This document shows, piece by piece, positions 1-64,000 of a stretch of DNA of 64,000 nucleotides (the stretch's first letter is position 1; each line of letters opens with the position of its first letter). A model generated the notes under the pieces. The model searched no databases. It was given only the letters and a program-made list of their open reading frames with translations, and had not been told where the DNA came from. A program made the position numbers and the translations under genes. Origin of the DNA: an uncultured Microbacterium sp. (GTDB lineage: Bacteria; Actinomycetota; Actinomycetes; Actinomycetales; Microbacteriaceae); the NCBI GenBank assembly GCA_964406995.1, contig CAYOTY010000001.1:8434-72433 (forward strand). The letters are read 5' to 3'.

Positions 1-765
1 CAGCTCGGTGCGGTTGTAGTCCCGCTCGACCTCGACCACCGCGGCACCCAGCTCCTCGGCCAGGGCGACGAGATCGTCCATGGCCGCCTGAGACCGCCCG
101 ATCGACTCGACCGCGATCAGCGGGCGCTCCGCCCCCAGGAGACGGTCCGCAATCCGCGCCACCGCCTCCGGATCGGGATGCAGCGGGGCGGCAGGGGCGA
201 CGGCATCCGCCGGATAGATCGCCGGCTCGCCGTCCCAGCGCGACTCCTGGATCTCCGAGTCGATCGTGACGTAGACCGGACCCCGCGGCGCGGATTCGGC
301 GAGCCGGCATCCGCGCACCAGCGACTCGAAGGTCGCCTCCAGCGAGGCCGGCTGATCGTCCCACTTGGTGTAGTCGCGCACCTGCGTGGCCTGCACGTTG
401 GCCGTGTGGATCCAGTCGATCCAGGGGCGGCGCTTGGCGGCGTCCACCGGGCCCGTGCCGCCGAGGAGCAGAAGGGGCACCCGGTCGCACCAGGCGTTGT
501 AGATCGCCATGGTCGCGTGCTGCAGGCCCACGATGTCGTGGATGAGCGCCGCGGCCGGGCGGCCGCTCGCCTTCGCGTAGCCGTGCGCGACGGCGACGGC
601 GATCTCCTCGTGCAGGCATTCCACGATCTCCGGGGCGTCCTCGCGATGGTTCACGAGCGAGTCGTGGATGCCACGGAAGGTCGCGCCGGGCGCGAAGGGG
701 ATGAGGTCGACCCCCAGATCTACGAGCTGGTCGACGATCGCATCGGATCCGTAGCGTTCGCCCAT
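1..765 (-). CDS. Thiamine pyrophosphate-binding enzyme (acetolactate synthase/benzoylformate decarboxylase-like), runs off the left edge
   Basis: Not in the ORF track. Manual translation from ATG 765 gives MGERYGSDAIVDQLVDLGVDLIPFAPGATFRGIHDSL...CLHEEIAVAVAHGYAKASG...AIYNAWCDRVP...GPVYV, a typical TPP enzyme N-terminal domain; starts just after the ALDH stop. Confidence 0.9.
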   Translation of the reverse strand, partial: MGERYGSDAIVDQLVDLGVDLIPFAPGATFRGIHDSLVNHREDAPEIVECLHEEIAVAVAHGYAKASGRPAAALIHDIVGLQHATMAIYNAWCDRVPLLLLGGTGPVDAAKRRPWIDWIHTANVQATQVRDYTKWDDQPASLEATFESLVRGCRLAESAPRGPVYVTIDSEIQESRWDGEPAIYPADAVAPAAPLHPDPEAVARIADRLLGAERPLIAVESIGRSQAAMDDLVALAEELGAAVVEVERDYNRTEL

Positions 766-766
766 G

Positions 767-2224
767 TCACACCACCACGTTCACGGCTTTGAGCTGGGTG
801 TAGCTCACCAGCTCGTCCACGGACTCCTCGCGGCCCGTGCCGGACAGCTTGAAGCCCCCGAAGGGGACCCCGGGGAAGTGCGTGGAGGTGTCGTTGATCC
901 ATACGTATCCCGCATCGAGGGCCCGCGCCATCCGGTGCGCGCGCGAGACATCGCGCGTCCACACGCTCGCGGTGAGCCCATACTCGACCGCGTTGGCGAG
1001 CGTGAGCGCCTCGTCCTCCGTCTCGAAGCCGAAGACCGCCACGACCGGGCCGAAGACCTCCTCTCGGGCGATCTCGCTGTCCGGGTCGACATCGGCGAGC
1101 ACGGTGGGCGGCTGGAAGTAGCCGGCGCGCTCATCTGTCGAGCCGCCGGCGAGCACGGTGCAGCCGTCTGCGACGGCGCGGTCGATGAATCCGCGCACGC
1201 GCTCGCGCTGCCGCTGCGAGACGAGCGGTCCCATGGTGACGCCTTCCATCCAGGGCTCGCCCTGCCTGATCCTGCCGACCGCTTCGACGAGGCGCGCGGT
1301 GAACTCCTCGCGCAGCGGCTCCTGTACGAGCACTCGTGAGTTGGAGCCGCAGGACTGTCCGGAGAAGGCGAAGTTCATGCCCTTGACCGCGCCGGCGACG
1401 GCGGCATCGAGGTCCGCGTCGTCGAAGACGACCATCGCGTTCTTGCCGCCGAGCTCCAGGGAGACGTGCTTGATACCCGCCTCGGCGCCGCTGCGCTGGA
1501 TCGCGCGCCCCACCTGATGGCTGCCCGTGAAGGCGATCCGCGGCACGCGCGCATCACGCACGATCCGATCGGCGACGGCGGGGCCGCCGTGGATCACCGA
1601 CAGCACGCCGTCCGGAAGCACGCCCTGGGCCAGTTCGCCCAGCCGCAGGGCCGAGAGCGGGGTCAGCTCCGAGGGCTTCAGGATGACGGCGTTGCCCGCC
1701 ACCAGCGGAGCGGCGAGCTTCGATGCGGCGAACATGAAGGGATGGTTGAAGGGGATGATCCGCGCGACCACGCCGAAGGGCTCCGGCACAGTGAAGTGCA
1801 CGCCGGTGCGCGAGGCGGGGATGGTGCTCCCGGTGAGCGAGTGATGAAGATCGGCGAACATGCGCATGCGGGCGATCCCGGTGGCGGCGTCCACCCTCAT
1901 CATCCACAGGGGCAGGCCGGCATCGATCGTATCGAGCCAGGCGAGCTCCTCCGCGTGCTCCTCCAGGACGCGGGCGAGTTCGCGCACGGTCTCGGCGCGC
2001 TCGGCCGGCGTCGCCGAGTGCCATTCCGTCGCGGCCGCCGCGGCGGCGATCGCCCGGTCGACCTGATCGTCGGAGGCGGCCGCGACCCGGGTGAGCTCCT
2101 CCCCTGCGCTCGGGTCGGCGACGGCGACGGGTTCGCCGCCACCCTCCTCCAGGACGCCTCCCACGCAGATCTGCCAGGGACGGCGTCGGATCTGGGCGAT
2201 GCGGTCGATGACCTCGGTCGTCAT
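767..2224 (-). CDS. NAD-dependent aldehyde dehydrogenase (PhdK/2-formylbenzoate dehydrogenase-like subfamily)
   Basis: PFNHP, KPSE, FTGS, LELGGKN, GQSCGS (catalytic Cys), EEVFGP, PFGGFKLSG motifs; RBS GAGGAG. Confidence 0.92.
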   Translation of the reverse strand: MTTEVIDRIAQIRRRPWQICVGGVLEEGGGEPVAVADPSAGEELTRVAAASDDQVDRAIAAAAAATEWHSATPAERAETVRELARVLEEHAEELAWLDTIDAGLPLWMMRVDAATGIARMRMFADLHHSLTGSTIPASRTGVHFTVPEPFGVVARIIPFNHPFMFAASKLAAPLVAGNAVILKPSELTPLSALRLGELAQGVLPDGVLSVIHGGPAVADRIVRDARVPRIAFTGSHQVGRAIQRSGAEAGIKHVSLELGGKNAMVVFDDADLDAAVAGAVKGMNFAFSGQSCGSNSRVLVQEPLREEFTARLVEAVGRIRQGEPWMEGVTMGPLVSQRQRERVRGFIDRAVADGCTVLAGGSTDERAGYFQPPTVLADVDPDSEIAREEVFGPVVAVFGFETEDEALTLANAVEYGLTASVWTRDVSRAHRMARALDAGYVWINDTSTHFPGVPFGGFKLSGTGREESVDELVSYTQLKAVNVVV

Positions 2225-2293
2225 GCGGGCTCCTCTCTCGCGGCTTCTCAGAAGCGCGGGGTGACCTCATCCGTATAGAGCCCATCATTGCGC

Positions 2294-2323
2294 ATCCAGG
2301 ATCCAGAATCCAGTAATATCCAT
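2294..2323. promoter_or_regulatory. Direct-repeat operator candidate (ATCCAG x3 at 7-bp period plus ATCCAT) upstream of the ALDH-TPP operon
   Basis: atccagg atccaga atccagt aat atccat in an AT-richer patch 70-100 bp upstream of the ALDH start. Confidence 0.45.
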
Positions 2324-2726
2324 CGCATCGGTGGGAGGAACCCGGCTCTCTGAAGTCGCAGCGCATCGAGAGAGAGGGTGCGTGAGTCCTCGGCGGCATC
2401 CGATGACGGAGCAGAGAGGCAGGGTCGGCTCACCGCCGCTCATGCGGGCCCTACGATCGCAGCGAGCAGAGTGAACGCCTCGATCCCGACATCGACCCGG
2501 GAGTAAAATGCCCGCAGGAGGCCATTCATTCAGACCTCGGACCCAGTGAGCTTTCTCAGCACCCGACACGTGATGAGCAGATCGCCTCGCTCATCACGGA
2601 TGCGGCAGGGGACAGCCAGATGTACAGGCCGACCAAGGAAGATCAAGGAACACCATCGCGCAAGAAGATCAGGGCTCGAACGACGACGCCCCCTCTCCGA
2701 ACACTGCCCTGAGGGAGGATGTCGTC

Positions 2727-3152
2727 ATGGCGGCGTTGCGCGCGATCCGCGAGTTCGGCGACGCGCACGATCGCATGGCAAGCGGCATGAAAGGCGACAT
2801 GCGCATGGGCGCCACCGACATCGCCACCCTGCGCATGCTCATCATGCGCGCTGACAGCGGCCAGCACGTCACCCCCGCCGACATCGCCCGCCACCTTCAC
2901 ATCTCCACTGCCTCGACCACCAAACTGCTGGACCGGCTCAGCGCCTCAGGTCATGTCGCCCGCATCTCCCACCCGACCGATCGCCGCGCACGCCTGGTCG
3001 TGCTCACGGAGAAGTCGCGTACCGAGTTCTTCCGCCTCTTCGGACAGCATCTGGCCGCGATACGGCTGACCTTCGAAAGATTCTCAGACGAAGAGCTGGA
3101 TGCGGCGACGCGGGTTCTCCGCACCGTCAGCGAAGCGATCTCTCCGGGGTGA
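2727..3152 (+). CDS. MarR family transcriptional regulator
   Basis: TPADIARHLHISTASTTKLLDRL...HPTDRRARLV winged-helix signature; RBS GGGAGG. Confidence 0.9.
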   Translation: MAALRAIREFGDAHDRMASGMKGDMRMGATDIATLRMLIMRADSGQHVTPADIARHLHISTASTTKLLDRLSASGHVARISHPTDRRARLVVLTEKSRTEFFRLFGQHLAAIRLTFERFSDEELDAATRVLRTVSEAISPG

Positions 3153-5301
3153 GGCGCGCAGCGAGACGCGAGGGCCACCAGATGACCCTTCCCAGGTCGT
3201 AGGCCAGCGCCGGCACGAGGAGGGAGCGCACGATGAAGGTGTCCAGCAGCACCCCGAATGCGACGATGAAGGCGATCTGAATCAGGAAGAGGATCGGGAT
3301 CACTGACAGTGCTGCGAATGTCGCGGCGAGCACGACGCCGGCCGAGGTGATGACGCCGCCAGTGACCCGCAGCCCGCGCAGCGTACCCTCCCGGGTGCCG
3401 TGATGCAATGTCTCCTCGCGCACCCTGGTCATCAGGAAGATGTTGTAATCGATCCCGAGTGCGACCAGGAAGATGAATCCGTACAGCGGCACTGCCGGGT
3501 CCGCCCCCGGGAAGCCGAAGACTCCATTGAAGAGCAGCGCGGCAACCCCCATCGCGCTCCCGAAGGAGAGCACCGTCGTGAGGATCAGCAGGAGGGGCAG
3601 CAGCACCGCACGCAGCAGCACCATCAGGATCAGCAGGATCACCACGAGCACGATCGGGATGATCAGGGTGCGGTCGGCGATGGATGCCGCGTTCGTGTCG
3701 ACGGCGGTCGCCGTCACGCCGCCCACTGCGCCCCCCAGCGGCGCGAGCTCCGAGCGCAGGGACCGCACGGTGTCCGCAGCGCCATCGGAGTCCGGCGCGT
3801 CGGTGAGAGTCAACTGCAGGAGCACATCACCGTCGTCCACCGACGGCTCCGGGGGCACCGTTCCGGGAGGACCTACGGCAGCAATGCCGTCAGCGGTCAC
3901 GGGCGCGGACCCACTGGGGCTGTCGGCCGAGGTGACCGCTACGCCGTCGACACCGTCGTGTGCGAGTGCGATCTCGGCGGCATCCCGCCATCCCGGCTCA
4001 GGGATCAGCACATAGGCCGGGCTGCCCGATCCTGCCGGGAAGTGCTCTCCGAGCAGCACTTGACCATCACGAGCATCGGACTGTCCGCGCACCAGCTCCG
4101 ACTGCGCGACTCCCTGAGCGTTCAACTGGGTCACTCCCAGCGCCGCCACAGCGAGCGCCACCGTCGTGACGACCCAGATCAGACGCGGACGACGCCGGAC
4201 GATGTCGGCGATGCGGTTCCAGACGCCCGGCTCGCCCTCGTCTCGCACGGCATCCTCTGCGTACACCGGGCGGCGCGGCCAGAACACCGGGCGTCCGATG
4301 ATGAACAGCAGCGCAGGCAGCAGCGTGAGCGCTGAGAGCATCGCGAACACGATCCCGATGGACGCCACCGGGCCGAGGGTGCTGTTGGACTTCAGGTCGC
4401 TCAGAAGCAAGCACAGGAGACCGGCGATGACCGTTCCTCCCGAAGCCAGTATCGGCTCGATCGTGCCGCGCAGCGACCGCCGGATCGCGAGGCCCCGATC
4501 CTCGGTCAGCCGAAGCTCCTCCCGGAAACGGGCCACCATGAGCAGCGAGTAGTCCGTCGCCGCGCCGATCACGAGGATGAACAGGATCCCCTGGGTCTGG
4601 CCGCTCAGCAGAAGAACTTCGGCCTTGGCCAGGAACCACACCACGGCCAACGCAACGCAGAGCGCGAAAACGCTCGTGCTCAGCACGACGACGGGCAGAA
4701 CGACCGAGCGGTAGACGAAGACCAGGATGATGAACACCGCCAGGAGAGCCACGCCCAGCAGCAGCCCGTCGATCCCTGCGAACCCTGCGACCAGATCGGC
4801 GGTGAAACCCGCCGGCCCCGTGACGAAGACCTCGACGCCGTCCGGCACCGTCTCGCGCAGGGATGCGGTCAGCGCCTCGACGGCATCCGGCACGCTCACC
4901 CCGCTGTCGATCGGCACGAACGCCTGCGCGGCCCGCTCGTCCTCCGAGACGAGAACGGGCGAAGCATCGCCGAAGACGCCTGTGTCCTCGGTGGCCGCCG
5001 AGAGGCCGGTTTGGAGGTGCTCGCGCAGAGAGTCGTCGATGAGCTCGCCGGATCCGAACACCACTATCGCGGGGATCGCATCGGAGCCGAGGAAGTCTCC
5101 CAGGCGCTGCTGAACCGCTGTGGCGTCGGCAGATTCGGGCAGGTAGGAGGTCTGGTCATTGGACGAGACCTCTTCGACCTTTCCGAACAGAGGCCCGCCG
5201 ATCGCAGCTCCTGCGACCCAGGCGATGATGAGGACCGCAGGCAGGAAGATGCGCAGGAGGCGCCTCGCGCCCGCGGCAGAGCGGCTCCTCGTGGTTTCCA
5301 T
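3127..5301 (-). CDS. MMPL/RND family transporter
   Basis: 724 aa, two TM repeats with GAATDYSLL and ALGIDYNIFL motifs. Confidence 0.93.
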   Translation of the reverse strand: METTRSRSAAGARRLLRIFLPAVLIIAWVAGAAIGGPLFGKVEEVSSNDQTSYLPESADATAVQQRLGDFLGSDAIPAIVVFGSGELIDDSLREHLQTGLSAATEDTGVFGDASPVLVSEDERAAQAFVPIDSGVSVPDAVEALTASLRETVPDGVEVFVTGPAGFTADLVAGFAGIDGLLLGVALLAVFIILVFVYRSVVLPVVVLSTSVFALCVALAVVWFLAKAEVLLLSGQTQGILFILVIGAATDYSLLMVARFREELRLTEDRGLAIRRSLRGTIEPILASGGTVIAGLLCLLLSDLKSNSTLGPVASIGIVFAMLSALTLLPALLFIIGRPVFWPRRPVYAEDAVRDEGEPGVWNRIADIVRRRPRLIWVVTTVALAVAALGVTQLNAQGVAQSELVRGQSDARDGQVLLGEHFPAGSGSPAYVLIPEPGWRDAAEIALAHDGVDGVAVTSADSPSGSAPVTADGIAAVGPPGTVPPEPSVDDGDVLLQLTLTDAPDSDGAADTVRSLRSELAPLGGAVGGVTATAVDTNAASIADRTLIIPIVLVVILLILMVLLRAVLLPLLLILTTVLSFGSAMGVAALLFNGVFGFPGADPAVPLYGFIFLVALGIDYNIFLMTRVREETLHHGTREGTLRGLRVTGGVITSAGVVLAATFAALSVIPILFLIQIAFIVAFGVLLDTFIVRSLLVPALAYDLGRVIWWPSRLAARLTPERSLR

Positions 5302-5309
5302 ACCATCCT

Positions 5310-5328
5310 TCGCTAGAAAAGCTAGCGA
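5310..5328. promoter_or_regulatory. Palindromic operator candidate (TCGCTAG-5-CTAGCGA) before the MMPL start, possible MarR site
   Basis: Perfect 7-bp inverted repeat 8 nt upstream of ATG 5301. Confidence 0.5.
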
Positions 5329-5393
5329 TAGCGTATCACCGAAGGGGCGGTCAGCGGCAATCGTCGACGACTCCGCATTAGGCTGAGACCACG

Positions 5394-6203
5394 ATGGATC
5401 TCTCCCCTCTCTTCGACTTCCTGAGCGACAAGTGGTGGCTCATCTTCCCCGCGATGGGGATCTTCGCGTGGATCGGCGGCTCCATCGACCAGGCACTCAA
5501 GCGCCGGCACAAGCGGCGCCTGGAGATCATCCGCGCCAAGGGCGAGGCGAAGGCCGCTCAGCTCGCCGCGCGCGGGCAGCAGCCCGGCACCCCGCTGGTC
5601 AAGAAGCGCTCGGATGCCGCACCCCCGGCTCTCCCACAGAAGGACCTCCTCGAGAGACTCTTCGCCGAGCACGATGAGATCACGGCGCGCTGGCTCGACT
5701 ACGAGCTGGATGTCGCCAAGCTCATCGCCTTCCCCGCCATGAGCGACGGCCGCCAGCCGTTGACGGCCGCATTCCTGCGGGCGAAGAAGACCGCCGATCA
5801 GCTGCGGCCGGCATCCGCCACGGCCAAGATCACCGAGGACGCCATCGCCGAGTACCTCGACGCCGTCGGCAACTACGCGGTCGCCTTCGAGATCGCCGAG
5901 CGCGAAGCGCGCCGGGTGCGCACCTCGAACTTCAGCGAGGCCGAGCGCAAGCGCCTCGACCGCGCCCAGCAGCTGCTCAAGGTCGCCGTCGACGAAGCGG
6001 CCACCCAGGCAGAGCGCAACACCGCCTACAAGCGGGTGCGCGAGGAGATCGAGGGCCTCATCGTGCTCTCGGACGAGGCCGTCACGGTTCTGGAGAAGAA
6101 GGTCGGGCGGGAGCTGCCGATGCGGCGCGCGGATACCGTGACACCGCCCGCCCCGGCTCAAAGCCCGGAGCGCATGCCGCTGCCCAAGCGCGACGCGCCG
6201 TAG
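5394..6203 (+). CDS. Hypothetical protein with N-terminal membrane anchor and helical domain
   Basis: 269 aa, strong GC3 codon bias, N-terminal hydrophobic segment, TAGGCT -10 upstream. Confidence 0.8.
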   Translation: MDLSPLFDFLSDKWWLIFPAMGIFAWIGGSIDQALKRRHKRRLEIIRAKGEAKAAQLAARGQQPGTPLVKKRSDAAPPALPQKDLLERLFAEHDEITARWLDYELDVAKLIAFPAMSDGRQPLTAAFLRAKKTADQLRPASATAKITEDAIAEYLDAVGNYAVAFEIAEREARRVRTSNFSEAERKRLDRAQQLLKVAVDEAATQAERNTAYKRVREEIEGLIVLSDEAVTVLEKKVGRELPMRRADTVTPPAPAQSPERMPLPKRDAP

Positions 6204-6235
6204 CGTCCGCGTCTACCCAGGCATCGGCGGCTCGT

Positions 6236-6994
6236 TCATTCTCGCGAACGGCGCGCAGCCTCGTCGAGAATGACCGACAACGTCTCCGGATCGTGTGCGA
6301 AACGACCGAGGAACAGTCCATCGACGGCGGCCCCCAACCGGTCGAGGAGGCCGGCGCCCGCACTGCCTCCGTACATCACCGCGGAGCCGGACCGCAGCTC
6401 GCCCGCCTTGCGCAACAGCTTCTGGAGCACCACGCAGACAGCGGAGATGTGCCCGACGGCAGCCGGTTCGGCCGCGCCGATCGCCCAGACGGGCTCGTAG
6501 GCGACGATCACCCGCCCAGGTGGCGCCTCCGCCAGCGCGGCCTGAAGCTGTGCAGCGCAGACCTCCGCCGCCTCTGCGGCCGAGGTCTCCGTCTGCTCGC
6601 CGACGCAGATCAGGGGCACCAGACCGTGTTCGATCGTCATGCGGGTCTTCGCAGCGACGACCGCATCGCTCTCGTCATGGTCACGGCGGCGTTCGGCGTG
6701 ACCGATCTCGACGATCCTGACACCGATCTCCGCGAGTTCGGCGGCGGTGACGTCACCCGTGTGAGCACCGGGGACGGAGGCGGCGACATCCTGAGCGGCG
6801 ACGACGACGGGAGTCTCGGCGAACACGGCCAGCGCTGCGGGGATCTGGAGGAAGGTCGGTGCGATGAAAAGCTCGACAGTCCCCGAGGCGACGGCCTCAT
6901 GCGCGACAGCCACTTCACGCACCTCACGGAACCAGGCCGTTGCGCGGGCATGCGAGAAATAGGTCTTGAGGCTGACGCCGATCACTGCAGACAT
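6236..6994 (-). CDS. lerI: Triosephosphate-isomerase-family protein, L-erythrulose-1-phosphate isomerase-like
   Basis: GHAERR and AYEPVWAIG TIM motifs with variant GVSLKTYF N-terminus; clustered with DAK kinase and RpiB. Confidence 0.8.
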   Translation of the reverse strand: MSAVIGVSLKTYFSHARATAWFREVREVAVAHEAVASGTVELFIAPTFLQIPAALAVFAETPVVVAAQDVAASVPGAHTGDVTAAELAEIGVRIVEIGHAERRRDHDESDAVVAAKTRMTIEHGLVPLICVGEQTETSAAEAAEVCAAQLQAALAEAPPGRVIVAYEPVWAIGAAEPAAVGHISAVCVVLQKLLRKAGELRSGSAVMYGGSAGAGLLDRLGAAVDGLFLGRFAHDPETLSVILDEAARRSRE

Positions 6995-7004
6995 CCGAGC
7001 TCCT

Positions 7005-7481
7005 TCAGCAGGAACCGGCGGTCTCGTACTCGCCGATGAGCGCGACCTTCTCGGCGCTCGCCGACGTACGGTCGAAACGATAGGTCAGCCACTCGCGCAC
7101 GAGGCGCCGAGCGAGCTCGATGCCGACGACGCGCTGGCCCATGCACAGCACCTGGGCGTCGTTGCTGAGCACCGAGCGCTCCACGGAGAAGGAGTCGTGC
7201 GCGGTGGCCGCGCGAATCCCTTCGACCTTGTTCGCCGCGATCGCCACACCGAGGCCGGTCCCGCAGATCAGCAGAGCACGGTCCGCCTCGCCACGAGCCA
7301 CGATCTCCGCAGCGGCGACGGCGACCTTCGGATAGGCGGTGTGTCCGTCCGCATCGACACCGACGTCGATGATCGAGGCGACGAGGTCACTGGCCCCGAG
7401 ATCGGTCTTGAGTATCTCCTTGTAATCGAATCCTGCGTCGTCACTGCCGACGACGATCCGGAGCCGGTCGAGCTCGGTCAT
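7005..7481 (-). CDS. derI: RpiB/LacAB family isomerase, D-erythrulose-4-phosphate isomerase-like
   Basis: Start corrected to ATG 7481 (TGATG overlap): [17 protein letters not shown]...[20 protein letters not shown]...SND. Confidence 0.8.
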
Positions 7482-9220
7482 CAGCGCTTCCCTTTCTCTT
7501 CGTCGTCGATGACGGCCGCCACCGCGGTCACTGCAAGCGCGAAGGACACCGCCCCCGCATCCGGCGTGCCGAGGCTGCGCTCGGCGTGGGGCCTGGCCCG
7601 GCCGCGGCGGGGCAGCAGATCGGCAGTCGCGATCGCCGCCTCCGTAGACGCCGCAGCGGCCGCCTCCCACGCCTCCGCGAGAGACGCCCCTGCCGCGACC
7701 GCCGCTGCGAGAACCCCGACGAAGGGCTCGACGGCATCTACCATCGTCTTGTCGCCCGGCTGTGCTCCGCCGACGGCGGTGAGTGCTTCCGCCGCAGCGG
7801 CGACGCCCTCGACCAGCGAAGAGCCCGTCACCGGCGCGGCATCGCCCACCCGACCGCCCAGCGTGCGCAGTATCAGGCCCCAGAGGGCCCCGGAGGTCCC
7901 GCCGGCACGGTCGGCCCACGCCTCTCCCGCACGCACCAGGACCGTCCCCGCGCCTGCCCCGCGGGCGGCCGTCTCGCGTGCGGCCTCCACCGCGGCAGCC
8001 GTACCGCGCTGCATCCCGATGCCGTGGTCGCCGTCTCCGGCGACCGCATCGATGCGCCCGAGCTCTCCGGCTGCGGCATCGATCGCCTGACGGACCGCCT
8101 CGAGTCCCGCGAGAGCCACCGCCGCCGCACGCACCGAGTCCTCGCCGGCCGGGGGCACGGTCTCCTCTTCCTCGTGCTCAGCCGCGACGGTCGCCGTCGC
8201 CGCCGCGCCGACGAGGGCCGCAGTGCGGAACGCCACCGAATCCGCCGGTGCCGCCCAGAGGCCTTCGAGCTCATCGTCGAGCCACAGGATCGTGAGGGAG
8301 AGCCCGGCCATGTCAAAGCTCGTGCAGAACTCCCCGACCTGGGGGTCGACGATGGTGAGTCCGGCAGATTCCAGTTCGCGCGCCACCGCGCCGTAGAGCA
8401 GGAAGAGCTCCTCGTGCTTGACCGTTCCCAGACCGTTGAGGAGTGGGACCACCCGGCATCCGGCCGGGGACTCCACATCATCGGGCCGCTCGTCCATCAG
8501 ACGCTCCACGAGCATCCGAGCCAGTTCTGCGGCATCCGGGATCTCGACCTCGGCGAGACCCGGCTCACCGTGGATTCCCATCCCCAGCCCCATCGTCCCC
8601 GCTGGCAGGGAGAACAGCGGTTCTTCGGCTCCGGGCAGAGTGCACCCGCCGAAGGCGACACCGAAAGTGCGGGTGCGATCGTTGGCGCGGATCGCCACTC
8701 TCTCGACCTCGTCCAGAGCACCACCGGCCTCGGCGAGGGCACCGGCGATCTTGAACACCACGAGGTCGCCGGCGACGCCGCGACGCAGTTCCCGCTGATC
8801 GCGCGGCGCGCTGGAGACATCGTCGGTGACGCGGACCGTGCGCACATCCAGCCCCTCGCCCCGCAGTGCGTGCTCGGCGGCATCGAAGTTGAGGACGTCA
8901 CCCGCGTAGTTCCCATAGGTCAGCAGCACCCCGCGTCCCGAGTGGACCGCACGCGCGACCGACTCGACCTGACGCGCCGAAGGGGAGGCGAAGACGTTTC
9001 CGGTCACCGCGCCGTCGGCGAGACCCGGCCCGACAAGGCCGATGAACGCCGGGTAATGCCCGGAACCTCCGCCGATGACGACAGCGGCCTTCTCCGCCAC
9101 CGGGGAGTCCCGGCGGACGACACCGCCGGAGACCCGCCGGACTCGTGGGGAGTTCGCGGCCACGAACCCCGTGACGACCTCCTCGACGAAGTCCTCAGGG
9201 GCGTTGAGCACATGGACCAT
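7481..9220 (-). CDS. lerK: Dihydroxyacetone kinase family (DAK1+DAK2 fusion), L-erythrulose kinase-like
   Basis: [46 protein letters not shown] motifs. Confidence 0.82.
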
Positions 9221-9283
9221 TCGACACTCCCGTCATAACCGCAGCAGACCAGGCTCCAGCCAACCAAGGAAGCCTCGCGCTCC

Positions 9284-9321
9284 CTAGCACCGTGATGTCA
9301 CGGCCTTGCACGACGCGGACA
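9284..9321 (-). promoter_or_regulatory. Tandem AraC/FeaR-type boxes upstream of lerK
   Basis: Minus strand TGTCC-N8-CAAG and TGACA-N8-CTAG at 21-bp period; no clear -10 at the usual distance. Confidence 0.55.
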
Positions 9322-9334
9322 GATGGAGACGCCC

Positions 9335-9847
9335 TCAGCCACGAGCAAGAAGAGAGGGGCGCCCCGTCTCAGGATCGATCGGGGCGGGATCACCCGCATC
9401 CGTCACGATCGGACCGGGAAGATTCGAGACCAGCTCGATCCTTGCGCCGAGCTCGGGGACCGGTTCGGTGAAGAACAGGAGCAGTCTTCCCTGCTCATCC
9501 GTGTTCGATCCGTTCATCGCGAAGCCGAGGGAGTCCAGCCGGGCACGCTCGGACTCGACGTCGTCGAGCCCGAGGAACGCGAGGTGGTGCGGGCCGAGAT
9601 TCTCCTTCGAGTGGGTCCCCTCGCCCGTCACCTCGAGCAGCTCGATGCGCGGCGGCCCATCGAAGGAGATCGCGAACCGAGCGTCGTGCGGATGCGGATG
9701 CGGATCGCTGGCGTCCTCCCACCGGTCGGTGCGATACCGGCCGATCTCCGAGAAGCGGTAGCCCGTCGCCCTGCTCCAGCGCTCGATCGCGGCTTCGAGA
9801 TCGTCGACGAGGATCCCGATGTGGTGGACGGGCGGGAGCAGGGTCAC
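9335..9847 (-). CDS. VOC/glyoxalase family protein (methylmalonyl-CoA epimerase-like), paralog B
   Basis: GTG 9847 overlaps the upstream stop; HHIGILV...IELLE...HHLAF...IELV metal-ligand pattern. Confidence 0.85.
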   Translation of the reverse strand: MTLLPPVHHIGILVDDLEAAIERWSRATGYRFSEIGRYRTDRWEDASDPHPHPHDARFAISFDGPPRIELLEVTGEGTHSKENLGPHHLAFLGLDDVESERARLDSLGFAMNGSNTDEQGRLLLFFTEPVPELGARIELVSNLPGPIVTDAGDPAPIDPETGRPSLLARG

Positions 9848-10377
9848 ACCGTCTCCTCCGGAACCGGGGGACCCCACAGGCTGTTGCGTCCGGTCTCCGG
9901 ATCGACCCACAGTGCACTGCCGTCGTCGGCGACCGTCGGTCCGGGAAGCGGGGAGACGAACTCGAGACGCACTCCGTCCAGATCCTGCTTGCGGGTGAAG
10001 CAGAGAAGGATCTCGCCGTCATCGGTCACGGCGCGACCGTCCTCGCCGATCCCCATCTGCGCGAGCTCGGCCAGCCGGCCCTCGCAGTCGGGGGTGCCGG
10101 GGAAGCCGAAGTGGTGGATCCCTGCTTGCTCGGATCCATGCGTGCCGACTCCGGTGATCTCCATCAGCTCGATCCGGGGAGGCCCTTCCTTCGAGAAGGA
10201 GATCCGGGCGTCGTGGAAATGGGGCTCGGGGTCGCTGTGATCGATGTAGTTCGAGGTGCGGTAACGCGCGATGGGGCTGAACGTGTAGCCGGTCGCGGCG
10301 CTCCAGCGTTCGATGGCCTCCTCGAGGTTGGGGACGAGGATTCCGATGTGCTCGATGAGCGGAGGCGAAGAAGTCAA
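9844..10377 (-). CDS. VOC/glyoxalase family protein, paralog A
   Basis: EHIGILV...IELME...HHFGF...LEFV; clearly homologous to the neighbouring gene. Confidence 0.85.
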   Translation of the reverse strand: MTSSPPLIEHIGILVPNLEEAIERWSAATGYTFSPIARYRTSNYIDHSDPEPHFHDARISFSKEGPPRIELMEITGVGTHGSEQAGIHHFGFPGTPDCEGRLAELAQMGIGEDGRAVTDDGEILLCFTRKQDLDGVRLEFVSPLPGPTVADDGSALWVDPETGRNSLWGPPVPEETV

Positions 10378-11531
10378 AGGATCTCCAGTTCGGCGCGTCG
10401 ATCGACGCAGTGGCGTATGGCGGACAGAAGAGTGTCGAATCCCATCCCTGCACCCATCTGGGGCGGGAAGCGGCTGGTGGTGTAACCGATGGCCAGGCCC
10501 GACTCCGGATCGGCGAGGGCGACACTGCCACCTGCACCCTCATGCCCGTAGGAGGACGGTGAGAGCAAGGGAAGCTGGGGGAAAGGCAGCTGGACCCCGG
10601 AACCGAAGCGGATCGGGATGCCGAGCACGGCGTCGATCCCCCAGCTGCGCTCGGCGACGAGCTCTTCCCGCGCCGACTCGCTCAGCACGCGAATGCCGTC
10701 GACGGCTTCCATCGTCGCGGCCATGCACCGTGCGAGCGCATGAGCAGAGCCCACTCCTCCCACGGCGAGCCAGCCGGCACGGTGGAAGAGCGGGTGGTTG
10801 TAGACGTCGAACTCGCGCGCCAGCCGACCGATGTGTCCCGGCGGGATCGTCGCGCTCGCGGCCACCGCGACCGCCCTTTCGGTCGCCGCGATCCTCGGGC
10901 GGAGCACAGGCTGGACGCGCGCCGATTCTGACTCGGGCACCCCGAACCAGAAGTCGAGGCCGAGCGGTTCGGCGATCTCCTCCGCGAACAGCTCCCCGAC
11001 TCCCCGACCGATCGTCCGCCGGACGACGCCGTCCAGCAGCGTCCCATAAGAGAAGGCGTGATAACCGTGCCGCGTCCCCGGCTCCCAGTACGGCTCCTGT
11101 GTTGCGACCGCCGCGTCGTCCTCGCCCGAGACGAGCTGCTCGAGATCGAGGGTCGCATCGACGGCCGGAATCCCCGTCCGGTGGGACAGCACCATTCGCG
11201 TCGTGATCTTCGCGGTCGAGCGCTTGGCGAACTCCGGCCAGACGTCGGCGAGCGGGGCGTCGAGATCCAGCAGGCCGCTGTCGTGCAAGCGCATGGCGAC
11301 GATCGCCGCGATCGCCTTAGAGACGGAGAACACCGATTGCAGCGCGTCGTCGGGGTAGTCGCCGGCGACGAGGTCGACGACCGCCGAGCCCTCCCGATAG
11401 ACCGTGAGGGCGACTCCGCCGCAGTCCTGTACCGCCGCGATCCGGCCGAGGATGTCACGGATCTCGGCGAACTCGCCGAGCGTCGTCCCGCGTACGGGGA
11501 CGATCTGCGTCGGTGGCAGGGCGTACGACAC
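10374..11531 (-). CDS. Beta-lactamase-fold serine hydrolase (family VIII carboxylesterase-like)
   Basis: FSVSK (SxxK), LSHRTG, WEPGTRHGYHA, GHEGAGG; start placed at GTG 11531 (TTG 11537 is an alternative). Confidence 0.85.
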   Translation of the reverse strand: MSYALPPTQIVPVRGTTLGEFAEIRDILGRIAAVQDCGGVALTVYREGSAVVDLVAGDYPDDALQSVFSVSKAIAAIVAMRLHDSGLLDLDAPLADVWPEFAKRSTAKITTRMVLSHRTGIPAVDATLDLEQLVSGEDDAAVATQEPYWEPGTRHGYHAFSYGTLLDGVVRRTIGRGVGELFAEEIAEPLGLDFWFGVPESESARVQPVLRPRIAATERAVAVAASATIPPGHIGRLAREFDVYNHPLFHRAGWLAVGGVGSAHALARCMAATMEAVDGIRVLSESAREELVAERSWGIDAVLGIPIRFGSGVQLPFPQLPLLSPSSYGHEGAGGSVALADPESGLAIGYTTSRFPPQMGAGMGFDTLLSAIRHCVDRRAELEIL

Positions 11532-11533
11532 GA

Positions 11534-12532
11534 TCAACCCAGCAGCGGCTCGAGCTCGGAGCGGTAGAACGCAAGACCCTGCACCAGTTCGCCGATGGGG
11601 TCGAAAGAGTTGTCGATCTCCTCGATCGCCCAGCCGGACCACTCCGCGTCGCGGAGGATGCGCATCCATTCCCGCCAGTCGACGGTTCCACTGCCGAGGA
11701 TGCGGAAGTAGGTGAGCATGACATCATGCCGCTCTTTGGGGTCTCCGAGGAGGGTGTGCCCTCCGAGATGACCGATACAGTCCTTCCAGTGCATGGTCGG
11801 GATGCGGTCGATGTGCTCGCGCAGCACGGCGACGGCATCTCCGCCGTCGAGGGTTATGTGTCCGGCGTCGGGGCACAGCTGCACCGTGTCGGGGTCGGTC
11901 AGCGACAGCACCGTTGCGATGTCCTCGTTGCGGCAGCAGATCGAGTAGGCATCCGTGTGGATCGCCATCTTCACACCGTAGGGACGGAGGATATCGCCGA
12001 GACGATTCATATGCTCGGCATAGCGCTCGTGCGTCTCCCTCGGGACGGGCGCGAGGAAGTCCTCGGCCCGCGCCTGATGCTCTGTGAGGTCGTAGGCGAA
12101 CTTGGCTCGCGGGATATTGCCGAAGGTGATCGTGTTCGCACCGAGCTCGACGAGGAACTCTGCGTGACGGCGGATGTAGTCATCGGCGCGGGCGACGAGG
12201 GAAGAGTCCTCCATCGCCTCGCCGACATAGACTCGACCCGCGCCATAGCTCGAGGTGAGCTGAAGCCCACGCTGCTCGAGCGCCTCCTTGAACCCGGCTG
12301 CCGAACCGTAGGCGATGAGGGTGCCCTCGAAGCCGCCCGGGTCCGGGGCGAGCTCGACCCCGGTCAAGCCTGCGTCGCGGACGCCGTCGAGCATGCCGTC
12401 GAAGTACCGCCGGGGATCCTTGTTGAACTCGGCCGTCCACTGCGGGTGCTTGAGCTTGGGAGGGAGCCCCCAGTAGGCGCTCTCGAAGAACGTGATGATG
12501 TTCGCACCGAAGCGGATCCGCTCCGAGGTCAC
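11534..12532 (-). CDS. Sugar phosphate isomerase/epimerase family TIM-barrel metalloenzyme (IolE/LgdB-like)
   Basis: GVELAP, AIHT, CPDAGH, MHWKD, LGSGTVDW, EEID motifs; GTG 12532 overlaps the upstream stop. Confidence 0.85.
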   Translation of the reverse strand: MTSERIRFGANIITFFESAYWGLPPKLKHPQWTAEFNKDPRRYFDGMLDGVRDAGLTGVELAPDPGGFEGTLIAYGSAAGFKEALEQRGLQLTSSYGAGRVYVGEAMEDSSLVARADDYIRRHAEFLVELGANTITFGNIPRAKFAYDLTEHQARAEDFLAPVPRETHERYAEHMNRLGDILRPYGVKMAIHTDAYSICCRNEDIATVLSLTDPDTVQLCPDAGHITLDGGDAVAVLREHIDRIPTMHWKDCIGHLGGHTLLGDPKERHDVMLTYFRILGSGTVDWREWMRILRDAEWSGWAIEEIDNSFDPIGELVQGLAFYRSELEPLLG

Positions 12533-13677
12533 CGTGCACTCCGCACTGCCTGGGGCACGTCGACCCATTGTCCGGTCTGCGCCGACTCGGCGACAGCATC
12601 CATGACCTGCTGGACGTGGAGGGCCGTGGCGAAGTCGGGCCGGACGACGTCGTCGCCGCCAACGATGGCGCGGACGAACTTCTGGAACTGAATCGCCGAG
12701 ATCTCGATGTAGCCGAGACCGAGGCCGGCCAGTCTCCACCACCCGTCCGGATGCTCGGTGTTGGTGTGTATGGTGCGGAACCCCCTGTGGTCGGCCGCCT
12801 CGTCGACATAGGAGACCCTGAACTCCTCGCGGTGGTTCCAGTCGAACTGAACCGAGGCTCGGCTGCCGTCGAGCTCGAAGTAAAGACGATTCTTACGGCC
12901 GGAGGAGTAGGAGCTGGCCGAGAAGGAGCCGATGGCACCGGAGGCGAACTCGCAGATCCACGCACCGCCTTCGTCGATGAGATCCTCGCCGAGGCGGACG
13001 GACTCGTCCCGCCAGCCGTTGTCGGCGCCCGGGTCCTTGGACCGCAGCATCGCACTGACTCGTGTGATGTCGCCGAGCAGGTAGACAGCAGCGTCGACGA
13101 CGTGCGAGCCGATGTCGCCGGACGCCCCGGAACCGCCCGTCTTCTTCTGCGCACGCCAGCGGTTCGGATCGGTGAGGTAGAACCCCACTTCCTGCAAGTA
13201 GGTTCCCCGGAACATGAGCGGCTTTCCGAGCTGACCCCCGTCGAGAAGCTTCTTCGCGAAGGCGATAGCCGGGGTGTGCCGATAGTTGAAGCCGACCTGG
13301 TTGACGGTACCCGCCCGCTCAGCGGAGGCCACCATGTCGGCGGCCTCGGCCGCATCATTGGTGATCGGCTTCTCGCAGAAGACATGCTTCCCTGCGGCGA
13401 AGGCTGCTTCCGCGATCTCCTCGTGGAATTGCGGCGGAGTGCAGATGTCGATGATATCGATGTCTTCACGTGCCACGATCTCACGCCAGTCCGTCGCCCA
13501 CTCGTCCCAGCCGAGGCGGGCGGCAGCATCCTCGGCGACCTCGGCGTCGGTGTCGACGAGGACCTTCTTCGTGATGCGGGCGCCGATCGGAGCGCCCAGG
13601 GGGGCGATGGCGTAGGCGAGGCTGTGCGCCTGGCCCATGAAGCCGCCGCCGATGATGGCAATGTTCAGATTTCTCAC
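12529..13677 (-). CDS. Gfo/Idh/MocA oxidoreductase, levoglucosan-dehydrogenase-like
   Basis: IIGGGFMGQAHSLAY, CEKP, FNYRHTPA, FRGTYLQ, GDIGSH, RGFRTIHT, LGLGY match levoglucosan dehydrogenase motifs as recalled. Confidence 0.88.
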   Translation of the reverse strand: MRNLNIAIIGGGFMGQAHSLAYAIAPLGAPIGARITKKVLVDTDAEVAEDAAARLGWDEWATDWREIVAREDIDIIDICTPPQFHEEIAEAAFAAGKHVFCEKPITNDAAEAADMVASAERAGTVNQVGFNYRHTPAIAFAKKLLDGGQLGKPLMFRGTYLQEVGFYLTDPNRWRAQKKTGGSGASGDIGSHVVDAAVYLLGDITRVSAMLRSKDPGADNGWRDESVRLGEDLIDEGGAWICEFASGAIGSFSASSYSSGRKNRLYFELDGSRASVQFDWNHREEFRVSYVDEAADHRGFRTIHTNTEHPDGWWRLAGLGLGYIEISAIQFQKFVRAIVGGDDVVRPDFATALHVQQVMDAVAESAQTGQWVDVPQAVRSAR

Positions 13678-14693
13678 GGGTTGTTCCTGGGTGTTCCTGG
13701 GTCTGTGTCGAAGGGGATGGCGTCCATTCTGGTCGGCACCCCCGAGGCGGCATTGAGATTCCGAGCCCCTAACTTGACGAACTGCGCCGTGATGCGAGGT
13801 TCCTCGAGTCGGGAGATGTCACGGTCCGTGGCAGCGTGCGTAAACCGACCTTCGCGAACGGCAATGCGATACGCGCGCGGCGAGAGTCCGTAGGCCGCTT
13901 TGAAAAGACGGCTGAAATGCGCAGCATCCCAGAGCCCCCAGCGCGCGCCCACGGCGCTGACCGGGTGATCCGACCATGCCGCATCGGCGAGCTCTACCCG
14001 GCAGTGCTCGAGGCGACGTGCGCGGATCCAGCTGCGCACGGTGTGCCCGTCCTTCTCGAAGAGCCGGTGAAGGGTGCGCGTGGAGATGTTGGCCTGGGCG
14101 GCGATCTGATCGGGCCCGAGGTCGACATCGCCGAGGTTGGCCTCGATGTACTCCTTCGCGACCTGGAGGATGTGGGCGCGCCCGTGCGGATCCTGCGATT
14201 CCTCGGCCGTGGAGCACAGCAGGGCCATGAGACCCACGATGTGCTGGGCGAGCCGAGCAGGACTGGCCGGAGTGTAGTCTTCCCGCTGCACGGCGATACC
14301 GCGGAGCAGATGCCCCACGATGCTCGCCATCCCGTCGCGCTCGGTCCAGACCCTTCCGACCGCGGCGCCCATGGCGCCGGTGTTGGGGCCGAGGGTGACT
14401 GCGGGCACTCGGATGATGAGGGCCTCCGAGTCGCTCGGCGTCGACACCTCCAGGGGAGCCCGATTGTGGACGACGGTGAAATCGGAGTTTCCGAGATCCA
14501 TCTGGGTCTGTCCCCTGAGGAGAACGGATCCTCCGAAGGCGTAGACGACGATGAAGGGCACCGCCGTGGTCTCGACCTCCGAAGGGCGCAGACCGACCCG
14601 TTGTCCGCCTCCCAGGTGGGTGATCAAGAGTTGATCGAAGCTTCTCGTGGTGACCGCTGTCCAGCCTACGGCGGCGGCATTCCTCTGCGGCAT
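13674..14693 (-). CDS. AraC family regulator (FeaR/NitR-type), AraC-1
   Basis: ISTRTLHRLF...RRLEHCR...VGARWGLWDAAHFSRLFKAAYG; ~60-aa C-terminal tail. Confidence 0.92.
   Translation of the reverse strand: MPQRNAAAVGWTAVTTRSFDQLLITHLGGGQRVGLRPSEVETTAVPFIVVYAFGGSVLLRGQTQMDLGNSDFTVVHNRAPLEVSTPSDSEALIIRVPAVTLGPNTGAMGAAVGRVWTERDGMASIVGHLLRGIAVQREDYTPASPARLAQHIVGLMALLCSTAEESQDPHGRAHILQVAKEYIEANLGDVDLGPDQIAAQANISTRTLHRLFEKDGHTVRSWIRARRLEHCRVELADAAWSDHPVSAVGARWGLWDAAHFSRLFKAAYGLSPRAYRIAVREGRFTHAATDRDISRLEEPRITAQFVKLGARNLNAASGVPTRMDAIPFDTDPGTPRNNP
13726..13789 (-). promoter_or_regulatory. AraC-type promoter for the dehydrogenase-TIM barrel-esterase-VOC operon, inside the araC-1 3' end
   Basis: CGGCG-N8-CAAG and GGGCT-N8-CAAT at 21-bp period, then 20 nt, then CAGAAT. 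Confidence 0.55.
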
Positions 14694-14769
14694 GGCAACC
14701 TCCTCGTTGTACCGTTCGCTGCTGTGGGGGTGGTGACATCCATCGGATGGACGATAGTGTCGGCTAATA

Positions 14770-14799
14770 CTTAATCGTGTAAGGCCTTAATCGTGTAAG
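14770..14799. promoter_or_regulatory. Two tandem LacI-type operators (CTTAATCGTGTAAG x2) in the divergent araC-1/oxidoreductase promoter
   Basis: Perfect 14-bp direct repeat at 14770 and 14786, each quasi-palindromic around CG. Confidence 0.7.
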
Positions 14800-14923
14800 T
14801 TACACGGAGGATGGACAAACATCAACATCCGCACAGCTTTCCTATGAGGGAGAGGACGATGTGCACCTGCTCAGTCCTCGACCTGACCCAGTGGAGAGTC
14901 CCAAGGAAGGAGGCGACCAGATC

Positions 14924-17767
14924 GTGACCAGCACGCCCACCGAATCGAGCCTCGCCGAAGAGGCCGTCGCCAGGCTGCGTGCCGCGATGCCCACCGGCGT
15001 CTCGACCTCTACCGCGATCCGAGCACAGTACTCATCCGACGCATCCAACTATCGCGTGCCCCCGCTCGCCGTGGTCACGCCCCGCGACATCGATGAGCTC
15101 GTGGCCGTCACCGAGGTCTCCCGCGAAACCGGTACGCCCCTCACCCTGCGCGGCGCCGGAACCTCCGTCGCCGGAAACGCCATCGGACCGGGCATCGTGG
15201 TGGACACCTCCGTGCATCTCGATCGCATCCGTTCGATCGACCCCGAGTCCATGACCGCTGTTGTCGAGCCCGGTGTCATCCTGGCATCCATCAACGCCGC
15301 AGCACGACCGCACGGACTCCGATTCGGCCCGGATCCGTCGACCCACACCCGCGCCACGATCGGTGGCGTGCTGGGCAACAACGCCTGCGGGGCCCACGCG
15401 CTCGCCTATGGTCGCGCGGCCGACAACGCGATCGCTCTCGACGTCGTCGACGGACGGGGGAACCGCTTCATCGCGGCGCAAGGATACGACCCTGTCGTCG
15501 GTCTCGAGCAGCTCGTCACCGAGAATCTCGAGCTCTTGCGGACGCAGTTCGGTCGCTTCGGTCGCCAGGTCAGCGGCTACTCTCTCGAGCACCTGCTCCC
15601 CGAGAACGGCCGGAATCTCGCCCGTGCCCTCGTCGGCACCGAGGGCACGGTGGCGACGATCCTCGAGGCGACCGTGCGCCTGGTCCCTCTCGAAGCGTCT
15701 CCTGCACTCGTCGTTCTCGGCTACCCGGACATGGCAAGCGCCGCCGACGCCGTTCCTGCGCTCCTGAAGCACTCCCCGCTCGCGATCGAAGGGCTCGACG
15801 CGCGCCTCGTCGACGTCATCCGTCGACACAAAGGGGCGGACTCCGTGCCCAAACTCCCCCGAGGGGGAGGCTGGCTTCTCGTCGAAGTCGGCGGCGACGA
15901 ACCAGGAGCAGCGCTGGATGCGGCGACCCGCCTCGCACGCGACGCCGGAACCCGCTACTCGAAAATCGTGCAGGCGGGCCCGGAGGCCTCCGCGCTCTGG
16001 CGCATCCGCGAAGACGGAGCGGGCCTCGCGGGCCGCACTCCTGCGGGTGCTCAAGCCTGGCCGGGGTGGGAGGATGCCGCAGTGCTCCCGGAGCGACTCG
16101 GACCCTATCTACGCGAGTTCGAACAGCTCATGCGCGCCCACGGCGTCGACGGGCTCCCTTACGGCCACTTCGGCGACGGCTGCGTGCACGTACGGTTGGA
16201 CATCCCGCTCGAGCACGACGGACGCGCCCTCCGCCGCTTCATGACGGAGGCCGCCGAGCTCGTCGTGGCACACGGCGGATCCCTTTCGGGTGAACACGGG
16301 GATGGGCGGGCCCGCGGTGAGCTGCTCTCACTGATGTACTCCCCCGAGGCCATCGCACTGCTCGGGCGTTTCAAAGCGCTTCTCGACCCGGAGAACCTGC
16401 TCAATCCGGGAATCATCGTCGACCCCGCGCCGCTGGACATCGACCTGCGGCGACCTGCGGCACTGCCCATCCCCCGTGTCCGCGGCTTCTCCTTCGCTCA
16501 CGACGACGGAGACTTCACCCGCGCGGTGCATCGCTGCGTCGGCGTCGGCAAGTGCCGCGCCGACGTCGGAGGATTCATGTGCCCCTCCTACCAGGCGACA
16601 CGCCAGGAGAACGACGTCACGCGCGGCAGGGCACGCACGCTCCAGGAGATGGCCAACGGCACCCTCATCACGGGAGGTTGGCGCTCACCCGAGGTGCACG
16701 AAGCGCTCGATCTCTGTCTGAGCTGCAAAGCCTGCTCCCGCGACTGCCCGGCCGGCGTGGACATGGCTCAGTACAAGTCCGAGGTGCTCTACCGGAGCTA
16801 TCGTGGCCGCATCCGACCGATCTCGCACTATGTGCTCGGCTGGCTGCCCCGATGGGCGCGCCTCGCCGGCATCGCCCCGCGAATGATCAACCGGATCACC
16901 TCGTTCCGGTCCCTGACCCGGATCGGACTGCGCCTGGGCGGAATGGACCCGCGGCGCTCCGTGCCGGCCTTCGCCGATCGTCCCTTCCACCGCTCCGAGA
17001 CCGCAGCCCGTCGGCGCACCCCCGTCGAGGCGATCCCGCAAGAAACGATGCTCGCTCCCGTCGTACTGTGGACCGACTCCTTCAGCGACGCCTTCACCCC
17101 CAGCGGCGTCAGCGCCGCCATCGAGGTGCTCGAGGCCGCCGGCTACCAGGTGCTCCTGCCGACCAGAGACGTCTGCTGCGGCCTGACCTGGATCTCCACA
17201 GGTCAGCTCGACGGCGCACGCCGCCGTCTGAAGGACCTGCTCGCCGTCCTCGCCCCCTACGCGGAGGCGGGCATTCCCATCGTCGGGGTGGAGCCTTCGT
17301 GCACCGCGGTTCTTCGCAGCGACCTTCCCGAGCTCCTCCCCGAAGATCCGCGGGCCGAGCTCCTCGCCTCTTCGACCCGCACGCTCGCAGAGGCGTTGGC
17401 GACCGCACCGGACTGGACCGCACCAGATCTCAGCGACGTCACCGCGATCGTCCAGCCCCACTGCCACCAATATTCGGTGATGGGCTTCGAGAGTGATCGC
17501 GCACTGCTGGAGAACGCAGGCGCCACGCTCGACGTGCTCGCCGGCTGCTGCGGTCTCGCGGGGAACTTCGGCATGGAGGAAGGCCACTACGAGACCTCGG
17601 TCGCCGTAGCCGAGCACGCTCTGCTCCCCGCACTGCGCGAGCGGGAGGAAGGCACGATCCTGCTCGCCGACGGCTTCTCCTGTCGGACTCAAGCCGATCA
17701 GCTCGCCGACGTCAAGGCGATGAGCCTTGCCGAGCTGCTCGCCTCTCGCATCAGGAGTGGCGGATGA
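14924..17767 (+). CDS. FAD-binding and (4Fe-4S)/CCG-domain oxidoreductase (YdiJ/GlcD-like 2-hydroxyacid dehydrogenase)
   Basis: RGAGTS, GPDPST, GHFGDGCVH, SGEHGDG, CVGVGKC, CLSCKACSRDCP and two CCG motifs; GTG 14924 after AAGGAGG (track start 14861). Confidence 0.92.
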   Translation: MTSTPTESSLAEEAVARLRAAMPTGVSTSTAIRAQYSSDASNYRVPPLAVVTPRDIDELVAVTEVSRETGTPLTLRGAGTSVAGNAIGPGIVVDTSVHLDRIRSIDPESMTAVVEPGVILASINAAARPHGLRFGPDPSTHTRATIGGVLGNNACGAHALAYGRAADNAIALDVVDGRGNRFIAAQGYDPVVGLEQLVTENLELLRTQFGRFGRQVSGYSLEHLLPENGRNLARALVGTEGTVATILEATVRLVPLEASPALVVLGYPDMASAADAVPALLKHSPLAIEGLDARLVDVIRRHKGADSVPKLPRGGGWLLVEVGGDEPGAALDAATRLARDAGTRYSKIVQAGPEASALWRIREDGAGLAGRTPAGAQAWPGWEDAAVLPERLGPYLREFEQLMRAHGVDGLPYGHFGDGCVHVRLDIPLEHDGRALRRFMTEAAELVVAHGGSLSGEHGDGRARGELLSLMYSPEAIALLGRFKALLDPENLLNPGIIVDPAPLDIDLRRPAALPIPRVRGFSFAHDDGDFTRAVHRCVGVGKCRADVGGFMCPSYQATRQENDVTRGRARTLQEMANGTLITGGWRSPEVHEALDLCLSCKACSRDCPAGVDMAQYKSEVLYRSYRGRIRPISHYVLGWLPRWARLAGIAPRMINRITSFRSLTRIGLRLGGMDPRRSVPAFADRPFHRSETAARRRTPVEAIPQETMLAPVVLWTDSFSDAFTPSGVSAAIEVLEAAGYQVLLPTRDVCCGLTWISTGQLDGARRRLKDLLAVLAPYAEAGIPIVGVEPSCTAVLRSDLPELLPEDPRAELLASSTRTLAEALATAPDWTAPDLSDVTAIVQPHCHQYSVMGFESDRALLENAGATLDVLAGCCGLAGNFGMEEGHYETSVAVAEHALLPALREREEGTILLADGFSCRTQADQLADVKAMSLAELLASRIRSGG

Positions 17768-17773
17768 TCAGAC

Positions 17774-18763
17774 TCAGGCGCTGCTGCGCACGAACAGATG
17801 GAGAAAGTCGTCGTCCGTGATCTCATCCTCGGGAGGCGGCTCGTTGTCGAGAGCGCTGAGGGTTCGGGCGACGATCGCCGAAGCATACCGGTCGATGTCG
17901 ATCTCGATCGTGGTGACCTCGACACGAGCAAGCGGGATGTTGTCGATCCCGATGATCGCGAGGTCCTGACCGGGCTCGAAACCGCAGGAGCGGAGTGCGG
18001 AGATGAGCATCAGCGCGAGCTCGTCGTTGTGGGTCGCAACGGCCGTGACGGGGTGCGGGCCTGAGAGCCACGTGCGAACCGCGGCAACAGTCGCCTCGGC
18101 ATCGCCGACGGAGAACGACTGGGTGACCAGTGGTGGCAGGCCCAGCCTCTCCTGCGCCGCAGTGACCCCTGCATAGCGTTCGGCGGAGATGAGCTCGACT
18201 CGGGGGTCATCGCGCAGCATCGCATAGCCGATGTCCCGGTGTCCCTGCGAATGCAGGTACTCGATCTGCATCTCGGCGGCGCGGCTGTGCGGGAAGATTC
18301 CATGAATCGGAACCAGGTGCACCGGTGAGGTCTCTGGGAGTGTGGGAGGCAGCAGGCCACCCATGGTGACGATCAGGTCAGGCGAGATCATCCCCCACAG
18401 TTCAGGGATCGAGAGCGCGTCCTCCTCGTAGCGATGCACGACGAGAACGAGTCCGCGGGCCGTCAGCGCCCTGTCGAGCGACTCGATGAGCCGGTCCGCG
18501 ACGTGTCCGATCGCATAGTGGCGAATGAGCGCGAGCACGATACGGCTCCGCCCGAGGCGGAGGGAGCGGGCCGCACCGTTGGGGATGTGGCCGAGCTCAC
18601 GGGCCACCTTGAGCACGTGCCGCTTGGTCTGATCCGAGATCCCCTTGCCCGGGGCGTCGTTGAGCACATAGCTGACGGTCGCTCGCGAGAAACCCGATGC
18701 TCGAGCGATGTCTTCCGTCGTGACGCGCTTCTTCTTCGGCTGTCGACGCTCGCTATCGTTCAC
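17774..18763 (-). CDS. LacI family transcriptional regulator, LacI-1
   Basis: VTTEDIARASGFSRATVSYVLN HTH, PNGAARSL hinge, IIGIDN. Confidence 0.92.
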   Translation of the reverse strand: MNDSERRQPKKKRVTTEDIARASGFSRATVSYVLNDAPGKGISDQTKRHVLKVARELGHIPNGAARSLRLGRSRIVLALIRHYAIGHVADRLIESLDRALTARGLVLVVHRYEEDALSIPELWGMISPDLIVTMGGLLPPTLPETSPVHLVPIHGIFPHSRAAEMQIEYLHSQGHRDIGYAMLRDDPRVELISAERYAGVTAAQERLGLPPLVTQSFSVGDAEATVAAVRTWLSGPHPVTAVATHNDELALMLISALRSCGFEPGQDLAIIGIDNIPLARVEVTTIEIDIDRYASAIVARTLSALDNEPPPEDEITDDDFLHLFVRSSA

Positions 18764-18807
18764 AGAACACCTCCTCGCGGCAGCGTACCTGCCGAATGTG
18801 CGGAAGA

Positions 18808-18845
18808 GAATCGGGGGAGACCAGACAGCCGATCTCCCCCGATTC
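18808..18845 (-). terminator. Stem-loop after the solute-binding protein gene
   Basis: 13-bp perfect IR GAATCGGGGGAGA/TCTCCCCCGATTC. Confidence 0.65.
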
Positions 18846-18859
18846 CTAGGACCTACTCA

Positions 18860-20140
18860 TCAACGACTGTAGGCTGCATCCATCTCCGCCAGAACCTGCT
18901 CCCCGGTGGTCACGCCGGTGAACATGCCCTGCAGGCCGGCGTGCATCGACTGCTCCACGCGGGCGGTCGGCCAGGCCTGGTTCAGGAAACGCACCGCACG
19001 GCCCTCGTCGACGATCGTCTGAATGTAGGTCAGGATGCCGTCATCGAGCTGCATGTCGTCGTAGTACACCGAGGGCAGCGGACCCTGCATCGCGTTCGCG
19101 TAGATCGTCAGTCCCTCCTTCGAACCGAGGAAGTCGATGAAGGCCAGCGAGAGCTCCTTGTTCTTCGCGTTCTTGTTCAGCGCCGCACCGCCACCGCTGG
19201 CGACCGCGACGATTCCCTCACCGGCGACGTCTCCGCTGGAGAACGGCGAGAAGATGATCTCGTCGTCGCCCGCGAGCGTGCGCAGAGTCGCGAGCTGCGC
19301 GGCACTGGGCTGGACGCCGAGCGCCTCGCGGTTCGCAACCATCTGGAGCATGCCGTCGTTGTTGACGCCTGTGACGTCGTCATTGAAGCAGCCCGCGTCG
19401 ATCATCTCCTGGAAGTACTCGATCGCGGTGTTCCACCCCGGCTCGTCCGAGAAGGTCGTGTCACCGTTCGCCAGGCGCTCATCGAAGTCGGAGCCCTGCG
19501 GGTAGACCAGGGTGGGGACGAGCTGATACATCGCGTTCTGAGAGTTGTGGGGCGTTCCGGCGCCGACCGCATAGGCGACCTTGCCGGCATCACGTGCATC
19601 CTCACAGAACGGGATGACGTCGGCCCAGACCTCGGGCGGCGTGAGCCCGACTTCATCGAGCGCAGCCTGGTTGTAGAACGAGCCGAACGTGTTCAGCAGC
19701 GGCCCCATGACATAGACGTTGCCGTCATAGCTCATGGAGTCCCGGAGGAAGTCGGGGTACAGCTGCGCCCACGGGCGATCCGAGAGGTCTTCCAGGAACC
19801 CGCCAGGAGCGATCTGCCACACTGCGCCGGGGTTTCCGTCAGCAGGCCAGACGTTCATGACGTCGGCGGCCGAGCCTGCGGCCAGCTGCGTGCGCAGGGT
19901 CGCCTGATACTGCTCGATGTCGGCGATGGTGACCACGACCTCGACACCGGGGTTGGCATCCTTGAAGGCCTCGACGACGGCGTCGATGCCGGCCTTCTCA
20001 GAGGCCTTCCAGGAGATGGTGACGAGATCGGGTGCATCGGCGGGGGTGCCTTCCCCGCCGTTGTCGGCTGTACAGCCGGTCATCAGTGCGAGCGCGGCGA
20101 TGGTGAAGCCGGCGACACCGCCCTTGAATGCTTTAGACAT
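18860..20140 (-). CDS. Carbohydrate ABC transporter substrate-binding lipoprotein
   Basis: Lipobox MTGC; SBP family 1 features; downstream of two permeases. Confidence 0.9.
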   Translation of the reverse strand: MSKAFKGGVAGFTIAALALMTGCTADNGGEGTPADAPDLVTISWKASEKAGIDAVVEAFKDANPGVEVVVTIADIEQYQATLRTQLAAGSAADVMNVWPADGNPGAVWQIAPGGFLEDLSDRPWAQLYPDFLRDSMSYDGNVYVMGPLLNTFGSFYNQAALDEVGLTPPEVWADVIPFCEDARDAGKVAYAVGAGTPHNSQNAMYQLVPTLVYPQGSDFDERLANGDTTFSDEPGWNTAIEYFQEMIDAGCFNDDVTGVNNDGMLQMVANREALGVQPSAAQLATLRTLAGDDEIIFSPFSSGDVAGEGIVAVASGGGAALNKNAKNKELSLAFIDFLGSKEGLTIYANAMQGPLPSVYYDDMQLDDGILTYIQTIVDEGRAVRFLNQAWPTARVEQSMHAGLQGMFTGVTTGEQVLAEMDAAYSR

Positions 20141-20176
20141 GTGATTTCCCTTCTTGGTTGGAATGACGCGGGCCTC

Positions 20177-20998
20177 TCAGCCCTTGATACCGCTCGCAAG
20201 ACCGCGTATGAGCGAGCGCTGGAGGAAGAAGAACGCTATGAGGAACGGGATGAGACCGATGATCAGCGCCGAGAAGACCACGCCCCAGTCCGCACCGAAT
20301 TCGCCGACGAAGCTGTAGATGGCCACCGGCACCGTCGCGGTCCCGGTACCGCTGAGGTAGAGGAGCGGCTGGAGGAAGTCGTTCCAGATGAACAGGCCGT
20401 TGAGAATCAACACCGTTCCGGTGATGGGCTTGAGCATCGGCAGGATCACCCGGAAGAAGGTCTGTGCAGGACTGGCGCCGTCGATCGCCGCCGCCTCGTC
20501 GTAGTCGATCGGGATCTGCCGGAGGAACTGCGCATACAGGAAGACGGAGAAGGGGATCCGCATGCCGACGTAGATCATGATGAGCGGCAGGATCGTGCCC
20601 AGCAGGCCCAGATCCTTCATCGTCATGTACAGCGGTATGAGCCCGAGCTGGAACGGAAGAAGCAGGCCGATCATGAAGGAGTAGAAGGCGAAGCTGGACC
20701 ATTTCGCGGTGGCCCGCGCGATGGGATAGGCCGCGACGGCGGCCAGGAGCGCGATGAGCACGCTGCTGACGACCGTGATGATCACACTGTTGACGATGGC
20801 CATCCCCAGGCCGGAGGCGTTCCACGCCTCGACGAAGTTGCCCAAGGTGGGCTCACGGGTCGGGGCGATCGGCGAGCTCGCGTCGGATGCGGGACGGACC
20901 GCGACGTTGATGAGGATGTAGATCGGGAACAGGAAGATCAGCGCGACGACGGCCATCACGCCCTCGAGGGCACCCGTCTTCCAGGTATAGCGGTTCAT
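20177..20998 (-). CDS. Carbohydrate ABC transporter permease (MalG-like)
   Basis: EAAAIDGA loop, WNDF, six TM segments. Confidence 0.93.
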   Translation of the reverse strand: MNRYTWKTGALEGVMAVVALIFLFPIYILINVAVRPASDASSPIAPTREPTLGNFVEAWNASGLGMAIVNSVIITVVSSVLIALLAAVAAYPIARATAKWSSFAFYSFMIGLLLPFQLGLIPLYMTMKDLGLLGTILPLIMIYVGMRIPFSVFLYAQFLRQIPIDYDEAAAIDGASPAQTFFRVILPMLKPITGTVLILNGLFIWNDFLQPLLYLSGTGTATVPVAIYSFVGEFGADWGVVFSALIIGLIPFLIAFFFLQRSLIRGLASGIKG

Positions 20999-20999
20999 C

Positions 21000-21923
21000 T
21001 CAGTCCTTCCTTGACGAACGTGTCATGTAGCGATACTGGAAGATCGCGATGATGCCGACGAAGAACGTGAGGACCACGGCGAGCGCAGCGCTGTAGCCGA
21101 GCTCGCCGAACTGGAAGGCGTTGCGGTAGACGAGCGTCGAGAGCGTCTCCGTCGATCGCGCCGGGCCTCCCTGAGTCGTCACCCAGATCTGGTCGAAGGA
21201 CATGAGCCCTCGGATGAGTGCGAGCAGGACGTTGACGGTCAACGCGGGCGCGAGGAGGGGGCGGACCACGTACCAGAAACGTGCCACAGGACCGGCGCCG
21301 TCAAGGGACGCCGCCTCCAGCTGTTCGGCCGGAACCGACTGGAGGCCCGCCAGATAGATCACCATGGCGTAGCCGGAGAACTGCCAGATCATGATGACCG
21401 AGATGGAGCCGAGCGCAAGCTTGGGGTCACCGAGCCAGTTCTGCGCGAGGGACTCGAGTCCGATCCCCCGCAGGACCTCGTTGATAGGACCGGACGGCGT
21501 GAAGATGAACTGCCAGACGAAGGCGACGACGACCGAGAGGATGACGACCGGCATGAAGAAGACGACGCGGAGCAGATTGCGCGACTTCAGCTTGGCGTTG
21601 ATCGCGAGCGCGAGCGCCAGCCCGATCACGTTCTCGAAGACGGTGACGATGAGTGCGAGCAGAAGTGTGTTCCTGACGGCGCGCACCGCCTGATCGTCGT
21701 TGAACAGCATGAAGTAGTTGTCCAGTCCGACCCAGTTCCAGTCCGGGAAAAGTCCGTTCCAGTCGGTGAAGGAGTACACCACACCCTGCACTGACGGGAT
21801 CAGGACGATGAAAGCGTAGGGGATCGCCGCCGGGACCAGGAACCACCACATACGGCTCATGCGCCTCTTACGACGGCGCGGGACCGCAGCCGAGACCTCC
21901 TCGGCCTTGCTCACTGTTGCCAT
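21000..21923 (-). CDS. Carbohydrate ABC transporter permease (MalF-like)
   Basis: EAASLDGA, TTQGGP; start moved to ATG 21923 (RBS GGAGA) because the predicted -10 overlaps the track start 21968. Confidence 0.9.
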   Translation of the reverse strand: MATVSKAEEVSAAVPRRRKRRMSRMWWFLVPAAIPYAFIVLIPSVQGVVYSFTDWNGLFPDWNWVGLDNYFMLFNDDQAVRAVRNTLLLALIVTVFENVIGLALALAINAKLKSRNLLRVVFFMPVVILSVVVAFVWQFIFTPSGPINEVLRGIGLESLAQNWLGDPKLALGSISVIMIWQFSGYAMVIYLAGLQSVPAEQLEAASLDGAGPVARFWYVVRPLLAPALTVNVLLALIRGLMSFDQIWVTTQGGPARSTETLSTLVYRNAFQFGELGYSAALAVVLTFFVGIIAIFQYRYMTRSSRKD

Positions 21924-21958
21924 GGTGTCTCCAGTCGCACGGGTGATACTGCCAATCG

Positions 21959-22022
21959 ACTCTGTCACGTCGCTATCCGTCGTTCTTGCGCAGACAGGAC
22001 GGGGCCTGTTCCGCCTGCGACT
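21959..22022 (-). promoter_or_regulatory. AraC-type promoter of ABC operon 1
   Basis: AGTCG-N8-ACAG and CGTCC-N8-CAAG at 21-bp period, then 20 nt, then CAGAGT. Confidence 0.5.
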
Positions 22023-22037
22023 CGTAAGCGATCCCGG

Positions 22038-23363
22038 TCACCGCTCGGCGCCGCGCTTGCGGCGGATGCCGAGCGTTTCGCGCAGCGTGGACCCCGGATA
22101 CTCGGTTCGGAAAAGTCCGCGTCGCTGCAGTTCCGGCACGAGTTCGGAGCAGATACGCGTGAATCCCTCCGGCATGTAGGGCGGGATGATCGTGAAGCCG
22201 TCGCACGCCTCGCTCTCGAACCAGTGCTGCATCTCGTCCGCGATCGAGGCGGGCGTTCCGAGCTGGAACTGATGGCCGCTGATCTTGGCGCGGGAACGGA
22301 TCATCTCACGCAGTGTCGGGCGCTCCTCGACCACGATGCGGTACAGATTCGGGTACCGGCTCGCATGAAGGTTGGCACTGCGTTCGGCCTCCTCCGGCGT
22401 CATGAGCCGATCGACAGGAATAGGCCGATCGAGGTCGAGATCGTCGAGCCGTATGTCGAGAAGAAGATTGCTCAGATACTTCAGCCCGTCCTCGATCGCG
22501 TAGTACTCCGCAAGCTCCGCGGCGATGTCTTCCGCCTCGGACTGGGAATCGCCGACGATGGGCACGATCCCGGGCAGGATCCGAAAGGCGTGCGGGTCAC
22601 GGCCGTGCTCTGCAGCTCGACTCCTCATCTCAGCCACGAAGGATACAGCGAGATCCAGTTCGCTCTTGGCGGTGAAGACGACCTCGGCGTTGCGCGATCC
22701 GTAGTCCATGCCCTCCGGAGACTGGCCGGCCTGGACGATCACGGGTCTGCCCTGCGGCGACCGCGGCACGGTCATGGGACCCTCGACCTGGAAGTAGGGT
22801 CCGACATGATCTGCCCGATGGATCTTCGCCGGATCCGCCCAGGTGTTGCCGGCGCGGTCGTTGACGACGGCATCGTCCTCCCACGCGTCCCAGAGCGCGA
22901 TGGCGGCAGCGAGCCAGTCATCGGCCATCCGGTAGCGCTCGTCCTTCGCCGGGATCTGACCGCCGAAGTTCTGGTGGCCCTCGGTGGAGGTGACGATGTT
23001 GACAGCGGCCCGCCCGCCGGAGAGGAGGTCGATCTGGGCGAGCATGCGCGCGACGTTGTAGGGCTGCGAGAAGGTCGTGGAGACAGTGGCGATCAGACCG
23101 ATGTGATCGGTCACCGCACTCAGCGCACCGAGAGTCGTGAGCGGCTCGATCTGGATGAAGTCCGTACCGTCCCGTGTGAGCTTGTCGGCGAGGAAGATCG
23201 CATCGAAGCGAGCAGCCTCGGCCTCGCGCGCGACCCGCGAGATGTAGTCCAACGTCATGACGCCCTCGATGCCGCTACTGGGCCGGCGCCAGGTGTAGTT
23301 CAGCCGCCCGAAGGGGCTGTAGAAGAGAACAAGGTTCATCGTGTCCGAGCGCGTTCCTGACAT
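22038..23363 (-). CDS. NtaA/DmoA/DszA family FMN-dependent monooxygenase
   Basis: AEAARFDAIFLAD, EP, IGLIATVST, PRSPQGRPVIVQAGQS, VPELQRRGLFRTEY..TLRE. Confidence 0.93.
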   Translation of the reverse strand: MSGTRSDTMNLVLFYSPFGRLNYTWRRPSSGIEGVMTLDYISRVAREAEAARFDAIFLADKLTRDGTDFIQIEPLTTLGALSAVTDHIGLIATVSTTFSQPYNVARMLAQIDLLSGGRAAVNIVTSTEGHQNFGGQIPAKDERYRMADDWLAAAIALWDAWEDDAVVNDRAGNTWADPAKIHRADHVGPYFQVEGPMTVPRSPQGRPVIVQAGQSPEGMDYGSRNAEVVFTAKSELDLAVSFVAEMRSRAAEHGRDPHAFRILPGIVPIVGDSQSEAEDIAAELAEYYAIEDGLKYLSNLLLDIRLDDLDLDRPIPVDRLMTPEEAERSANLHASRYPNLYRIVVEERPTLREMIRSRAKISGHQFQLGTPASIADEMQHWFESEACDGFTIIPPYMPEGFTRICSELVPELQRRGLFRTEYPGSTLRETLGIRRKRGAER

Positions 23364-23369
23364 GGTTCC

Positions 23370-23433
23370 ACGCTCGCATGCAAGAGAGCCGTCTGCTTGA
23401 CCGTGTCCGTCGCCTGCTTGGCGCCGTACGCCA
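23370..23433 (-). promoter_or_regulatory. AraC-type, probably leaderless promoter of the monooxygenase
   Basis: TGGCG-N8-CAAGCAG and CGACG-N8-CAAGCAG at 21-bp period, 20 nt, GAGCGT, 6 nt, ATG. Confidence 0.6.
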
Positions 23434-23445
23434 GATACGCGAACG

Positions 23446-24501
23446 TCAGTAGAACTCGTCGATATTCACGAGGTTCCGCATCGGTCGACCGTCCAGCAGC
23501 CGCGTCGCGTTCTCCGCGAACAGTTCTGCGATCATGCGATCCTCCTCGACGGTGATGGCAGCACCGTGCGGGCTGATGATGACATTGGACATGTCCCAGA
23601 GCGGGCTCCGGGCAGGCAGCGGCTCGACCTCGAAGACGTCGAGTGCGGCGTAGCCGACCGTTCCGCGGCGCAGAGCCTCGATGAGAGCCTCCTCGTCGAC
23701 GGTAGAACCACGGCCGACGTTGACGAAAGTGATGCCGGGCTTCATGGCGTCGAAAACGCTGCCGTCGATGATGTGATGAGTGAGATCGGTGCCGGGGAGA
23801 GCGAGGACCACGGCATCGACCTGACCGAGGACTTCCTTGAGCTCCTCCATCAACGCGATGCGAGCGACGCCGGGTGCGTCCACCTGGCGTCGGTGGACGC
23901 CGATGACCGTCGCTCCGAGGGCTGAGAGCTTCGCCGCCACGGCACGGCCGATCGCCCCGAGACCGACCACGGCGATCTTCTGCCGGCTCACCCAGCCGAG
24001 CGTCCAGCGCAGCTGCCAGTGATGCTGCCTCTGGTATGTCTGGAGCTTGTCGAGGTTCTTGGCTCCGGCGAATACTCCAAGGACCGCGAACTCGGCGAGC
24101 GGATCGGCGTGGACTCCCGCCGAAGTGGTGACGACGATCCGCTCCAGCGCCTCGCGGGGAAGCTCAGCCTCTTTGACGTGAGCACCGCCCCCGGCACGGG
24201 AGGTGTGCACCCAGCGCAGACGAGGATTGGCCATCACCGTGCGGTGCAGCGCCTGAGCCGACTCGTCAGGCAGACCGTAGAGAGCATCGGCCGAGTCGAC
24301 GATCTCTTCGAATCGGCGCTGCTGCTCGGGTGTGCGGCGGAAGTCGGGATCCCCGCCGTGGTCTCCCGGGTAACGCGCCGGCGGCATGATCGACTGGTCA
24401 CGGATCACCGTGACCCGGGGCTCCAGCGTCTCGATCAGTTCGCAGAGCTCTTCACTGAGGACAGTCGCGGCAGCAACACGGAGGCGATTCGTCATAATCA
24501 C
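23446..24501 (-). CDS. D-2-hydroxyacid dehydrogenase family protein
   Basis: GLGAIG Rossmann motif, NVGRG, LDVFEVEPLP, ISPH. Confidence 0.93.
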   Translation of the reverse strand: MIMTNRLRVAAATVLSEELCELIETLEPRVTVIRDQSIMPPARYPGDHGGDPDFRRTPEQQRRFEEIVDSADALYGLPDESAQALHRTVMANPRLRWVHTSRAGGGAHVKEAELPREALERIVVTTSAGVHADPLAEFAVLGVFAGAKNLDKLQTYQRQHHWQLRWTLGWVSRQKIAVVGLGAIGRAVAAKLSALGATVIGVHRRQVDAPGVARIALMEELKEVLGQVDAVVLALPGTDLTHHIIDGSVFDAMKPGITFVNVGRGSTVDEEALIEALRRGTVGYAALDVFEVEPLPARSPLWDMSNVIISPHGAAITVEEDRMIAELFAENATRLLDGRPMRNLVNIDEFY

Positions 24502-24504
24502 AAG

Positions 24505-24547
24505 ACGCTAGCCGGAGTGTGCGCCCCGGGCTTGCATTCCGCTGCCA
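24505..24547 (-). promoter_or_regulatory. AraC-type promoter of the 2-hydroxyacid dehydrogenase
   Basis: Single clear box TGGCA-N8-CAAG, 20 nt, TAGCGT. Confidence 0.55.
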
Positions 24548-24620
24548 GGTCGCCGTTCTGAGGCGGGCTCGGGCAAGAAAGTGACGGAGGCGCGCAAGGA
24601 GATCGTCACCGCTCTCGAAG

Positions 24621-25847
24621 TCATCGTCGGACGGCCTCATCGAAGGGTCCGGATCGCGCGATCAGCCCCGTCAGGAGGAGGAGCGGGATCGCTCCGAGGG
24701 CGAGGAACAGCAGAGGGATGCTCCAGCCTCCCGCGACATCCTTCGCGATTCCGAGCAGGAGGGGACCTATGGCGCCGGTCCCATATCCGACGCTCTGCAC
24801 GAAACCGCTCAGAGCGACGGTCGCCTGCGGGCTGCGGGTGCGCTCTCCGAGCAGGACGAGCACCATCTGCATCGCAAAGGGCCCGAGCCCTATGAGCGCG
24901 ACCCAGAGCACCACCAGGCCGGGGTCTGGCAGAAGCGCGAGACCTGCGTAACCGATCATGAACGTGAAGATTCCTACGAGCATCAGAAGCGTCTGCGCGG
25001 TTCTGCGCGCACCGACGACGATGACGACGATGTTGATGGGGATGCCCATGAACCCGAACAGCGCGAGATAGCCACCGGCTTCGCTGACCGGGATTCCGGC
25101 CATGTCCTCGAGGATGGAGGGAAGCCAGGTGAAGAGCGAGTAGGAGGCGATGGCGCCGTAGCCGAAGGTGAGCATGAGAGCCCACGCCAGCGGCGAGCGC
25201 CATACCGAGGGGATCGCGAGGTAGTCAGGCGAGGGGTCGGGGATGAAGTCGCCACCACCCCGGGCGGGTCTCCGGCGTGCGGCCAGCGCGATCCAGGGCA
25301 GCGCGGCGACAACGGCGAAAGCTCCCCACATGCCCAGCGCCCAGCGCCAGCCGATGATCCCGGCGGCGGCGGGGGTGGCGATCGCCGACACCCCGGTCCC
25401 GACCGCGTAGACGAAACCTACGACCCCGGTCATCACGTTGATCCGATCCCCGTGATAGCGCCTGATGAGCGCCGGCACGAGGACGTTCCCCACTCCGACA
25501 CCCGCGAAGATCACGAGGGTGCCGATCACGATCCCCGACGCCTGCCCTGCGATCGAGCGAAGCACGTGTCCCAGCAAGACGATACCGAGCGCGAGCACGG
25601 CGGCACGCTCCAGGCCGATCGTCCGCGCTACTCGCGGTGCGAGCAGGCCGAAGACGGCGAAGCACGCCGAGGGCGCTGCTCCGATGAGCCCCGCGGTCTC
25701 CGTGGAGACGATGATCTCCTCTCCGACCCGGTCGGCCACCGAAGAGAAGGCTGCGAGAGCAGTGCGGAGATTGATGGCGAGCAGGACGAGCCCGACGGCG
25801 GCGAAGAGCGCTGTCCCGCGGGGGAAGGGACGACGCGGATCGGGCAT
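24621..25847 (-). CDS. MFS transporter (CynX/NimT family)
   Basis: Start at ATG 25847 (MPDPRR...LLAINLR); LSGFVQSVGY motif; ~12 TM segments. Confidence 0.9.
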   Translation of the reverse strand: MPDPRRPFPRGTALFAAVGLVLLAINLRTALAAFSSVADRVGEEIIVSTETAGLIGAAPSACFAVFGLLAPRVARTIGLERAAVLALGIVLLGHVLRSIAGQASGIVIGTLVIFAGVGVGNVLVPALIRRYHGDRINVMTGVVGFVYAVGTGVSAIATPAAAGIIGWRWALGMWGAFAVVAALPWIALAARRRPARGGGDFIPDPSPDYLAIPSVWRSPLAWALMLTFGYGAIASYSLFTWLPSILEDMAGIPVSEAGGYLALFGFMGIPINIVVIVVGARRTAQTLLMLVGIFTFMIGYAGLALLPDPGLVVLWVALIGLGPFAMQMVLVLLGERTRSPQATVALSGFVQSVGYGTGAIGPLLLGIAKDVAGGWSIPLLFLALGAIPLLLLTGLIARSGPFDEAVRR

Positions 25848-25874
25848 GATGCCTTCACCTTGCTGCACGGATGC

Positions 25875-25930
25875 AGGGGAAGCATGACGCTCCGCGTCAG
25901 CGATCTGCCGCAGAGCGTCATGCTTCCCCT
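25875..25930. repeat. Long hairpin (18-bp perfect IR extended by inner pairing) in the MFS/araC-2 intergenic region
   Basis: AGGGGAAGCATGACGCTC ... GAGCGTCATGCTTCCCCT. Confidence 0.8.
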
Positions 25931-25952
25931 CGACTCGTCTCGCACAACTATG

Positions 25953-25979
25953 TGACACGTGTACATGTACACGTGTACA
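25953..25979. promoter_or_regulatory. Two adjacent LacI-type operators (TGACACGTGTACA, TGTACACGTGTACA) overlapping the araC-2 -10 (TACACT)
   Basis: 22-bp perfect palindrome ACACGTGTACATGTACACGTGT at 25955-25976. Confidence 0.7.
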
Positions 25980-26012
25980 CTGCCTCAAAGACCACTCAAA
26001 GATGAGATTGCC

Positions 26013-26813
26013 ATGTTCGCCACCACCGAGTCCTCCCCGCTTCGCGCCATCCGCGCCGGCGAAGGGCGCTGGGCGCTCTCCTATCTCACCGAGACCGCCA
26101 GTCATTGCCTGATCCTCTGCGAGAGGGGCACTCTCCGGGTGGAGGAGGATGGTGCAGCCTGGGTGCTTCCCGAGCGACACCTCCTCCTCATCCGGCCCTG
26201 TCGGGGGAGCATAACGGTGCCTCCCGGCGGCTCGGCAGCAGTCCTCTCCCTCGCCCGGGCGATCACCGCACCGCACCGCGCCGACCTCGACCGCGCAGTG
26301 GGGATCATGGTGGCCGCCGACGGCGACGGGACTCTGGTCGCCCACCTCGTCGCCGCCCTCTTGACCGAACCGGGCCTGGACTCCGGGAACATGGCCGTCT
26401 TCGCGCACCTCACAGGCATGATCGCGATGATGTGCCGCGACATCGCGCCTTTCGACATCGACATCCCTTCGATGCGCCGCGCTCTTGAGACCATGGAGCA
26501 GCGGCTCGGCGACCATGACCTCAACCCGGAGGCGATCGCACGATCGGCGAACGTCTCCACACGCACCCTTCACCGCATGTTCGAGCTGCGAGGCACCACA
26601 GTAGGCGCCTGGCTCCGGAGCCAGCGCCTGGCGCACTGCTGCGCGGACCTCCAGCACAGGCCGGACCTTTCCGTGCAGCAGATCGGTGCACGCTGGGGGT
26701 TCTGGGACGCCCCCCACTTCAACCGTACGTTCAAGCAGACCTTCGGCGTCCCGCCCGGCGAGTACCGCAGGCGTAGTGCCGCTCGGACAGTGCGGGAGCA
26801 GACCGCGATCTGA
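26013..26813 (+). CDS. AraC family regulator (FeaR-type), AraC-2
   Basis: VSTRTLHRMF...QRLAHC...IGARWGFWDAPHFNRTFKQTFG; ATG 26013 preferred because the track start 25959 lies in the operator. Confidence 0.88.
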   Translation: MFATTESSPLRAIRAGEGRWALSYLTETASHCLILCERGTLRVEEDGAAWVLPERHLLLIRPCRGSITVPPGGSAAVLSLARAITAPHRADLDRAVGIMVAADGDGTLVAHLVAALLTEPGLDSGNMAVFAHLTGMIAMMCRDIAPFDIDIPSMRRALETMEQRLGDHDLNPEAIARSANVSTRTLHRMFELRGTTVGAWLRSQRLAHCCADLQHRPDLSVQQIGARWGFWDAPHFNRTFKQTFGVPPGEYRRRSAARTVREQTAI

Positions 26814-26828
26814 ATCCCGCCGGCGCTC

Positions 26829-27833
26829 TCAGGCCGAACGGCGCGGAATGACCTCGAGCAGGGAACTCCCGTCGAACTCGGGCAGGTCACGGTCGTCGAG
26901 GAGAGCCATGACCGACTCGACTCCGGCCTCGATGAGGCGCTTGACATCGATGCGCACGGTCGTGAGCTCGCCCCGCGCGGGTGCGAAGTCGTCGATCCCG
27001 ATGAGGGCGAGGTCCTCCGGAACCGCATATCCCGCATCTCTCACCCCTGCGGCGACCGCGAGGGCAAGAAGATCGCTGTAGGCGCAGACCACCGACACGG
27101 ACTCCTCCCCCGCCAGCCATGTCGACACCGCCTCCTCCACGCCCGCACCGTCCTGATCGATCACGCAGACTACCGGCGGGGGAAGCCCGTGCTCGCGGCA
27201 TGCGGCCCGCACACCCTCAAGACGTTCGGAGGCGATGGGGCCGGCCGCGGGATCCATCGGGAACGCGTAGCCCAGACGCCGGTGCCCCCGCGAGACGAGA
27301 TAGTCCACCTGCATCCGCCCCATCCGCTCGTGCGGCAGCAGCGTGCGCATGCTGAAGAGCTTCGCGTCCGAATGCTGGATGGAGCTGATGTCCGGGATGG
27401 TCAGACCACCGACGGAGATCACCAGCGCAGGCTGCACGAGCGGCCAGAGTTCCGCAAGCGGACGACCCTGACCCGTGTACCGATGCACGAGCAGTGCCAT
27501 GCCGCGCTCGCCGATCGCCGCGTCGAACGCGTCGAGAAGTGCGTCGGTGATGGGGCCGACGCCGAATCCGGGCACGAGAGCGACGACGATGTTGCTCCGC
27601 CCCAGACGCAGTGCGCGAGCCGGTGCATAGGGGACATGCCCCAGCTCCGCCGCCGTACGAAGCACGAGATCACGAGTCGCCTCCGCGATAGGCCGGGTAG
27701 TGGAGTTGTTGAGCACATAGCTCACCGTCGCTCGCGACACTCCTGAGGCACGTGCAACGTCCGCGCTCGTCACCCGACGGCGGGCATCCGCCCCGGAACC
27801 CGAGGAACCCTTCACCACGCCCTCCTCTCGCAT
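26829..27833 (-). CDS. LacI family transcriptional regulator, LacI-2
   Basis: VTSADVARASGVSRATVSYVLN; paralog of LacI-1; start uncertain (about 27815-27833). Confidence 0.9.
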   Translation of the reverse strand: MREEGVVKGSSGSGADARRRVTSADVARASGVSRATVSYVLNNSTTRPIAEATRDLVLRTAAELGHVPYAPARALRLGRSNIVVALVPGFGVGPITDALLDAFDAAIGERGMALLVHRYTGQGRPLAELWPLVQPALVISVGGLTIPDISSIQHSDAKLFSMRTLLPHERMGRMQVDYLVSRGHRRLGYAFPMDPAAGPIASERLEGVRAACREHGLPPPVVCVIDQDGAGVEEAVSTWLAGEESVSVVCAYSDLLALAVAAGVRDAGYAVPEDLALIGIDDFAPARGELTTVRIDVKRLIEAGVESVMALLDDRDLPEFDGSSLLEVIPRRSA

Positions 27834-27900
27834 CGATGCAGCTGGCGATCCTTCGATACTGCGGGCGACCACCGACCGTAGAGAACCCATCACGTCGACC

Positions 27901-27965
27901 TGTCCGTACCGGACAACATTCTCGCACTCTCGGGCAACGCCGACACCGTGAGCCGTTCCTATCGT
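27901..27965 (+). promoter_or_regulatory. AraC-type promoter of ABC operon 2
   Basis: TGTCC-N8-CAAC and TCGCA-N8-CAAC at 21-bp period, 21 nt, TATCGT. Confidence 0.6.
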
Positions 27966-28004
27966 GAAGACACCCGCCGAGCACCAACACACGAAGGAGT
28001 GGAA

Positions 28005-29306
28005 ATGAGAAGGACAGCACTGTTCACTGCGATAGCGCTCGCCGCGACGATGGCATTCACCGGATGTGCTGCATCCGGTGACCCCGCCGAGTACGACCCC
28101 GACGAGGCGACGGGAGCCTTCGACTGGAAGCGGTACGAGGGCGCCGAGATCCACGTGCTCGCCGGCCGTAACGCCTGGCAGGAGCGCATCGAAGCGAGGA
28201 TCCCCCAGTTCGAGGAGCTCACCGGCATCAAGGTGACCGTGGAGTCGCTCGTGGAGGAGCAGTTCTATCAGAAGCTGCAGGTCGAGCTCTCCTCCGGCTC
28301 TGATGCGGTCGACGTCTACGCAGCTGCCGGCCAGCTCAACGGCTTGCGCTTCTCGCAATCGGGATGGTTCCAGGACCTTCAGCCCTACGTCGACAACCCC
28401 GCACTCACCTCCCCGGACTATAACTTCGACGACATCAGCTCGGGCATCCTCGAAGCCGGGAGCTTCGACGGAGAGCTCTACATCCTCCCCACTCTCGTCG
28501 AGGTCCAGATGCTGTACTACCTGAAGGACAAGCTCGAGGAAGCCGGGATCGAGCCACCCACCACAGCGGAAGAGCTCGAAGCCGCGGCCGCTCTGCTCAA
28601 CGATCCTGAGAACGGTGTTCACGGCATCGGCCTGCGCGGCAAGCGCGCTCCGCTGACCAGTCAGTTCGGAAGCTTCCTCGTCAACTTCGGCGTCGATTAC
28701 ACCGATGCCGAAGGCAACGCAGGCTTCGACAACCAGGGCGGTGTCGACGCCTTCGACCTGTACGGGCGTCTGCTGCGCAACTCCGGTCCCTCCGGTTCCG
28801 TCAACAACGGCTGGGAGGAGCTCCTCGCCCTCTTCCAGCAGGGAAAGCTTGCGATGTGGGCGGACAACTCCAGCCTCGCCAGCCAGTTCCTCGATCCCGA
28901 GAAGTCGACCGTCTACGACAATGTGGGCTTCGCCGAGATGCCCACCGGGCACACCTTCTTCGGGTGGGGCATCGCGATGAACCCGGCCTCGAGCAAGAAG
29001 GGACCTGCATGGCTCCTGATGCAGTGGATGACAAGCCCGGAGATCGTCGAGGATCTGCAGGCGGACGGCGTCCCCGGTGCCCGTGAGTCGATCGGGTTCC
29101 CGGCCGACACGAACCAGGAGTTCGCCGAGGTCTTCCTCGCGACGATCCCGGATGCTTCACCCCAGCTGCCCAACGTCATCCAGGTTCCCGAGGTGCGAGA
29201 CATCATCGGCGATGCGATAGCGGTGTCGATCGAGGGCGGTGATGTCGCCCGGGCCGTGTCCGAAGCAGCGGCAGCGATGAACCAGGTCATTTCGACCGGG
29301 CAGTGA
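28005..29306 (+). CDS. Sugar/polyol ABC transporter substrate-binding lipoprotein
   Basis: MRRTALF...FTGC lipobox after AAGGAG; FDWKRYEG and GIGLRG features. Confidence 0.9.
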   Translation: MRRTALFTAIALAATMAFTGCAASGDPAEYDPDEATGAFDWKRYEGAEIHVLAGRNAWQERIEARIPQFEELTGIKVTVESLVEEQFYQKLQVELSSGSDAVDVYAAAGQLNGLRFSQSGWFQDLQPYVDNPALTSPDYNFDDISSGILEAGSFDGELYILPTLVEVQMLYYLKDKLEEAGIEPPTTAEELEAAAALLNDPENGVHGIGLRGKRAPLTSQFGSFLVNFGVDYTDAEGNAGFDNQGGVDAFDLYGRLLRNSGPSGSVNNGWEELLALFQQGKLAMWADNSSLASQFLDPEKSTVYDNVGFAEMPTGHTFFGWGIAMNPASSKKGPAWLLMQWMTSPEIVEDLQADGVPGARESIGFPADTNQEFAEVFLATIPDASPQLPNVIQVPEVRDIIGDAIAVSIEGGDVARAVSEAAAAMNQVISTGQ

Positions 29307-29310
29307 CACG

Positions 29311-30291
29311 ATGACCGACCTGAAGAACCGACGCGCGGCTTCGTCGGCGACGCAGGTGGGGCCGGGACCCGAGAGGTCCCGGCCCCAGCGCCGTCGCACG
29401 ATCAGCACCTTCGTCGAACGCCATATCCTCCTCGTCTTCGCAGGACCCGCCGTCGCCTTCATCGGCGCGATGATGGTGTTTCCCATCGGCTACACCCTCG
29501 TCCTCTCGACGCTGCGGTGGAACGGGAGTCGCGGAGTCACACCCCAGTTCATCGGCCTGGACAACTACACGCGCCTCCTCTTCGAAGACGACCGCTTCTG
29601 GGGTGCACTGTGGCGTACGGTCGTCTTCACCGGCGGTGCCGTAGCGGCACAGACCGTCATCGGCGTGGCCCTCGCGGTCTTCCTGCACCGGCAGTTCGTC
29701 CTGCGGGGCATCGTCCGCAGCTTCATGCTGCTGCCGATGATCGCAACCCCGGTCGCCATCGCTCTGGTCTGGCGGCTCATGTTCAATCCGCAGCTGGGCA
29801 TCTTCAACGACATCCTCACCAACCTCGGTCTCCCGCCGAGCGATTGGGTCTCCGATCGAGCGCTCGCGATGCCGCTGATCATGCTCGTAGACACATGGGA
29901 GTGGGCGCCGCTGATCGCACTCATCACCCTCGCGGGGCTCTCGGCACTGCCGACCGACCCGTTCGAAGCCGCCGCCATCGACGGCGCCGGGCCATGGCAG
30001 CGCTTCTGGCACATCACCTTGCCCATGGTCAGGCCCGTGCTCGTCATCGCGATCGTCTTCCGCCTCATCGAAGCGCTCAAGACCTTCGACATCATCTTCG
30101 TGCTCACCCAGGGCGGACCCGGCTTCTCCACCGAGACCCTCAATATCTACGCCTACGCCTCGGCGTTCCAGTACCAGCAGATGGGATACAGCGCCGCTCT
30201 GCTCGTGGTCTTCTTCCTCCTCGTCCTCGTCATCTCCAGCGGCATGCTGCGTCTGCGGCGAGCCCGCGAGAAAGGAGAAATCCGTGCCTGA
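29311..30291 (+). CDS. Sugar ABC transporter permease
   Basis: EAAAIDGA, TQGGPG. Confidence 0.93.
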   Translation: MTDLKNRRAASSATQVGPGPERSRPQRRRTISTFVERHILLVFAGPAVAFIGAMMVFPIGYTLVLSTLRWNGSRGVTPQFIGLDNYTRLLFEDDRFWGALWRTVVFTGGAVAAQTVIGVALAVFLHRQFVLRGIVRSFMLLPMIATPVAIALVWRLMFNPQLGIFNDILTNLGLPPSDWVSDRALAMPLIMLVDTWEWAPLIALITLAGLSALPTDPFEAAAIDGAGPWQRFWHITLPMVRPVLVIAIVFRLIEALKTFDIIFVLTQGGPGFSTETLNIYAYASAFQYQQMGYSAALLVVFFLLVLVISSGMLRLRRAREKGEIRA

Positions 30292-31174
30292 ACCCGCAAC
30301 GACCACCGCCGCCCGTCCAGCGGTCTCACCCTCCGCGCATCAGCGCCGCGCCCAGCGCCGACGTCGCCGGGCGCTCCGAGGCACCGTGTTCTACACGGCG
30401 ATCGTGCTGACGTTCATCCCGTTCCTGTTCGTCTTCTACTACATGATCGCGACGTCGCTGAAAGCTCCTCTCGACATCAGCTCGCCCGACTACCTGTGGA
30501 TCTTCACGCCGACGATGGACAACTACCGTGCGGTCTTCGAGCAGACCGAGTTCCTCCGGTACATGATCAACTCGCTCATCGTCGGCTTCGGCTCCGTCGC
30601 GCTCGGAATGCTGCTGGGGGTTCCCGCCGCATACGCGATCGCACGGCACCGGGCCTCGAAGCTCGGACTGCTGATCCTCTCCTCCCGGGTGACCCCCGGG
30701 ATCACCTTCCTCGTACCGTGGTTCCTCATCTTCAGTCGGATCGACCTGACGAACACGTTCCTCGCGCTCATCCTGGTTCACACGGTGATCACACTGCCCC
30801 TGATCTGCTGGCTCATGATCGGTTTCTTCGAGGAGATCCCTCAGGAGCTCATCGACTCGGCACTCGTCGACGGTGCGACGACCCTCCGCGCTCTGTGGAG
30901 CATCATCCTGCCTGTGACGAAGGGAGGTCTCGCCTCTGCGGCGATCCTCGCCTTCATCTTCTCCTGGAACCACTTCCTGTTCTCGATCGTCATCGCAGGC
31001 AGGGACACCCGTCCCCTCCCGGTCGCCGTCTTCGAGTTCATGTCCTACGGCCAGGTCAACTGGGGCGCCATCGCCGCAGCGGCAACCGTCATGACTCTGC
31101 CGGTCATCGTGATCGCGATGTTCGTCCAGCGTCACATCGTCCAGGGGCTCGCCGGAGGCGCGGTCAAGGGATGA
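30284..31174 (+). CDS. Sugar ABC transporter permease
   Basis: DSALVDGA, SWNHF, GAVKG C-terminus. Confidence 0.93.
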   Translation: MPEPATTTAARPAVSPSAHQRRAQRRRRRALRGTVFYTAIVLTFIPFLFVFYYMIATSLKAPLDISSPDYLWIFTPTMDNYRAVFEQTEFLRYMINSLIVGFGSVALGMLLGVPAAYAIARHRASKLGLLILSSRVTPGITFLVPWFLIFSRIDLTNTFLALILVHTVITLPLICWLMIGFFEEIPQELIDSALVDGATTLRALWSIILPVTKGGLASAAILAFIFSWNHFLFSIVIAGRDTRPLPVAVFEFMSYGQVNWGAIAAAATVMTLPVIVIAMFVQRHIVQGLAGGAVKG

Positions 31175-31746
31175 GCACGATCACCACCGATGCAAGAACA
31201 TTCACACGAGGAGAACCACTGACCATGATCGACCGACCCGCCGAGCAGATCGCCTACGTGACCCATGAGCTGGATCGCACCGTCGCCGACCTCGGACGCA
31301 CGCTCGGCATCCGCCGCTGGCGAGCCTGGACATTCGACAATGCCTTCCTGCGCTTCACCGAATACCATTCGCAGCCCGCGGACATCTCCTCGGTCGTGGC
31401 CATGCCCGAGTTCGGGGCGAGCATCGAGGTGATCCAGCCCCTCCTCGGACCGAGCATCTACACGACCTTCCTCGAGGAGCGTGGTGAGGGCCTCCACCAC
31501 ATCGGCTATTTCGTCGATGACCTCGCCGCAGAACGCGCAGCCTGGTCAGAGCGCGGATTCCGCGAGATCTTCCGCGGGGGCGGGCACGGGCTGGACGGGG
31601 ATGGCGAGTTCCTGTTCATCGACACCATGGATGCCCTCGGCTCCTACGTCGAGGTCATCTCGCCTCCCCGGCGCAGAAGCGAACCGCACTTCAGGATCGA
31701 ACTCGACGAGGGATGGCGCCCTACGCGGATCGACCGGGACGCCTGA
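31171..31746 (+). CDS. VOC family protein (methylmalonyl-CoA epimerase-like)
   Basis: ATGA overlap with the permease; QIAYV, IEVIQP.GPSIY..FL...GEGLHHIG, VEVI (ATG 31225 is an alternative). Confidence 0.85.
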   Translation: MSTITTDARTFTRGEPLTMIDRPAEQIAYVTHELDRTVADLGRTLGIRRWRAWTFDNAFLRFTEYHSQPADISSVVAMPEFGASIEVIQPLLGPSIYTTFLEERGEGLHHIGYFVDDLAAERAAWSERGFREIFRGGGHGLDGDGEFLFIDTMDALGSYVEVISPPRRRSEPHFRIELDEGWRPTRIDRDA

Positions 31747-31754
31747 GGTCCGTG

Positions 31755-31806
31755 TGGCCGATCCCGCAGGCTCCGACCGCGTGGCGGGGACCTGCGGGAT
31801 CGGCCA
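31755..31806. terminator. Probable bidirectional terminator between convergent genes
   Basis: 16-bp perfect IR TGGCCGATCCCGCAGG/CCTGCGGGATCGGCCA. Confidence 0.65.
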
Positions 31807-31865
31807 TGCCGTCCTACCGTGATCCGCACGCCTCACCGGTTCGGGCGGGCGCTCCGGAGGCCGGC

Positions 31866-33053
31866 TCACGCAGTCGTTGAGATCTCCGTGGTAGCGGCAG
31901 CCGCACCCTCGAGCAGATCGTGGAGAAGCGTCCGGCGCTCTTCGAGCTCGATCTCGGGACCGGCGTCGAGCAGGAGGATGAGTTCGAGGACGACGACGCC
32001 CGTGGCATCCCGAACGGGAGCGGCGAGGAGACGTATCGTCTCAGCCGTCAGGCCTTCCTCCGTCTCGTAGATCGCCGAGCGCTTCCGGATCAGCTCGTGC
32101 AGTCGGCGCTCGACCTGCGGCGTATAAGCCCCCTGCGAGAACTGAGCCAGCGCCGAATCCCATTCATCGAGCCAGGGATCGTCCATCGCCATCGACCATC
32201 CGCGCACCCGGACTCGATCGAGCATCGCGGCGAACTCCCCGCGCGACTCGTCGTCCCACGCTCGCGCCAGCCACTCCTCGGAGAGCATGGGATCTTCCGC
32301 GACGAAGAGCGAGCCCAGCGGAGGCACCCGGGGCATCCTCCGCCCCACGTAGGAGGCGCGGACGTTGTCGTCGCTTCCCACCGCACTCGCGAGGAGGACC
32401 AGTTCCTCAGCGATGGATCCGAAGACGAGGACCGTGCGTCCCGTCCTGGCGGCGATGGCCTCGATCGGTTCCCGCGCGGCCTCCACCGCCCGCAGGGAGG
32501 GGATCAGCTCCTTCTCGTTCGGCATGACCAGGGAGAGCGGGGTGAAACGCCCGTAGCCGCCCTGGAAGAAGAGAAGCGGCAGCTGCGGCTCCGGTGCCGC
32601 CATCTGAATCACGCGACCCATGACGATGTCATGATCGCCACCGTCGTAGCGCTGCTCGAGATCACACTCGATCCAGGCCACGCAGCCGTCGATCACGGGA
32701 GTCCCCGAGTCGGTCGTCGACCATGCGACGCCGTCGAGCTTGCGGGGGTCTCTCGAAGCCAGCCGTCGGCAGAGCTGCTCCTGGTCCGCAGCCAACACGC
32801 TGATCGCGAATCGTTGCGAGTTCCTGAGCCGCGCGTAGCTGGAAGAGCTCTTCTGGGGCAGGTAGGCCACGAGCGGAGGATCCAGCGAAACCGACACGAA
32901 CGAGCCGACGACCATCGCGATCGGCTCGCCTTCCTCGCTACGCGCCGTGACGACGACCACGCCGGTGGGATAGTGCCCGAGCACCTCGCGAAACCACAGC
33001 GGCTCCGGCGCCGCCCCGACCGCTGCAGACCCGAGCGCCGACTGTTCGGTCAT
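31866..33053 (-). CDS. Flavin reductase fused to a C-terminal IclR-effector/GAF-like domain
   Basis: N-terminal FREVLGHYPTGVVVVT, SVSLDPP, GGDH, PLLFFQGGYG; C-terminal VGRRMP..PPLG, VRVRGWS, LAAPVRD. Confidence 0.88.
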   Translation of the reverse strand: MTEQSALGSAAVGAAPEPLWFREVLGHYPTGVVVVTARSEEGEPIAMVVGSFVSVSLDPPLVAYLPQKSSSSYARLRNSQRFAISVLAADQEQLCRRLASRDPRKLDGVAWSTTDSGTPVIDGCVAWIECDLEQRYDGGDHDIVMGRVIQMAAPEPQLPLLFFQGGYGRFTPLSLVMPNEKELIPSLRAVEAAREPIEAIAARTGRTVLVFGSIAEELVLLASAVGSDDNVRASYVGRRMPRVPPLGSLFVAEDPMLSEEWLARAWDDESRGEFAAMLDRVRVRGWSMAMDDPWLDEWDSALAQFSQGAYTPQVERRLHELIRKRSAIYETEEGLTAETIRLLAAPVRDATGVVVLELILLLDAGPEIELEERRTLLHDLLEGAAAATTEISTTA

Positions 33054-33088
33054 TCTGGGAACACCTCCGGGTATCCTCTTGCCCTACG

Positions 33089-33153
33089 AAGATATGCGCG
33101 ACGCCCGTGTCCGGGCTTGCGCCGGGAGGGCATCGGATTGCGCGTGAGCGACT
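33089..33153 (-). promoter_or_regulatory. AraC-type promoter of the flavin reductase
   Basis: AGTCG-N8-CAAT and TGCCC-N8-CAAG at 21-bp period, 21 nt, TATCTT. Confidence 0.6.
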
Positions 33154-33157
33154 CCGG

Positions 33158-34177
33158 TCATGTCAGGGCGATCTGCCGCCGCGCCTCGTCCATCGTCCGC
33201 AGCTGCCCGACCGAGGCCGCGAGCGGATGCTGAGGAGCTTCGAGCCGTCCCGCATCCACATGGATCGCCGCCCACACTGCCTCGCGGGCCAGGGCCTGGT
33301 GTCCTTCTAGTCCCGTCGTGTCATCGAAGCGGGAGATGAGGCGGCCGTCTCGGTCGTGAAGCGCCAGTGCACTGGGCATGGGGAAGCGCCCTTCGACGAC
33401 GAGCATCCCCTCGGTGCCGGAGAGGTGGGCACGACTCGGGGTGAAGGCGGAGAGCGTGGCGGTGACGACACTGTGGACGTCGCCGGTCAACTCCATGGCG
33501 ATCGTCGACTGCGCGTCGACGCCCGTGGCGGTGTTCTGCCCCAGAACGCCCATGCGCAGCGGCGCACCCCCGAAATGCTGCGCGAACCACACCGCGTACA
33601 CCCCCATATCCAGGAGCGCGCCTCCGGCGAGTGCGGGATCATAGAGGCGCGAGCGAGGATCGACCGGGAAGCGACGCCCGATCTCCGCAGAGATCAGGCG
33701 CAGCTCCCCCAGCGCGCCATCGATCAGGAGCTGGTCGGCGACATCGACCCAGGGGTGGAACCGCGTCCACATCGCCTCCATGGCGAAGACGCCGGCCTCG
33801 CGTGCTGCGCCAGCGATGCGCTCTGCCTCGGATGCCGTCACCGCGAAGGGCTTCTCGACGAGGATGTGCTTGCCCGCCCCGATCGCGAGTTCCGCAAGAG
33901 CTGCGTGCTCGGTGTGCGGGGCCGCGATGTAGACGATGTCGACGTCGGGATGCTCGACCGCTGCGGCATAGGAGCCGAAGGCTGTGGCGATGCCGTGCTC
34001 GGCGGCGAAGGCGTCGGCGCGCTCCCTGGAACGCGAGCCGACGGCCACGACCCGCTGGTCGGTGTGCACGAGAACGGCACGGGTCCAGGCGGAGGCGATC
34101 GCGCCCGGTGCGAGGACCGCCCAGTTGAGAACGGGACCGCCGCGCAGGTCGGGAAGTCGTGGTTCGGGCATTCGCAT
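33158..34177 (-). CDS. Gfo/Idh/MocA oxidoreductase (dihydrodiol dehydrogenase-like)
   Basis: VGSRS, VEKP, MEAMWTRF, GGALLDMGVY; TAGCGT 6 nt before ATG. Confidence 0.92.
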   Translation of the reverse strand: MRMPEPRLPDLRGGPVLNWAVLAPGAIASAWTRAVLVHTDQRVVAVGSRSRERADAFAAEHGIATAFGSYAAAVEHPDVDIVYIAAPHTEHAALAELAIGAGKHILVEKPFAVTASEAERIAGAAREAGVFAMEAMWTRFHPWVDVADQLLIDGALGELRLISAEIGRRFPVDPRSRLYDPALAGGALLDMGVYAVWFAQHFGGAPLRMGVLGQNTATGVDAQSTIAMELTGDVHSVVTATLSAFTPSRAHLSGTEGMLVVEGRFPMPSALALHDRDGRLISRFDDTTGLEGHQALAREAVWAAIHVDAGRLEAPQHPLAASVGQLRTMDEARRQIALT

Positions 34178-34297
34178 GCCCTGACGCTACCTCGCCGCCC
34201 GGAGCGAGGCTTGCGCGTGCGCGCCACCGTGCGAGCGCCGGCGACCGGGGGCGGCCCCGATCTCGATCCGTGCCGGCAGAGACGGCGCCGAGCGCCA

Positions 34298-34334
34298 CGA
34301 AGGGCCGCCCCGCACGACGCGGAGCGGCCCTTCG
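34298..34334 (-). terminator. Terminator of the glycine betaine ABC operon
   Basis: IR CGAAGGGCCGCCCCGC/GCGGAGCGGCCCTTCG just after the stop. Confidence 0.7.
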
Positions 34335-34342
34335 GGTGGTGA

Positions 34343-35260
34343 TCAGTCCGTGAGCAGGGTCGGGAACGCGCCCGCGTTCTCGCTGACCCACCGCTCGACC
34401 GCGCCGGCGGGGTTGCCCTCGTACTCATCGCTGGTGACGAGACTCTCCAGCGCGCCGAAGGCGACGTCGTCGAGCACGATGCCCGCGATCAGCTCCGCGA
34501 CATCCGGGTGCGCCGCGGCGAACTCGGAGTTGGCCAGGAAGTGCAGCGACTCCGTGTCGCCCATGGCGCCCTCGGGGTCTTCGAGATCCTTCAGATCCAT
34601 CTCGCCATAGGGCCAGAACGGACGCCACAGCGTCACGACGATGTCACGCTCATCGGCGATCGCGCCGCGCAGCTCGGTGATCATCGTGGAGGTCGAGGAG
34701 GTGACAAGGTTCCAGTCATCGAGACCGTATACGGGCATCATGGCCTCGGTGACACCGGTCAGGCCCGCACCGGGCTCGATGCCGATGATGTCGCCGTTGA
34801 AGCGGTCGCGGTGCTCGGCGAGCTCGGCGAGGGAGTCGATGTCGACGTAGGAGGGAACCGTGATGGTCAGAGCCGCACCGTCGTAGTACGCGCCGAGGCT
34901 CGTCACATTGTCGCCCTGCTGTTCCATGTACTCGGCGTGGGTGACCTCGGGCCATGCCGAGGGGTACACGTCGATCGCGCCGTCGCCGAGACCGGTGTAG
35001 AGCACCGCGGGGTTGGAGAGATCCTCGTGCACGACCTCGTAGCCGAGCTTGGTGAGCTGGTTGTCGAGCAGGTAGGCAGTGCTGAGCCCGTCGGTCCACG
35101 AGCCGATGTAGCCGAGGGTGATGGTGCCCTTGCTCTCGTCGCCGCCACCCGGCTCCTCGCTGGGATCGCCGTTTCCGGGGGTGTCGCTCGCGCAGCCGGC
35201 GAGAACAAGGCTTGCCGCAGCGGCGAGCCCGATCAGACCTGTCAGTCTGGACTTCTTCAT
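34343..35260 (-). CDS. opuAC: Glycine betaine ABC transporter substrate-binding lipoprotein
   Basis: LAGC lipobox; GIEPGAG, LWRPFW, LEDP. Confidence 0.9.
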   Translation of the reverse strand: MKKSRLTGLIGLAAAASLVLAGCASDTPGNGDPSEEPGGGDESKGTITLGYIGSWTDGLSTAYLLDNQLTKLGYEVVHEDLSNPAVLYTGLGDGAIDVYPSAWPEVTHAEYMEQQGDNVTSLGAYYDGAALTITVPSYVDIDSLAELAEHRDRFNGDIIGIEPGAGLTGVTEAMMPVYGLDDWNLVTSSTSTMITELRGAIADERDIVVTLWRPFWPYGEMDLKDLEDPEGAMGDTESLHFLANSEFAAAHPDVAELIAGIVLDDVAFGALESLVTSDEYEGNPAGAVERWVSENAGAFPTLLTD

Positions 35261-35321
35261 TGTGTTTCCTTTCGTTCAGCGCAGTTTCACGCTGTGATTG
35301 GGGTATTCAGGAGGGGTCGGC

Positions 35322-36221
35322 TCAGATCGACGCGCGGCGCAGCAGCCCTAACTGGTGCCGCTTGCGCACGGCGAGCAACGAGGTCTTGTAGTCGTTGGGG
35401 CTGCCCAGCGCCGAGGTCACCCGGTCGAGGTAGATCGCGAGGATCACGACCGAGAGCCCCGCCTCGACACCGAGCGCGATGTCACCGCGGTCGAGCGAGA
35501 AGACGACGTCGCGGCCGAGACCCGGCGCGCCGACGAGACCGGCCATCACCGCCATCGACAGGGCGAGCATGATGACCTGGTTGACCCCGGCCATGATCGT
35601 GGGCGTCGCCAGGGGAAGCTGGATTCCTCGCAGGATCTGACCCGGCTTCGCGCCGAAGGCGTGCCCCGCCTCGACGGTCTCGGAGTCGACCCCGCGGATG
35701 CCGAGCTCGGTGAAGCGCACACCCGGCGGCAACGCGAAGATGATCGTCGCGACCATGCCGGGCACCACGCCGATGCTGAAGAACAGGACGACCGGAATCA
35801 GATAGACGAAGGCGGGCAACGTCTGCATGAAATCGAGGATCGGCCGGATGATGACGCTCGCTCGTCGGCTCTTCGCCGCCAGGATTCCCAGAGGAATCGC
35901 CAATATGACGGCGATGAACGCAGCGAAGGCGACCAGGCCCAGGGTCTGCATGGTGCTCTCCCAGAAGCCGAGCGACAGGATCAGCAACAGGGAGAGCGCG
36001 GCACCGATGGCGAACTGCCACGAACGCACCAGCCAGCCGAGCAACGCCAGGATCACGATGAACACCAGCGGCGGGATCCACAGCAGGCCATCGGTGAACC
36101 CCTCGATGGCCGTGCGCATGAAGCTCGTGAAACCGTTGAGCAGCCAGCGGAACTCCGAACGGAACCACATGATCGCCGCTTCGACCCACTCACCGAGCGG
36201 GAGACGGTACAGGCCATCCAT
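35322..36221 (-). CDS. opuAB: Glycine betaine ABC transporter permease
   Basis: RPILDFMQTLPAFVYLIP, GVNQVIMLALSM. Confidence 0.92.
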   Translation of the reverse strand: MDGLYRLPLGEWVEAAIMWFRSEFRWLLNGFTSFMRTAIEGFTDGLLWIPPLVFIVILALLGWLVRSWQFAIGAALSLLLILSLGFWESTMQTLGLVAFAAFIAVILAIPLGILAAKSRRASVIIRPILDFMQTLPAFVYLIPVVLFFSIGVVPGMVATIIFALPPGVRFTELGIRGVDSETVEAGHAFGAKPGQILRGIQLPLATPTIMAGVNQVIMLALSMAVMAGLVGAPGLGRDVVFSLDRGDIALGVEAGLSVVILAIYLDRVTSALGSPNDYKTSLLAVRKRHQLGLLRRASI

Positions 36222-37537
36222 CAGCGCACCTCCTCGGTGTCGTTGCCGCCGTCTCCGGGCGCAGCACCTGCGGCATAGGCCTCTTCGAGTGCCTCGGTGA
36301 TGACGGCTTCGGGCACATCCAGCGAAGGCTCGATGAGCGGGATCTCGGTGGTGACAGGGGGAAGGTCGGCGAGCGCCGCCAAGAGGGTGACGCGCGGAAC
36401 CACACCGACGAGGCGATCGTCGTCATCGATGACCGCGACGGGCAGCGGACTCTCCACGGCCAGCTCGAACAACTCGGAGATGAGCTGATCCCGTGTCACG
36501 AAGCCCGGGCTCGGACGCAGCTTCGCGACGAGGTCGTTCTCGCCCTCGCGCACCTGACGCAGCACGTCCTTGTCGCGCACCACTCCGAGCAGCTTGCGCC
36601 CTGCATCGGTGACGAAGCAGGCCGAGGTCTGCATGTCTCGCATCATCTTCAGCGCTGCGCGCGGGCCCGCCGAGGCGAAGACGACGGCGTGCGCGGGCTC
36701 CATCACATCGCCGGCGGTGAGCACGCGCGCCCGGTCGACGTCCTGCACGAACTGCGACACGTAGTCGTTGGCGGGGTCGGTGAGGATCTCGTTGGGCGTG
36801 CCGATCTGCACGATGCGCCCGTCGCGCATGACCGCGATCCGGTCGCCGAGGAACATCGCCTCGTTCAGGTCGTGGGTGATGAACACGATCGTCTTGTGCA
36901 GCTTCTGCTGGAGCTCGACCAGCTGCTCCTGCATCTCTCGACGGATGAGCGGGTCGAGCGCGCTGAAGGCCTCGTCCATGAGCAGGACGTCCGTGTCGGA
37001 TGCCAGCGCACGGGCGATCCCCACGCGCTGCTGCATGCCGCCGGACAGCTCCGAGGGGAGCTTGTCGCCCCAGCCGGCCAGCCCCACCATGCCCAGGATC
37101 TCCTCTGCGCGTGCCAGGCGCTCGGCCTTGGCGACGCCCTTCAGCTCCAGCGGGTAGGCGACGTTGGCGGCGACCGTGCGGTGCGGCAGCAGCGCGAAGT
37201 GCTGGAACACCATCGACATCCGATCGCGGCGGAGTTCGCGGAGACGGTTCGCGGAGACGCCCGTCACCGGATCCCCGCCGACGAGCACCTCGCCGTCGGT
37301 CACGTCGTGGAGTCCATTCAGCATCCGGATGACCGTCGACTTGCCAGAGCCGGAGAGCCCCATGATGACGAAGATCTCACCGCGCTTCACAGAGAAGCTG
37401 GCGTCGATGACGGCGGCGGTGCCGGCGTCGGCCACGTCGGCGCGACTCTCGCCGGCCTTCAGCCGGCGGACCGCCTGCTTCGGGTTCTTGCCGAAGACCT
37501 TGTACAGATGGCGCGCTTCAAGAGCATACTCGGACAC
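36221..37537 (-). CDS. opuAA: Glycine betaine ABC transporter ATPase with CBS domains
   Basis: GLSGSGKS, LSGGMQQRVG, MDEAFSALDPLIR, C-terminal CBS pair; GTG 37537 or 37555. Confidence 0.93.
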   Translation of the reverse strand: MSEYALEARHLYKVFGKNPKQAVRRLKAGESRADVADAGTAAVIDASFSVKRGEIFVIMGLSGSGKSTVIRMLNGLHDVTDGEVLVGGDPVTGVSANRLRELRRDRMSMVFQHFALLPHRTVAANVAYPLELKGVAKAERLARAEEILGMVGLAGWGDKLPSELSGGMQQRVGIARALASDTDVLLMDEAFSALDPLIRREMQEQLVELQQKLHKTIVFITHDLNEAMFLGDRIAVMRDGRIVQIGTPNEILTDPANDYVSQFVQDVDRARVLTAGDVMEPAHAVVFASAGPRAALKMMRDMQTSACFVTDAGRKLLGVVRDKDVLRQVREGENDLVAKLRPSPGFVTRDQLISELFELAVESPLPVAVIDDDDRLVGVVPRVTLLAALADLPPVTTEIPLIEPSLDVPEAVITEALEEAYAAGAAPGDGGNDTEEVR

Positions 37538-37766
37538 GTTTCCCCCGCCGCCCACCGAGTGATTCGGGTCTCGGGGGGCTTGCTTCGGTTACGTCCGGGT
37601 GATGATCACAGGGCCGTTTCGTCATGGCTATGCCAGCGGCGCGGACGGCGGATTTCGGATCTGCCGCAAAGAACATCGACCGTACGCTCACGCCTCTTCG
37701 TGCACAGCTTCAAACGAAAGAAGGACGCGACCGCGGACTGGTCTCGGCCCCGCAGGGCCGTCATCC

Positions 37767-37795
37767 ACGCTAACGAAGGCGCCTGGCCGGGGCAA
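37767..37795 (-). promoter_or_regulatory. Sigma70-type promoter of the opuA operon
   Basis: TTGCCC-17-TAGCGT on the minus strand. Confidence 0.5.
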
Positions 37796-37872
37796 ATCGC
37801 GTTATGCGTTCGATATACGGCAGATGCGGCGAGCGCCCTGCACGACACAGGCGCGGGCGCACGCGGTTCGCG

Positions 37873-39084
37873 TCACCGTCCTCCGCCGCGCACCGAGTGC
37901 GTCACCGTGAATTTCGGGGTGCGGTGGAGCTGCTCGGTCTCGCCGACGACGCGCTCGAGCTGCGGCCGATAGGCGAGGTGCGAGTTCCAGACGGCGAGGA
38001 GTTCGCCTCCCGGTCTCAGCAGGCGCGCGGACGCCTCGAACAGCCTGATCGCGGCACCTTTGTGCACGCTCGTGCCCAGGTGGAACGGCGGGTTGAGGAG
38101 GATGAGGTCGGCAGACGCGTCCGGTAGCTCGGAGCCGGCGTCGTCATGGGTCACTATGACACGGTCTTCCAGGTGATTGGCACGCATCGTCGCTTGGGCC
38201 GAGCGGACCGCGGCCGCCGAGCGATCGGTCGCGACGATCCTGGCGGGCGGGTCGAGCACGGCGTAGGCGGCGGCGAGCGCACCGGTGCCGCAGCCGAGGT
38301 CGATGGCGGTGTAGGTGTCGGTGTGCCTAACTCCGGAAGAATCGGCCGTTTCGGCCCGATTCTGCCCGGTTTCGGCGGTTCCGGGGGCATCCTTCCGGAG
38401 TTGTTGACGCGCATGAAGAGTGGCCAGCAGCGCCCGCGTGCCGATATCCAGCCGCGGGCCGGCGAACGCGCCGCCGTGTGCTGCCAGGATGAGACCCTCG
38501 TGCTCAGCGAAGACGGGGAAGGGCGGCTCCTCGGGCACCGGCAGCGGTCCGGAGGCCACGATCAGCCGCGACTTCTGTTCCGCGCGCTGCGGCTGCACGG
38601 CGCCGAAGCATCGCGCGAGCACCTCGTTCTGCGCGAGCGTCATGTGCTTGACCCGGCCGCCCGCGATGAGCGTGACCTCGGGCTCGGCCCAGCGGGCGAC
38701 GGCATCCGCGATCTCCGCGAGTTCGGCGAGCGACTTCGGCAGCTGCAGGAGCACGAGGGTCGCACCACGCAGCAGCGAGGCGTCCAGCTCGCACGGCACG
38801 AAGCCCTCGATGCCCAGGGCCCCGGCATTGCGCTCGAGCGCCCGGCGTCCGGTCGCGAGGTCCTGGTGGACCCGGATGCCGGCGAGGCCTGCATCCGTCA
38901 GCCGCAGGGTGATCGCGCCGTACTCGTCGCCGATCACGGCGATCTCTTCACCGGCGACTCCATGCTCCGCGGCGAGCGCGAGGGCCTGCTCGGCGAGCAG
39001 GCGGTCGGTCGCATCGTGGGCGAAGAGGTTCGGCGCCTCGACGTCGGGCGCGCGGCGCAGCTTCTCCCAGGGGAACTCGGTCAC
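37873..39084 (-). CDS. Class I SAM methyltransferase, RlmG/RsmC-like rRNA m2G methyltransferase
   Basis: LDIGTR, DLGCGTG, NPPFH; TAGGGT 7 nt before GTG 39084; ~30-aa insertion. Confidence 0.88.
   Translation of the reverse strand: MTEFPWEKLRRAPDVEAPNLFAHDATDRLLAEQALALAAEHGVAGEEIAVIGDEYGAITLRLTDAGLAGIRVHQDLATGRRALERNAGALGIEGFVPCELDASLLRGATLVLLQLPKSLAELAEIADAVARWAEPEVTLIAGGRVKHMTLAQNEVLARCFGAVQPQRAEQKSRLIVASGPLPVPEEPPFPVFAEHEGLILAAHGGAFAGPRLDIGTRALLATLHARQQLRKDAPGTAETGQNRAETADSSGVRHTDTYTAIDLGCGTGALAAAYAVLDPPARIVATDRSAAAVRSAQATMRANHLEDRVIVTHDDAGSELPDASADLILLNPPFHLGTSVHKGAAIRLFEASARLLRPGGELLAVWNSHLAYRPQLERVVGETEQLHRTPKFTVTHSVRGGGR
38320..38410. repeat. Palindromic element in frame inside the methyltransferase
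   Basis: GGTGTGCCTAACTCCGGAA identical to 41575-41593; AACTCCGGA-56 bp-TCCGGAGTT. Confidence 0.75.
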
Positions 39085-39149
39085 GCAGGTCACCCTATCC
39101 CGGCCGAACACCCCGGAGTCCGCCCAGTTGACACACGTCAGGTTATGTA

Positions 39150-39171
39150 GTTAGTTAGTCTAGTAACTAAC
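39150..39171. promoter_or_regulatory. YtrA-type GntR operator
   Basis: GTTAGTTA-GTCTAG-TAACTAAC inverted repeat downstream of TTGACA (39128) and upstream of the GntR gene. Confidence 0.7.
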
Positions 39172-39191
39172 CCACCAACCCAGGAGACACT

Positions 39192-39560
39192 GTGATCGAA
39201 GAGGGCAAGCCCCTGTTCCTCCAGATCGCCGAGGCGATCGAGGACTCGATCCTCGACGGCTCGCTGGCCGAGGACACCCAGGCCCCTTCGACGAACGAGC
39301 TCGCCGCCTTCTACCGCATCAACCCCGCCACCGCCGCGAAAGGAGTCGCCATGCTCACCGACAAGCAGATCCTGCACAAGCGCCGCGGCATCGGCATGTT
39401 CGTCTCCGTCGGCGCGCGCGACATCCTCCTGAACGAACGCCGCGCCGCCTTCGCGAAGCGCTACATCGATCCGCTGCTCGCAGAAGCCCGGGCCCTCGGC
39501 CTCGGCCCCAGCGACCTCGCCGCACTGCTCGAAGAGCGCGCTGCGGCATCCGACCACTGA
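39192..39560 (+). CDS. GntR family regulator, YtrA subfamily
   Basis: PLFLQIAE...PSTNELA...INPATAAKG...RRGIGMFV; 122 aa; precedes an ABC transporter. Confidence 0.93.
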   Translation: MIEEGKPLFLQIAEAIEDSILDGSLAEDTQAPSTNELAAFYRINPATAAKGVAMLTDKQILHKRRGIGMFVSVGARDILLNERRAAFAKRYIDPLLAEARALGLGPSDLAALLEERAAASDH

Positions 39561-39586
39561 CCATTCACACGACGAAGGGAACACCC

Positions 39587-40483
39587 ATGTCCGCCGTGAT
39601 CGAGGTGCACGACCTCACCAAGCGCTACAAGGACACCGCCGCGCTCGACGGCGTCAGCCTCTCACTCGATCCCGGGAGGATCTACGGCCTGCTCGGCCGC
39701 AACGGGGCCGGCAAGACCACGCTCATGTCGATCCTCACCGCTCAAAACTTCGCCACCAGCGGCACCGCGCGCATCTTCGGCGAGAACCCCTACGAGAACG
39801 AGAAAGTGCTCTCGCGCATGTGCTTCGTGCGGGAGAGCCAGAAGTATCCCGACGACGCCAAGCCCGGCCACGCCTTCCGGGTCGCCCGGATGTTCTTCCC
39901 GAACTGGGATGAAGAGCTCGCCCAGCAGCTCATCACGGACTTCCAGCTCCCGATGAAGCAGACCATCAAGAAGCTCTCCCGCGGGCAGCTCTCGGCCGTC
40001 GGCGTGATCATCGGCCTCGCTTCGCGCGCCGAGATCACCTTCTTCGACGAGCCTTACCTGGGCCTCGACGCCGTCGCGCGTCAGATCTTCTACGATCGCC
40101 TCCTCGAGGACTACGCGGAACACCCGCGCACGATCATCCTTTCCAGCCACCTGATCGACGAGGTCTCCAACCTCATCGAGCACGTCATCGTCATCGATCA
40201 GGGCAAGATCCTCCTCAACGAGGAGACCGATGCCGTGCGCGACCGCGCCGTCACGGTCGTCGGCGACGCCGCCAAGGTCGACGCCTGGGCCGCGGGCCGC
40301 GAGGTCATCCACCGCGAGGCGCTGGGGCGCGTGGCATCCGTCACCGTGCTCGGCACCCTCACCCACGAGGAACGCCAGGCACTGGCGGCATCCGACCTCG
40401 ACGTCGCGCCCGTCTCGCTGCAGCAGCTCGTCGTCCGCCTCACCCTCCGAAACGGAGACGCACAGAAGGAGGAGAAGCGATGA
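39587..40483 (+). CDS. ABC-2 type exporter ATP-binding protein
   Basis: GRNGAGKT, LSRGQ, FDEP, SSH. Confidence 0.93.
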   Translation: MSAVIEVHDLTKRYKDTAALDGVSLSLDPGRIYGLLGRNGAGKTTLMSILTAQNFATSGTARIFGENPYENEKVLSRMCFVRESQKYPDDAKPGHAFRVARMFFPNWDEELAQQLITDFQLPMKQTIKKLSRGQLSAVGVIIGLASRAEITFFDEPYLGLDAVARQIFYDRLLEDYAEHPRTIILSSHLIDEVSNLIEHVIVIDQGKILLNEETDAVRDRAVTVVGDAAKVDAWAAGREVIHREALGRVASVTVLGTLTHEERQALAASDLDVAPVSLQQLVVRLTLRNGDAQKEEKR

Positions 40484-41187
40484 ACCGCATCCTCGCCACA
40501 GCCCGCATGCAGCTGGTCAACACCCAGACCTACATATGGGTCCCGATCCTCGTGGTCACCGGCGCTTTCGTGATCAACTGGCTCATCTTCGCGATCGTCA
40601 CCGGCGCAGCCGGCGGCATCCCGGAGAGGGACGAGACATTCACCGGCGCCTCGCAGGCACCGCTGTGGTACTTCCTCGTCATCGGCATCCAGAGCCTCAC
40701 GCTGACCTTCCCCTTCTCGCAGGCGATGAGCATCTCGCGTCGCACCTTCTTCCTCGGCACCGCCCTCATCACCGCCGGCGCCGGCGCGGTGCTGGCCACC
40801 GTGTACACGCTGCTGCGCATCCCCGAGCTGGCCACGAACGGCTGGGGCGTGGGCGCCTACATGTTCAACGTCCGCTGGGTCACCGACGGGCCCTGGTACG
40901 AGGGGTGGCTGTTCTTCTTCGCGATGACGCTGCTGTTCTTCGTCATCGGCTTCTGGACGGCGACCATCTACAAGCGCTTCGGCACGGTCGTGATCACCGT
41001 CGTGATCACGGGTCTCGCCCTCCTGGTAATCGGCCTCATCGCCCTCATCACCTGGCAGAAGTGGTGGCTGAACGTCGGCCTGTGGCTCGACACCATCACG
41101 CCGCTGTCCACCTCGCTGTGGGTGCTGCTCGCGACCGTCGTGCTGGGCGTGTCCTCCTACTTCACGCTGCGTCGCGCGGTGCCGTAG
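40480..41187 (+). CDS. ABC transporter permease
   Basis: About 6 TM segments; ATGA-coupled to the ATPase. Confidence 0.85.
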   Translation: MNRILATARMQLVNTQTYIWVPILVVTGAFVINWLIFAIVTGAAGGIPERDETFTGASQAPLWYFLVIGIQSLTLTFPFSQAMSISRRTFFLGTALITAGAGAVLATVYTLLRIPELATNGWGVGAYMFNVRWVTDGPWYEGWLFFFAMTLLFFVIGFWTATIYKRFGTVVITVVITGLALLVIGLIALITWQKWWLNVGLWLDTITPLSTSLWVLLATVVLGVSSYFTLRRAVP

Positions 41188-41195
41188 AAGCAGTA

Positions 41196-41294
41196 GCGGG
41201 CTCCGGGATGCGTGTGCCGGGGCGCCTTGGGAGGGGCCCCGCGAAGCGGGGAGGGACCCACCCTTAGCCCCGGCACACGCATCCCGGAGCCCGC
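41196..41294. repeat. 99-bp element with 28-bp perfect terminal IR and an inner CCCCGC-GAA-GCGGGG hairpin
   Basis: GCGGGCTCCGGGATGCGTGTGCCGGGGC ... GCCCCGGCACACGCATCCCGGAGCCCGC. Confidence 0.8.
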
Positions 41295-41304
41295 GTCCGC
41301 CCCG

Positions 41305-41523
41305 CTACAGCCCGCCGGCCAGTGCGATGACACCGGCGATGGCGGATGCCGCGGCGAGCACCAGTGCGATCGCGATCAGCACGATGTGCACGGTGAGGAA
41401 CTTCGTCGCCCTGCCGTTCTCGTCGCGCGCGCGAGGGTCGCGGGCGACACGGCGGTAGAACTGCGGCCAGACCACGGCGTTGAAGACGGCATTGGCCAGG
41501 AGAAGGATCGCGAGAAGAGTCAC
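41305..41523 (-). CDS. Small membrane protein (SCO4848-like)
   Basis: 72 aa, 2 TM, WPQF..RV..DPR...GRAT.FL.VH; TAGCGT 6 nt before GTG. Confidence 0.85.
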   Translation of the reverse strand: MTLLAILLLANAVFNAVVWPQFYRRVARDPRARDENGRATKFLTVHIVLIAIALVLAAASAIAGVIALAGGL

Positions 41524-41560
41524 GCCCCCACGCTACCGTCCTCGACGCGAGAGCCTTAGG

Positions 41561-41680
41561 GGTCGCGCTGATGGGGTGTGCCTAACTCCGGAAATGTAAC
41601 AGCCCTGACGCCATTTTTAGCTGGGCTCCGTGCGCCGGCAGCCGTTTCTCCGGAGTTAGGCACACCCCATCGGCGCGACC
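41561..41680. repeat. 120-bp MITE-like element: 32-bp terminal IR (1 mismatch), 56-bp spacer
   Basis: GGTCGCGCTGATGGGGTGTGCCTAACTCCGGA ... TCCGGAGTTAGGCACACCCCATCGGCGCGACC. Confidence 0.8.
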
Positions 41681-41682
41681 TA

Positions 41683-42552
41683 TTAGGCGAGAGGCTCGGA
41701 TGCCACGGGCCGCTCGCGTCCGGCCCAGACGGCGCCGGCGCTGGCCACCACCACGAGACCGATGCCGACGACCTCCAGCCAGCTCAGGCGCTGCTGCAGC
41801 AGCACGAGACCGGCGAGCGCGGCCGTCGCCGGGGCCAGGCTCATCAGGATACCGAAGACCGCCGGCGTGATGCGGCGCAGCGCCACCAGCTCCAGCGCGT
41901 AGGGGATCGTGGAGCTGAGCAGCGCGACAGCGGCGCCGAGGGCGAGCAGCTCCCACCGCAGGATCGCGGTGCCGGCGGTGACGAACCCGAACGGGAGGGC
42001 GACCAGAGCACCGACCGCCATCGCCAGCGCGAGACCGTCGAGCCTCGCGAACTCGCGACCCACACGCGTGGCCGAGAGGATGTAGAGCACCCAGCACACC
42101 GCGGCGCCGAGGGCATAGGCGACGCCGAGCGGGTCGAGACGATCCCAGCCCCCGCCGCCGAGCGCGACCACTCCGGCGAGCGCGACCACCGCCCAAAGCC
42201 ACACGATGCGGCGACGCGCCGCGATCACCGCGAGCGTCAGCGGCCCCAGCACCTCGATCGTCACCGTCACCCCGAGCGCCAGGCGCTCCAGCGCCAGGTA
42301 GAAGAACCCGTTCATCACCGCCAGCGACAGGCCCAGCGCCCAGACGGCCCGCCAGGCGACGGCGGTGTGTCCCCGCATCCGGGGCCTCGCGATCAGCAGC
42401 AGGATCACTGCCGAGAAGAACATGCGCAGGGCGACCATGCCCAGAGGGCCCGCCTGCGGGAACAGCAGCACCGCGATGGAGGCGCCGACCTCTTGGAAGA
42501 CCAGGCCGAGTGCGACGAGGACGACCGCACTGCCTCGTGCGGAGGAGCTCAT
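41683..42552 (-). CDS. EamA/RhtA family inner membrane transporter
   Basis: GVTVTIEVLGPL, SSTIPYALE, FGILMSLAP; 10 TM. Confidence 0.9.
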   Translation of the reverse strand: MSSSARGSAVVLVALGLVFQEVGASIAVLLFPQAGPLGMVALRMFFSAVILLLIARPRMRGHTAVAWRAVWALGLSLAVMNGFFYLALERLALGVTVTIEVLGPLTLAVIAARRRIVWLWAVVALAGVVALGGGGWDRLDPLGVAYALGAAVCWVLYILSATRVGREFARLDGLALAMAVGALVALPFGFVTAGTAILRWELLALGAAVALLSSTIPYALELVALRRITPAVFGILMSLAPATAALAGLVLLQQRLSWLEVVGIGLVVVASAGAVWAGRERPVASEPLA

Positions 42553-43829
42553 TCCTCGGTTTCAGCCGGAGCCGAGCACACCGCCAGCTCGGCGATCCGT
42601 GCGTGCTGATCCTCGGCCGTGAACGGAAGGGCGAACTCCGGGGCGGTCTGACCCGCCGCCGCCACGGCCTTCGACGCGATCGAGGCGAGCTCCCATGCCA
42701 GGTGGGCCGCCGGGGAGGCGCCTGCCGCCGAGCTGTTGAGCACGACCGCGACGGTGAAGCCGGTCTCGGGATCGGAGAACGCCGCCGTGGCGTAGCCCGG
42801 CACCGACCCGAACTGCCCGATCAGAGGGCCCACCAGATGCGCTCCGCCGGTCACCTGACGCCACAGCTCCGCGTTGTCGGAGAGCGGCAGGGGCGACGCC
42901 CAGCGGCTCGCGCTCGCCGCGCCGGGGATGGCCTGCGCGGCCGTCGCGCGCACGTAGCGGCCGAGGTCGTCGATCGTGGATACGACCCCCGAGTCGGTGT
43001 AGCCGACACTGGAGGAGAGCACCGAGATGTCCACCGGCGCCGCACAGTCCAGGGCGCCCTCGACCGTGGGCACGTAGTAGCCGGGAAGCGGAGTGCCCGC
43101 CGGGGCGGCGGCTGCCGTCTGCGGCAGCTCGGTACCCGACAGCTCGAGCGGGGCGACGACATACTGCTGGATGAGCTCGGCGGCGGTCTGGCCCGTCGCC
43201 CGCTCCAGTGCGAGGCCGAGCAGCATGTAGGCGGCATCCGAGTTGCGATACGTCGTGTCCGGCTCGGTGCGCGGCTTGCCGATGCCGTACGCGGCCAGCT
43301 CCAACGGACCCCAGACGCGTTCCGGGTTGGTGATCATCATGCTGCCGACCGTGCTGCGATAGTCGCCGATGCCCGCCGTGCCGTTGCAGAGGTCGAGCAG
43401 GCTGACGTCGCTGAGGTCGGGGACGCCCGAGACGTACCGGGACACGGCCGCGTTCTTGGACACGACGTTGCGTGCGTCGAGCGCATACAGCACGTCGCAG
43501 GTCATCAGGCGCGTGACCTCGGCGATGCGGAAGGACTGGTCGGCGGTCACCGGCGCCGTCGATTCGCGACCCTGCGTGCCGACTCCCGCGACCCAGCTGC
43601 CCGCCCACGGCACCCACACGCCGACGATCGCGCCGGTCGCGCCGGTCGCCGTCACGGCGTGGGCGACGGATGCCTCCAGCTGCGCGATCATCTCGGCCGG
43701 CAGCGCGCCCTCCGCCTGCGGGGGCGGGGTGAAGGTCGGTCCGGCTTCATCGCCCGTGCACCCCGATAACACCAGCATCGCAGCGGCACCACCGGCAACG
43801 GCTGCGATCAGTCTCCGCGACAACGACAT
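42549..43829 (-). CDS. Beta-lactamase/D-Ala-D-Ala peptidase-fold lipoprotein with degenerate catalytic motifs
   Basis: Start ATG 43829, lipobox LSGC; FRIAEVTR in place of FRIGSxTK; GVVSTIDDLGRY. Confidence 0.85.
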   Translation of the reverse strand: MSLSRRLIAAVAGGAAAMLVLSGCTGDEAGPTFTPPPQAEGALPAEMIAQLEASVAHAVTATGATGAIVGVWVPWAGSWVAGVGTQGRESTAPVTADQSFRIAEVTRLMTCDVLYALDARNVVSKNAAVSRYVSGVPDLSDVSLLDLCNGTAGIGDYRSTVGSMMITNPERVWGPLELAAYGIGKPRTEPDTTYRNSDAAYMLLGLALERATGQTAAELIQQYVVAPLELSGTELPQTAAAAPAGTPLPGYYVPTVEGALDCAAPVDISVLSSSVGYTDSGVVSTIDDLGRYVRATAAQAIPGAASASRWASPLPLSDNAELWRQVTGGAHLVGPLIGQFGSVPGYATAAFSDPETGFTVAVVLNSSAAGASPAAHLAWELASIASKAVAAAGQTAPEFALPFTAEDQHARIAELAVCSAPAETEE

Positions 43830-44014
43830 GCGGCTCCCTCGTTTCCTCTCGATTCTAAGCGTGCGGCGGCATCCGCCCGTCCCGCTCGCGCCGCTCTTTC
43901 CTGAGACTGCGCCACGAATCCCGGCAGCGCGCTCGCGCGAGCACGAAGAGCGCCGGACGCGATGCGGACAGGGACGCTCACGCCTCTTCGGCCGCGCACG
44001 CGTAGGCTGGTGCC

Positions 44015-44326
44015 GTGCCGTACACATTCGACCCTGCCATCGTCGCCGCCGTCCTCCACCACATGAACGACGACCACGCCGACGACAACCTGCTCATCGC
44101 ACGCGCCTTCTCGGAGGGGACGGATGCCGTCACCGCCGCCGTGATGACCGGCCTCGACGGCGACGCCGGCGTCTGGGAGGTCACCCGCGGCGAGACGGTC
44201 GAGCAGCTGCGCGTGTCGTGGCCGGGTGCGCCGATCACCGAGCGACCCGAGATCCGCCGCGAGGTCGTCGCGCTCTACGACGCCGCGTGCGAGCGCCTCG
44301 GCGTCACGCCGCGTCCGCACGCCTGA
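44015..44326 (+). CDS. DUF2470 domain protein (HugZ/GluBP-type domain)
   Basis: HHMNDDHADD motif; TAGGCT 6 nt before GTG. Confidence 0.85.
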   Translation: MPYTFDPAIVAAVLHHMNDDHADDNLLIARAFSEGTDAVTAAVMTGLDGDAGVWEVTRGETVEQLRVSWPGAPITERPEIRREVVALYDAACERLGVTPRPHA

Positions 44327-44355
44327 GCACGAGGGCGCCTGCGCCCGGCACGTTC

Positions 44356-44426
44356 CGCGAGACTGCAGTGGCGCAACGAGACGGCCGAGAAAGCCGACGG
44401 TCTCGTTGCGCGGATGCGGTCTCGCG
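44356..44426. repeat. Imperfect 27-bp inverted repeat (REP-like hairpin)
   Basis: CGCGAGACTGCAGTGGCGCAACGAGAC ... GTCTCGTTGCGCGGATGCGGTCTCGCG. Confidence 0.7.
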
Positions 44427-44456
44427 AGGATCCGGGGAACGCGGGCGGTCTCCAGA

Positions 44457-44475
44457 TGAGGCAACCCTTACAATG
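44457..44475 (+). promoter_or_regulatory. DtxR/IdeR box overlapping the TACAAT -10 of a probably leaderless hmuO promoter
   Basis: TGAGGCAACCCTTACAATG vs consensus TWAGGTWAGSCTWACCTWA; TACAAT 6 nt before ATG. Confidence 0.6.
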
Positions 44476-44480
44476 GGGCT

Positions 44481-45128
44481 ATGGCCGACATCATCTCCTT
44501 CTCCGCCGCGCTCCGCGAACGCTCCGCCAGCTCCCACTCGCAGAGCGAATCGGCGGGGTTCATGTCCGACCTGCTCAAGGGCGAGGGCACGCGCGAGGAC
44601 TACATCGCGCTGGTCATCCAGCACTACTTCATCTACGAGGCGCTCGAGAGCGCAGCAGAACGCATGAAGAACGACCCCGTGGCGTCCGTCTTCATCACCG
44701 ACAAGCTCACCCGGCTGCCCGCGCTCGAGGCCGACCTGGAGTTCCTCGTCGGCGCCGACTGGCGGGAGCAGATCGTGCCGCTGCCCGCCACCCGGCGCTA
44801 CGTCGACCGCATCAACCAGGTGGGGGCGACCTGGGCCGGCGGCTTCGTCGCCCACCACTACACCCGCTACCTCGGCGACCTCTCCGGCGGCATCTTCATC
44901 GGCCGGGTCATGCAGCGCCGCTTCGGCTTCGAGACCAATGGCGTGGGCTTCTACCTCTTCGACGACATCGCCGACCCGAAGGCGTTCAAGGACGTCTACC
45001 GCGAGCAGCTCGACGCTGCACCGTGGGACGACGCCGAGAAGGCGCACGTCATCGACGAGGTGCTTCTGGCCTACCGCTTCAACACCGAGCTGTTCGAAGA
45101 GCTCGATCGCGAGCGCCAGGCCGCCTAG
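44481..45128 (+). CDS. hmuO: Biliverdin-producing heme oxygenase
   Basis: Proximal His (SSHSQSE), IYEALE, VAHHYTRYLGDLSGG, AYRFN. Confidence 0.93.
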   Translation: MADIISFSAALRERSASSHSQSESAGFMSDLLKGEGTREDYIALVIQHYFIYEALESAAERMKNDPVASVFITDKLTRLPALEADLEFLVGADWREQIVPLPATRRYVDRINQVGATWAGGFVAHHYTRYLGDLSGGIFIGRVMQRRFGFETNGVGFYLFDDIADPKAFKDVYREQLDAAPWDDAEKAHVIDEVLLAYRFNTELFEELDRERQAA

Positions 45129-45143
45129 CGGCTCACGGAGCGT

Positions 45144-45821
45144 TCAGTCTCGACGCCGCACGGCGAGCCGATGCGCGACGCCGTCGATCACGAGGTCGAT
45201 CTTGTCCTGCCACCATGCGCTGGGCCGACCGGGCTCGCCCATCGCGTAGCGCATCACCTCGTGGTACTCGGCGGCGAGTGAGGGTTCGGACGAGCCCACG
45301 TCACCCATCGCGGCAAGCACGCTGTCACGATAGCTGTCCCCTCCCGGCACCGGGCGGTCGAGGAGCTCGACCGTGAGGAAGGAGTCCGCGGTCATGTCGC
45401 CGATCGTGTCGACGATGAGCGCCGCTTCGCGCAGCGTGAAGTCGAGCGTCATCAGCCGCTCGACGATGCGGTACGACTGCCGAACGAGCTCCTCGGGGAT
45501 GGTGGTCATCGAGCGCATCCGCTGCGCGAGACCCGGAGTGGATTCGAACATTCCCCACATCACGCGTGCGCAGGCACGGAGGTACTCCGCCCAGTCGTCG
45601 CCGGGTTCCGGCCACCGGGTGCGTGACACCGCGAGGGCGACGGCGGCGTCGAGCATGTCTTCGCGGCTGTCGATGTGCCGATAGAGCGTGGACTGGTCGA
45701 CGCCGACGCGCTCGGCGACGGCGGAGGTCGTCGCCGCGTCGAGGCCGATATCGAGCACCGCCTGCACGATCTCCTCGCGGGAGGTCAGGGGCGGGCGACC
45801 GCGGCGCGCTGAGTCGGACAT
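45144..45821 (-). CDS. TetR family transcriptional regulator
   Basis: RGRPP...AVAERVGVDQSTLYRH; TACGAT 7 nt before ATG 45821. Confidence 0.9.
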   Translation of the reverse strand: MSDSARRGRPPLTSREEIVQAVLDIGLDAATTSAVAERVGVDQSTLYRHIDSREDMLDAAVALAVSRTRWPEPGDDWAEYLRACARVMWGMFESTPGLAQRMRSMTTIPEELVRQSYRIVERLMTLDFTLREAALIVDTIGDMTADSFLTVELLDRPVPGGDSYRDSVLAAMGDVGSSEPSLAAEYHEVMRYAMGEPGRPSAWWQDKIDLVIDGVAHRLAVRRRD

Positions 45822-45896
45822 CGCGCCCATCGTACTCACGCAGAGGCGTCGGATGCCGCGCATGACCGCCGATCCCCGCACTCATGCCACCTTAAG

Positions 45897-45915
45897 TAAG
45901 GTTATCCTTGCCTAA
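45897..45915. promoter_or_regulatory. DtxR/IdeR iron box
   Basis: TAAGGTTATCCTTGCCTAA, near-consensus 19-mer upstream of the ABC-ABC-SIP operon. Confidence 0.8.
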
Positions 45916-45944
45916 CTAGTGGCATCTCCGCTACGCTCGACCTG

Positions 45945-45967
45945 TTTTGCAATATTCATTTGCAAAA
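45945..45967. promoter_or_regulatory. Candidate TetR operator
   Basis: TTTTGCAA-7-TTGCAAAA perfect IR abutting the RBS of the ABC gene. Confidence 0.6.
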
Positions 45968-45976
45968 GGAGGAAGC

Positions 45977-47854
45977 ATGGGCGACACGACAACGCCCGCG
46001 AGCGCCGGCTCGCATCCGATCCATCTCCAGACCCGCGCCGACGAGAAGGCTCGGCGGCGCGTCGAGCGCCGGGCCGCACGCTCCCGGCAGAGACAGGCCG
46101 ACGATCGCACTCTCGGTCCGGTGCGCACGCGCCTCACCCTCGCCGGCATCGTGGTCGTGATCGCCTCGCTCTGCACGGTGGCGCCCTTCATCCTCATCGC
46201 CGAGCTCTGTCGAGAGCTGCTGTCGACCACCACCGATTGGGATCGCGTCTGGCTGCTGCTGTTCACCGCCCTCGGCGTACTCGGTGCACGCGGTCTCCTC
46301 CAGTCCGGGGCGCTGCTCTGGTCTCATATGATCGACGCCGGCCACCAGTTCACCCTCCGCCGGCTCCTGGCCGCGAAGCTCACCCGGGTGCCGCTGGGCT
46401 GGTTCACCGAGCGCAGCTCCGGCGAGGTCAAGAAGCTGCTGCAGAACGACGTCGACGCGCTGCACTACCTCGTCGCCCATGCACGACTGGAGTTCGTCGC
46501 CGCCACCACGGTGCCGATCGTCTCCTTCGCCTACCTGCTGTTCGTCGACTGGCGGCTGAGTCTGGTGCTGCTGCTCCCCCTGATCGGCTACGCCCTGATC
46601 ATGAGTCGCATCATGGGATCGGGATACTCCGAGAAGCTCACCGCGTTCGAACGCTGGCAGACCACCGTGAGCGACACGACGATCGAGTTCGTCGACGGCA
46701 TCCAGGTCGTACGCGCCTTCGGCCAGCCGCGCCGCGGGCACCGCCGCTACCAGGACGCGATCGACGGCTACTCCTCGTTCTTCACCGCATGGGTGGGACC
46801 CATCACCCGCATCGAGGGCGTCGGCAGCCTGCTGCTGAACCCGGTGACCGTGATGCTGCTCGTGCTGACCTCCGGCCTCGGCCTCATCACCCTCGGGCTC
46901 CTGGAGCCCCCGGCACTCATCCCCTTCATCCTCCTCGGACTCGGCATCGGCAATACGGTTCTCACCTTCGGCTACGGGATGCAGGCGCTGCGGCAGGCAG
47001 CGACGGCATCCGTCCGCCTCTGGGAACTGGCCGAGACGCCCGAGCTGGCCGACCCGGCCGACGGCCCCTCTCCTTCGCGTGGTCATGTGCGGTTCGAGGG
47101 CGTCTCCTTCGGCTACCGCGACGATCATCTCGCCCTCCGCGAAGTCGACCTCGAGCTGAGGCCGGGAACGATCACGGCGCTGGTCGGGCCCAGCGGATCG
47201 GGCAAGTCGACGCTCGCGCGACTCCTGCCGCGCTTCTACGACGTCACCGCCGGGCGCATCACGATCGACGGAAGCGATCTGCGCGAGCTGCCGTCGGCGG
47301 TGCTGTATCGCACCATCGGCTTCGTCCTCCAGGACGTCCAGCTGATCGCGGGGAGCGTCCGGGAGAATCTCCTACTCGCGCGACCCGACGCAGACGACGC
47401 TGCTCTGGAGGAGGCCTGCCGGGCGGCGCAGATCCACGAGCGCATCGCCGGACTGCCTCGCGGCTACGACTCGGAGATCGGCGTGGATGCCCGGCTGTCC
47501 GGAGGGGAGGCGCAGCGCGTCTCGATCGCCCGCGCACTTCTCGCCGATGCTCCGATCCTCGTCCTCGACGAGGCGACCGCGTTCGCCGACCCCGAGTCCG
47601 AGGCGGCGATCCAGGACGCCCTGTCCGTGCTCGTCGCCGACCGCACGGTGCTGGTGATCGCCCACCGCCTGCACACCATCGCCGATGTCGACGAGGTCGT
47701 CGTGCTCGACGAGGGCCGCGTCGCGGAGCACGGGACTCCCGATGAGCTGCGTGCCGCCGGCGGCCTGTTCGCCCGGCTGTGGGAGGCCAACGAACGCGCG
47801 CTCCGCGAAGTCGACGAGCTGACGGCGGATGCCGCCGAGGAGGTGCCCGCATGA
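45977..47854 (+). CDS. ABC transporter TMD+ATPase (IrtA/YbtP-like, no fused siderophore-interacting domain)
   Basis: ATG 45977 after AGGAGG; EFVDGIQVVRAFG, GPSGSGKS, LSGGEAQR, DEATAFADPESE. Confidence 0.88.
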   Translation: MGDTTTPASAGSHPIHLQTRADEKARRRVERRAARSRQRQADDRTLGPVRTRLTLAGIVVVIASLCTVAPFILIAELCRELLSTTTDWDRVWLLLFTALGVLGARGLLQSGALLWSHMIDAGHQFTLRRLLAAKLTRVPLGWFTERSSGEVKKLLQNDVDALHYLVAHARLEFVAATTVPIVSFAYLLFVDWRLSLVLLLPLIGYALIMSRIMGSGYSEKLTAFERWQTTVSDTTIEFVDGIQVVRAFGQPRRGHRRYQDAIDGYSSFFTAWVGPITRIEGVGSLLLNPVTVMLLVLTSGLGLITLGLLEPPALIPFILLGLGIGNTVLTFGYGMQALRQAATASVRLWELAETPELADPADGPSPSRGHVRFEGVSFGYRDDHLALREVDLELRPGTITALVGPSGSGKSTLARLLPRFYDVTAGRITIDGSDLRELPSAVLYRTIGFVLQDVQLIAGSVRENLLLARPDADDAALEEACRAAQIHERIAGLPRGYDSEIGVDARLSGGEAQRVSIARALLADAPILVLDEATAFADPESEAAIQDALSVLVADRTVLVIAHRLHTIADVDEVVVLDEGRVAEHGTPDELRAAGGLFARLWEANERALREVDELTADAAEEVPA

Positions 47855-49599
47855 TCGCCAAGATCCTCCGGATCGTGCCCGAACCGTACAGTCGCCTGGT
47901 CCCGGGCTACCTGGCGATGATCGTGCTGTTCGCCCTCGCGCAGTCGATCGCCTACGTGCTGCTCGTGCCCCTGCTGGAGGCCGTCTTCTCCGGAGACCTC
48001 GCCTCCGCCTGGAGATGGACCGGCTGGATCGCCCTGGCCGTCGCGCTGGTGTGCGTCGGCGGGTACCGGCACGCCGTGATCGGCATCCGGATCGGCACCG
48101 GCATGATGCATGCGCTCCAGACGCGCCTCGGCGACCACATCGCCGCGCTTCCGCTCGGTTGGTTCGAGCAGAGCACGGCCGGTCGCGTGTCGCGCCTGGT
48201 CAGCTCGAGCGTGCGCGAAGCGATGGGCGTGTTCGCCCACCTGCTCGCGCCGCTGCTCACGGGCATCCTCGTACCGGTCGGCGTCGCGCTGGGAATGCTC
48301 CTGATCGACCCGCGGATCTCCCTGGCGATGCTCGTCAGCGCCCCCCTGCTCTATCTGATCAACCGCTGGGGTCAGGGCGTGTACTCGCGAGCCGAAGCCC
48401 GCGCGCATGCCGCCGCCGAAGAGGCGAACTCCCGTGTCATCGAGTTCGCGCAGGCGCAGCCGGTGCTGCGCGCGTTCAGCACCGACGGTGCCGTGAACAG
48501 CGGACTGCGCATCGCACTGGCCGAACAGCGGACCGTCGGGCGGCGACTGGTCTGGGCGACGGTGCCCGGTCTCGTGCTGTTCTCCTTCTGCGTGCAGCTG
48601 ACGTTCGTGGCGCTGGTCTACCTGGTCGTGACCCTCGCCGCCGGCGGAGAGCTGTCGGTGCCTGCCGCGATCGCCCTCATCGCCGTGAGCTCGCGCTTCA
48701 TCGACCCGCTCACCCAGGTGGCCGATCTGACCACCGCCATGAGAGGGGCCGCCAACGCGGCCGACCGCATCACGGAACTGCTGGAGACGCCCACGATCGA
48801 CGAGGCCGCAGAGGACGTCGTCCCGGAGGGCGCCACCGTGCGCTTCACCGATGTGGCCTTCGCCTACGACTCGGGCGACTCGGTGATCGACGGCGTCTCC
48901 TTCACGGTTCCTGCCGGGACCACGACGGCGCTGGTGGGGCCGAGCGGAAGCGGCAAGACGACGCTGCTGCGTCTGGCCTCGCGCTTCTACGACGTGCAGG
49001 GCGGCGCCATCGAGGTGGGTGGCCATGTCCTCGCCGACTATCCCTCCGGCACGCTGATGGAGCAGTTCTCCCTCGTCTTCCAGGACGTGTACCTGTTCCA
49101 CCAGAGCATCGAGGAGAACGTGCGGATCGGCCGACCGGATGCCGCGGACGACGATCTGCGCCGTGCCGCCGAGATCGCCCGGGTCGATGAGATCGTCGAG
49201 CGGCTCCCCGATGGATGGGCCACGAATGTCGGCGAGGGCGGCACGGCGCTCTCCGGGGGCGAACGTCAGCGCATCTCGATCGCCCGCGCCCTGCTGAAGG
49301 ATGCCCCCATCGTCCTCCTGGACGAGGCGACGAGCGCGCTGGACCCTCAGAACGAGGCCGCGGTCGTGCGCGGGCTTCATGAGCTCACCCGCGAGAAGAC
49401 GGTCATCGTCGTGGCGCACCGCCTGTCCACGATCCAGCACGCCGACCAGATCCTGTTCCTCGATGCCGGCCGCATCGTCGAGCGCGGCACGCACGAGGAG
49501 CTGCTCGCCGCCGGTGGCCGCTATGCCGCGTTCTGGAACGAGCGGTCGCGGGCATCGGGGTGGCATCTGGCTCCCTCCGCGGTCGAGGGGGTGCGCTGA
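47851..49599 (+). CDS. ABC transporter TMD+ATPase (IrtB/YbtQ-like)
   Basis: ATGA overlap at 47851; EFAQAQPVLRAF, GPSGSGKT, LSGGERQR, DEATSALD. Confidence 0.88.
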   Translation: MIAKILRIVPEPYSRLVPGYLAMIVLFALAQSIAYVLLVPLLEAVFSGDLASAWRWTGWIALAVALVCVGGYRHAVIGIRIGTGMMHALQTRLGDHIAALPLGWFEQSTAGRVSRLVSSSVREAMGVFAHLLAPLLTGILVPVGVALGMLLIDPRISLAMLVSAPLLYLINRWGQGVYSRAEARAHAAAEEANSRVIEFAQAQPVLRAFSTDGAVNSGLRIALAEQRTVGRRLVWATVPGLVLFSFCVQLTFVALVYLVVTLAAGGELSVPAAIALIAVSSRFIDPLTQVADLTTAMRGAANAADRITELLETPTIDEAAEDVVPEGATVRFTDVAFAYDSGDSVIDGVSFTVPAGTTTALVGPSGSGKTTLLRLASRFYDVQGGAIEVGGHVLADYPSGTLMEQFSLVFQDVYLFHQSIEENVRIGRPDAADDDLRRAAEIARVDEIVERLPDGWATNVGEGGTALSGGERQRISIARALLKDAPIVLLDEATSALDPQNEAAVVRGLHELTREKTVIVVAHRLSTIQHADQILFLDAGRIVERGTHEELLAAGGRYAAFWNERSRASGWHLAPSAVEGVR

Positions 49600-50339
49600 T
49601 GGCGAACTGGCAGCGCGGAGTGATGCGCCTGCTGCGCATCCCGAACCACTCCACCGAGGTCGTGGCGGTCGAGGACTTCACTCCCTGGTACCGCCGCGTC
49701 GTCTTCCGCGCCCCGGAGCTCACCGATGCCGTGGAGCCATTCCCCACCCTCTGGCTGCGGCTCTGGGTGCCCCACCCCGCGAAGGGTCCGGACGCCCTGG
49801 TCCAACGCGGGTACACCTTCGTCACCCTCGACAAGGACGCCGGCACCTTCAGTCTCGACTTCGTGCTGCACAAGGTCGCAGGTCCCGCGGGCGACTGGGC
49901 GAGATCGGTGGCGGTGGGGGCCGAGGCGGAGGTCGCCCTGACACCGGCGAAGATCGACATCCCGGATGCCACGACGACGCTGCTGCTGGCCGGCGACTCC
50001 ACCGCGCTCCCGGCCATCAACTCCTGGCTGGAGGCGGTGCCCGACGGCATCCGATCCCATGTCCTGATCGAGGAGGACCACGCCGATCGCGATCGGCTGC
50101 CGCAGGTGCGTCGCCAGGACGGCACCTGGGAGTGGGTGACGCGCGAGGGCGATCGGGGGGCCGCCCTCGCGCGCGCCATCCGTCGCACCGTGTCGCCCGA
50201 CGACGGCCTGTACGCCTGGGGCGCCGGGGAGAAGACCCTCGTGAAGAACGTGCGCGGCACGCTGCGCGACGACCTGGGTCTGGATCGCGCCCACCATTTC
50301 ACGCAGTTCTACTGGATCGAAGGCAAGGCCACCGGCTGA
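49599..50339 (+). CDS. Siderophore-interacting protein (ViuB/YqjH-type FAD reductase)
   Basis: TGATG overlap; QRGYT, LDFVLH...GPAGDWA, LAGDSTALPAI, AGE, YW. Confidence 0.88.
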   Translation: MANWQRGVMRLLRIPNHSTEVVAVEDFTPWYRRVVFRAPELTDAVEPFPTLWLRLWVPHPAKGPDALVQRGYTFVTLDKDAGTFSLDFVLHKVAGPAGDWARSVAVGAEAEVALTPAKIDIPDATTTLLLAGDSTALPAINSWLEAVPDGIRSHVLIEEDHADRDRLPQVRRQDGTWEWVTREGDRGAALARAIRRTVSPDDGLYAWGAGEKTLVKNVRGTLRDDLGLDRAHHFTQFYWIEGKATG

Positions 50340-50356
50340 CGCCCGAAGGGAGTCCC

Positions 50357-50935
50357 ATGAAGCACTTCAGCACCCGCCTCCTGCTCACCTGCGCCGCGAT
50401 CGGGGTCGCCTCGGCGATCCTGCTGCTCCCGGTGTTCAGCTTCTTCAGCTATCCGGCGATCGCGATCGCCCCGCTCGCCTACACCGCGCTGCTGGGCGTG
50501 TGGTTCTTCGGCGGGGTGCTGATCCAGTCGCTGACCCACCGGCCCGGCGTCGCACTCATCACGAGCTTCATCGCCGGCCTCGTGCTGGGGCCGCTCACTC
50601 CCTACGGCTGGTCGACGGTCGCATCGACCGTCACCGTGGGCCTGTGCCAGGAGCTGCCGTTCCTGGCGACTCTCTACCGGCGGTGGCCGGCGTGGCTGTT
50701 CTACGTCTCCAACGGCCTGATCGGCTTCGCCTACGCGTTCCCGGTCCAGCAGCTGCTCAACGTCGACGCCTCCGAGGGGGTGCGCCTCGCCGTCTACCCG
50801 ATCAGCGCCGGCAGTGCCGTCCTGTTCACCTGGCTGGCACGGATGATCGCGCGCAGGCTGGAGCAGACGGGAGCCCCGCGCGGCCTCAAGCCCGCCCCGC
50901 GGCAGGCGCGTCCCGACACGCAGCCGTCACCCTGA
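50357..50935 (+). CDS. ECF transporter S component (YkoE-like)
   Basis: ATG 50357 (MKHFSTRLLLTCAAIG); RPGVAL..FIAG, GLCQELPF; 5-6 TM. Confidence 0.75.
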   Translation: MKHFSTRLLLTCAAIGVASAILLLPVFSFFSYPAIAIAPLAYTALLGVWFFGGVLIQSLTHRPGVALITSFIAGLVLGPLTPYGWSTVASTVTVGLCQELPFLATLYRRWPAWLFYVSNGLIGFAYAFPVQQLLNVDASEGVRLAVYPISAGSAVLFTWLARMIARRLEQTGAPRGLKPAPRQARPDTQPSP

Positions 50936-52318
50936 GGCGTCGGAGGCCAGGACCGGCGTCGACGCGACGCGCTGCGCACCGGCCATGAAACGCGCCACGT
51001 CGGGGTCGACGCGGATGTCGCTCGGGCGCAGCGGCCGGGAGAGGTACAGACCCTCGATCGAGGTCAGTCGCGACAGCGCCACATAGGTCTGACCCGGCGC
51101 GAAGGCGCCTGAGCCGAGGTCGATGATCGCCTGCTCGTAGGTCTTGCCCTGCGACTTGTGGATCGTCACCGCCCACGCCAGTCGCAGCGGGAACTGCGTG
51201 AACTCGGCCACCACCTCTCGGCTGAGAGTCTTCGAGCCCGGGTTGTAGGCGTAGCGGAACCGCTCCCAGACGGCGGGTTCGACCTCGACCTCGTCGCCGT
51301 CGATCTCCACACGCACCGATCCGCCGAGGATGCGGGTCACGGTGCCGATCGTGCCGTTCACCCACCGCGGGGGATCGCCCTGCGCACCGACGTCGTTGCG
51401 CAGGAACATGACCTGGGCGCCCACCTTCAGCTTCAGCTCGGCATCGGCGGGGTAGGACGCCTCACCCCGCCCGAAGTCGCCGTTGATCTCGGCGGCGGCG
51501 GTCTGCGCACGGCCGGGCAGCGCATCCAGGTGCCGGCGGTTGATGCTGTTGACGATGTCGTTGCGGGTCGCGAGGGTGATGATCGGCACCTCGCCCGGTT
51601 CGGGATCGGGTGGCGTGCGCGCCCCGGCATCGTTGAGGACGCCGGCGATGTCGGCCGTCACGCGTCCGAAGCGCACCGCGTTCAGCATCGCCTTGAAGCC
51701 GTCGTCGGACTGCCGGTGGATCTGCACGAGCTCGCGGATGTGGAGCTCGGCGCCGTGGCGGCCGAGGTCGAGCGCGCCGCTTGCGGCATCCGATTCCCCC
51801 GCCCAGACCTTCGCGTCGAAGAACCAGAAGGAACGATAGTGGTCGCGGATGTAGCGCAGCTCGTCGCCCCGCGGCGGCACCGGAGCCAGCTGATAGGGGT
51901 CGCCGAACATGATGACCTGCACCCCTCCGAAGGGTTCGCCGCGACGAGCGCGCGCCTGGCGCAGCGAGCGGTCGATCGCATCCATGAGGTCGGCATTGAC
52001 CATCGAGACCTCGTCGATCACGAGAGTGTCGATGGCGCCCAGGATGCGGCGCGTCGCATCCGACTGCTCCAGATCCTGATCGGCGACGAGCCCGATCGGC
52101 AGGCGGAAGAGCGAATGGATCGTCTGCCCCTCGACGTTGAGCGCGGCGACCCCGGTCGGCGCGCAGACCGCGATCTGCTTGCGCGTGTTCCAGGAGAAGT
52201 ACTGCAGGAGAGTCGATTTGCCCGTGCCCGCGCGGCCCGTGATGAAGACGTGCTCGCTCGTGTCTTCGATCAGCCGGAACAGCGCGTACTGCTCCTCGGA
52301 GAGCGGGGGGAGGTTCAC
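50927..52318 (-). CDS. Pif1/RecD-like SF1B DNA helicase
   Basis: GRAGTGKS, APTGVAA, IDEVSM, GDPYQL, QFPLRLAWAVTIHKSQG, YVALSR. Confidence 0.92.
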   Translation of the reverse strand: MNLPPLSEEQYALFRLIEDTSEHVFITGRAGTGKSTLLQYFSWNTRKQIAVCAPTGVAALNVEGQTIHSLFRLPIGLVADQDLEQSDATRRILGAIDTLVIDEVSMVNADLMDAIDRSLRQARARRGEPFGGVQVIMFGDPYQLAPVPPRGDELRYIRDHYRSFWFFDAKVWAGESDAASGALDLGRHGAELHIRELVQIHRQSDDGFKAMLNAVRFGRVTADIAGVLNDAGARTPPDPEPGEVPIITLATRNDIVNSINRRHLDALPGRAQTAAAEINGDFGRGEASYPADAELKLKVGAQVMFLRNDVGAQGDPPRWVNGTIGTVTRILGGSVRVEIDGDEVEVEPAVWERFRYAYNPGSKTLSREVVAEFTQFPLRLAWAVTIHKSQGKTYEQAIIDLGSGAFAPGQTYVALSRLTSIEGLYLSRPLRPSDIRVDPDVARFMAGAQRVASTPVLASDASG

Positions 52319-52434
52319 CTCTCCATGCTATGTCGGAAGGATGCCGCAGCCGCCCTGTGCCACCCCCTGCACACCGCTTCGCCCTCCCCGTGAACACTCG
52401 GGATAGTGACAGGACGCTTGCCTAGACTGGCGGC

Positions 52435-53496
52435 ATGGATCAGACACCCCTACCGGCCAGGCGCCGGTCTCTGGGCACTGATCTGACGATCATCACCGTC
52501 GTGGGCATGCTGCTGCTCGGCGCATTCGGCGCCGGGGCGATCGCGCTCTACCGCGAGATCTACAGCCCTGCCGCCTTCGTCGAGCGCTATCTCTCGCTGC
52601 TGTCGGATGCCCGCGCCGCCGATGCCCTGCGCGTGCCCGGCGTCGCCGTCGACCGCGACCAGCTCCTGGCCCTCGGCCTCGACTCGACCCCCTCCGAGGC
52701 GCTTCTGCGCAGTGCCGCCCTCGGCGACCTGAGCGAGATCGAGGTGATCGAGGAGACGCTCGGGGAAGACGGTGTCACCCGTGTGAGGGCGCAGTACCTC
52801 GCGGGCGGTCATCCGGGCACCTCCACCTTCCGTGTCGTGCAGGACGGATGGAACGGCGTCGTGCCCCGCTGGCGGTTCGCCGAATCCCCCCTCGCCGTGA
52901 TCGATCTCGTCATCCGCGGTTCCGACGAGGTCACCGTCAACGGCTTCACCTTCGATCGTCGCCAGGTCGCTCCGGAGGGCATCGACGCCGATCCCCTCAT
53001 GCCGGTGTCGCTTCTGGTGCTGACTCCCGGCATCTATTCGCTGTCCGTCGACACCGCCGTCTCGCACACCCCGGGTGTGCGCGTGCTCACCGACTCCCCC
53101 CGGCGGATCACTCCCGTCGACCTGCAGACCGAACCCACCGAGGAGTTCGTCCGCGTCGTGCAGGAGCAGGTCGAGGAGTTCCTCGAGCAGAAATGCGCCA
53201 CGCAGAACGTGCTCATGCCGACCGCCTGCCCCTTCGGATTCACGGTGCAGCACCAGCTCGCATCCGAGCCGCAGTGGGCGATCGCGCAGCATCCGATGAT
53301 CGAGGTGGTGCCGGATGGCGCGCACTGGCAGATCCCTCCCACCGAGGCGATCGCCCACGTCGAGGTCGATGTGCGATCGCTCTTCGACGGCAGCGTGCAG
53401 ACGGTGGATGAAGACGTGCCCTTCCGCATCAACGGCACGGTCACCCTCTTGGCCGACGGCTCGCTCTCGATCAAGATCGGCTCACCCGACGACTGA
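52435..53496 (+). CDS. Hypothetical membrane-anchored protein
   Basis: N-terminal TM, Cys pair (CATQ...CPFG), coding-like codon bias; TAGACT 6 nt before ATG. Confidence 0.8.
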   Translation: MDQTPLPARRRSLGTDLTIITVVGMLLLGAFGAGAIALYREIYSPAAFVERYLSLLSDARAADALRVPGVAVDRDQLLALGLDSTPSEALLRSAALGDLSEIEVIEETLGEDGVTRVRAQYLAGGHPGTSTFRVVQDGWNGVVPRWRFAESPLAVIDLVIRGSDEVTVNGFTFDRRQVAPEGIDADPLMPVSLLVLTPGIYSLSVDTAVSHTPGVRVLTDSPRRITPVDLQTEPTEEFVRVVQEQVEEFLEQKCATQNVLMPTACPFGFTVQHQLASEPQWAIAQHPMIEVVPDGAHWQIPPTEAIAHVEVDVRSLFDGSVQTVDEDVPFRINGTVTLLADGSLSIKIGSPDD

Positions 53497-53537
53497 GGCG
53501 CGTCGCCGGCAGCACGAACGCGATGGTCGCGGAGGCC

Positions 53538-55508
53538 CTATCCTCGCCGGGCGTCGCGGGCGGCGAGGCGGGCGAGCTCGGCGTTGTACGCCTCCAGCTC
53601 GGCGTCGCCGGTGCGGTCCGCATGGCGGTCGCGGCGCTTGGAGACACGCGCGTCGCTGCGGCTCCACAGGATCGCCACCGTCACCGCGAGGATCAGCGTC
53701 GGGATCTCCCCGATCGACCAGGCGATGCCGCCGCCGACGTACTGATCCTCCATCGGGGTCGCCCCCCAGGTGCGCCCGGTCGATCCGAACCACTCCGCGA
53801 GCATGAGTCCCGACTGCATCATCAGTGCCACGCCGAAGAAGGCGTGCATCGCCATGGTGGTGATGAGGGTGACCAGGCGGCCCGCATACGGCAGGCGGTA
53901 GGGCACCGGGTCGGAGCCGATGAGGCTCATCGTGAACAGGTAGCCGGAGATGAGGAAGTGGATGATCATCCACTGGTGACCCAGGTGGTCGTACATCGCC
54001 CAGCGGAACAGGTCGGTGAAGTAGAACGCCCACAGCGACAGGATGAAGATCGCCGCCGCGACGATCGGATGCGTCACGACGCGCGAGAACGGCGAGTGCA
54101 CCGCCCAGAGGATCCACTCGCGGCCGCCGCGCGTGCCGTCGCCGCGCTTGCGGATCGCGCGCAGCGCCAGCGTGATCGGTGCGCCGCCGACCAGCAGCAG
54201 GGGGATCCCCATGCCCAGCAGCATGTGCCCCAGCATGTGCACGCTGAACAGGAAGTCCTGGTAGAGGTTGATCGACCCGCTGGTGACCCAGATCAGCGCC
54301 AGGATGCCGCAGAGCCACAGCACCGTGCGGTGCACCGGCCAGCGATCGCCGCGGCGATGCAGCCGCCAGACGGCGGCGAGGTAGAAGAAGATGCCGAACG
54401 CGCCGGCGAGCAGCCACAGGATGTCGATCTGCCACATCGTCAGCCAGCGGATCGGCGTGAGCTCGGGCGGCAGGGGCTCCCCCATGAGGATCTCGGCGGG
54501 CGTGCGGGTCGCGGGCGGCTCCTCGCCGACCGGCGGCGCCGTACGCCCGAGAGCGGCGGCGGCTCCCGAGGCGACGCCCATGACGGCGAGCTCGGCGGCC
54601 ACGAAACGCCAGAACCACGCGGATGCGGCGGGCTGCTGCGCGATACGGGGGATCAGCCGCATCCGATACCAGAATCCGAACGCGCCGAGCACCACGAGCG
54701 CGGCGACCTTCGCGAGGAGGATCGCTCCGTAGGGGGTGAGCAGGTCGCCCCAGCGCTCCAGGGCGACGAGCGAACGGGTGATGCCGGATGCCGCCACCAC
54801 CACGAATGCGGCGAGCGCGATCGACGAGTAGCGGCGCAGGAGCGGCTCCCACTCCACGGCCGCGGTCCGCAGCAGCACGAGGAGGAGGAGCCCTCCCAGC
54901 CAGCCGGCAGCGGCCACCATGTGCAGCAGGATCGAGTTGACCGCCAGGCCGTGCCCGGCCAGATCGCCCGAGTGGCCGGTCGTCGCGATCGGGAGGAGGG
55001 TGAGGACGGCGAGCCCCGTCGTGAGAAGCGTCGTCGTCCAGCCGCGCCAGGCGAAGGTCGCCAGGGTGACCACGGCGCCCATCAAGGTCGCGATCGCCCA
55101 GGCCTGGCCGATCGGCAGCTGGAAGAGGAATCGGCCCAGCTGGGCACCGAACTCGCGCTCGGCGCTGATCTGCGGGTTGAAGACGGAGAGGAAGGTGAGG
55201 AACGTCGTCGTTCCGGCCGCCACCGTGAACAGGGCGGCCCCCACGGAGGCCGCATCGATCGCGAGGTCGAAGGGCTTCTCCTGCGCACGCAGCGCGAACA
55301 GCGCCAGCACGAGCGAGCCGATCATCACCGCCGCCGAGAGGTTCACCGTCAGGTTCGCGATCGGAAGGCCCCACCGCACGACCGCACCGGGATCCTGGAG
55401 CCGCGGGGGCGCGGCGCCGCCGCCGACCTGCAGCGAGATCACGAGAGCGACGAGAGCCGCGACACAGAGGATCGCAGGCCCGAGGGCCCGCAGGGCGCGC
55501 GGGTTCAC
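53538..55508 (-). CDS. CopD-CtaG fusion (cytochrome c oxidase assembly / copper handling)
   Basis: TGHS, H..AAAGWLGGL, SVHMLGHM, MHAFFG, DQYVGGGIAWSIGE. Confidence 0.9.
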   Translation of the reverse strand: MNPRALRALGPAILCVAALVALVISLQVGGGAAPPRLQDPGAVVRWGLPIANLTVNLSAAVMIGSLVLALFALRAQEKPFDLAIDAASVGAALFTVAAGTTTFLTFLSVFNPQISAEREFGAQLGRFLFQLPIGQAWAIATLMGAVVTLATFAWRGWTTTLLTTGLAVLTLLPIATTGHSGDLAGHGLAVNSILLHMVAAAGWLGGLLLLVLLRTAAVEWEPLLRRYSSIALAAFVVVAASGITRSLVALERWGDLLTPYGAILLAKVAALVVLGAFGFWYRMRLIPRIAQQPAASAWFWRFVAAELAVMGVASGAAAALGRTAPPVGEEPPATRTPAEILMGEPLPPELTPIRWLTMWQIDILWLLAGAFGIFFYLAAVWRLHRRGDRWPVHRTVLWLCGILALIWVTSGSINLYQDFLFSVHMLGHMLLGMGIPLLLVGGAPITLALRAIRKRGDGTRGGREWILWAVHSPFSRVVTHPIVAAAIFILSLWAFYFTDLFRWAMYDHLGHQWMIIHFLISGYLFTMSLIGSDPVPYRLPYAGRLVTLITTMAMHAFFGVALMMQSGLMLAEWFGSTGRTWGATPMEDQYVGGGIAWSIGEIPTLILAVTVAILWSRSDARVSKRRDRHADRTGDAELEAYNAELARLAARDARRG

Positions 55509-55570
55509 CCCTCCAGCCTACGTCCCCGCGCGGGGCGTCGTGCCCGCGCACGGTTCCGCTCCCGGACACG

Positions 55571-55606
55571 ACGAAGGCCGCCGCCCGGAGGGGCGGCGGC
55601 CTTCGT
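55571..55606 (-). terminator. Terminator after hup
   Basis: 16-bp perfect IR ACGAAGGCCGCCGCCC-GGAG-GGGCGGCGGCCTTCGT. Confidence 0.8.
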
Positions 55607-55618
55607 TGTGAGTCAGAG

Positions 55619-55903
55619 TTACTTGACGGCAGCCTTGAGCTTGGAGCCGGCCGTGACCTTGACGCGCTTGCCGGCCGGGATCTTGATCTCGGCGCCGGTC
55701 TGCGGGTTGCGGCCCGTACGGGCAGCGGTGGCGACCTGCTCGAAGGAGAGCCAGCCGGGGATCGAGACCTTCTTGCCCGCGGCGACGGCCTCAGAGACGT
55801 TTGCGAACAGCGAGTCGAGGACGCGCGAAACGGTCGCCTGGCTCTCGCCCGTTGCGGCAGCGAGCGCTGCGACGAGCTCGGTCTTGGTGATGTTGTCAGC
55901 CAT
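55619..55903 (-). CDS. hup: HU family DNA-binding protein
   Basis: TKTELV...ARTGRNPQTG.EIKIPA. Confidence 0.96.
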   Translation of the reverse strand: MADNITKTELVAALAAATGESQATVSRVLDSLFANVSEAVAAGKKVSIPGWLSFEQVATAARTGRNPQTGAEIKIPAGKRVKVTAGSKLKAAVK

Positions 55904-56195
55904 GTCTTCCTCCAGCGACGGTGATCACGCCGCATCGTATTTCTTTGGGCGAAGAGCGGATGCCCCTCGTCGGTCGATCAACCGCCTTGAATCTACCAAT
56001 GACGGGCGACTTTTCCGCGTGTTTCTGCGGGTTTCGGCGTATCCGGGGCGTGTCGTGGTTCACTTCTTTCACATCAGTCACACATGCCACACGACACGCG
56101 TGCTCCCATCGATGCGCAAGTGGGCAGCGGCCGCATCCGGGCGTGCGGAACTTCCGCCATCGGAGCGGGCATGCGGACCGCTGCAGGAACGCAGA

Positions 56196-56223
56196 AGGGC
56201 CGCATCCCGAAGGATGCGGCCCT
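56196..56223 (-). terminator. Terminator after rpsN
   Basis: AGGGCCGCATCC-CGAA-GGATGCGGCCCT; UUCG loop on the minus strand followed by UCU. Confidence 0.8.
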
Positions 56224-56237
56224 GAAGCGTGAGGTTC

Positions 56238-56543
56238 TTACCAGCTCGACTTGGTCACGCCGGGAAGCTCGCCCCGGTGGGCCATGTCGCGGAAGCGCAC
56301 GCGCGAGATGCCGAACTTCGACAGGTGGCCGCGGGGGCGGCCGTCGATGGCGTCGCGGTTGCGCACGCGCACCGGCGAGGCGTTGCGCGGCAGCTTCTGC
56401 AGGCCGACGCGAGCGGCCTCGCGGGCCTCGTCGGTCGCGTTGGGGTCGACCAGGGTCTTCTTCAGCTCGGCGCGACGCTCGGCGTAGCGCTCGACGACAG
56501 CCTTGCGCTGCTCGTTGCGGGCGATCTTGCTCTTCTTCGCCAT
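56238..56543 (-). CDS. rpsN: 30S ribosomal protein S14 (101-aa, Zn-free C-minus type)
   Basis: [10 protein letters not shown]...[19 protein letters not shown]...[11 protein letters not shown]; no Cys. Confidence 0.97.
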
Positions 56544-56545
56544 GG

Positions 56546-56716
56546 TTAACGCTCCTCGCGGAATTCGACGTGCTGACGGATGATCGGGTCGTACTTCTTC
56601 AGCACGAGACGGTCGGGGGTGTTGCGGCGGTTCTTCCTGGTCACGTAGGTGTACCCCGTGCCCGCCGTCGAACGCAGCTTGATGATCGGACGGACGTCTT
56701 GAACCTTCTTCGCCAT
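56546..56716 (-). CDS. rpmG: 50S ribosomal protein L33 (C-minus type)
   Basis: Below the ORF-track cutoff; manual translation [56 protein letters not shown]. Confidence 0.96.
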
Positions 56717-56952
56717 CAGAGCTTCACACCCTTCGCGATTAGATCCTTCACGACGTTCTCAATGCCGCGGGCGTCGATGACCTTGATGCCCTTGGCCGAG
56801 ACGTTCAGCGTGACCTTGCGGCCGAGCGACGGAACGTAGTACGTCTTGCGCTGCACGTTCGGGTCGAAGCGGCGCTTCGTCCGGCGGTGCGAGTGCGAGA
56901 TGTTGTGACCGAAGCCGGGAACAGCTCCTGTCACCTGGCACACTGCTGCCAT
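56716..56952 (-). CDS. rpmB: 50S ribosomal protein L28
   Basis: MAAVCQVTG...[18 protein letters not shown]. Confidence 0.97.
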
Positions 56953-57090
56953 AGTGATACTCCTTCAGTACCGTGGGGCCGGACGGCCCCACCCAAGATC
57001 CCTTGTCTGCACCCCGCACCGAGCACGATCTTGCGATCGAAGAAGGGCGAGGGGTACGAACTGCACGCAGGAGAGCGTGCAGACAAAGGG

Positions 57091-57792
57091 TCAGTCTAGC
57101 ACGCCCGCGATCCCGCGCGTGCCGGACCGCGCGGCCTCGGCCGCCCCGCGGCCCCAGCGGAAGGGCGATACCGAGCGGTCGGCGGGGATCCAGAATCGCC
57201 AGGGGTAAGCGGCCGTGCCCGCGACGCCGGCAACCCCCACGCGCGGGCCGGCGGCGACCTCGGCCGGCGGCCCGCCCAGCCACAGCTCCGCGGACGCACC
57301 CGCAAGCGCCTCGCCCGTGATCGCGTCGATCCCGTCGTGCGCCGGGTTGCGCAACCCCACGGCCTGGCCGAGCCGCCCGGGGCCGCGGGCGAGGTCGCGC
57401 CCGCGGCGGTTCGTGCGGATGGCGGCGGCATCCTCGCCCTCGACGATCCATCCCGCCCGCAGCAGCACACCACCGGCCTCCCCCGCCGGCCCGCACACGA
57501 TGTTGACGCAGGAGTGGATCCCGTGGCTGAGATAGATGTAAAGGTGCCCGGGCTCGCCCCACATCGTCGCATTGCGCGCACTCGGCCCGCTACGGGCGTG
57601 AGACCCCGGATCGGGCACGGGACCGGTGCCGCGCCCGTGGTAGGCCTCGACCTCGGTGATCCGCAGCGCCACCTGGGCGTCCGCGACCGTGGTGCGCAGG
57701 ACGGCACCCAGCAGCAGCGGGGCGACCTGAACGGGCAAGCCCTCGAGATCCGAGCGCTCCGCACGGCGGAGCGCGGCATCCGGCCCGTTCAC
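57091..57792 (-). CDS. mpg: 3-methyladenine DNA glycosylase (MPG/AAG family)
   Basis: ITEVEAY, DPGSH, YIYLSHGIH, VLLRA, RGPGRL, GPRVGV, PWRF; GTG 57792 overlaps the upstream stop. Confidence 0.92.
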   Translation of the reverse strand: MNGPDAALRRAERSDLEGLPVQVAPLLLGAVLRTTVADAQVALRITEVEAYHGRGTGPVPDPGSHARSGPSARNATMWGEPGHLYIYLSHGIHSCVNIVCGPAGEAGGVLLRAGWIVEGEDAAAIRTNRRGRDLARGPGRLGQAVGLRNPAHDGIDAITGEALAGASAELWLGGPPAEVAAGPRVGVAGVAGTAAYPWRFWIPADRSVSPFRWGRGAAEAARSGTRGIAGVLD

Positions 57793-59381
57793 ATCCGTGG
57801 CCCCAGCGCGCACCACGACACGTTGAATCCCGCGAGCACGGCGATCGGGTCGCCCGTGCGCAGGTTCATCAGGTGCGTCTCGGTGCGCTCGGGCATCGCC
57901 AGCATCAGGTCGTCATAGGGGTTGGAGACGAGGTTGGGGGCCACCGTGATCGCGAGGTACTGTCCGCTCGGCGATGCGCACGCCTGCAGGATCGCGTCCG
58001 TCTCGCCCACCTCGAAGACGGCCGTCGCCGCTCCTGCGTCGTCGACGCGGACGATCAGCTGTCCCACCGGCATCCCGTCCTCGTCCCGGGCGATGATGTG
58101 CTGGATCATGCCGCCGGGGAAGGGCGCCAGGGCCGCCGGCAGCCCGAAGTCGGGTTCGGAGGGCGCAAGCTCGGACTCCGAGCCGTCGGCGAGGTCGCGC
58201 CGCGCCAGCGTGCCGTCGACGAGCTGGATGATCGCCGCGTAGGTGCCGCGTTCGATGCCCTGGATCGCGATCACGATGCCAAGCGGCGAAGGATCCCCGG
58301 CAGTCGCGCGATCGTCGACGAACAAGGTGTTGTCGAAGTCGATGAACAACGCCGCGGCGGTATCGGGAACGAACTGCCACTCCACGACGCTGAGCTCCCG
58401 CCCGCTCACCGCGACGATCGACGGGACCCCGCCCGAGATCGCCTGGGTGACCAGCACACTCGCTCGTCCGCTGAACTCGGTGAGCTCGAAGTCGCTGTAC
58501 AAGTAACCGACCAGGCCACCACGGTCCGACACCTGCACGTCCTGCACGTAGCCCTCGCCGGGCAGCTCCAGCTCGTGGAGGAGCTGCCCGTCCAAGCCCA
58601 CCACGAGCAGGCGGTCGGCGCTCTCCTCCTCGACCGCAACGACCAGCCGGTCACCGGCGTCGCGGAAGGCGCTGATCCGCGGGTGCGAGAACACCGGGTG
58701 CGCGCTCTGACCGTCCAGGCCCGTGCGGAAGATCGTGTCGTCGCCGCTCGTGCGCTGCAGGAGGTACACCTCGGCCGGGGGGGTCGTGAAAGAGGTCGAC
58801 AGCTCGGCTGCCGGCCCGCCACCGATTCCCACCACTCCGGCGATCTTCACGGTGTATTCGGTGTCGCCGTCCAAGGGAATCGTGAAACGCACGCCGATGC
58901 TGCGACCCGCGGTGTCGATGGTGAAGGGCACCTCGGGAGTGACGACCACCTGCTGCCGTTCGATCGGCTGCAGTGGCTGGTTCGCGGTCAGGATGACGCG
59001 GCTGCCGGAGAGCTGGATCGCCTCGTGCGGGTCGACCTGCACCGCGGTCAGACGCGGCCCCTGACCAAGGCTATAGGCGGCAAGGCCTGCTGAGACGAGG
59101 GCGAGGACGGCTATCACCGCCGCCAGACCGAGAAGAAAGCGTCCGCGCCTCGGGCGGGTGGGGGCGCTGTGCTCGTCGCGCGGGCCGGACTCGGTGTATG
59201 CGTACCGGATGCCGGGCTCAGTATGAATACCGCTCGCGTCCGTTCCATGGGGCGTCCAGGCGGGCGGATCACCGAGCACCGCGTCGCCGGATGGTGTGTC
59301 CTCCGCAGCGGCACGCTCGGCCGCTTCGCGCTGCGCCCGCGCCTCCGCGCGGGTGAGCGGCGGCGTCTCGTCAGAACTCAT
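57789..59381 (-). CDS. Membrane-anchored protein with Ig-like domain and beta-propeller-like region
   Basis: Single TM, then PLDGDTEYTV...SFTT Ig-like pattern and TolB-like repeats; overlaps the upstream gene. Confidence 0.7.
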   Translation of the reverse strand: MSSDETPPLTRAEARAQREAAERAAAEDTPSGDAVLGDPPAWTPHGTDASGIHTEPGIRYAYTESGPRDEHSAPTRPRRGRFLLGLAAVIAVLALVSAGLAAYSLGQGPRLTAVQVDPHEAIQLSGSRVILTANQPLQPIERQQVVVTPEVPFTIDTAGRSIGVRFTIPLDGDTEYTVKIAGVVGIGGGPAAELSTSFTTPPAEVYLLQRTSGDDTIFRTGLDGQSAHPVFSHPRISAFRDAGDRLVVAVEEESADRLLVVGLDGQLLHELELPGEGYVQDVQVSDRGGLVGYLYSDFELTEFSGRASVLVTQAISGGVPSIVAVSGRELSVVEWQFVPDTAAALFIDFDNTLFVDDRATAGDPSPLGIVIAIQGIERGTYAAIIQLVDGTLARRDLADGSESELAPSEPDFGLPAALAPFPGGMIQHIIARDEDGMPVGQLIVRVDDAGAATAVFEVGETDAILQACASPSGQYLAITVAPNLVSNPYDDLMLAMPERTETHLMNLRTGDPIAVLAGFNVSWCALGPRM

Positions 59382-60141
59382 AGGGCGACCAGGGTTCGGG
59401 AGTCGGCTCGACGGTATCCGGATCGATCCACAGCGATCCGTCCGCGGTCGCGCGCACGGTGCCGGTGATGTTCACCCAGTCGCCGACGACGAAGTCCGTC
59501 GCCCAGCCGCGGATCGCCACGGGCACGGCGGCGGGCTGCGCGTCGATCACGCAGTGCGTGATGACCATGCGCGTCAGGCGCACCTCGTCGGGATTCTGCC
59601 CGGAGGGCGTGATGAAACCGGTGAGCGTGACCGGGGATCCGTCGTACTTCTCCGGGCGCGTCGCGCTGGCGAACACGGTCGCCCAGTCTCCGATGCCGTA
59701 GAAGCTGGTGTCGCCCTCGCCGAGCACGATGTTGTCGGCCCCCGCGAAAAGGGTGCCCGCGTCAGTGGCGCGCGACATCGCCAGCTCGACCGAGAGCGAA
59801 GCGGGCGGCAGCACGAGGGCCGCGACCACGATGACGGTGGCGGTCATCCCGGCGACCGCGCTGCCCGCGCGGGTCCAGGGGGGCGGTTCATGCGAGTGGT
59901 CATGGTCGTGGTCGTGCCCGTGATCCTCCTCGGCACCGAGCGGGAGCGTGCAGGACCACAGTGCGCCCAGAAGCGTCACGACAGCCGCGGCGCAGGCGAA
60001 CCAGACGGTCTCGGGCGCGATGTAGAGAGTGAGACGCTCGGTGGCCGCGAGCACCAGGATCGTCACCGAGAGCAGGGACGCCAGGCCCACCCCAAGCCAG
60101 CGCGTGGCCAGGGATCGGCGAGTGAGGGCGGCGTCAGACAA
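59371..60141 (-). CDS. TIGR03943/DUF1980 (YcgQ-like) putative permease subunit
   Basis: LYIAP, His-rich loop DHGHDHDHDHSH, RMVITHCVIDA, PYEF. Confidence 0.85.
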   Translation of the reverse strand: MSDAALTRRSLATRWLGVGLASLLSVTILVLAATERLTLYIAPETVWFACAAAVVTLLGALWSCTLPLGAEEDHGHDHDHDHSHEPPPWTRAGSAVAGMTATVIVVAALVLPPASLSVELAMSRATDAGTLFAGADNIVLGEGDTSFYGIGDWATVFASATRPEKYDGSPVTLTGFITPSGQNPDEVRLTRMVITHCVIDAQPAAVPVAIRGWATDFVVGDWVNITGTVRATADGSLWIDPDTVEPTPEPWSPYEF

Positions 60142-61162
60142 AGACGTTCACCCCGATCCCGATCGCAAAGGCCGACAGCAGTACGACGGCCACGACGCCC
60201 GCCAGCGTGCGAGCGGTGAAAGTCGTGCGCATGAGCGCCAGCATCTTGATGTCCACGAGCGGGCCTACGAGCAGGAAGGCCACGATCGCACCGGGCGAGA
60301 AGGTCGCGGCGAAGGACAGCGCGAAGAAGGCGTCTACATTCGAGCAGATCGCGACGACCATCGCGAGCGCCATCATCGCGACGATCGACAGCACCGGATT
60401 CGAACCGATCGCGAGCAGCGCATCGCGCGGGATGAGCACCTGCACCGCACCCGCGAGCGCCGAACCGATCACGAGCGCGGGCATCACCGCGCGCAGCTCT
60501 ATGAGGAACTGGGTGAGGCTGCGGCGCATGGGAGTGCCCGGCGTCAGCGCGACCCGCTCGCAGGTCGCGACAAAGCGCTCGGTGAGCAGCGCATCGGGGT
60601 CGGGGTGCCGACTGTAGATCCAGCCGATGAGGTTGGCGATGAGATACCCGCCGGCCAGGCGCGCGATGAGGATCCCGGCGTCCCAGCCGAACGCGGCGTG
60701 GGTGGTGACGATGACGATCGGGTTCACGATGGGCGCAGCCATGAGGAAGGTCATCGCCTCGGCGGGGTTGAGCCCCCGCATCATGAGACCGCGCGCGAAG
60801 GGCACGTTGCCGCACTCGCACACCGGGATCAGCATCCCGAGCAGCGCCAGCACCGCGCGCCGTGCCCAGGCCCGCCGCGGCAGCCAGCGGTGAATGAGAT
60901 CCGGCGGCAGCCACACCTGCACCAGGATCGAGAGCAGGACCCCCAGCACGATGAACGGCATCGCCTCGAAGAGCACGCTGAGGCTCAGCGTCAAGCCGTC
61001 CTGAACCCGGTGGGGGAGCGATACCTCGAACAGCGAGGGGGCGAACAGCTCGATGCCTACCAGCACGGCGAGCACGACAAGGCCCGCCACGAGGCCCCAG
61101 ACGGGCGACCTGCGGGGGCGGTCGTGCCGGTGGCGATGATGCGACGTGGTCGTGGTGCTCAC
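60134..61162 (-). CDS. DUF318/YcgR-like permease
   Basis: EAMPF, PVCECGNVP, AAPIVNP, ICSNVDAF, GPLVDIK; GTG 61162 overlaps the zur stop. Confidence 0.88.
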   Translation of the reverse strand: MSTTTTSHHRHRHDRPRRSPVWGLVAGLVVLAVLVGIELFAPSLFEVSLPHRVQDGLTLSLSVLFEAMPFIVLGVLLSILVQVWLPPDLIHRWLPRRAWARRAVLALLGMLIPVCECGNVPFARGLMMRGLNPAEAMTFLMAAPIVNPIVIVTTHAAFGWDAGILIARLAGGYLIANLIGWIYSRHPDPDALLTERFVATCERVALTPGTPMRRSLTQFLIELRAVMPALVIGSALAGAVQVLIPRDALLAIGSNPVLSIVAMMALAMVVAICSNVDAFFALSFAATFSPGAIVAFLLVGPLVDIKMLALMRTTFTARTLAGVVAVVLLSAFAIGIGVNVFV

Positions 61163-61569
61163 GCCGGCGTCCCCTCCCCGGCGGCATCCGCACAGGCCCC
61201 GCAGGTCCCGAAGATGTCGATGACGTGCTGGGCGTCGCGGAAGCCGTGCGCCGCTGCGGTGCGCCGCGCCCACTCCTCGACCTCGGAGGCCTCGATCTCG
61301 ACCGTCAGCCCGCAGCTCCGGCAGATGAGGTGGTGGTGGTGCGCTTGGGTGATACAGGCGCGATACAGTGCCTCGCCCTCCGGGCTCTGCAGTGTGTCGG
61401 CATCGCCCGCGGTGGCCAGGCCCGCGAGTGCCCGGTAGACCGTCGCAAGCCCGATCCCGGTCCCGTCGTGGCGCAGCGTCGCGTGCAGGCTCTGCGCGCT
61501 CACGAACCCCTGCGCATCGGCGAGCGCTTCGCGCACTCGCTCGCGCTGCCAGGTGTTGCGCTGAGCCAT
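61159..61569 (-). CDS. zur: Fur family regulator, Zur-like
   Basis: GLATVYRAL, HHHHLICRSCG, GTCGAC; within a zinc transport cluster. Confidence 0.85.
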   Translation of the reverse strand: MAQRNTWQRERVREALADAQGFVSAQSLHATLRHDGTGIGLATVYRALAGLATAGDADTLQSPEGEALYRACITQAHHHHLICRSCGLTVEIEASEVEEWARRTAAAHGFRDAQHVIDIFGTCGACADAAGEGTPA

Positions 61570-61641
61570 GCCTCGAGTCTAGGCCGCCGCCCTTGGCAGA
61601 GCCTGGGTGCCGGGCCCTTGCCTCCGTCCAGCCTCTCTCGA

Positions 61642-61703
61642 TGCTCCGGTCGCACTTTCGGCTGTTGTCAGCATCCTTTCCAGCCCTTTCTGAGACCGGA
61701 GCA
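61642..61703. repeat. Small inverted-repeat element (13-bp arms, 1 mismatch, 36-bp spacer)
   Basis: TGCTCCGGTCGCA ... TGAGACCGGAGCA. Confidence 0.55.
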
Positions 61704-61721
61704 CTGGGCGGGCCGCGACTG

Positions 61722-62591
61722 TCAGACCGTGCGGCGGGTCACGCGGCCCCGACGACGCTGGATCAGCCAGCACACGATGTAGATCAGGAACGAGATCGTC
61801 GTGATGTAGGGGCTCACCGGCAGCGTGCCCGCGAGGGCCAGCAGGATCCCGCCCGTTGCCGAGACGAAACCGAAGACGGCCGCGAGCACGGGCACCGCAA
61901 CGGGTCCGTTGGCGACGCGCATCGCCGCCGCAGCGGGGGTCACCAGCAGCGCCATGACCAGCAGCGCTCCGATGATGTGCACGCTCACCGCGACGATGAG
62001 GCCCAGCAGCACCATGAACGCGAGCCCGACCCTACGGGTGGGAACCCCGCGTGCCTCGGCGGAGATCGGGTCGAGGGATGCGAAGCGCAGCGGGTTCCAC
62101 ATCAGCAGGATGCCGAGGAGCACGAGAACGCTGATCGCGATCAGCCAGCCGAGGTCGGGGGTCGACACCGACACGATCTGGCCGGTGAGCAGACTGAACT
62201 TGTTCGCGCTGCGGCCATCGTAGAGCGAGAGAAAGAGGATGCCCAGACCCAGGCCGAAAGGCATCAGCACGCCGACGACCGAGTTGCGACTACGAGCGCG
62301 GGCACCCAGGATCCCGATGAGCACGGCCGCAGCGAGCGCCCCCCCGATCGACCCGGCGACGATGCTGCCGCCGAACAGGAGCGCTGCGGCGGCACCCGCG
62401 AAAGAGAGCTCGCTGACCCCGTGCACGGCGAAGGGCAGATCGCGCTGCATGACGAAGACGCCGACGAGCCCGCCGACGATGCCGAGCACGGCCGCAGCGA
62501 TGATCGAGTTCGCCAGCAGCGCCACGAGCGCGCCGTAATCCTGGAACGAGAACACGTCGCTCCAGTCGATCAGGGGACGGATGCCGCTCAC
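61722..62591 (-). CDS. znuB: Zn/Mn ABC transporter permease
   Basis: HGVSELSFAG, IIGALLVMALLVTPAAAA. Confidence 0.9.
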   Translation of the reverse strand: MSGIRPLIDWSDVFSFQDYGALVALLANSIIAAAVLGIVGGLVGVFVMQRDLPFAVHGVSELSFAGAAAALLFGGSIVAGSIGGALAAAVLIGILGARARSRNSVVGVLMPFGLGLGILFLSLYDGRSANKFSLLTGQIVSVSTPDLGWLIAISVLVLLGILLMWNPLRFASLDPISAEARGVPTRRVGLAFMVLLGLIVAVSVHIIGALLVMALLVTPAAAAMRVANGPVAVPVLAAVFGFVSATGGILLALAGTLPVSPYITTISFLIYIVCWLIQRRRGRVTRRTV

Positions 62592-63418
62592 GCTGCCCCC
62601 TCACCGTGGTGGTGCTCGGCATCCGGGACGCCTACGACCACGAGTCGTTCGCCCGCGCGCAGGACATACACCGGTGCCCCGTAGAGCTCGCTCAGCACGC
62701 GAGTCTGCAGCACCTCGTCGGGGGTGCCGAGAACGAAGCGGCCGCCCGCGATGTACAGGATGCGGTCTACGCGCCCGAGGATGGGGTTGATGTCGTGCGT
62801 GACGAAGACCACTGCGGCACCCCGGTCGCGACGCTGACGGTCGATGATCTCGGTCACGGCGATCTGGTGGGCGAGGTCCAGATTCGACAGGGGCTCGTCG
62901 CACAGCAGCAGACTCGGGTCATGGACGAGAGCCTGGCCGACGCGAAGGCGCTGCTGCTCGCCGCCGCTGAGCACGCCGACCGCACGGGTGCCGTAGTGCG
63001 CGGCACCGACGTCGCCGAGGATCTGGTCGATCCGCTCGCTGTCGCCACGGCGGGGAACCGGCAGTCCGAACCGCTCGCCCTGCAGCCCGAGAGCCACCAC
63101 ATCTCGCGCGCGCAGGCTCGTCTCAGCAGCGAAGGGCTTCTGCTGCGGGATGTAGCCGATGCGACGATCGCCACGGTGCGGCCGGTGCGGGGGGCCTGCG
63201 TCGCCGCAGAGCCGGATGCTCCCGGCGCTGAGCTGCTGCATCCCGAGGATCGCCTGCAGCAGCGTGGTCTTGCCCGATCCGCTCGGGCCGAGCACCGCGA
63301 TGAACTCTCCGGGCTCGACGCGCAGGTCCAGCCCGGCCCAGAGTTCACGCCCGTCGCGATGCAGTGCGGCACCGCGGATGTCGAGCACGGGAGCGCCCGC
63401 GGCGGGCGGCGCGCTCAC
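62588..63418 (-). CDS. znuC: Zn/Mn ABC transporter ATPase
   Basis: GPSGSGKT, IGYIPQ, LSGGEQQR, CDEP, THD; His-rich tail; GTG 63418 overlaps the upstream stop. Confidence 0.9.
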   Translation of the reverse strand: MSAPPAAGAPVLDIRGAALHRDGRELWAGLDLRVEPGEFIAVLGPSGSGKTTLLQAILGMQQLSAGSIRLCGDAGPPHRPHRGDRRIGYIPQQKPFAAETSLRARDVVALGLQGERFGLPVPRRGDSERIDQILGDVGAAHYGTRAVGVLSGGEQQRLRVGQALVHDPSLLLCDEPLSNLDLAHQIAVTEIIDRQRRDRGAAVVFVTHDINPILGRVDRILYIAGGRFVLGTPDEVLQTRVLSELYGAPVYVLRAGERLVVVGVPDAEHHHGEGAA

Positions 63419-64000
63419 GACCGGAGTGCGGTGGCGAGGCTGGTGATCGCATCCTGCATCCACTCAGCGTACGTCTTTCCCTCCGGCAGGAGTTCCGTGA
63501 AGGCCACGATCGGGACGCCCGCCTCTTTGGCTGCGTTCTCGACCGCGGTCGTCTCCGCACCGCCGGTCTGGGCGTTGGTGAGCAGCACCTCAGCCTGCAC
63601 AGGACGGGTGAAGACCCGCATCGCGGCCAGCATCGTCTGGGGCGGCACCTCGGTTCCCTCCTCGACGGCCTCCGAGAAGCCTTCAGGCGTGATGTCGACC
63701 AGCCCCAGACTCTCGGCGAGGTAGCCCGGCAGGGGCTCGGTGATGAACACCCAGACGCCTTCGAACTCGCCCTTGAGCGTCTTCGTCTGCGCCTCGAGAT
63801 CGCGCAGATCGCTGGTGATGGCCTCGGCGGCAGCGGTGAACTGGTCGGCCCCCGCGGGGTCGATCTCGCCGAGCTCTTCGGCGATGGCCTCGACGACGTG
63901 GATCATCGTGTGCACATCGAACCAGACGTGCTCGTTGAAGCCCTCGATGTGGTTGTGGCCCTCGTGATCGTCCGCGTGATCGTCGTCATCGTGGTCGTGG
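63415..64000 (-). CDS. znuA: Zn ABC transporter substrate-binding protein (5' part outside the window)
   Basis: Frame open to the window end: HDHDDDDHADDHEGHNHIEGFNEHVWFD... Confidence 0.88.
   Translation of the reverse strand, partial: HDHDDDDHADDHEGHNHIEGFNEHVWFDVHTMIHVVEAIAEELGEIDPAGADQFTAAAEAITSDLRDLEAQTKTLKGEFEGVWVFITEPLPGYLAESLGLVDITPEGFSEAVEEGTEVPPQTMLAAMRVFTRPVQAEVLLTNAQTGGAETTAVENAAKEAGVPIVAFTELLPEGKTYAEWMQDAITSLATALRS

Follow-up and report, generated by a model that had tools for sequence, protein, structure and literature searches.

A catabolic gene island in Microbacterium with a recurrent actinobacterial core and a proposed route through erythrulose to erythrose 4-phosphate

Introduction

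A stretch of ∼28 kb within the window (the entire 64,000 nucleotides of Microbacterium DNA that were analyzed) is a real catabolic gene island whose core recurs across many actinobacteria. The favored reading, held with a probability of roughly 0.6, is that of a horizontally mobile Microbacteriaceae catabolic island around a widespread, uncharacterized actinobacterial core cluster, with a proposed route that leads from oxidation through erythrulose to erythrose 4-phosphate. A sugar-like nutrient would be degraded oxidatively, not hydrolytically.

Gene content and extent of the island

The gene content is established (Table 1): every gene type listed in the original prediction was found at its given place by Pfam and NCBIfam profiles. 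Its claim that no glycoside hydrolase is present also held, as no glycoside hydrolase family matched any called ORF; family profile searches of the called ORFs found no aldolase family in the cluster. Several first-ATG ORF starts were overlong and have been corrected. The boundaries initially drawn at 6236-33153 enclose the listed contents but leave out GFO2, which belongs to the set, and the end has been moved to position 34177, which includes it. The predicted fusion of a flavin reductase to an IclR-type domain held in part: Pfam detects no IclR-type C-terminal domain in the island protein, but its full-length homologs (43 to 48% identity) carry PF01614 and PF01613.

Table 1. Features of the island in window coordinates
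Feature	Coordinates	Strand	Remarks
TIM-family paralog, LerI/EryH-like tetrulose-phosphate isomerase candidate	6236..6994	-	PF00121, 177 bits
RpiB-family isomerase, DerI/EryI-like candidate	7005..7460	-	PF02502, 152 bits
Fused Dak1-Dak2 ATP-dependent kinase (DAK), erythrulose or dihydroxyacetone kinase family	7481..9220	-	PF02733 + PF02734
Box upstream of DAK	9305..9321	-	TGTCCGCGTCGTGCAAG
VOC protein 1 (Glyoxalase_4)	9335..9847	-	Start corrected; 4-nt overlap with VOC2
VOC protein 2	9844..10377	-	Best-conserved core enzyme
Family VIII (beta-lactamase-fold) serine esterase	10374..11531	-	PF00144, 188 bits
Xylose isomerase-like TIM barrel, IolE-like	11534..12532	-	PF01261 (AP_endonuc_2)
GFO1, Gfo/Idh/MocA dehydrogenase, levoglucosan dehydrogenase paralog	12529..13677	-	Profile and structure-relative matches
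AraC-family regulator 1	13674..14693	-	4-nt overlap with GFO1, translationally coupled
Tandem LacI-type operators	14770..14799		CTTAATCGTGTAAG twice; between araC1 and FAD/FeS oxidase gene
FAD-linked oxidase with 4Fe-4S and CCG domains; D-2-hydroxyacid, D-lactate, or glycolate dehydrogenase type	14861..17767	+	
LacI-family regulator 1	17774..18763	-	
CUT1 ABC importer 1	18860..21923	-	Lipoprotein SBP1 18860-20140; permeases 20177-20998, 21000-21923
NtaA/DmoA-family FMNH2-dependent monooxygenase, accessory	22038..23363	-	TIGR03860, 446 bits (cut-off 280)
D-isomer-specific 2-hydroxyacid dehydrogenase (2HADH), accessory	23446..24501	-	TGGCAGCGGAATGCAAG box ahead, 24531-24547
MFS transporter, CynX/NimT-like	24621..25847	-	Profile match
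Tandem LacI-type operators	25953..25978		At araC2 start
AraC-family regulator 2	25959..26813	+	
LacI-family regulator 2	26829..27818	-	
CUT1 ABC importer 2	27948..31174	+	Polyol-type SBP2 27948-29306; permeases 29311-30291, 30284-31174
VOC protein 3	~31180..31746 (start approximate)	+	Profile match
Flavin reductase fused to IclR_C-type ligand-binding domain, no HTH, accessory	31866..33053	-	TGCCCTCCCGGCGCAAG box, 33116-33132
GFO2, second Gfo/Idh/MocA oxidoreductase	33158..34177	-	TGGCGCGCACGCGCAAG box, 34210-34226

Recurrence in other genomes

Conserved clustering is likewise established. A synteny search, named in the original prediction as a check on whether these genes ever co-occur elsewhere, found nearly the entire set clustered again in M. 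invictum and Mycetocola sp. 2940, where both gene order and flanks differ. In M. invictum, a same-strand run reads FlavRed-DAK-RpiB-TIM-NtaA'-2HADH'-permease-permease-SBP, and the island adjoins an ISL3 transposase. That these genes stay together in three genomes, although their order and flanks differ, and that they share operator and box motifs supports the view that they form a functional unit.

A smaller core, composed of a CUT1 importer, LacI and AraC regulators, the DAK-RpiB-TIM trio, the levoglucosan dehydrogenase-like GFO1, the IolE-like TIM barrel, the family VIII esterase, and a VOC protein, recurs at 27 loci, mostly in Actinomycetota. GFO1, the TIM barrel, and the esterase occur together at 25 of these; DAK and/or RpiB-TIM lie at most 10 kb away at 17, in many genera, and none of DAK, RpiB, or TIM is found within 10 kb at 10. 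In Dactylosporangium (locus L289), 12 same-strand genes are arranged as permease-permease-SBP-LacI-AraC-DAK-RpiB-TIM-GFO1-TIM barrel-esterase-VOC. In M. aoyamense, the GFO1 module lies instead beside a nucleoside hydrolase fusion, an amidase, and PfkB kinases, which, along with the 10 loci that lack the trio, suggests that the module may feed different end routes.

The GFO1 modules without the trio would also suit a mosaic in which several small operons for sugars or polyols are independent neighbors that share no substrate, namely a tetritol-type trio, an Lgd-like module, two importers, and a monooxygenase set. Gene order is shuffled from genome to genome, the extra ABC2-LacI2-AraC2-VOC3 block of the window is not seen in M. 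invictum, and elsewhere the genome carries a second DAK-RpiB-TIM trio, which has a TIM barrel of its own and a GntR regulator. Such a mosaic is nevertheless unlikely, because the genes remain together after rearrangement, in other flanking contexts, and after transfer between genera, the core genes form one same-strand array in several distant genera, and the operator type is identical at both araC genes.

Regulators and promoter motifs

The operator motifs are well established: LacI-type operators have 9 matches against 1.0 expected and stand in tandem at both araC genes, and related sites occupy the intergenic region between araC1 and the FAD/FeS oxidase gene in M. invictum and Mycetocola as well. 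Expression appears to run via a LacI-to-AraC cascade. The motif TGNCN9CAAG occurs at 10 sites against 4.29 expected, a count reached in none of 100 shuffles; its core heptamer GCAAGSC shows no enrichment across the whole window. The island holds 8 sites, 7 of them in sense orientation, in line with the earlier claim of a shared promoter motif linking seven units, but the number is an overcount: after start correction, the sense boxes at 20123 and 21906 fall within the coding sequences of SBP1 and Perm1a, in their first codons, which leaves five credible promoter boxes, those of DAK, NtaA, 2HADH, flavin reductase, and GFO2. The box ahead of 2HADH is found in M. invictum and Mycetocola too; overall, the CAAG box is conserved just partly in these two islands.

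The GFO1 module and the proposed pathway

In the window, all junctions of the AraC1-GFO1-TIM barrel-esterase-VOC2-VOC1 run are 4-nt overlaps or a 2-nt gap. GFO1 is paralogous to levoglucosan and inositol dehydrogenases. Among solved structures, levoglucosan dehydrogenase 6a3f is its best relative (310 bits); against NF052479, GFO1 scores 368 bits, below the cut-off of 650. The TIM barrel resembles IolE, the nearest solved folds to its AlphaFold2 model (pLDDT 92.7) being the IolE entries 3cny and 9zmu. The esterase has an SVSK motif at residue 69, and its best solved relatives are carboxylesterases. Orthologs of VOC2 are 59 to 80% identical, with H10, E70, H88/H89, and E139 invariant.

We infer the substrate and all chemical steps, each step being a family-level guess because no catabolic enzyme of the island reached the cut-off of a curated equivalog model. 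As to substrate class, the best guess is a pentose, whether branched or not, or else a pentose glycoside or lactone. The CUT1 importer would bring in a neutral sugar-like solute, and GFO1 would convert a ring hydroxyl to a ketone with NAD; the core oxidation is more likely to be this NAD-dependent reaction of a Gfo/Idh/MocA enzyme. The IolE-like TIM barrel would then act on the keto compound by dehydration or beta-elimination to give an intermediate of the enediol or dicarbonyl type, which could be rearranged and hydrolyzed by the metal-dependent VOC protein, with its glyoxalase I/epimerase-type site, and the serine esterase, freeing a small acid or CO2 and leaving a four-carbon ketose (erythrulose). 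The DAK-family kinase and the TIM and RpiB paralogs would finally turn erythrulose into erythrose 4-phosphate.

Oxidation followed by elimination has published precedents (PMC7676230, PMC10066097), and PMC13753588 (citing Luo and Huang 2018 and Carter et al. 2018) describes a path from a sugar acid through a 3-oxo acid to erythrulose, DerK/LerK, and isomerases. For these folds, neither the proposed sequence of steps nor the cleavage of a C-C bond has a direct precedent. In the sources searched, none of the levoglucosan, tetritol, ribonate/apionate, sulfoquinovose, or riboflavin pathways matched the island gene for gene, in agreement with the original remark that the combination was not recognized as a described pathway. 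The pathway is now open to testing in culturable strains.

The kinase and isomerase trio

Entry of a C4 fragment into the pentose phosphate pathway, as originally predicted, fits the linkage of the GFO1/TIM-barrel module to DAK-RpiB-TIM at 17 of 27 loci; on this synteny, the fragment would be a C4 ketose. The TIM and RpiB genes are additional paralogs, not housekeeping copies. RpiB orthologs are 66 to 85% identical between clusters; the island protein scores 136 bits against the rhizobial DerI model, below the cut-off of 240. The kinase scores 710 bits against NF011049, above the cut-off of 492.

DAK-family kinases also phosphorylate dihydroxyacetone and glyceraldehyde. A front-end retro-aldol split of a ketose or branched sugar could therefore yield either or both of these trioses, which DAK and TIM would pass to glycolysis, with RpiB serving as a rare-sugar isomerase. 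The TIM gene does match triose-phosphate isomerase models, and RpiB passes TIGR02133, the model of the ordinary actinobacterial ribose-5-phosphate isomerase, at 208 bits, above its cut-off. This triose route is, however, very unlikely: the TIM paralog scores far under all TpiA equivalog cut-offs, M. invictum carries two such paralogs within DAK trios and a separate, 36%-identical housekeeping-type TIM, no aldolase family accompanies the cluster, and adjacent genes for a kinase, RpiB, and a TIM paralog are the signature of the erythrulose routes, according to PMC13753588.

Accessory oxidation genes and transporters

Under the favored erythrulose route, the core in the islands of this genome, M. 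invictum, and Mycetocola would have been enlarged by an NtaA-type two-component monooxygenase, whose flavin reductase bears a ligand domain, as well as by 2HADH, the FAD/FeS 2-hydroxyacid dehydrogenase, another Gfo enzyme (GFO2), and additional transporters. These genes may either let a related or conjugated substrate enter by a second route or dispose of the acid by-product. NtaA, 2HADH, the FAD/FeS oxidase, and the reductase-IclR_C fusion are confined to the three Microbacteriaceae islands (Mycetocola being without the fusion), and 26 of the 27 core loci lack them, so they are accessory rather than the central cleavage step. Orthologs of the FAD/FeS oxidase in M. invictum and Mycetocola are 72 to 74% identical, and those of GFO2 are 61 to 62% identical there and 49 to 51% identical in several core clusters.

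This distribution bears on the original idea that a sugar conjugate, whether N-, S-, or O-linked, is imported and then cleaved by NtaA through hydroxylation next to the heteroatom, with the other enzymes processing both fragments. The NtaA family takes in C-N, C-S, and N-ribityl cleavers (NTA and EDTA monooxygenases, DszA, DmoA, and riboflavin lyase); NtaA, behind 2HADH, heads the operon of the core-type importer; a second NtaA-2HADH-ABC set of M. invictum adjoins TIM-RpiB-DAK and a flavin reductase; and the N-ribohydrolase domain and amidase beside the M. aoyamense module hint at N-linked substrates. A central role for NtaA is still improbable, given its absence from the widespread core, the missing reductase fusion in Mycetocola, and the rarity of the island-type enzyme (at least 70% identity), which occurs in 1 of the 200 Microbacterium species sampled (M. 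invictum) and in none of the 400 sampled from Microbacteriaceae; only Mycetocola sp. 2940 and four other proteins were added by pattern scans and the protein database. Homologs at 50 to 57% identity occupy unrelated gene contexts.

Importer 1 is of the type that belongs to the widespread core. Importer 2 is present only in this genome's version of the island, with no counterpart in M. invictum; the best solved relative of SBP2 is 4rya, a binding protein deposited as "(Sorbitol)." Both consist of a binding protein and two permeases, without an ATPase gene. The MFS transporter gene is an addition to the earlier gene list.

Gene content of the island

As the G+C content of the window is 65 to 72%, genes were called by codon-position G+C; each candidate was checked against Pfam and NCBIfam, and over-long ORF starts were corrected from the start-codon and ribosome-binding-site context. 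The source genome assembly comprises 3.0 Mb in 255 contigs and is 83% complete. The gene inventory of the original prediction holds for the ORFs called in this way and searched against Pfam and NCBIfam, as does its statement that glycoside hydrolases are missing, since no ORF of the island matched a GH family in Pfam. Neither of the two importers has an ATPase gene of its own, and the binding proteins SBP1 and SBP2 each carry a lipoprotein signal sequence.

Genes of the catabolic island, with positions in the window
Feature	Position	Remark
TIM paralogue	6236-6994	
RpiB	7005-7460	
Fused Dak1-Dak2 kinase (DAK)	7481-9220	
Operon of AraC1, GFO1 (Gfo/Idh/MocA enzyme), TIM barrel (PF01261), esterase, VOC2, VOC1	14693 down to 9335	4-nt overlaps or 2-nt gap
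FAD-oxidase/4Fe-4S/CCG gene	14861-17767	Divergent from AraC1 operon
2HADH (D-2-hydroxyacid dehydrogenase), NtaA, two permeases, SBP1, LacI1	24501 down to 17774	
MFS transporter and divergent AraC2		Between 2HADH unit and LacI2
LacI2		Divergent from SBP2, two permeases, VOC3
Flavin reductase	31866-33053	216-residue C-terminal extension
GFO2 (second Gfo/Idh/MocA gene)	33158-34177	Just beyond the end originally predicted

None of the catabolic enzymes of the island reached an NCBIfam equivalog cut-off, and the only subfamily models passed were those of NtaA/DmoA and of the DAK family (710 bits versus a cut-off of 492). The large FAD/FeS flavoprotein scored 386 bits versus the 1350 needed for YdiJ. 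Only family-level matches were obtained when the sequences of the binding proteins, 2HADH, esterase, and VOC proteins were searched against NCBIfam and the PDB. The esterase has a beta-lactamase fold (PF00144, 188 bits) and the SVSK motif at residue 69, which places it among the family VIII carboxylesterases, and its top solved relatives are carboxylesterases as well. The same genome carries a second copy of the FAD/FeS oxidase (contig C16, 26377-29136; 63% identity) and of the D-2-hydroxyacid dehydrogenase (contig C36, 2492-3538; 60% identity), the latter adjoining GNAT and ASCH-domain genes and another luciferase-like monooxygenase gene. No tRNA genes were found at the island borders. Between an MMPL gene and the left end of the island lies a 269-residue ORF (window 5394-6203) that combines a strong coding bias (GC3 of 0.92) with no match in Pfam or NCBIfam.

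Conservation of the island and of its core

The island genes co-occur elsewhere and stay together through rearrangement, so that the possibility, raised with the original prediction, that they never do so can be set aside. The complete genome of Microbacterium invictum contains a 29-kb stretch with almost all island families in a changed order. Its first block consists of NtaA (76% identity), LacI1, SBP1, two permeases, 2HADH (77%), GFO2 (61%), MFS, VOC2 (79%), esterase, TIM barrel (76%), GFO1 (78%), and AraC1. There is also a divergent VOC and FAD/FeS oxidase (72%), and a run of genes on one strand that comprises SBP, two permeases, further copies of 2HADH (58%) and NtaA (55%), the trio, i.e., TIM, RpiB (83%), and DAK (57%), and finally the flavin reductase fusion (67%). 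The flanks of this stretch are unrelated to those in the window; a gene for an ISL3-family transposase (14767-15813 of the M. invictum locus L013) directly adjoins its border at the flavin reductase end. In Mycetocola sp. 2940, a member of another genus, the set is present in a third gene order that ends with DAK-RpiB, without a TIM gene there and without the reductase fusion.

Within the samples of Microbacterium and Microbacteriaceae species, the full set is rare. NtaA homologs (E ≤ 1e-120) were detected in 4 of 200 sampled Microbacterium species, the island type being confined to M. invictum, while the other three proteins are ∼50% identical and have a different context. At E ≤ 1e-130, 3 of 400 sampled Microbacteriaceae species, all from one other genus, had a homolog (52 to 56% identity). 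Beyond these samples, the only island-type NtaA proteins (at least 70% identity) were that of Mycetocola sp. 2940 and four entries of the protein database, and none appeared in a scan of JGI metagenomes. Used as a synteny anchor in genomes and metagenomes, NtaA led to unrelated contexts, Mycetocola sp. 2940 being the only useful one; homologs with 50 to 57% identity adjoin aldehyde dehydrogenases.

A compact core of the island recurs far more widely. The TIM barrel has many homologs at 45 to 69% identity, and their alignment served as the anchor for a census of 27 genome loci, each compared with all island proteins; GFO1 as the sole anchor retrieved almost nothing because its peptide patterns are too specific. 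GFO1, the TIM barrel, and the esterase occur together in 25 of these 27 loci, although relatives among them are not independent samples. A VOC2 orthologue is usually present, ABC1-type permeases (at least 49% identity) are found in 17 loci, and DAK and/or RpiB-TIM are no more than 10 kb away in 17 loci. In Dactylosporangium sp. CA-233914, the core genes are all on one strand and span 12.7 kb, arranged as permease-permease-SBP-LacI-AraC-DAK-RpiB-TIM-GFO1-TIM barrel-esterase-VOC. Similar arrays were found in Georgenia, Rhodoglobus, Protaetiibacter, Pseudolysinimonas, a Micromonosporaceae isolate, Acrocarpospora, Arthrobacter, and Pseudarthrobacter, as well as in metagenome bins labeled Acidimicrobiia and Gemmatimonadetes.

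None of the 27 core loci except that of Mycetocola contains NtaA, 2HADH, the FAD/FeS oxidase, or the reductase fusion. The island is therefore an expanded version of a compact, widespread cluster to which the monooxygenase system has been added, and cleavage by NtaA, which the original prediction made the central step, is not supported in that role.

In Microbacterium aoyamense DSM 19461 (320-5955 of locus L017), an SBP-permease-VOC-VOC-GFO1-TIM barrel-esterase module comes without the DAK trio and is followed by genes for a 703-residue fusion of an NHL/beta-propeller with an inosine-uridine nucleoside hydrolase, an amidase, and two PfkB kinases. The front-end module can thus evidently combine with other end routes. 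In Rhodoglobus and Pseudolysinimonas (L288:12657-13850 and L298:2002-3120, respectively), a gene of the isocitrate/isopropylmalate dehydrogenase family adjoins the core and might encode a decarboxylating dehydrogenase tied to the pathway.

The kinase/isomerase trio

DAK, RpiB, and the TIM paralogue are contiguous, with gaps of only 10 and 20 nt, which is the arrangement of an erythrulose funnel. LerK/DerK, LerI (EryH), and DerI (EryI) were reportedly described in Mycobacterium smegmatis and Brucella by Huang et al. in 2015 and Barbier et al. in 2014. The island RpiB scored 136 bits with the rhizobial DerI model, below its cut-off of 240, and 208 bits with the RPI_actino model, above its cut-off of 168. 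In addition to its two trios, M. invictum encodes a third TIM (36% identity), presumably the housekeeping one. The TIM and RpiB proteins of the trio are specialized paralogues. The second trio of M. invictum (3043533-3046463) is the same as one in the genome under study (contig C7, 338-4970), which is 57 to 85% identical to the island trio and is preceded by its own PF01261 TIM barrel, in an EryC-like position, and by a divergent GntR/FCD regulator.

Contiguous genes for the kinase, RpiB, and a TIM paralogue are typical of erythrulose routes, namely those of erythritol/threitol use, D-apionate, and D-ribonate (PMC13753588). The island resembles the tetritol routes in its fused DAK-family kinase, its contiguous TIM and RpiB paralogues, and the predicted end product, erythrose 4-phosphate. 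However, it lacks EryA/EryB as well as any zinc-ADH- or SDR-type tetritol dehydrogenase, and its upstream enzymes are entirely different; with no match to ADH_N, ADH_zinc_N, or adh_short on any island ORF, it does not qualify as a tetritol cluster. Further parallels come from D-apionate route 3 (ApnO-OiaC-LerK-EryH-EryI) and the D-ribonate route (Rib2D, OrnI, decarboxylation, DerK) (PMC13753588). These share a common logic with the pathway proposed for the island: oxidize, move the keto group, drop one carbon, then phosphorylate and isomerize the tetrulose. Besides the same kinase/isomerase funnel, the island likewise offers a dehydrogenase, a putative lactonase, and a TIM barrel of the isomerase type; the comparison with Rib2D, OrnI, ApnO, and OiaC was made by route descriptions. 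The erythrulose-route arrangement supports the earlier proposal that a C4 fragment enters the pentose phosphate pathway, by analogy and synteny only.

Dehydrogenase, TIM barrel, and VOC proteins

The top solved relative of GFO1 is levoglucosan dehydrogenase (LGDH; PDB entry 6a3f, 310 bits), followed by unassigned oxidoreductases and then by scyllo-inositol/L-glucose dehydrogenase. The TIM barrel gene adjoins the GFO1 gene and is translationally coupled to it. The AlphaFold2 model of its product (pLDDT of 92.7) is closest to the solved folds of IolE dehydratases, then UlaE and 2-hydroxy-3-keto-glucal hydratase, with ketose 3-epimerases and a 3-keto-glucoside lyase further down, all at no more than 18% identity. 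Its only NCBIfam matches were to IolE, CbiR, and L-ribulose-5-phosphate 3-epimerase, but models for OtnI/hydroxypyruvate isomerase may not be included in NCBIfam. In VOC2, residues H10, E70, H88-89, and E139 are invariant, a set that we take to be the metal site with four ligands known from glyoxalase I and methylmalonyl-CoA epimerase, presumably distinct from the three-ligand site of extradiol dioxygenases.

A Gfo/Idh/MocA dehydrogenase that adjoins a PF01261 TIM barrel, together with a CUT1 importer and no hydrolase, is reminiscent of the levoglucosan pathway (LgdA-LgdB1-LgdB2-LgdC) of Bacillus smithii, Pseudarthrobacter, and Paenarthrobacter (PMC7676230, PMC10066097), in which an LgdB1-type eliminase is encoded beside LgdA; GFO2 could take the role of LgdC. 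Compared with that pathway as described in these two papers, the island adds the esterase, VOC proteins, and DAK-RpiB-TIM, and the Lgd end product is glucose rather than the C4 ketose proposed here. GFO1 scored 368 bits, below the LgdA equivalog cut-off of 650 (NCBIfam NF052479), and the published LGDH similarity network used >60% identity (PMC10066097). The GFO1 homolog in the Pseudarthrobacter phenanthrenivorans H3 cluster, from the species that was the source of the 6a3f structure, matches the LGDH chain with only 244 bits and is clearly not LGDH. This indicates that the GFO1-type enzyme is a paralogue and not LgdA, and identity with the levoglucosan pathway was rejected.

Myo-inositol catabolism likewise pairs a Gfo/Idh/MocA dehydrogenase (IolG) with an IolE-type dehydratase, the nearest solved fold to the TIM barrel. 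The island has no iolD, iolB, iolC, or iolJ genes, and its proteins scored far below the IolG (TIGR04380, 102 versus 355 bits) and IolE (TIGR04379, 104 versus 290 bits) cut-offs, so this identity was rejected as well.

The monooxygenase and its flavin reductase

NtaA belongs to the NtaA/DmoA subfamily (TIGR03860, 446 bits versus a cut-off of 279.7) and is accompanied by a partner flavin reductase (PF01613, 143.9 bits). As in the NtaA/DszA/RcaE systems and the sulfo-SMO pathway, the monooxygenase would be FMNH2-dependent and luciferase-like with a separate reductase, and as in sulfo-SMO, it adjoins a sugar-type ABC importer. Unlike the SsuD-type enzyme of sulfo-SMO, however, it gave only 37 to 45 bits with SsuD-type models, and the island lacks a GH31 sulfoquinovosidase; the match between SmoF and SBP2 was only 60 bits. 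With no SsuD-type monooxygenase and no GH family in the island, a sulfoquinovose-monooxygenase cluster was rejected. Identity with the riboflavin (Rca) pathway was also rejected, as the match of NtaA to riboflavin lyase (172 bits) was weaker than those to YtnJ and NTA monooxygenase.

The reductase was originally read as a fusion with an IclR-type domain, an extra IclR_C domain that would set it apart from known two-component systems of the NtaA/DszA/RcaE type. Pfam, with a limit as loose as E = 10, gave no PF01614 (IclR_C) match for this protein, nor for its orthologue in M. invictum, and solved structures cover only the N-terminal reductase domain. However, many of its full-length homologs (43 to 48% identity) carry both PF01613 and PF01614, and the nearest language-model (Atlas) clusters have the same domain pair, with IclR_C in 30 to 41% of members, which makes the fusion a reasonable reading. 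In all, 1,398 proteins match the reductase at E ≤ 1e-30, most of those among the matches listed being ∼390 residues long; the architecture is a common, unstudied one in actinobacteria. As the run FlavRed-DAK-RpiB-TIM-NtaA'-2HADH'-ABC of M. invictum suggests, the same funnel may also be entered through a front end consisting of NtaA and 2HADH.

A possible pathway

The core fits a general scheme of import, oxidation, elimination, carbon loss, and formation of erythrose 4-phosphate, in which we infer every chemical step and to which we assign a probability of roughly 60%; any particular substrate is much less certain. A neutral sugar-like solute would be imported and its ring oxidized by GFO1 in an NAD-dependent reaction. 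The IolE-like TIM barrel would then catalyze dehydration or beta-elimination, yielding an intermediate of the enediol or dicarbonyl type. On this, VOC2 would perform enediolate chemistry and the esterase a hydrolysis (cleavage of a lactone, ester, or acyl bond), shedding one or two carbons and leaving erythrulose, which the kinase and the two isomerases would convert to erythrose 4-phosphate. Disposal of a 2-hydroxyacid or oxoaldehyde by-product may be the task of the FAD/FeS dehydrogenase and its VOC partner.

In a variant that follows the ribonate/apionate logic, GFO2 would act as an aldose 1-dehydrogenase, the esterase as a lactonase, GFO1 as an aldonate dehydrogenase, and the TIM barrel as a keto-isomerase, with decarboxylation to follow. 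If a 3-oxo-pentonate were the source of the tetrulose, the TIM paralogue would point to L-erythrulose and hence to an L-pentonate or D-apionate-like precursor.

A bolder reading, which we consider doubtful, is that the core encodes a new carbon-carbon cleaving route built of the Gfo dehydrogenase, the IolE-like TIM barrel, the H/E/H/E VOC protein, and the beta-lactamase-fold serine hydrolase, for which the Microbacteriaceae islands provide a second entry in the form of a ligand-gated two-component flavin monooxygenase. The ring-oxidized, dehydrated dicarbonyl would be rearranged and hydrolyzed, in a glyoxalase-like or retro-Claisen manner, to erythrulose and a C1 or C2 acid, and the second entry route would serve a conjugated form of the same nutrient.

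The protein families are all known, and both the oxidize-then-eliminate logic and the erythrulose funnel have been published; no curated model claims the island proteins. The literature search found no paper joining that logic and that funnel with a VOC protein and a beta-lactamase-fold esterase, nor one on the expansion of the core with a two-component NtaA system. If the general scheme is true, a cluster shared by many actinobacteria of soils and plants encodes a route of carbohydrate breakdown so far assigned by nobody, one that joins the recently recognized oxidative-eliminative opening of a sugar to the conversion of erythrulose to erythrose 4-phosphate. It would also reveal new reactions for the beta-lactamase-fold esterase and VOC families and explain orphan levoglucosan dehydrogenase paralogues that are mislabeled by current annotation. 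Among the hosts are several named strains, part of them with a culture-collection number (M. invictum, M. aoyamense DSM 19461, Georgenia thermotolerans NBRC 104148, Protaetiibacter mangrovi, and Mycetocola sp. 2940), so that the question can be tested directly.

Regulatory signals

Two tandem copies of the 14-mer CTTAATCGTGTAAG are located between araC1 and the oxidase gene. When up to 2 mismatches are allowed, the pattern TTACACGWKTAA has 9 matches versus 1.0 expected; these form two tandem pairs, one per araC gene, with one exception inside GFO1. Both M. invictum and Mycetocola have related sites in the equivalent intergenic region. This distribution fits control of the AraC genes by LacI-type repressors. 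Scans for sigma-70 promoters and terminators gave nothing informative.

A second pattern, the box TGNCN9CAAG, has 10 matches versus 4.29 expected, with 10 or more in 0 of 100 shuffles, although it was derived from the same data; 8 of the 10 sites lie within the island. Of the single motif originally proposed to link seven transcription units, what stands is the box in five sense-orientation promoter regions (DAK, NtaA, 2HADH, reductase, and GFO2), whereas two further sites fall in the first codons of SBP1 and Perm1a. Some boxes are followed after ∼20 nt by a TAGCGT-like hexamer near the start codon. The box is plausible but not established, because the pattern is self-derived, it is only partly conserved in the other islands and shows no enrichment over the whole of either the M. 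invictum or the Mycetocola stretch, and the heptamer GCAAGSC is not enriched across the window (17 versus 17.2 expected). GCAAGCC also occurs at window positions 37577-37583, just upstream of an opuA-like glycine-betaine ABC operon (34343-37555), so this part of the box may be a general promoter element.

Two hairpins are terminator-like but without a T-tract, a perfect 13-nt one between SBP1 and lacI1 (window 18808-18845) and an imperfect 25-nt one between the convergent VOC3 and flavin reductase genes (31746-31815). The MFS/araC2 intergenic region contains an inverted repeat (25875-25930) with 26-nt arms, 92% complementary, and a 4-nt loop; it adjoins the tandem LacI-type operators and could be an operator, an attenuator, or a bidirectional terminator.
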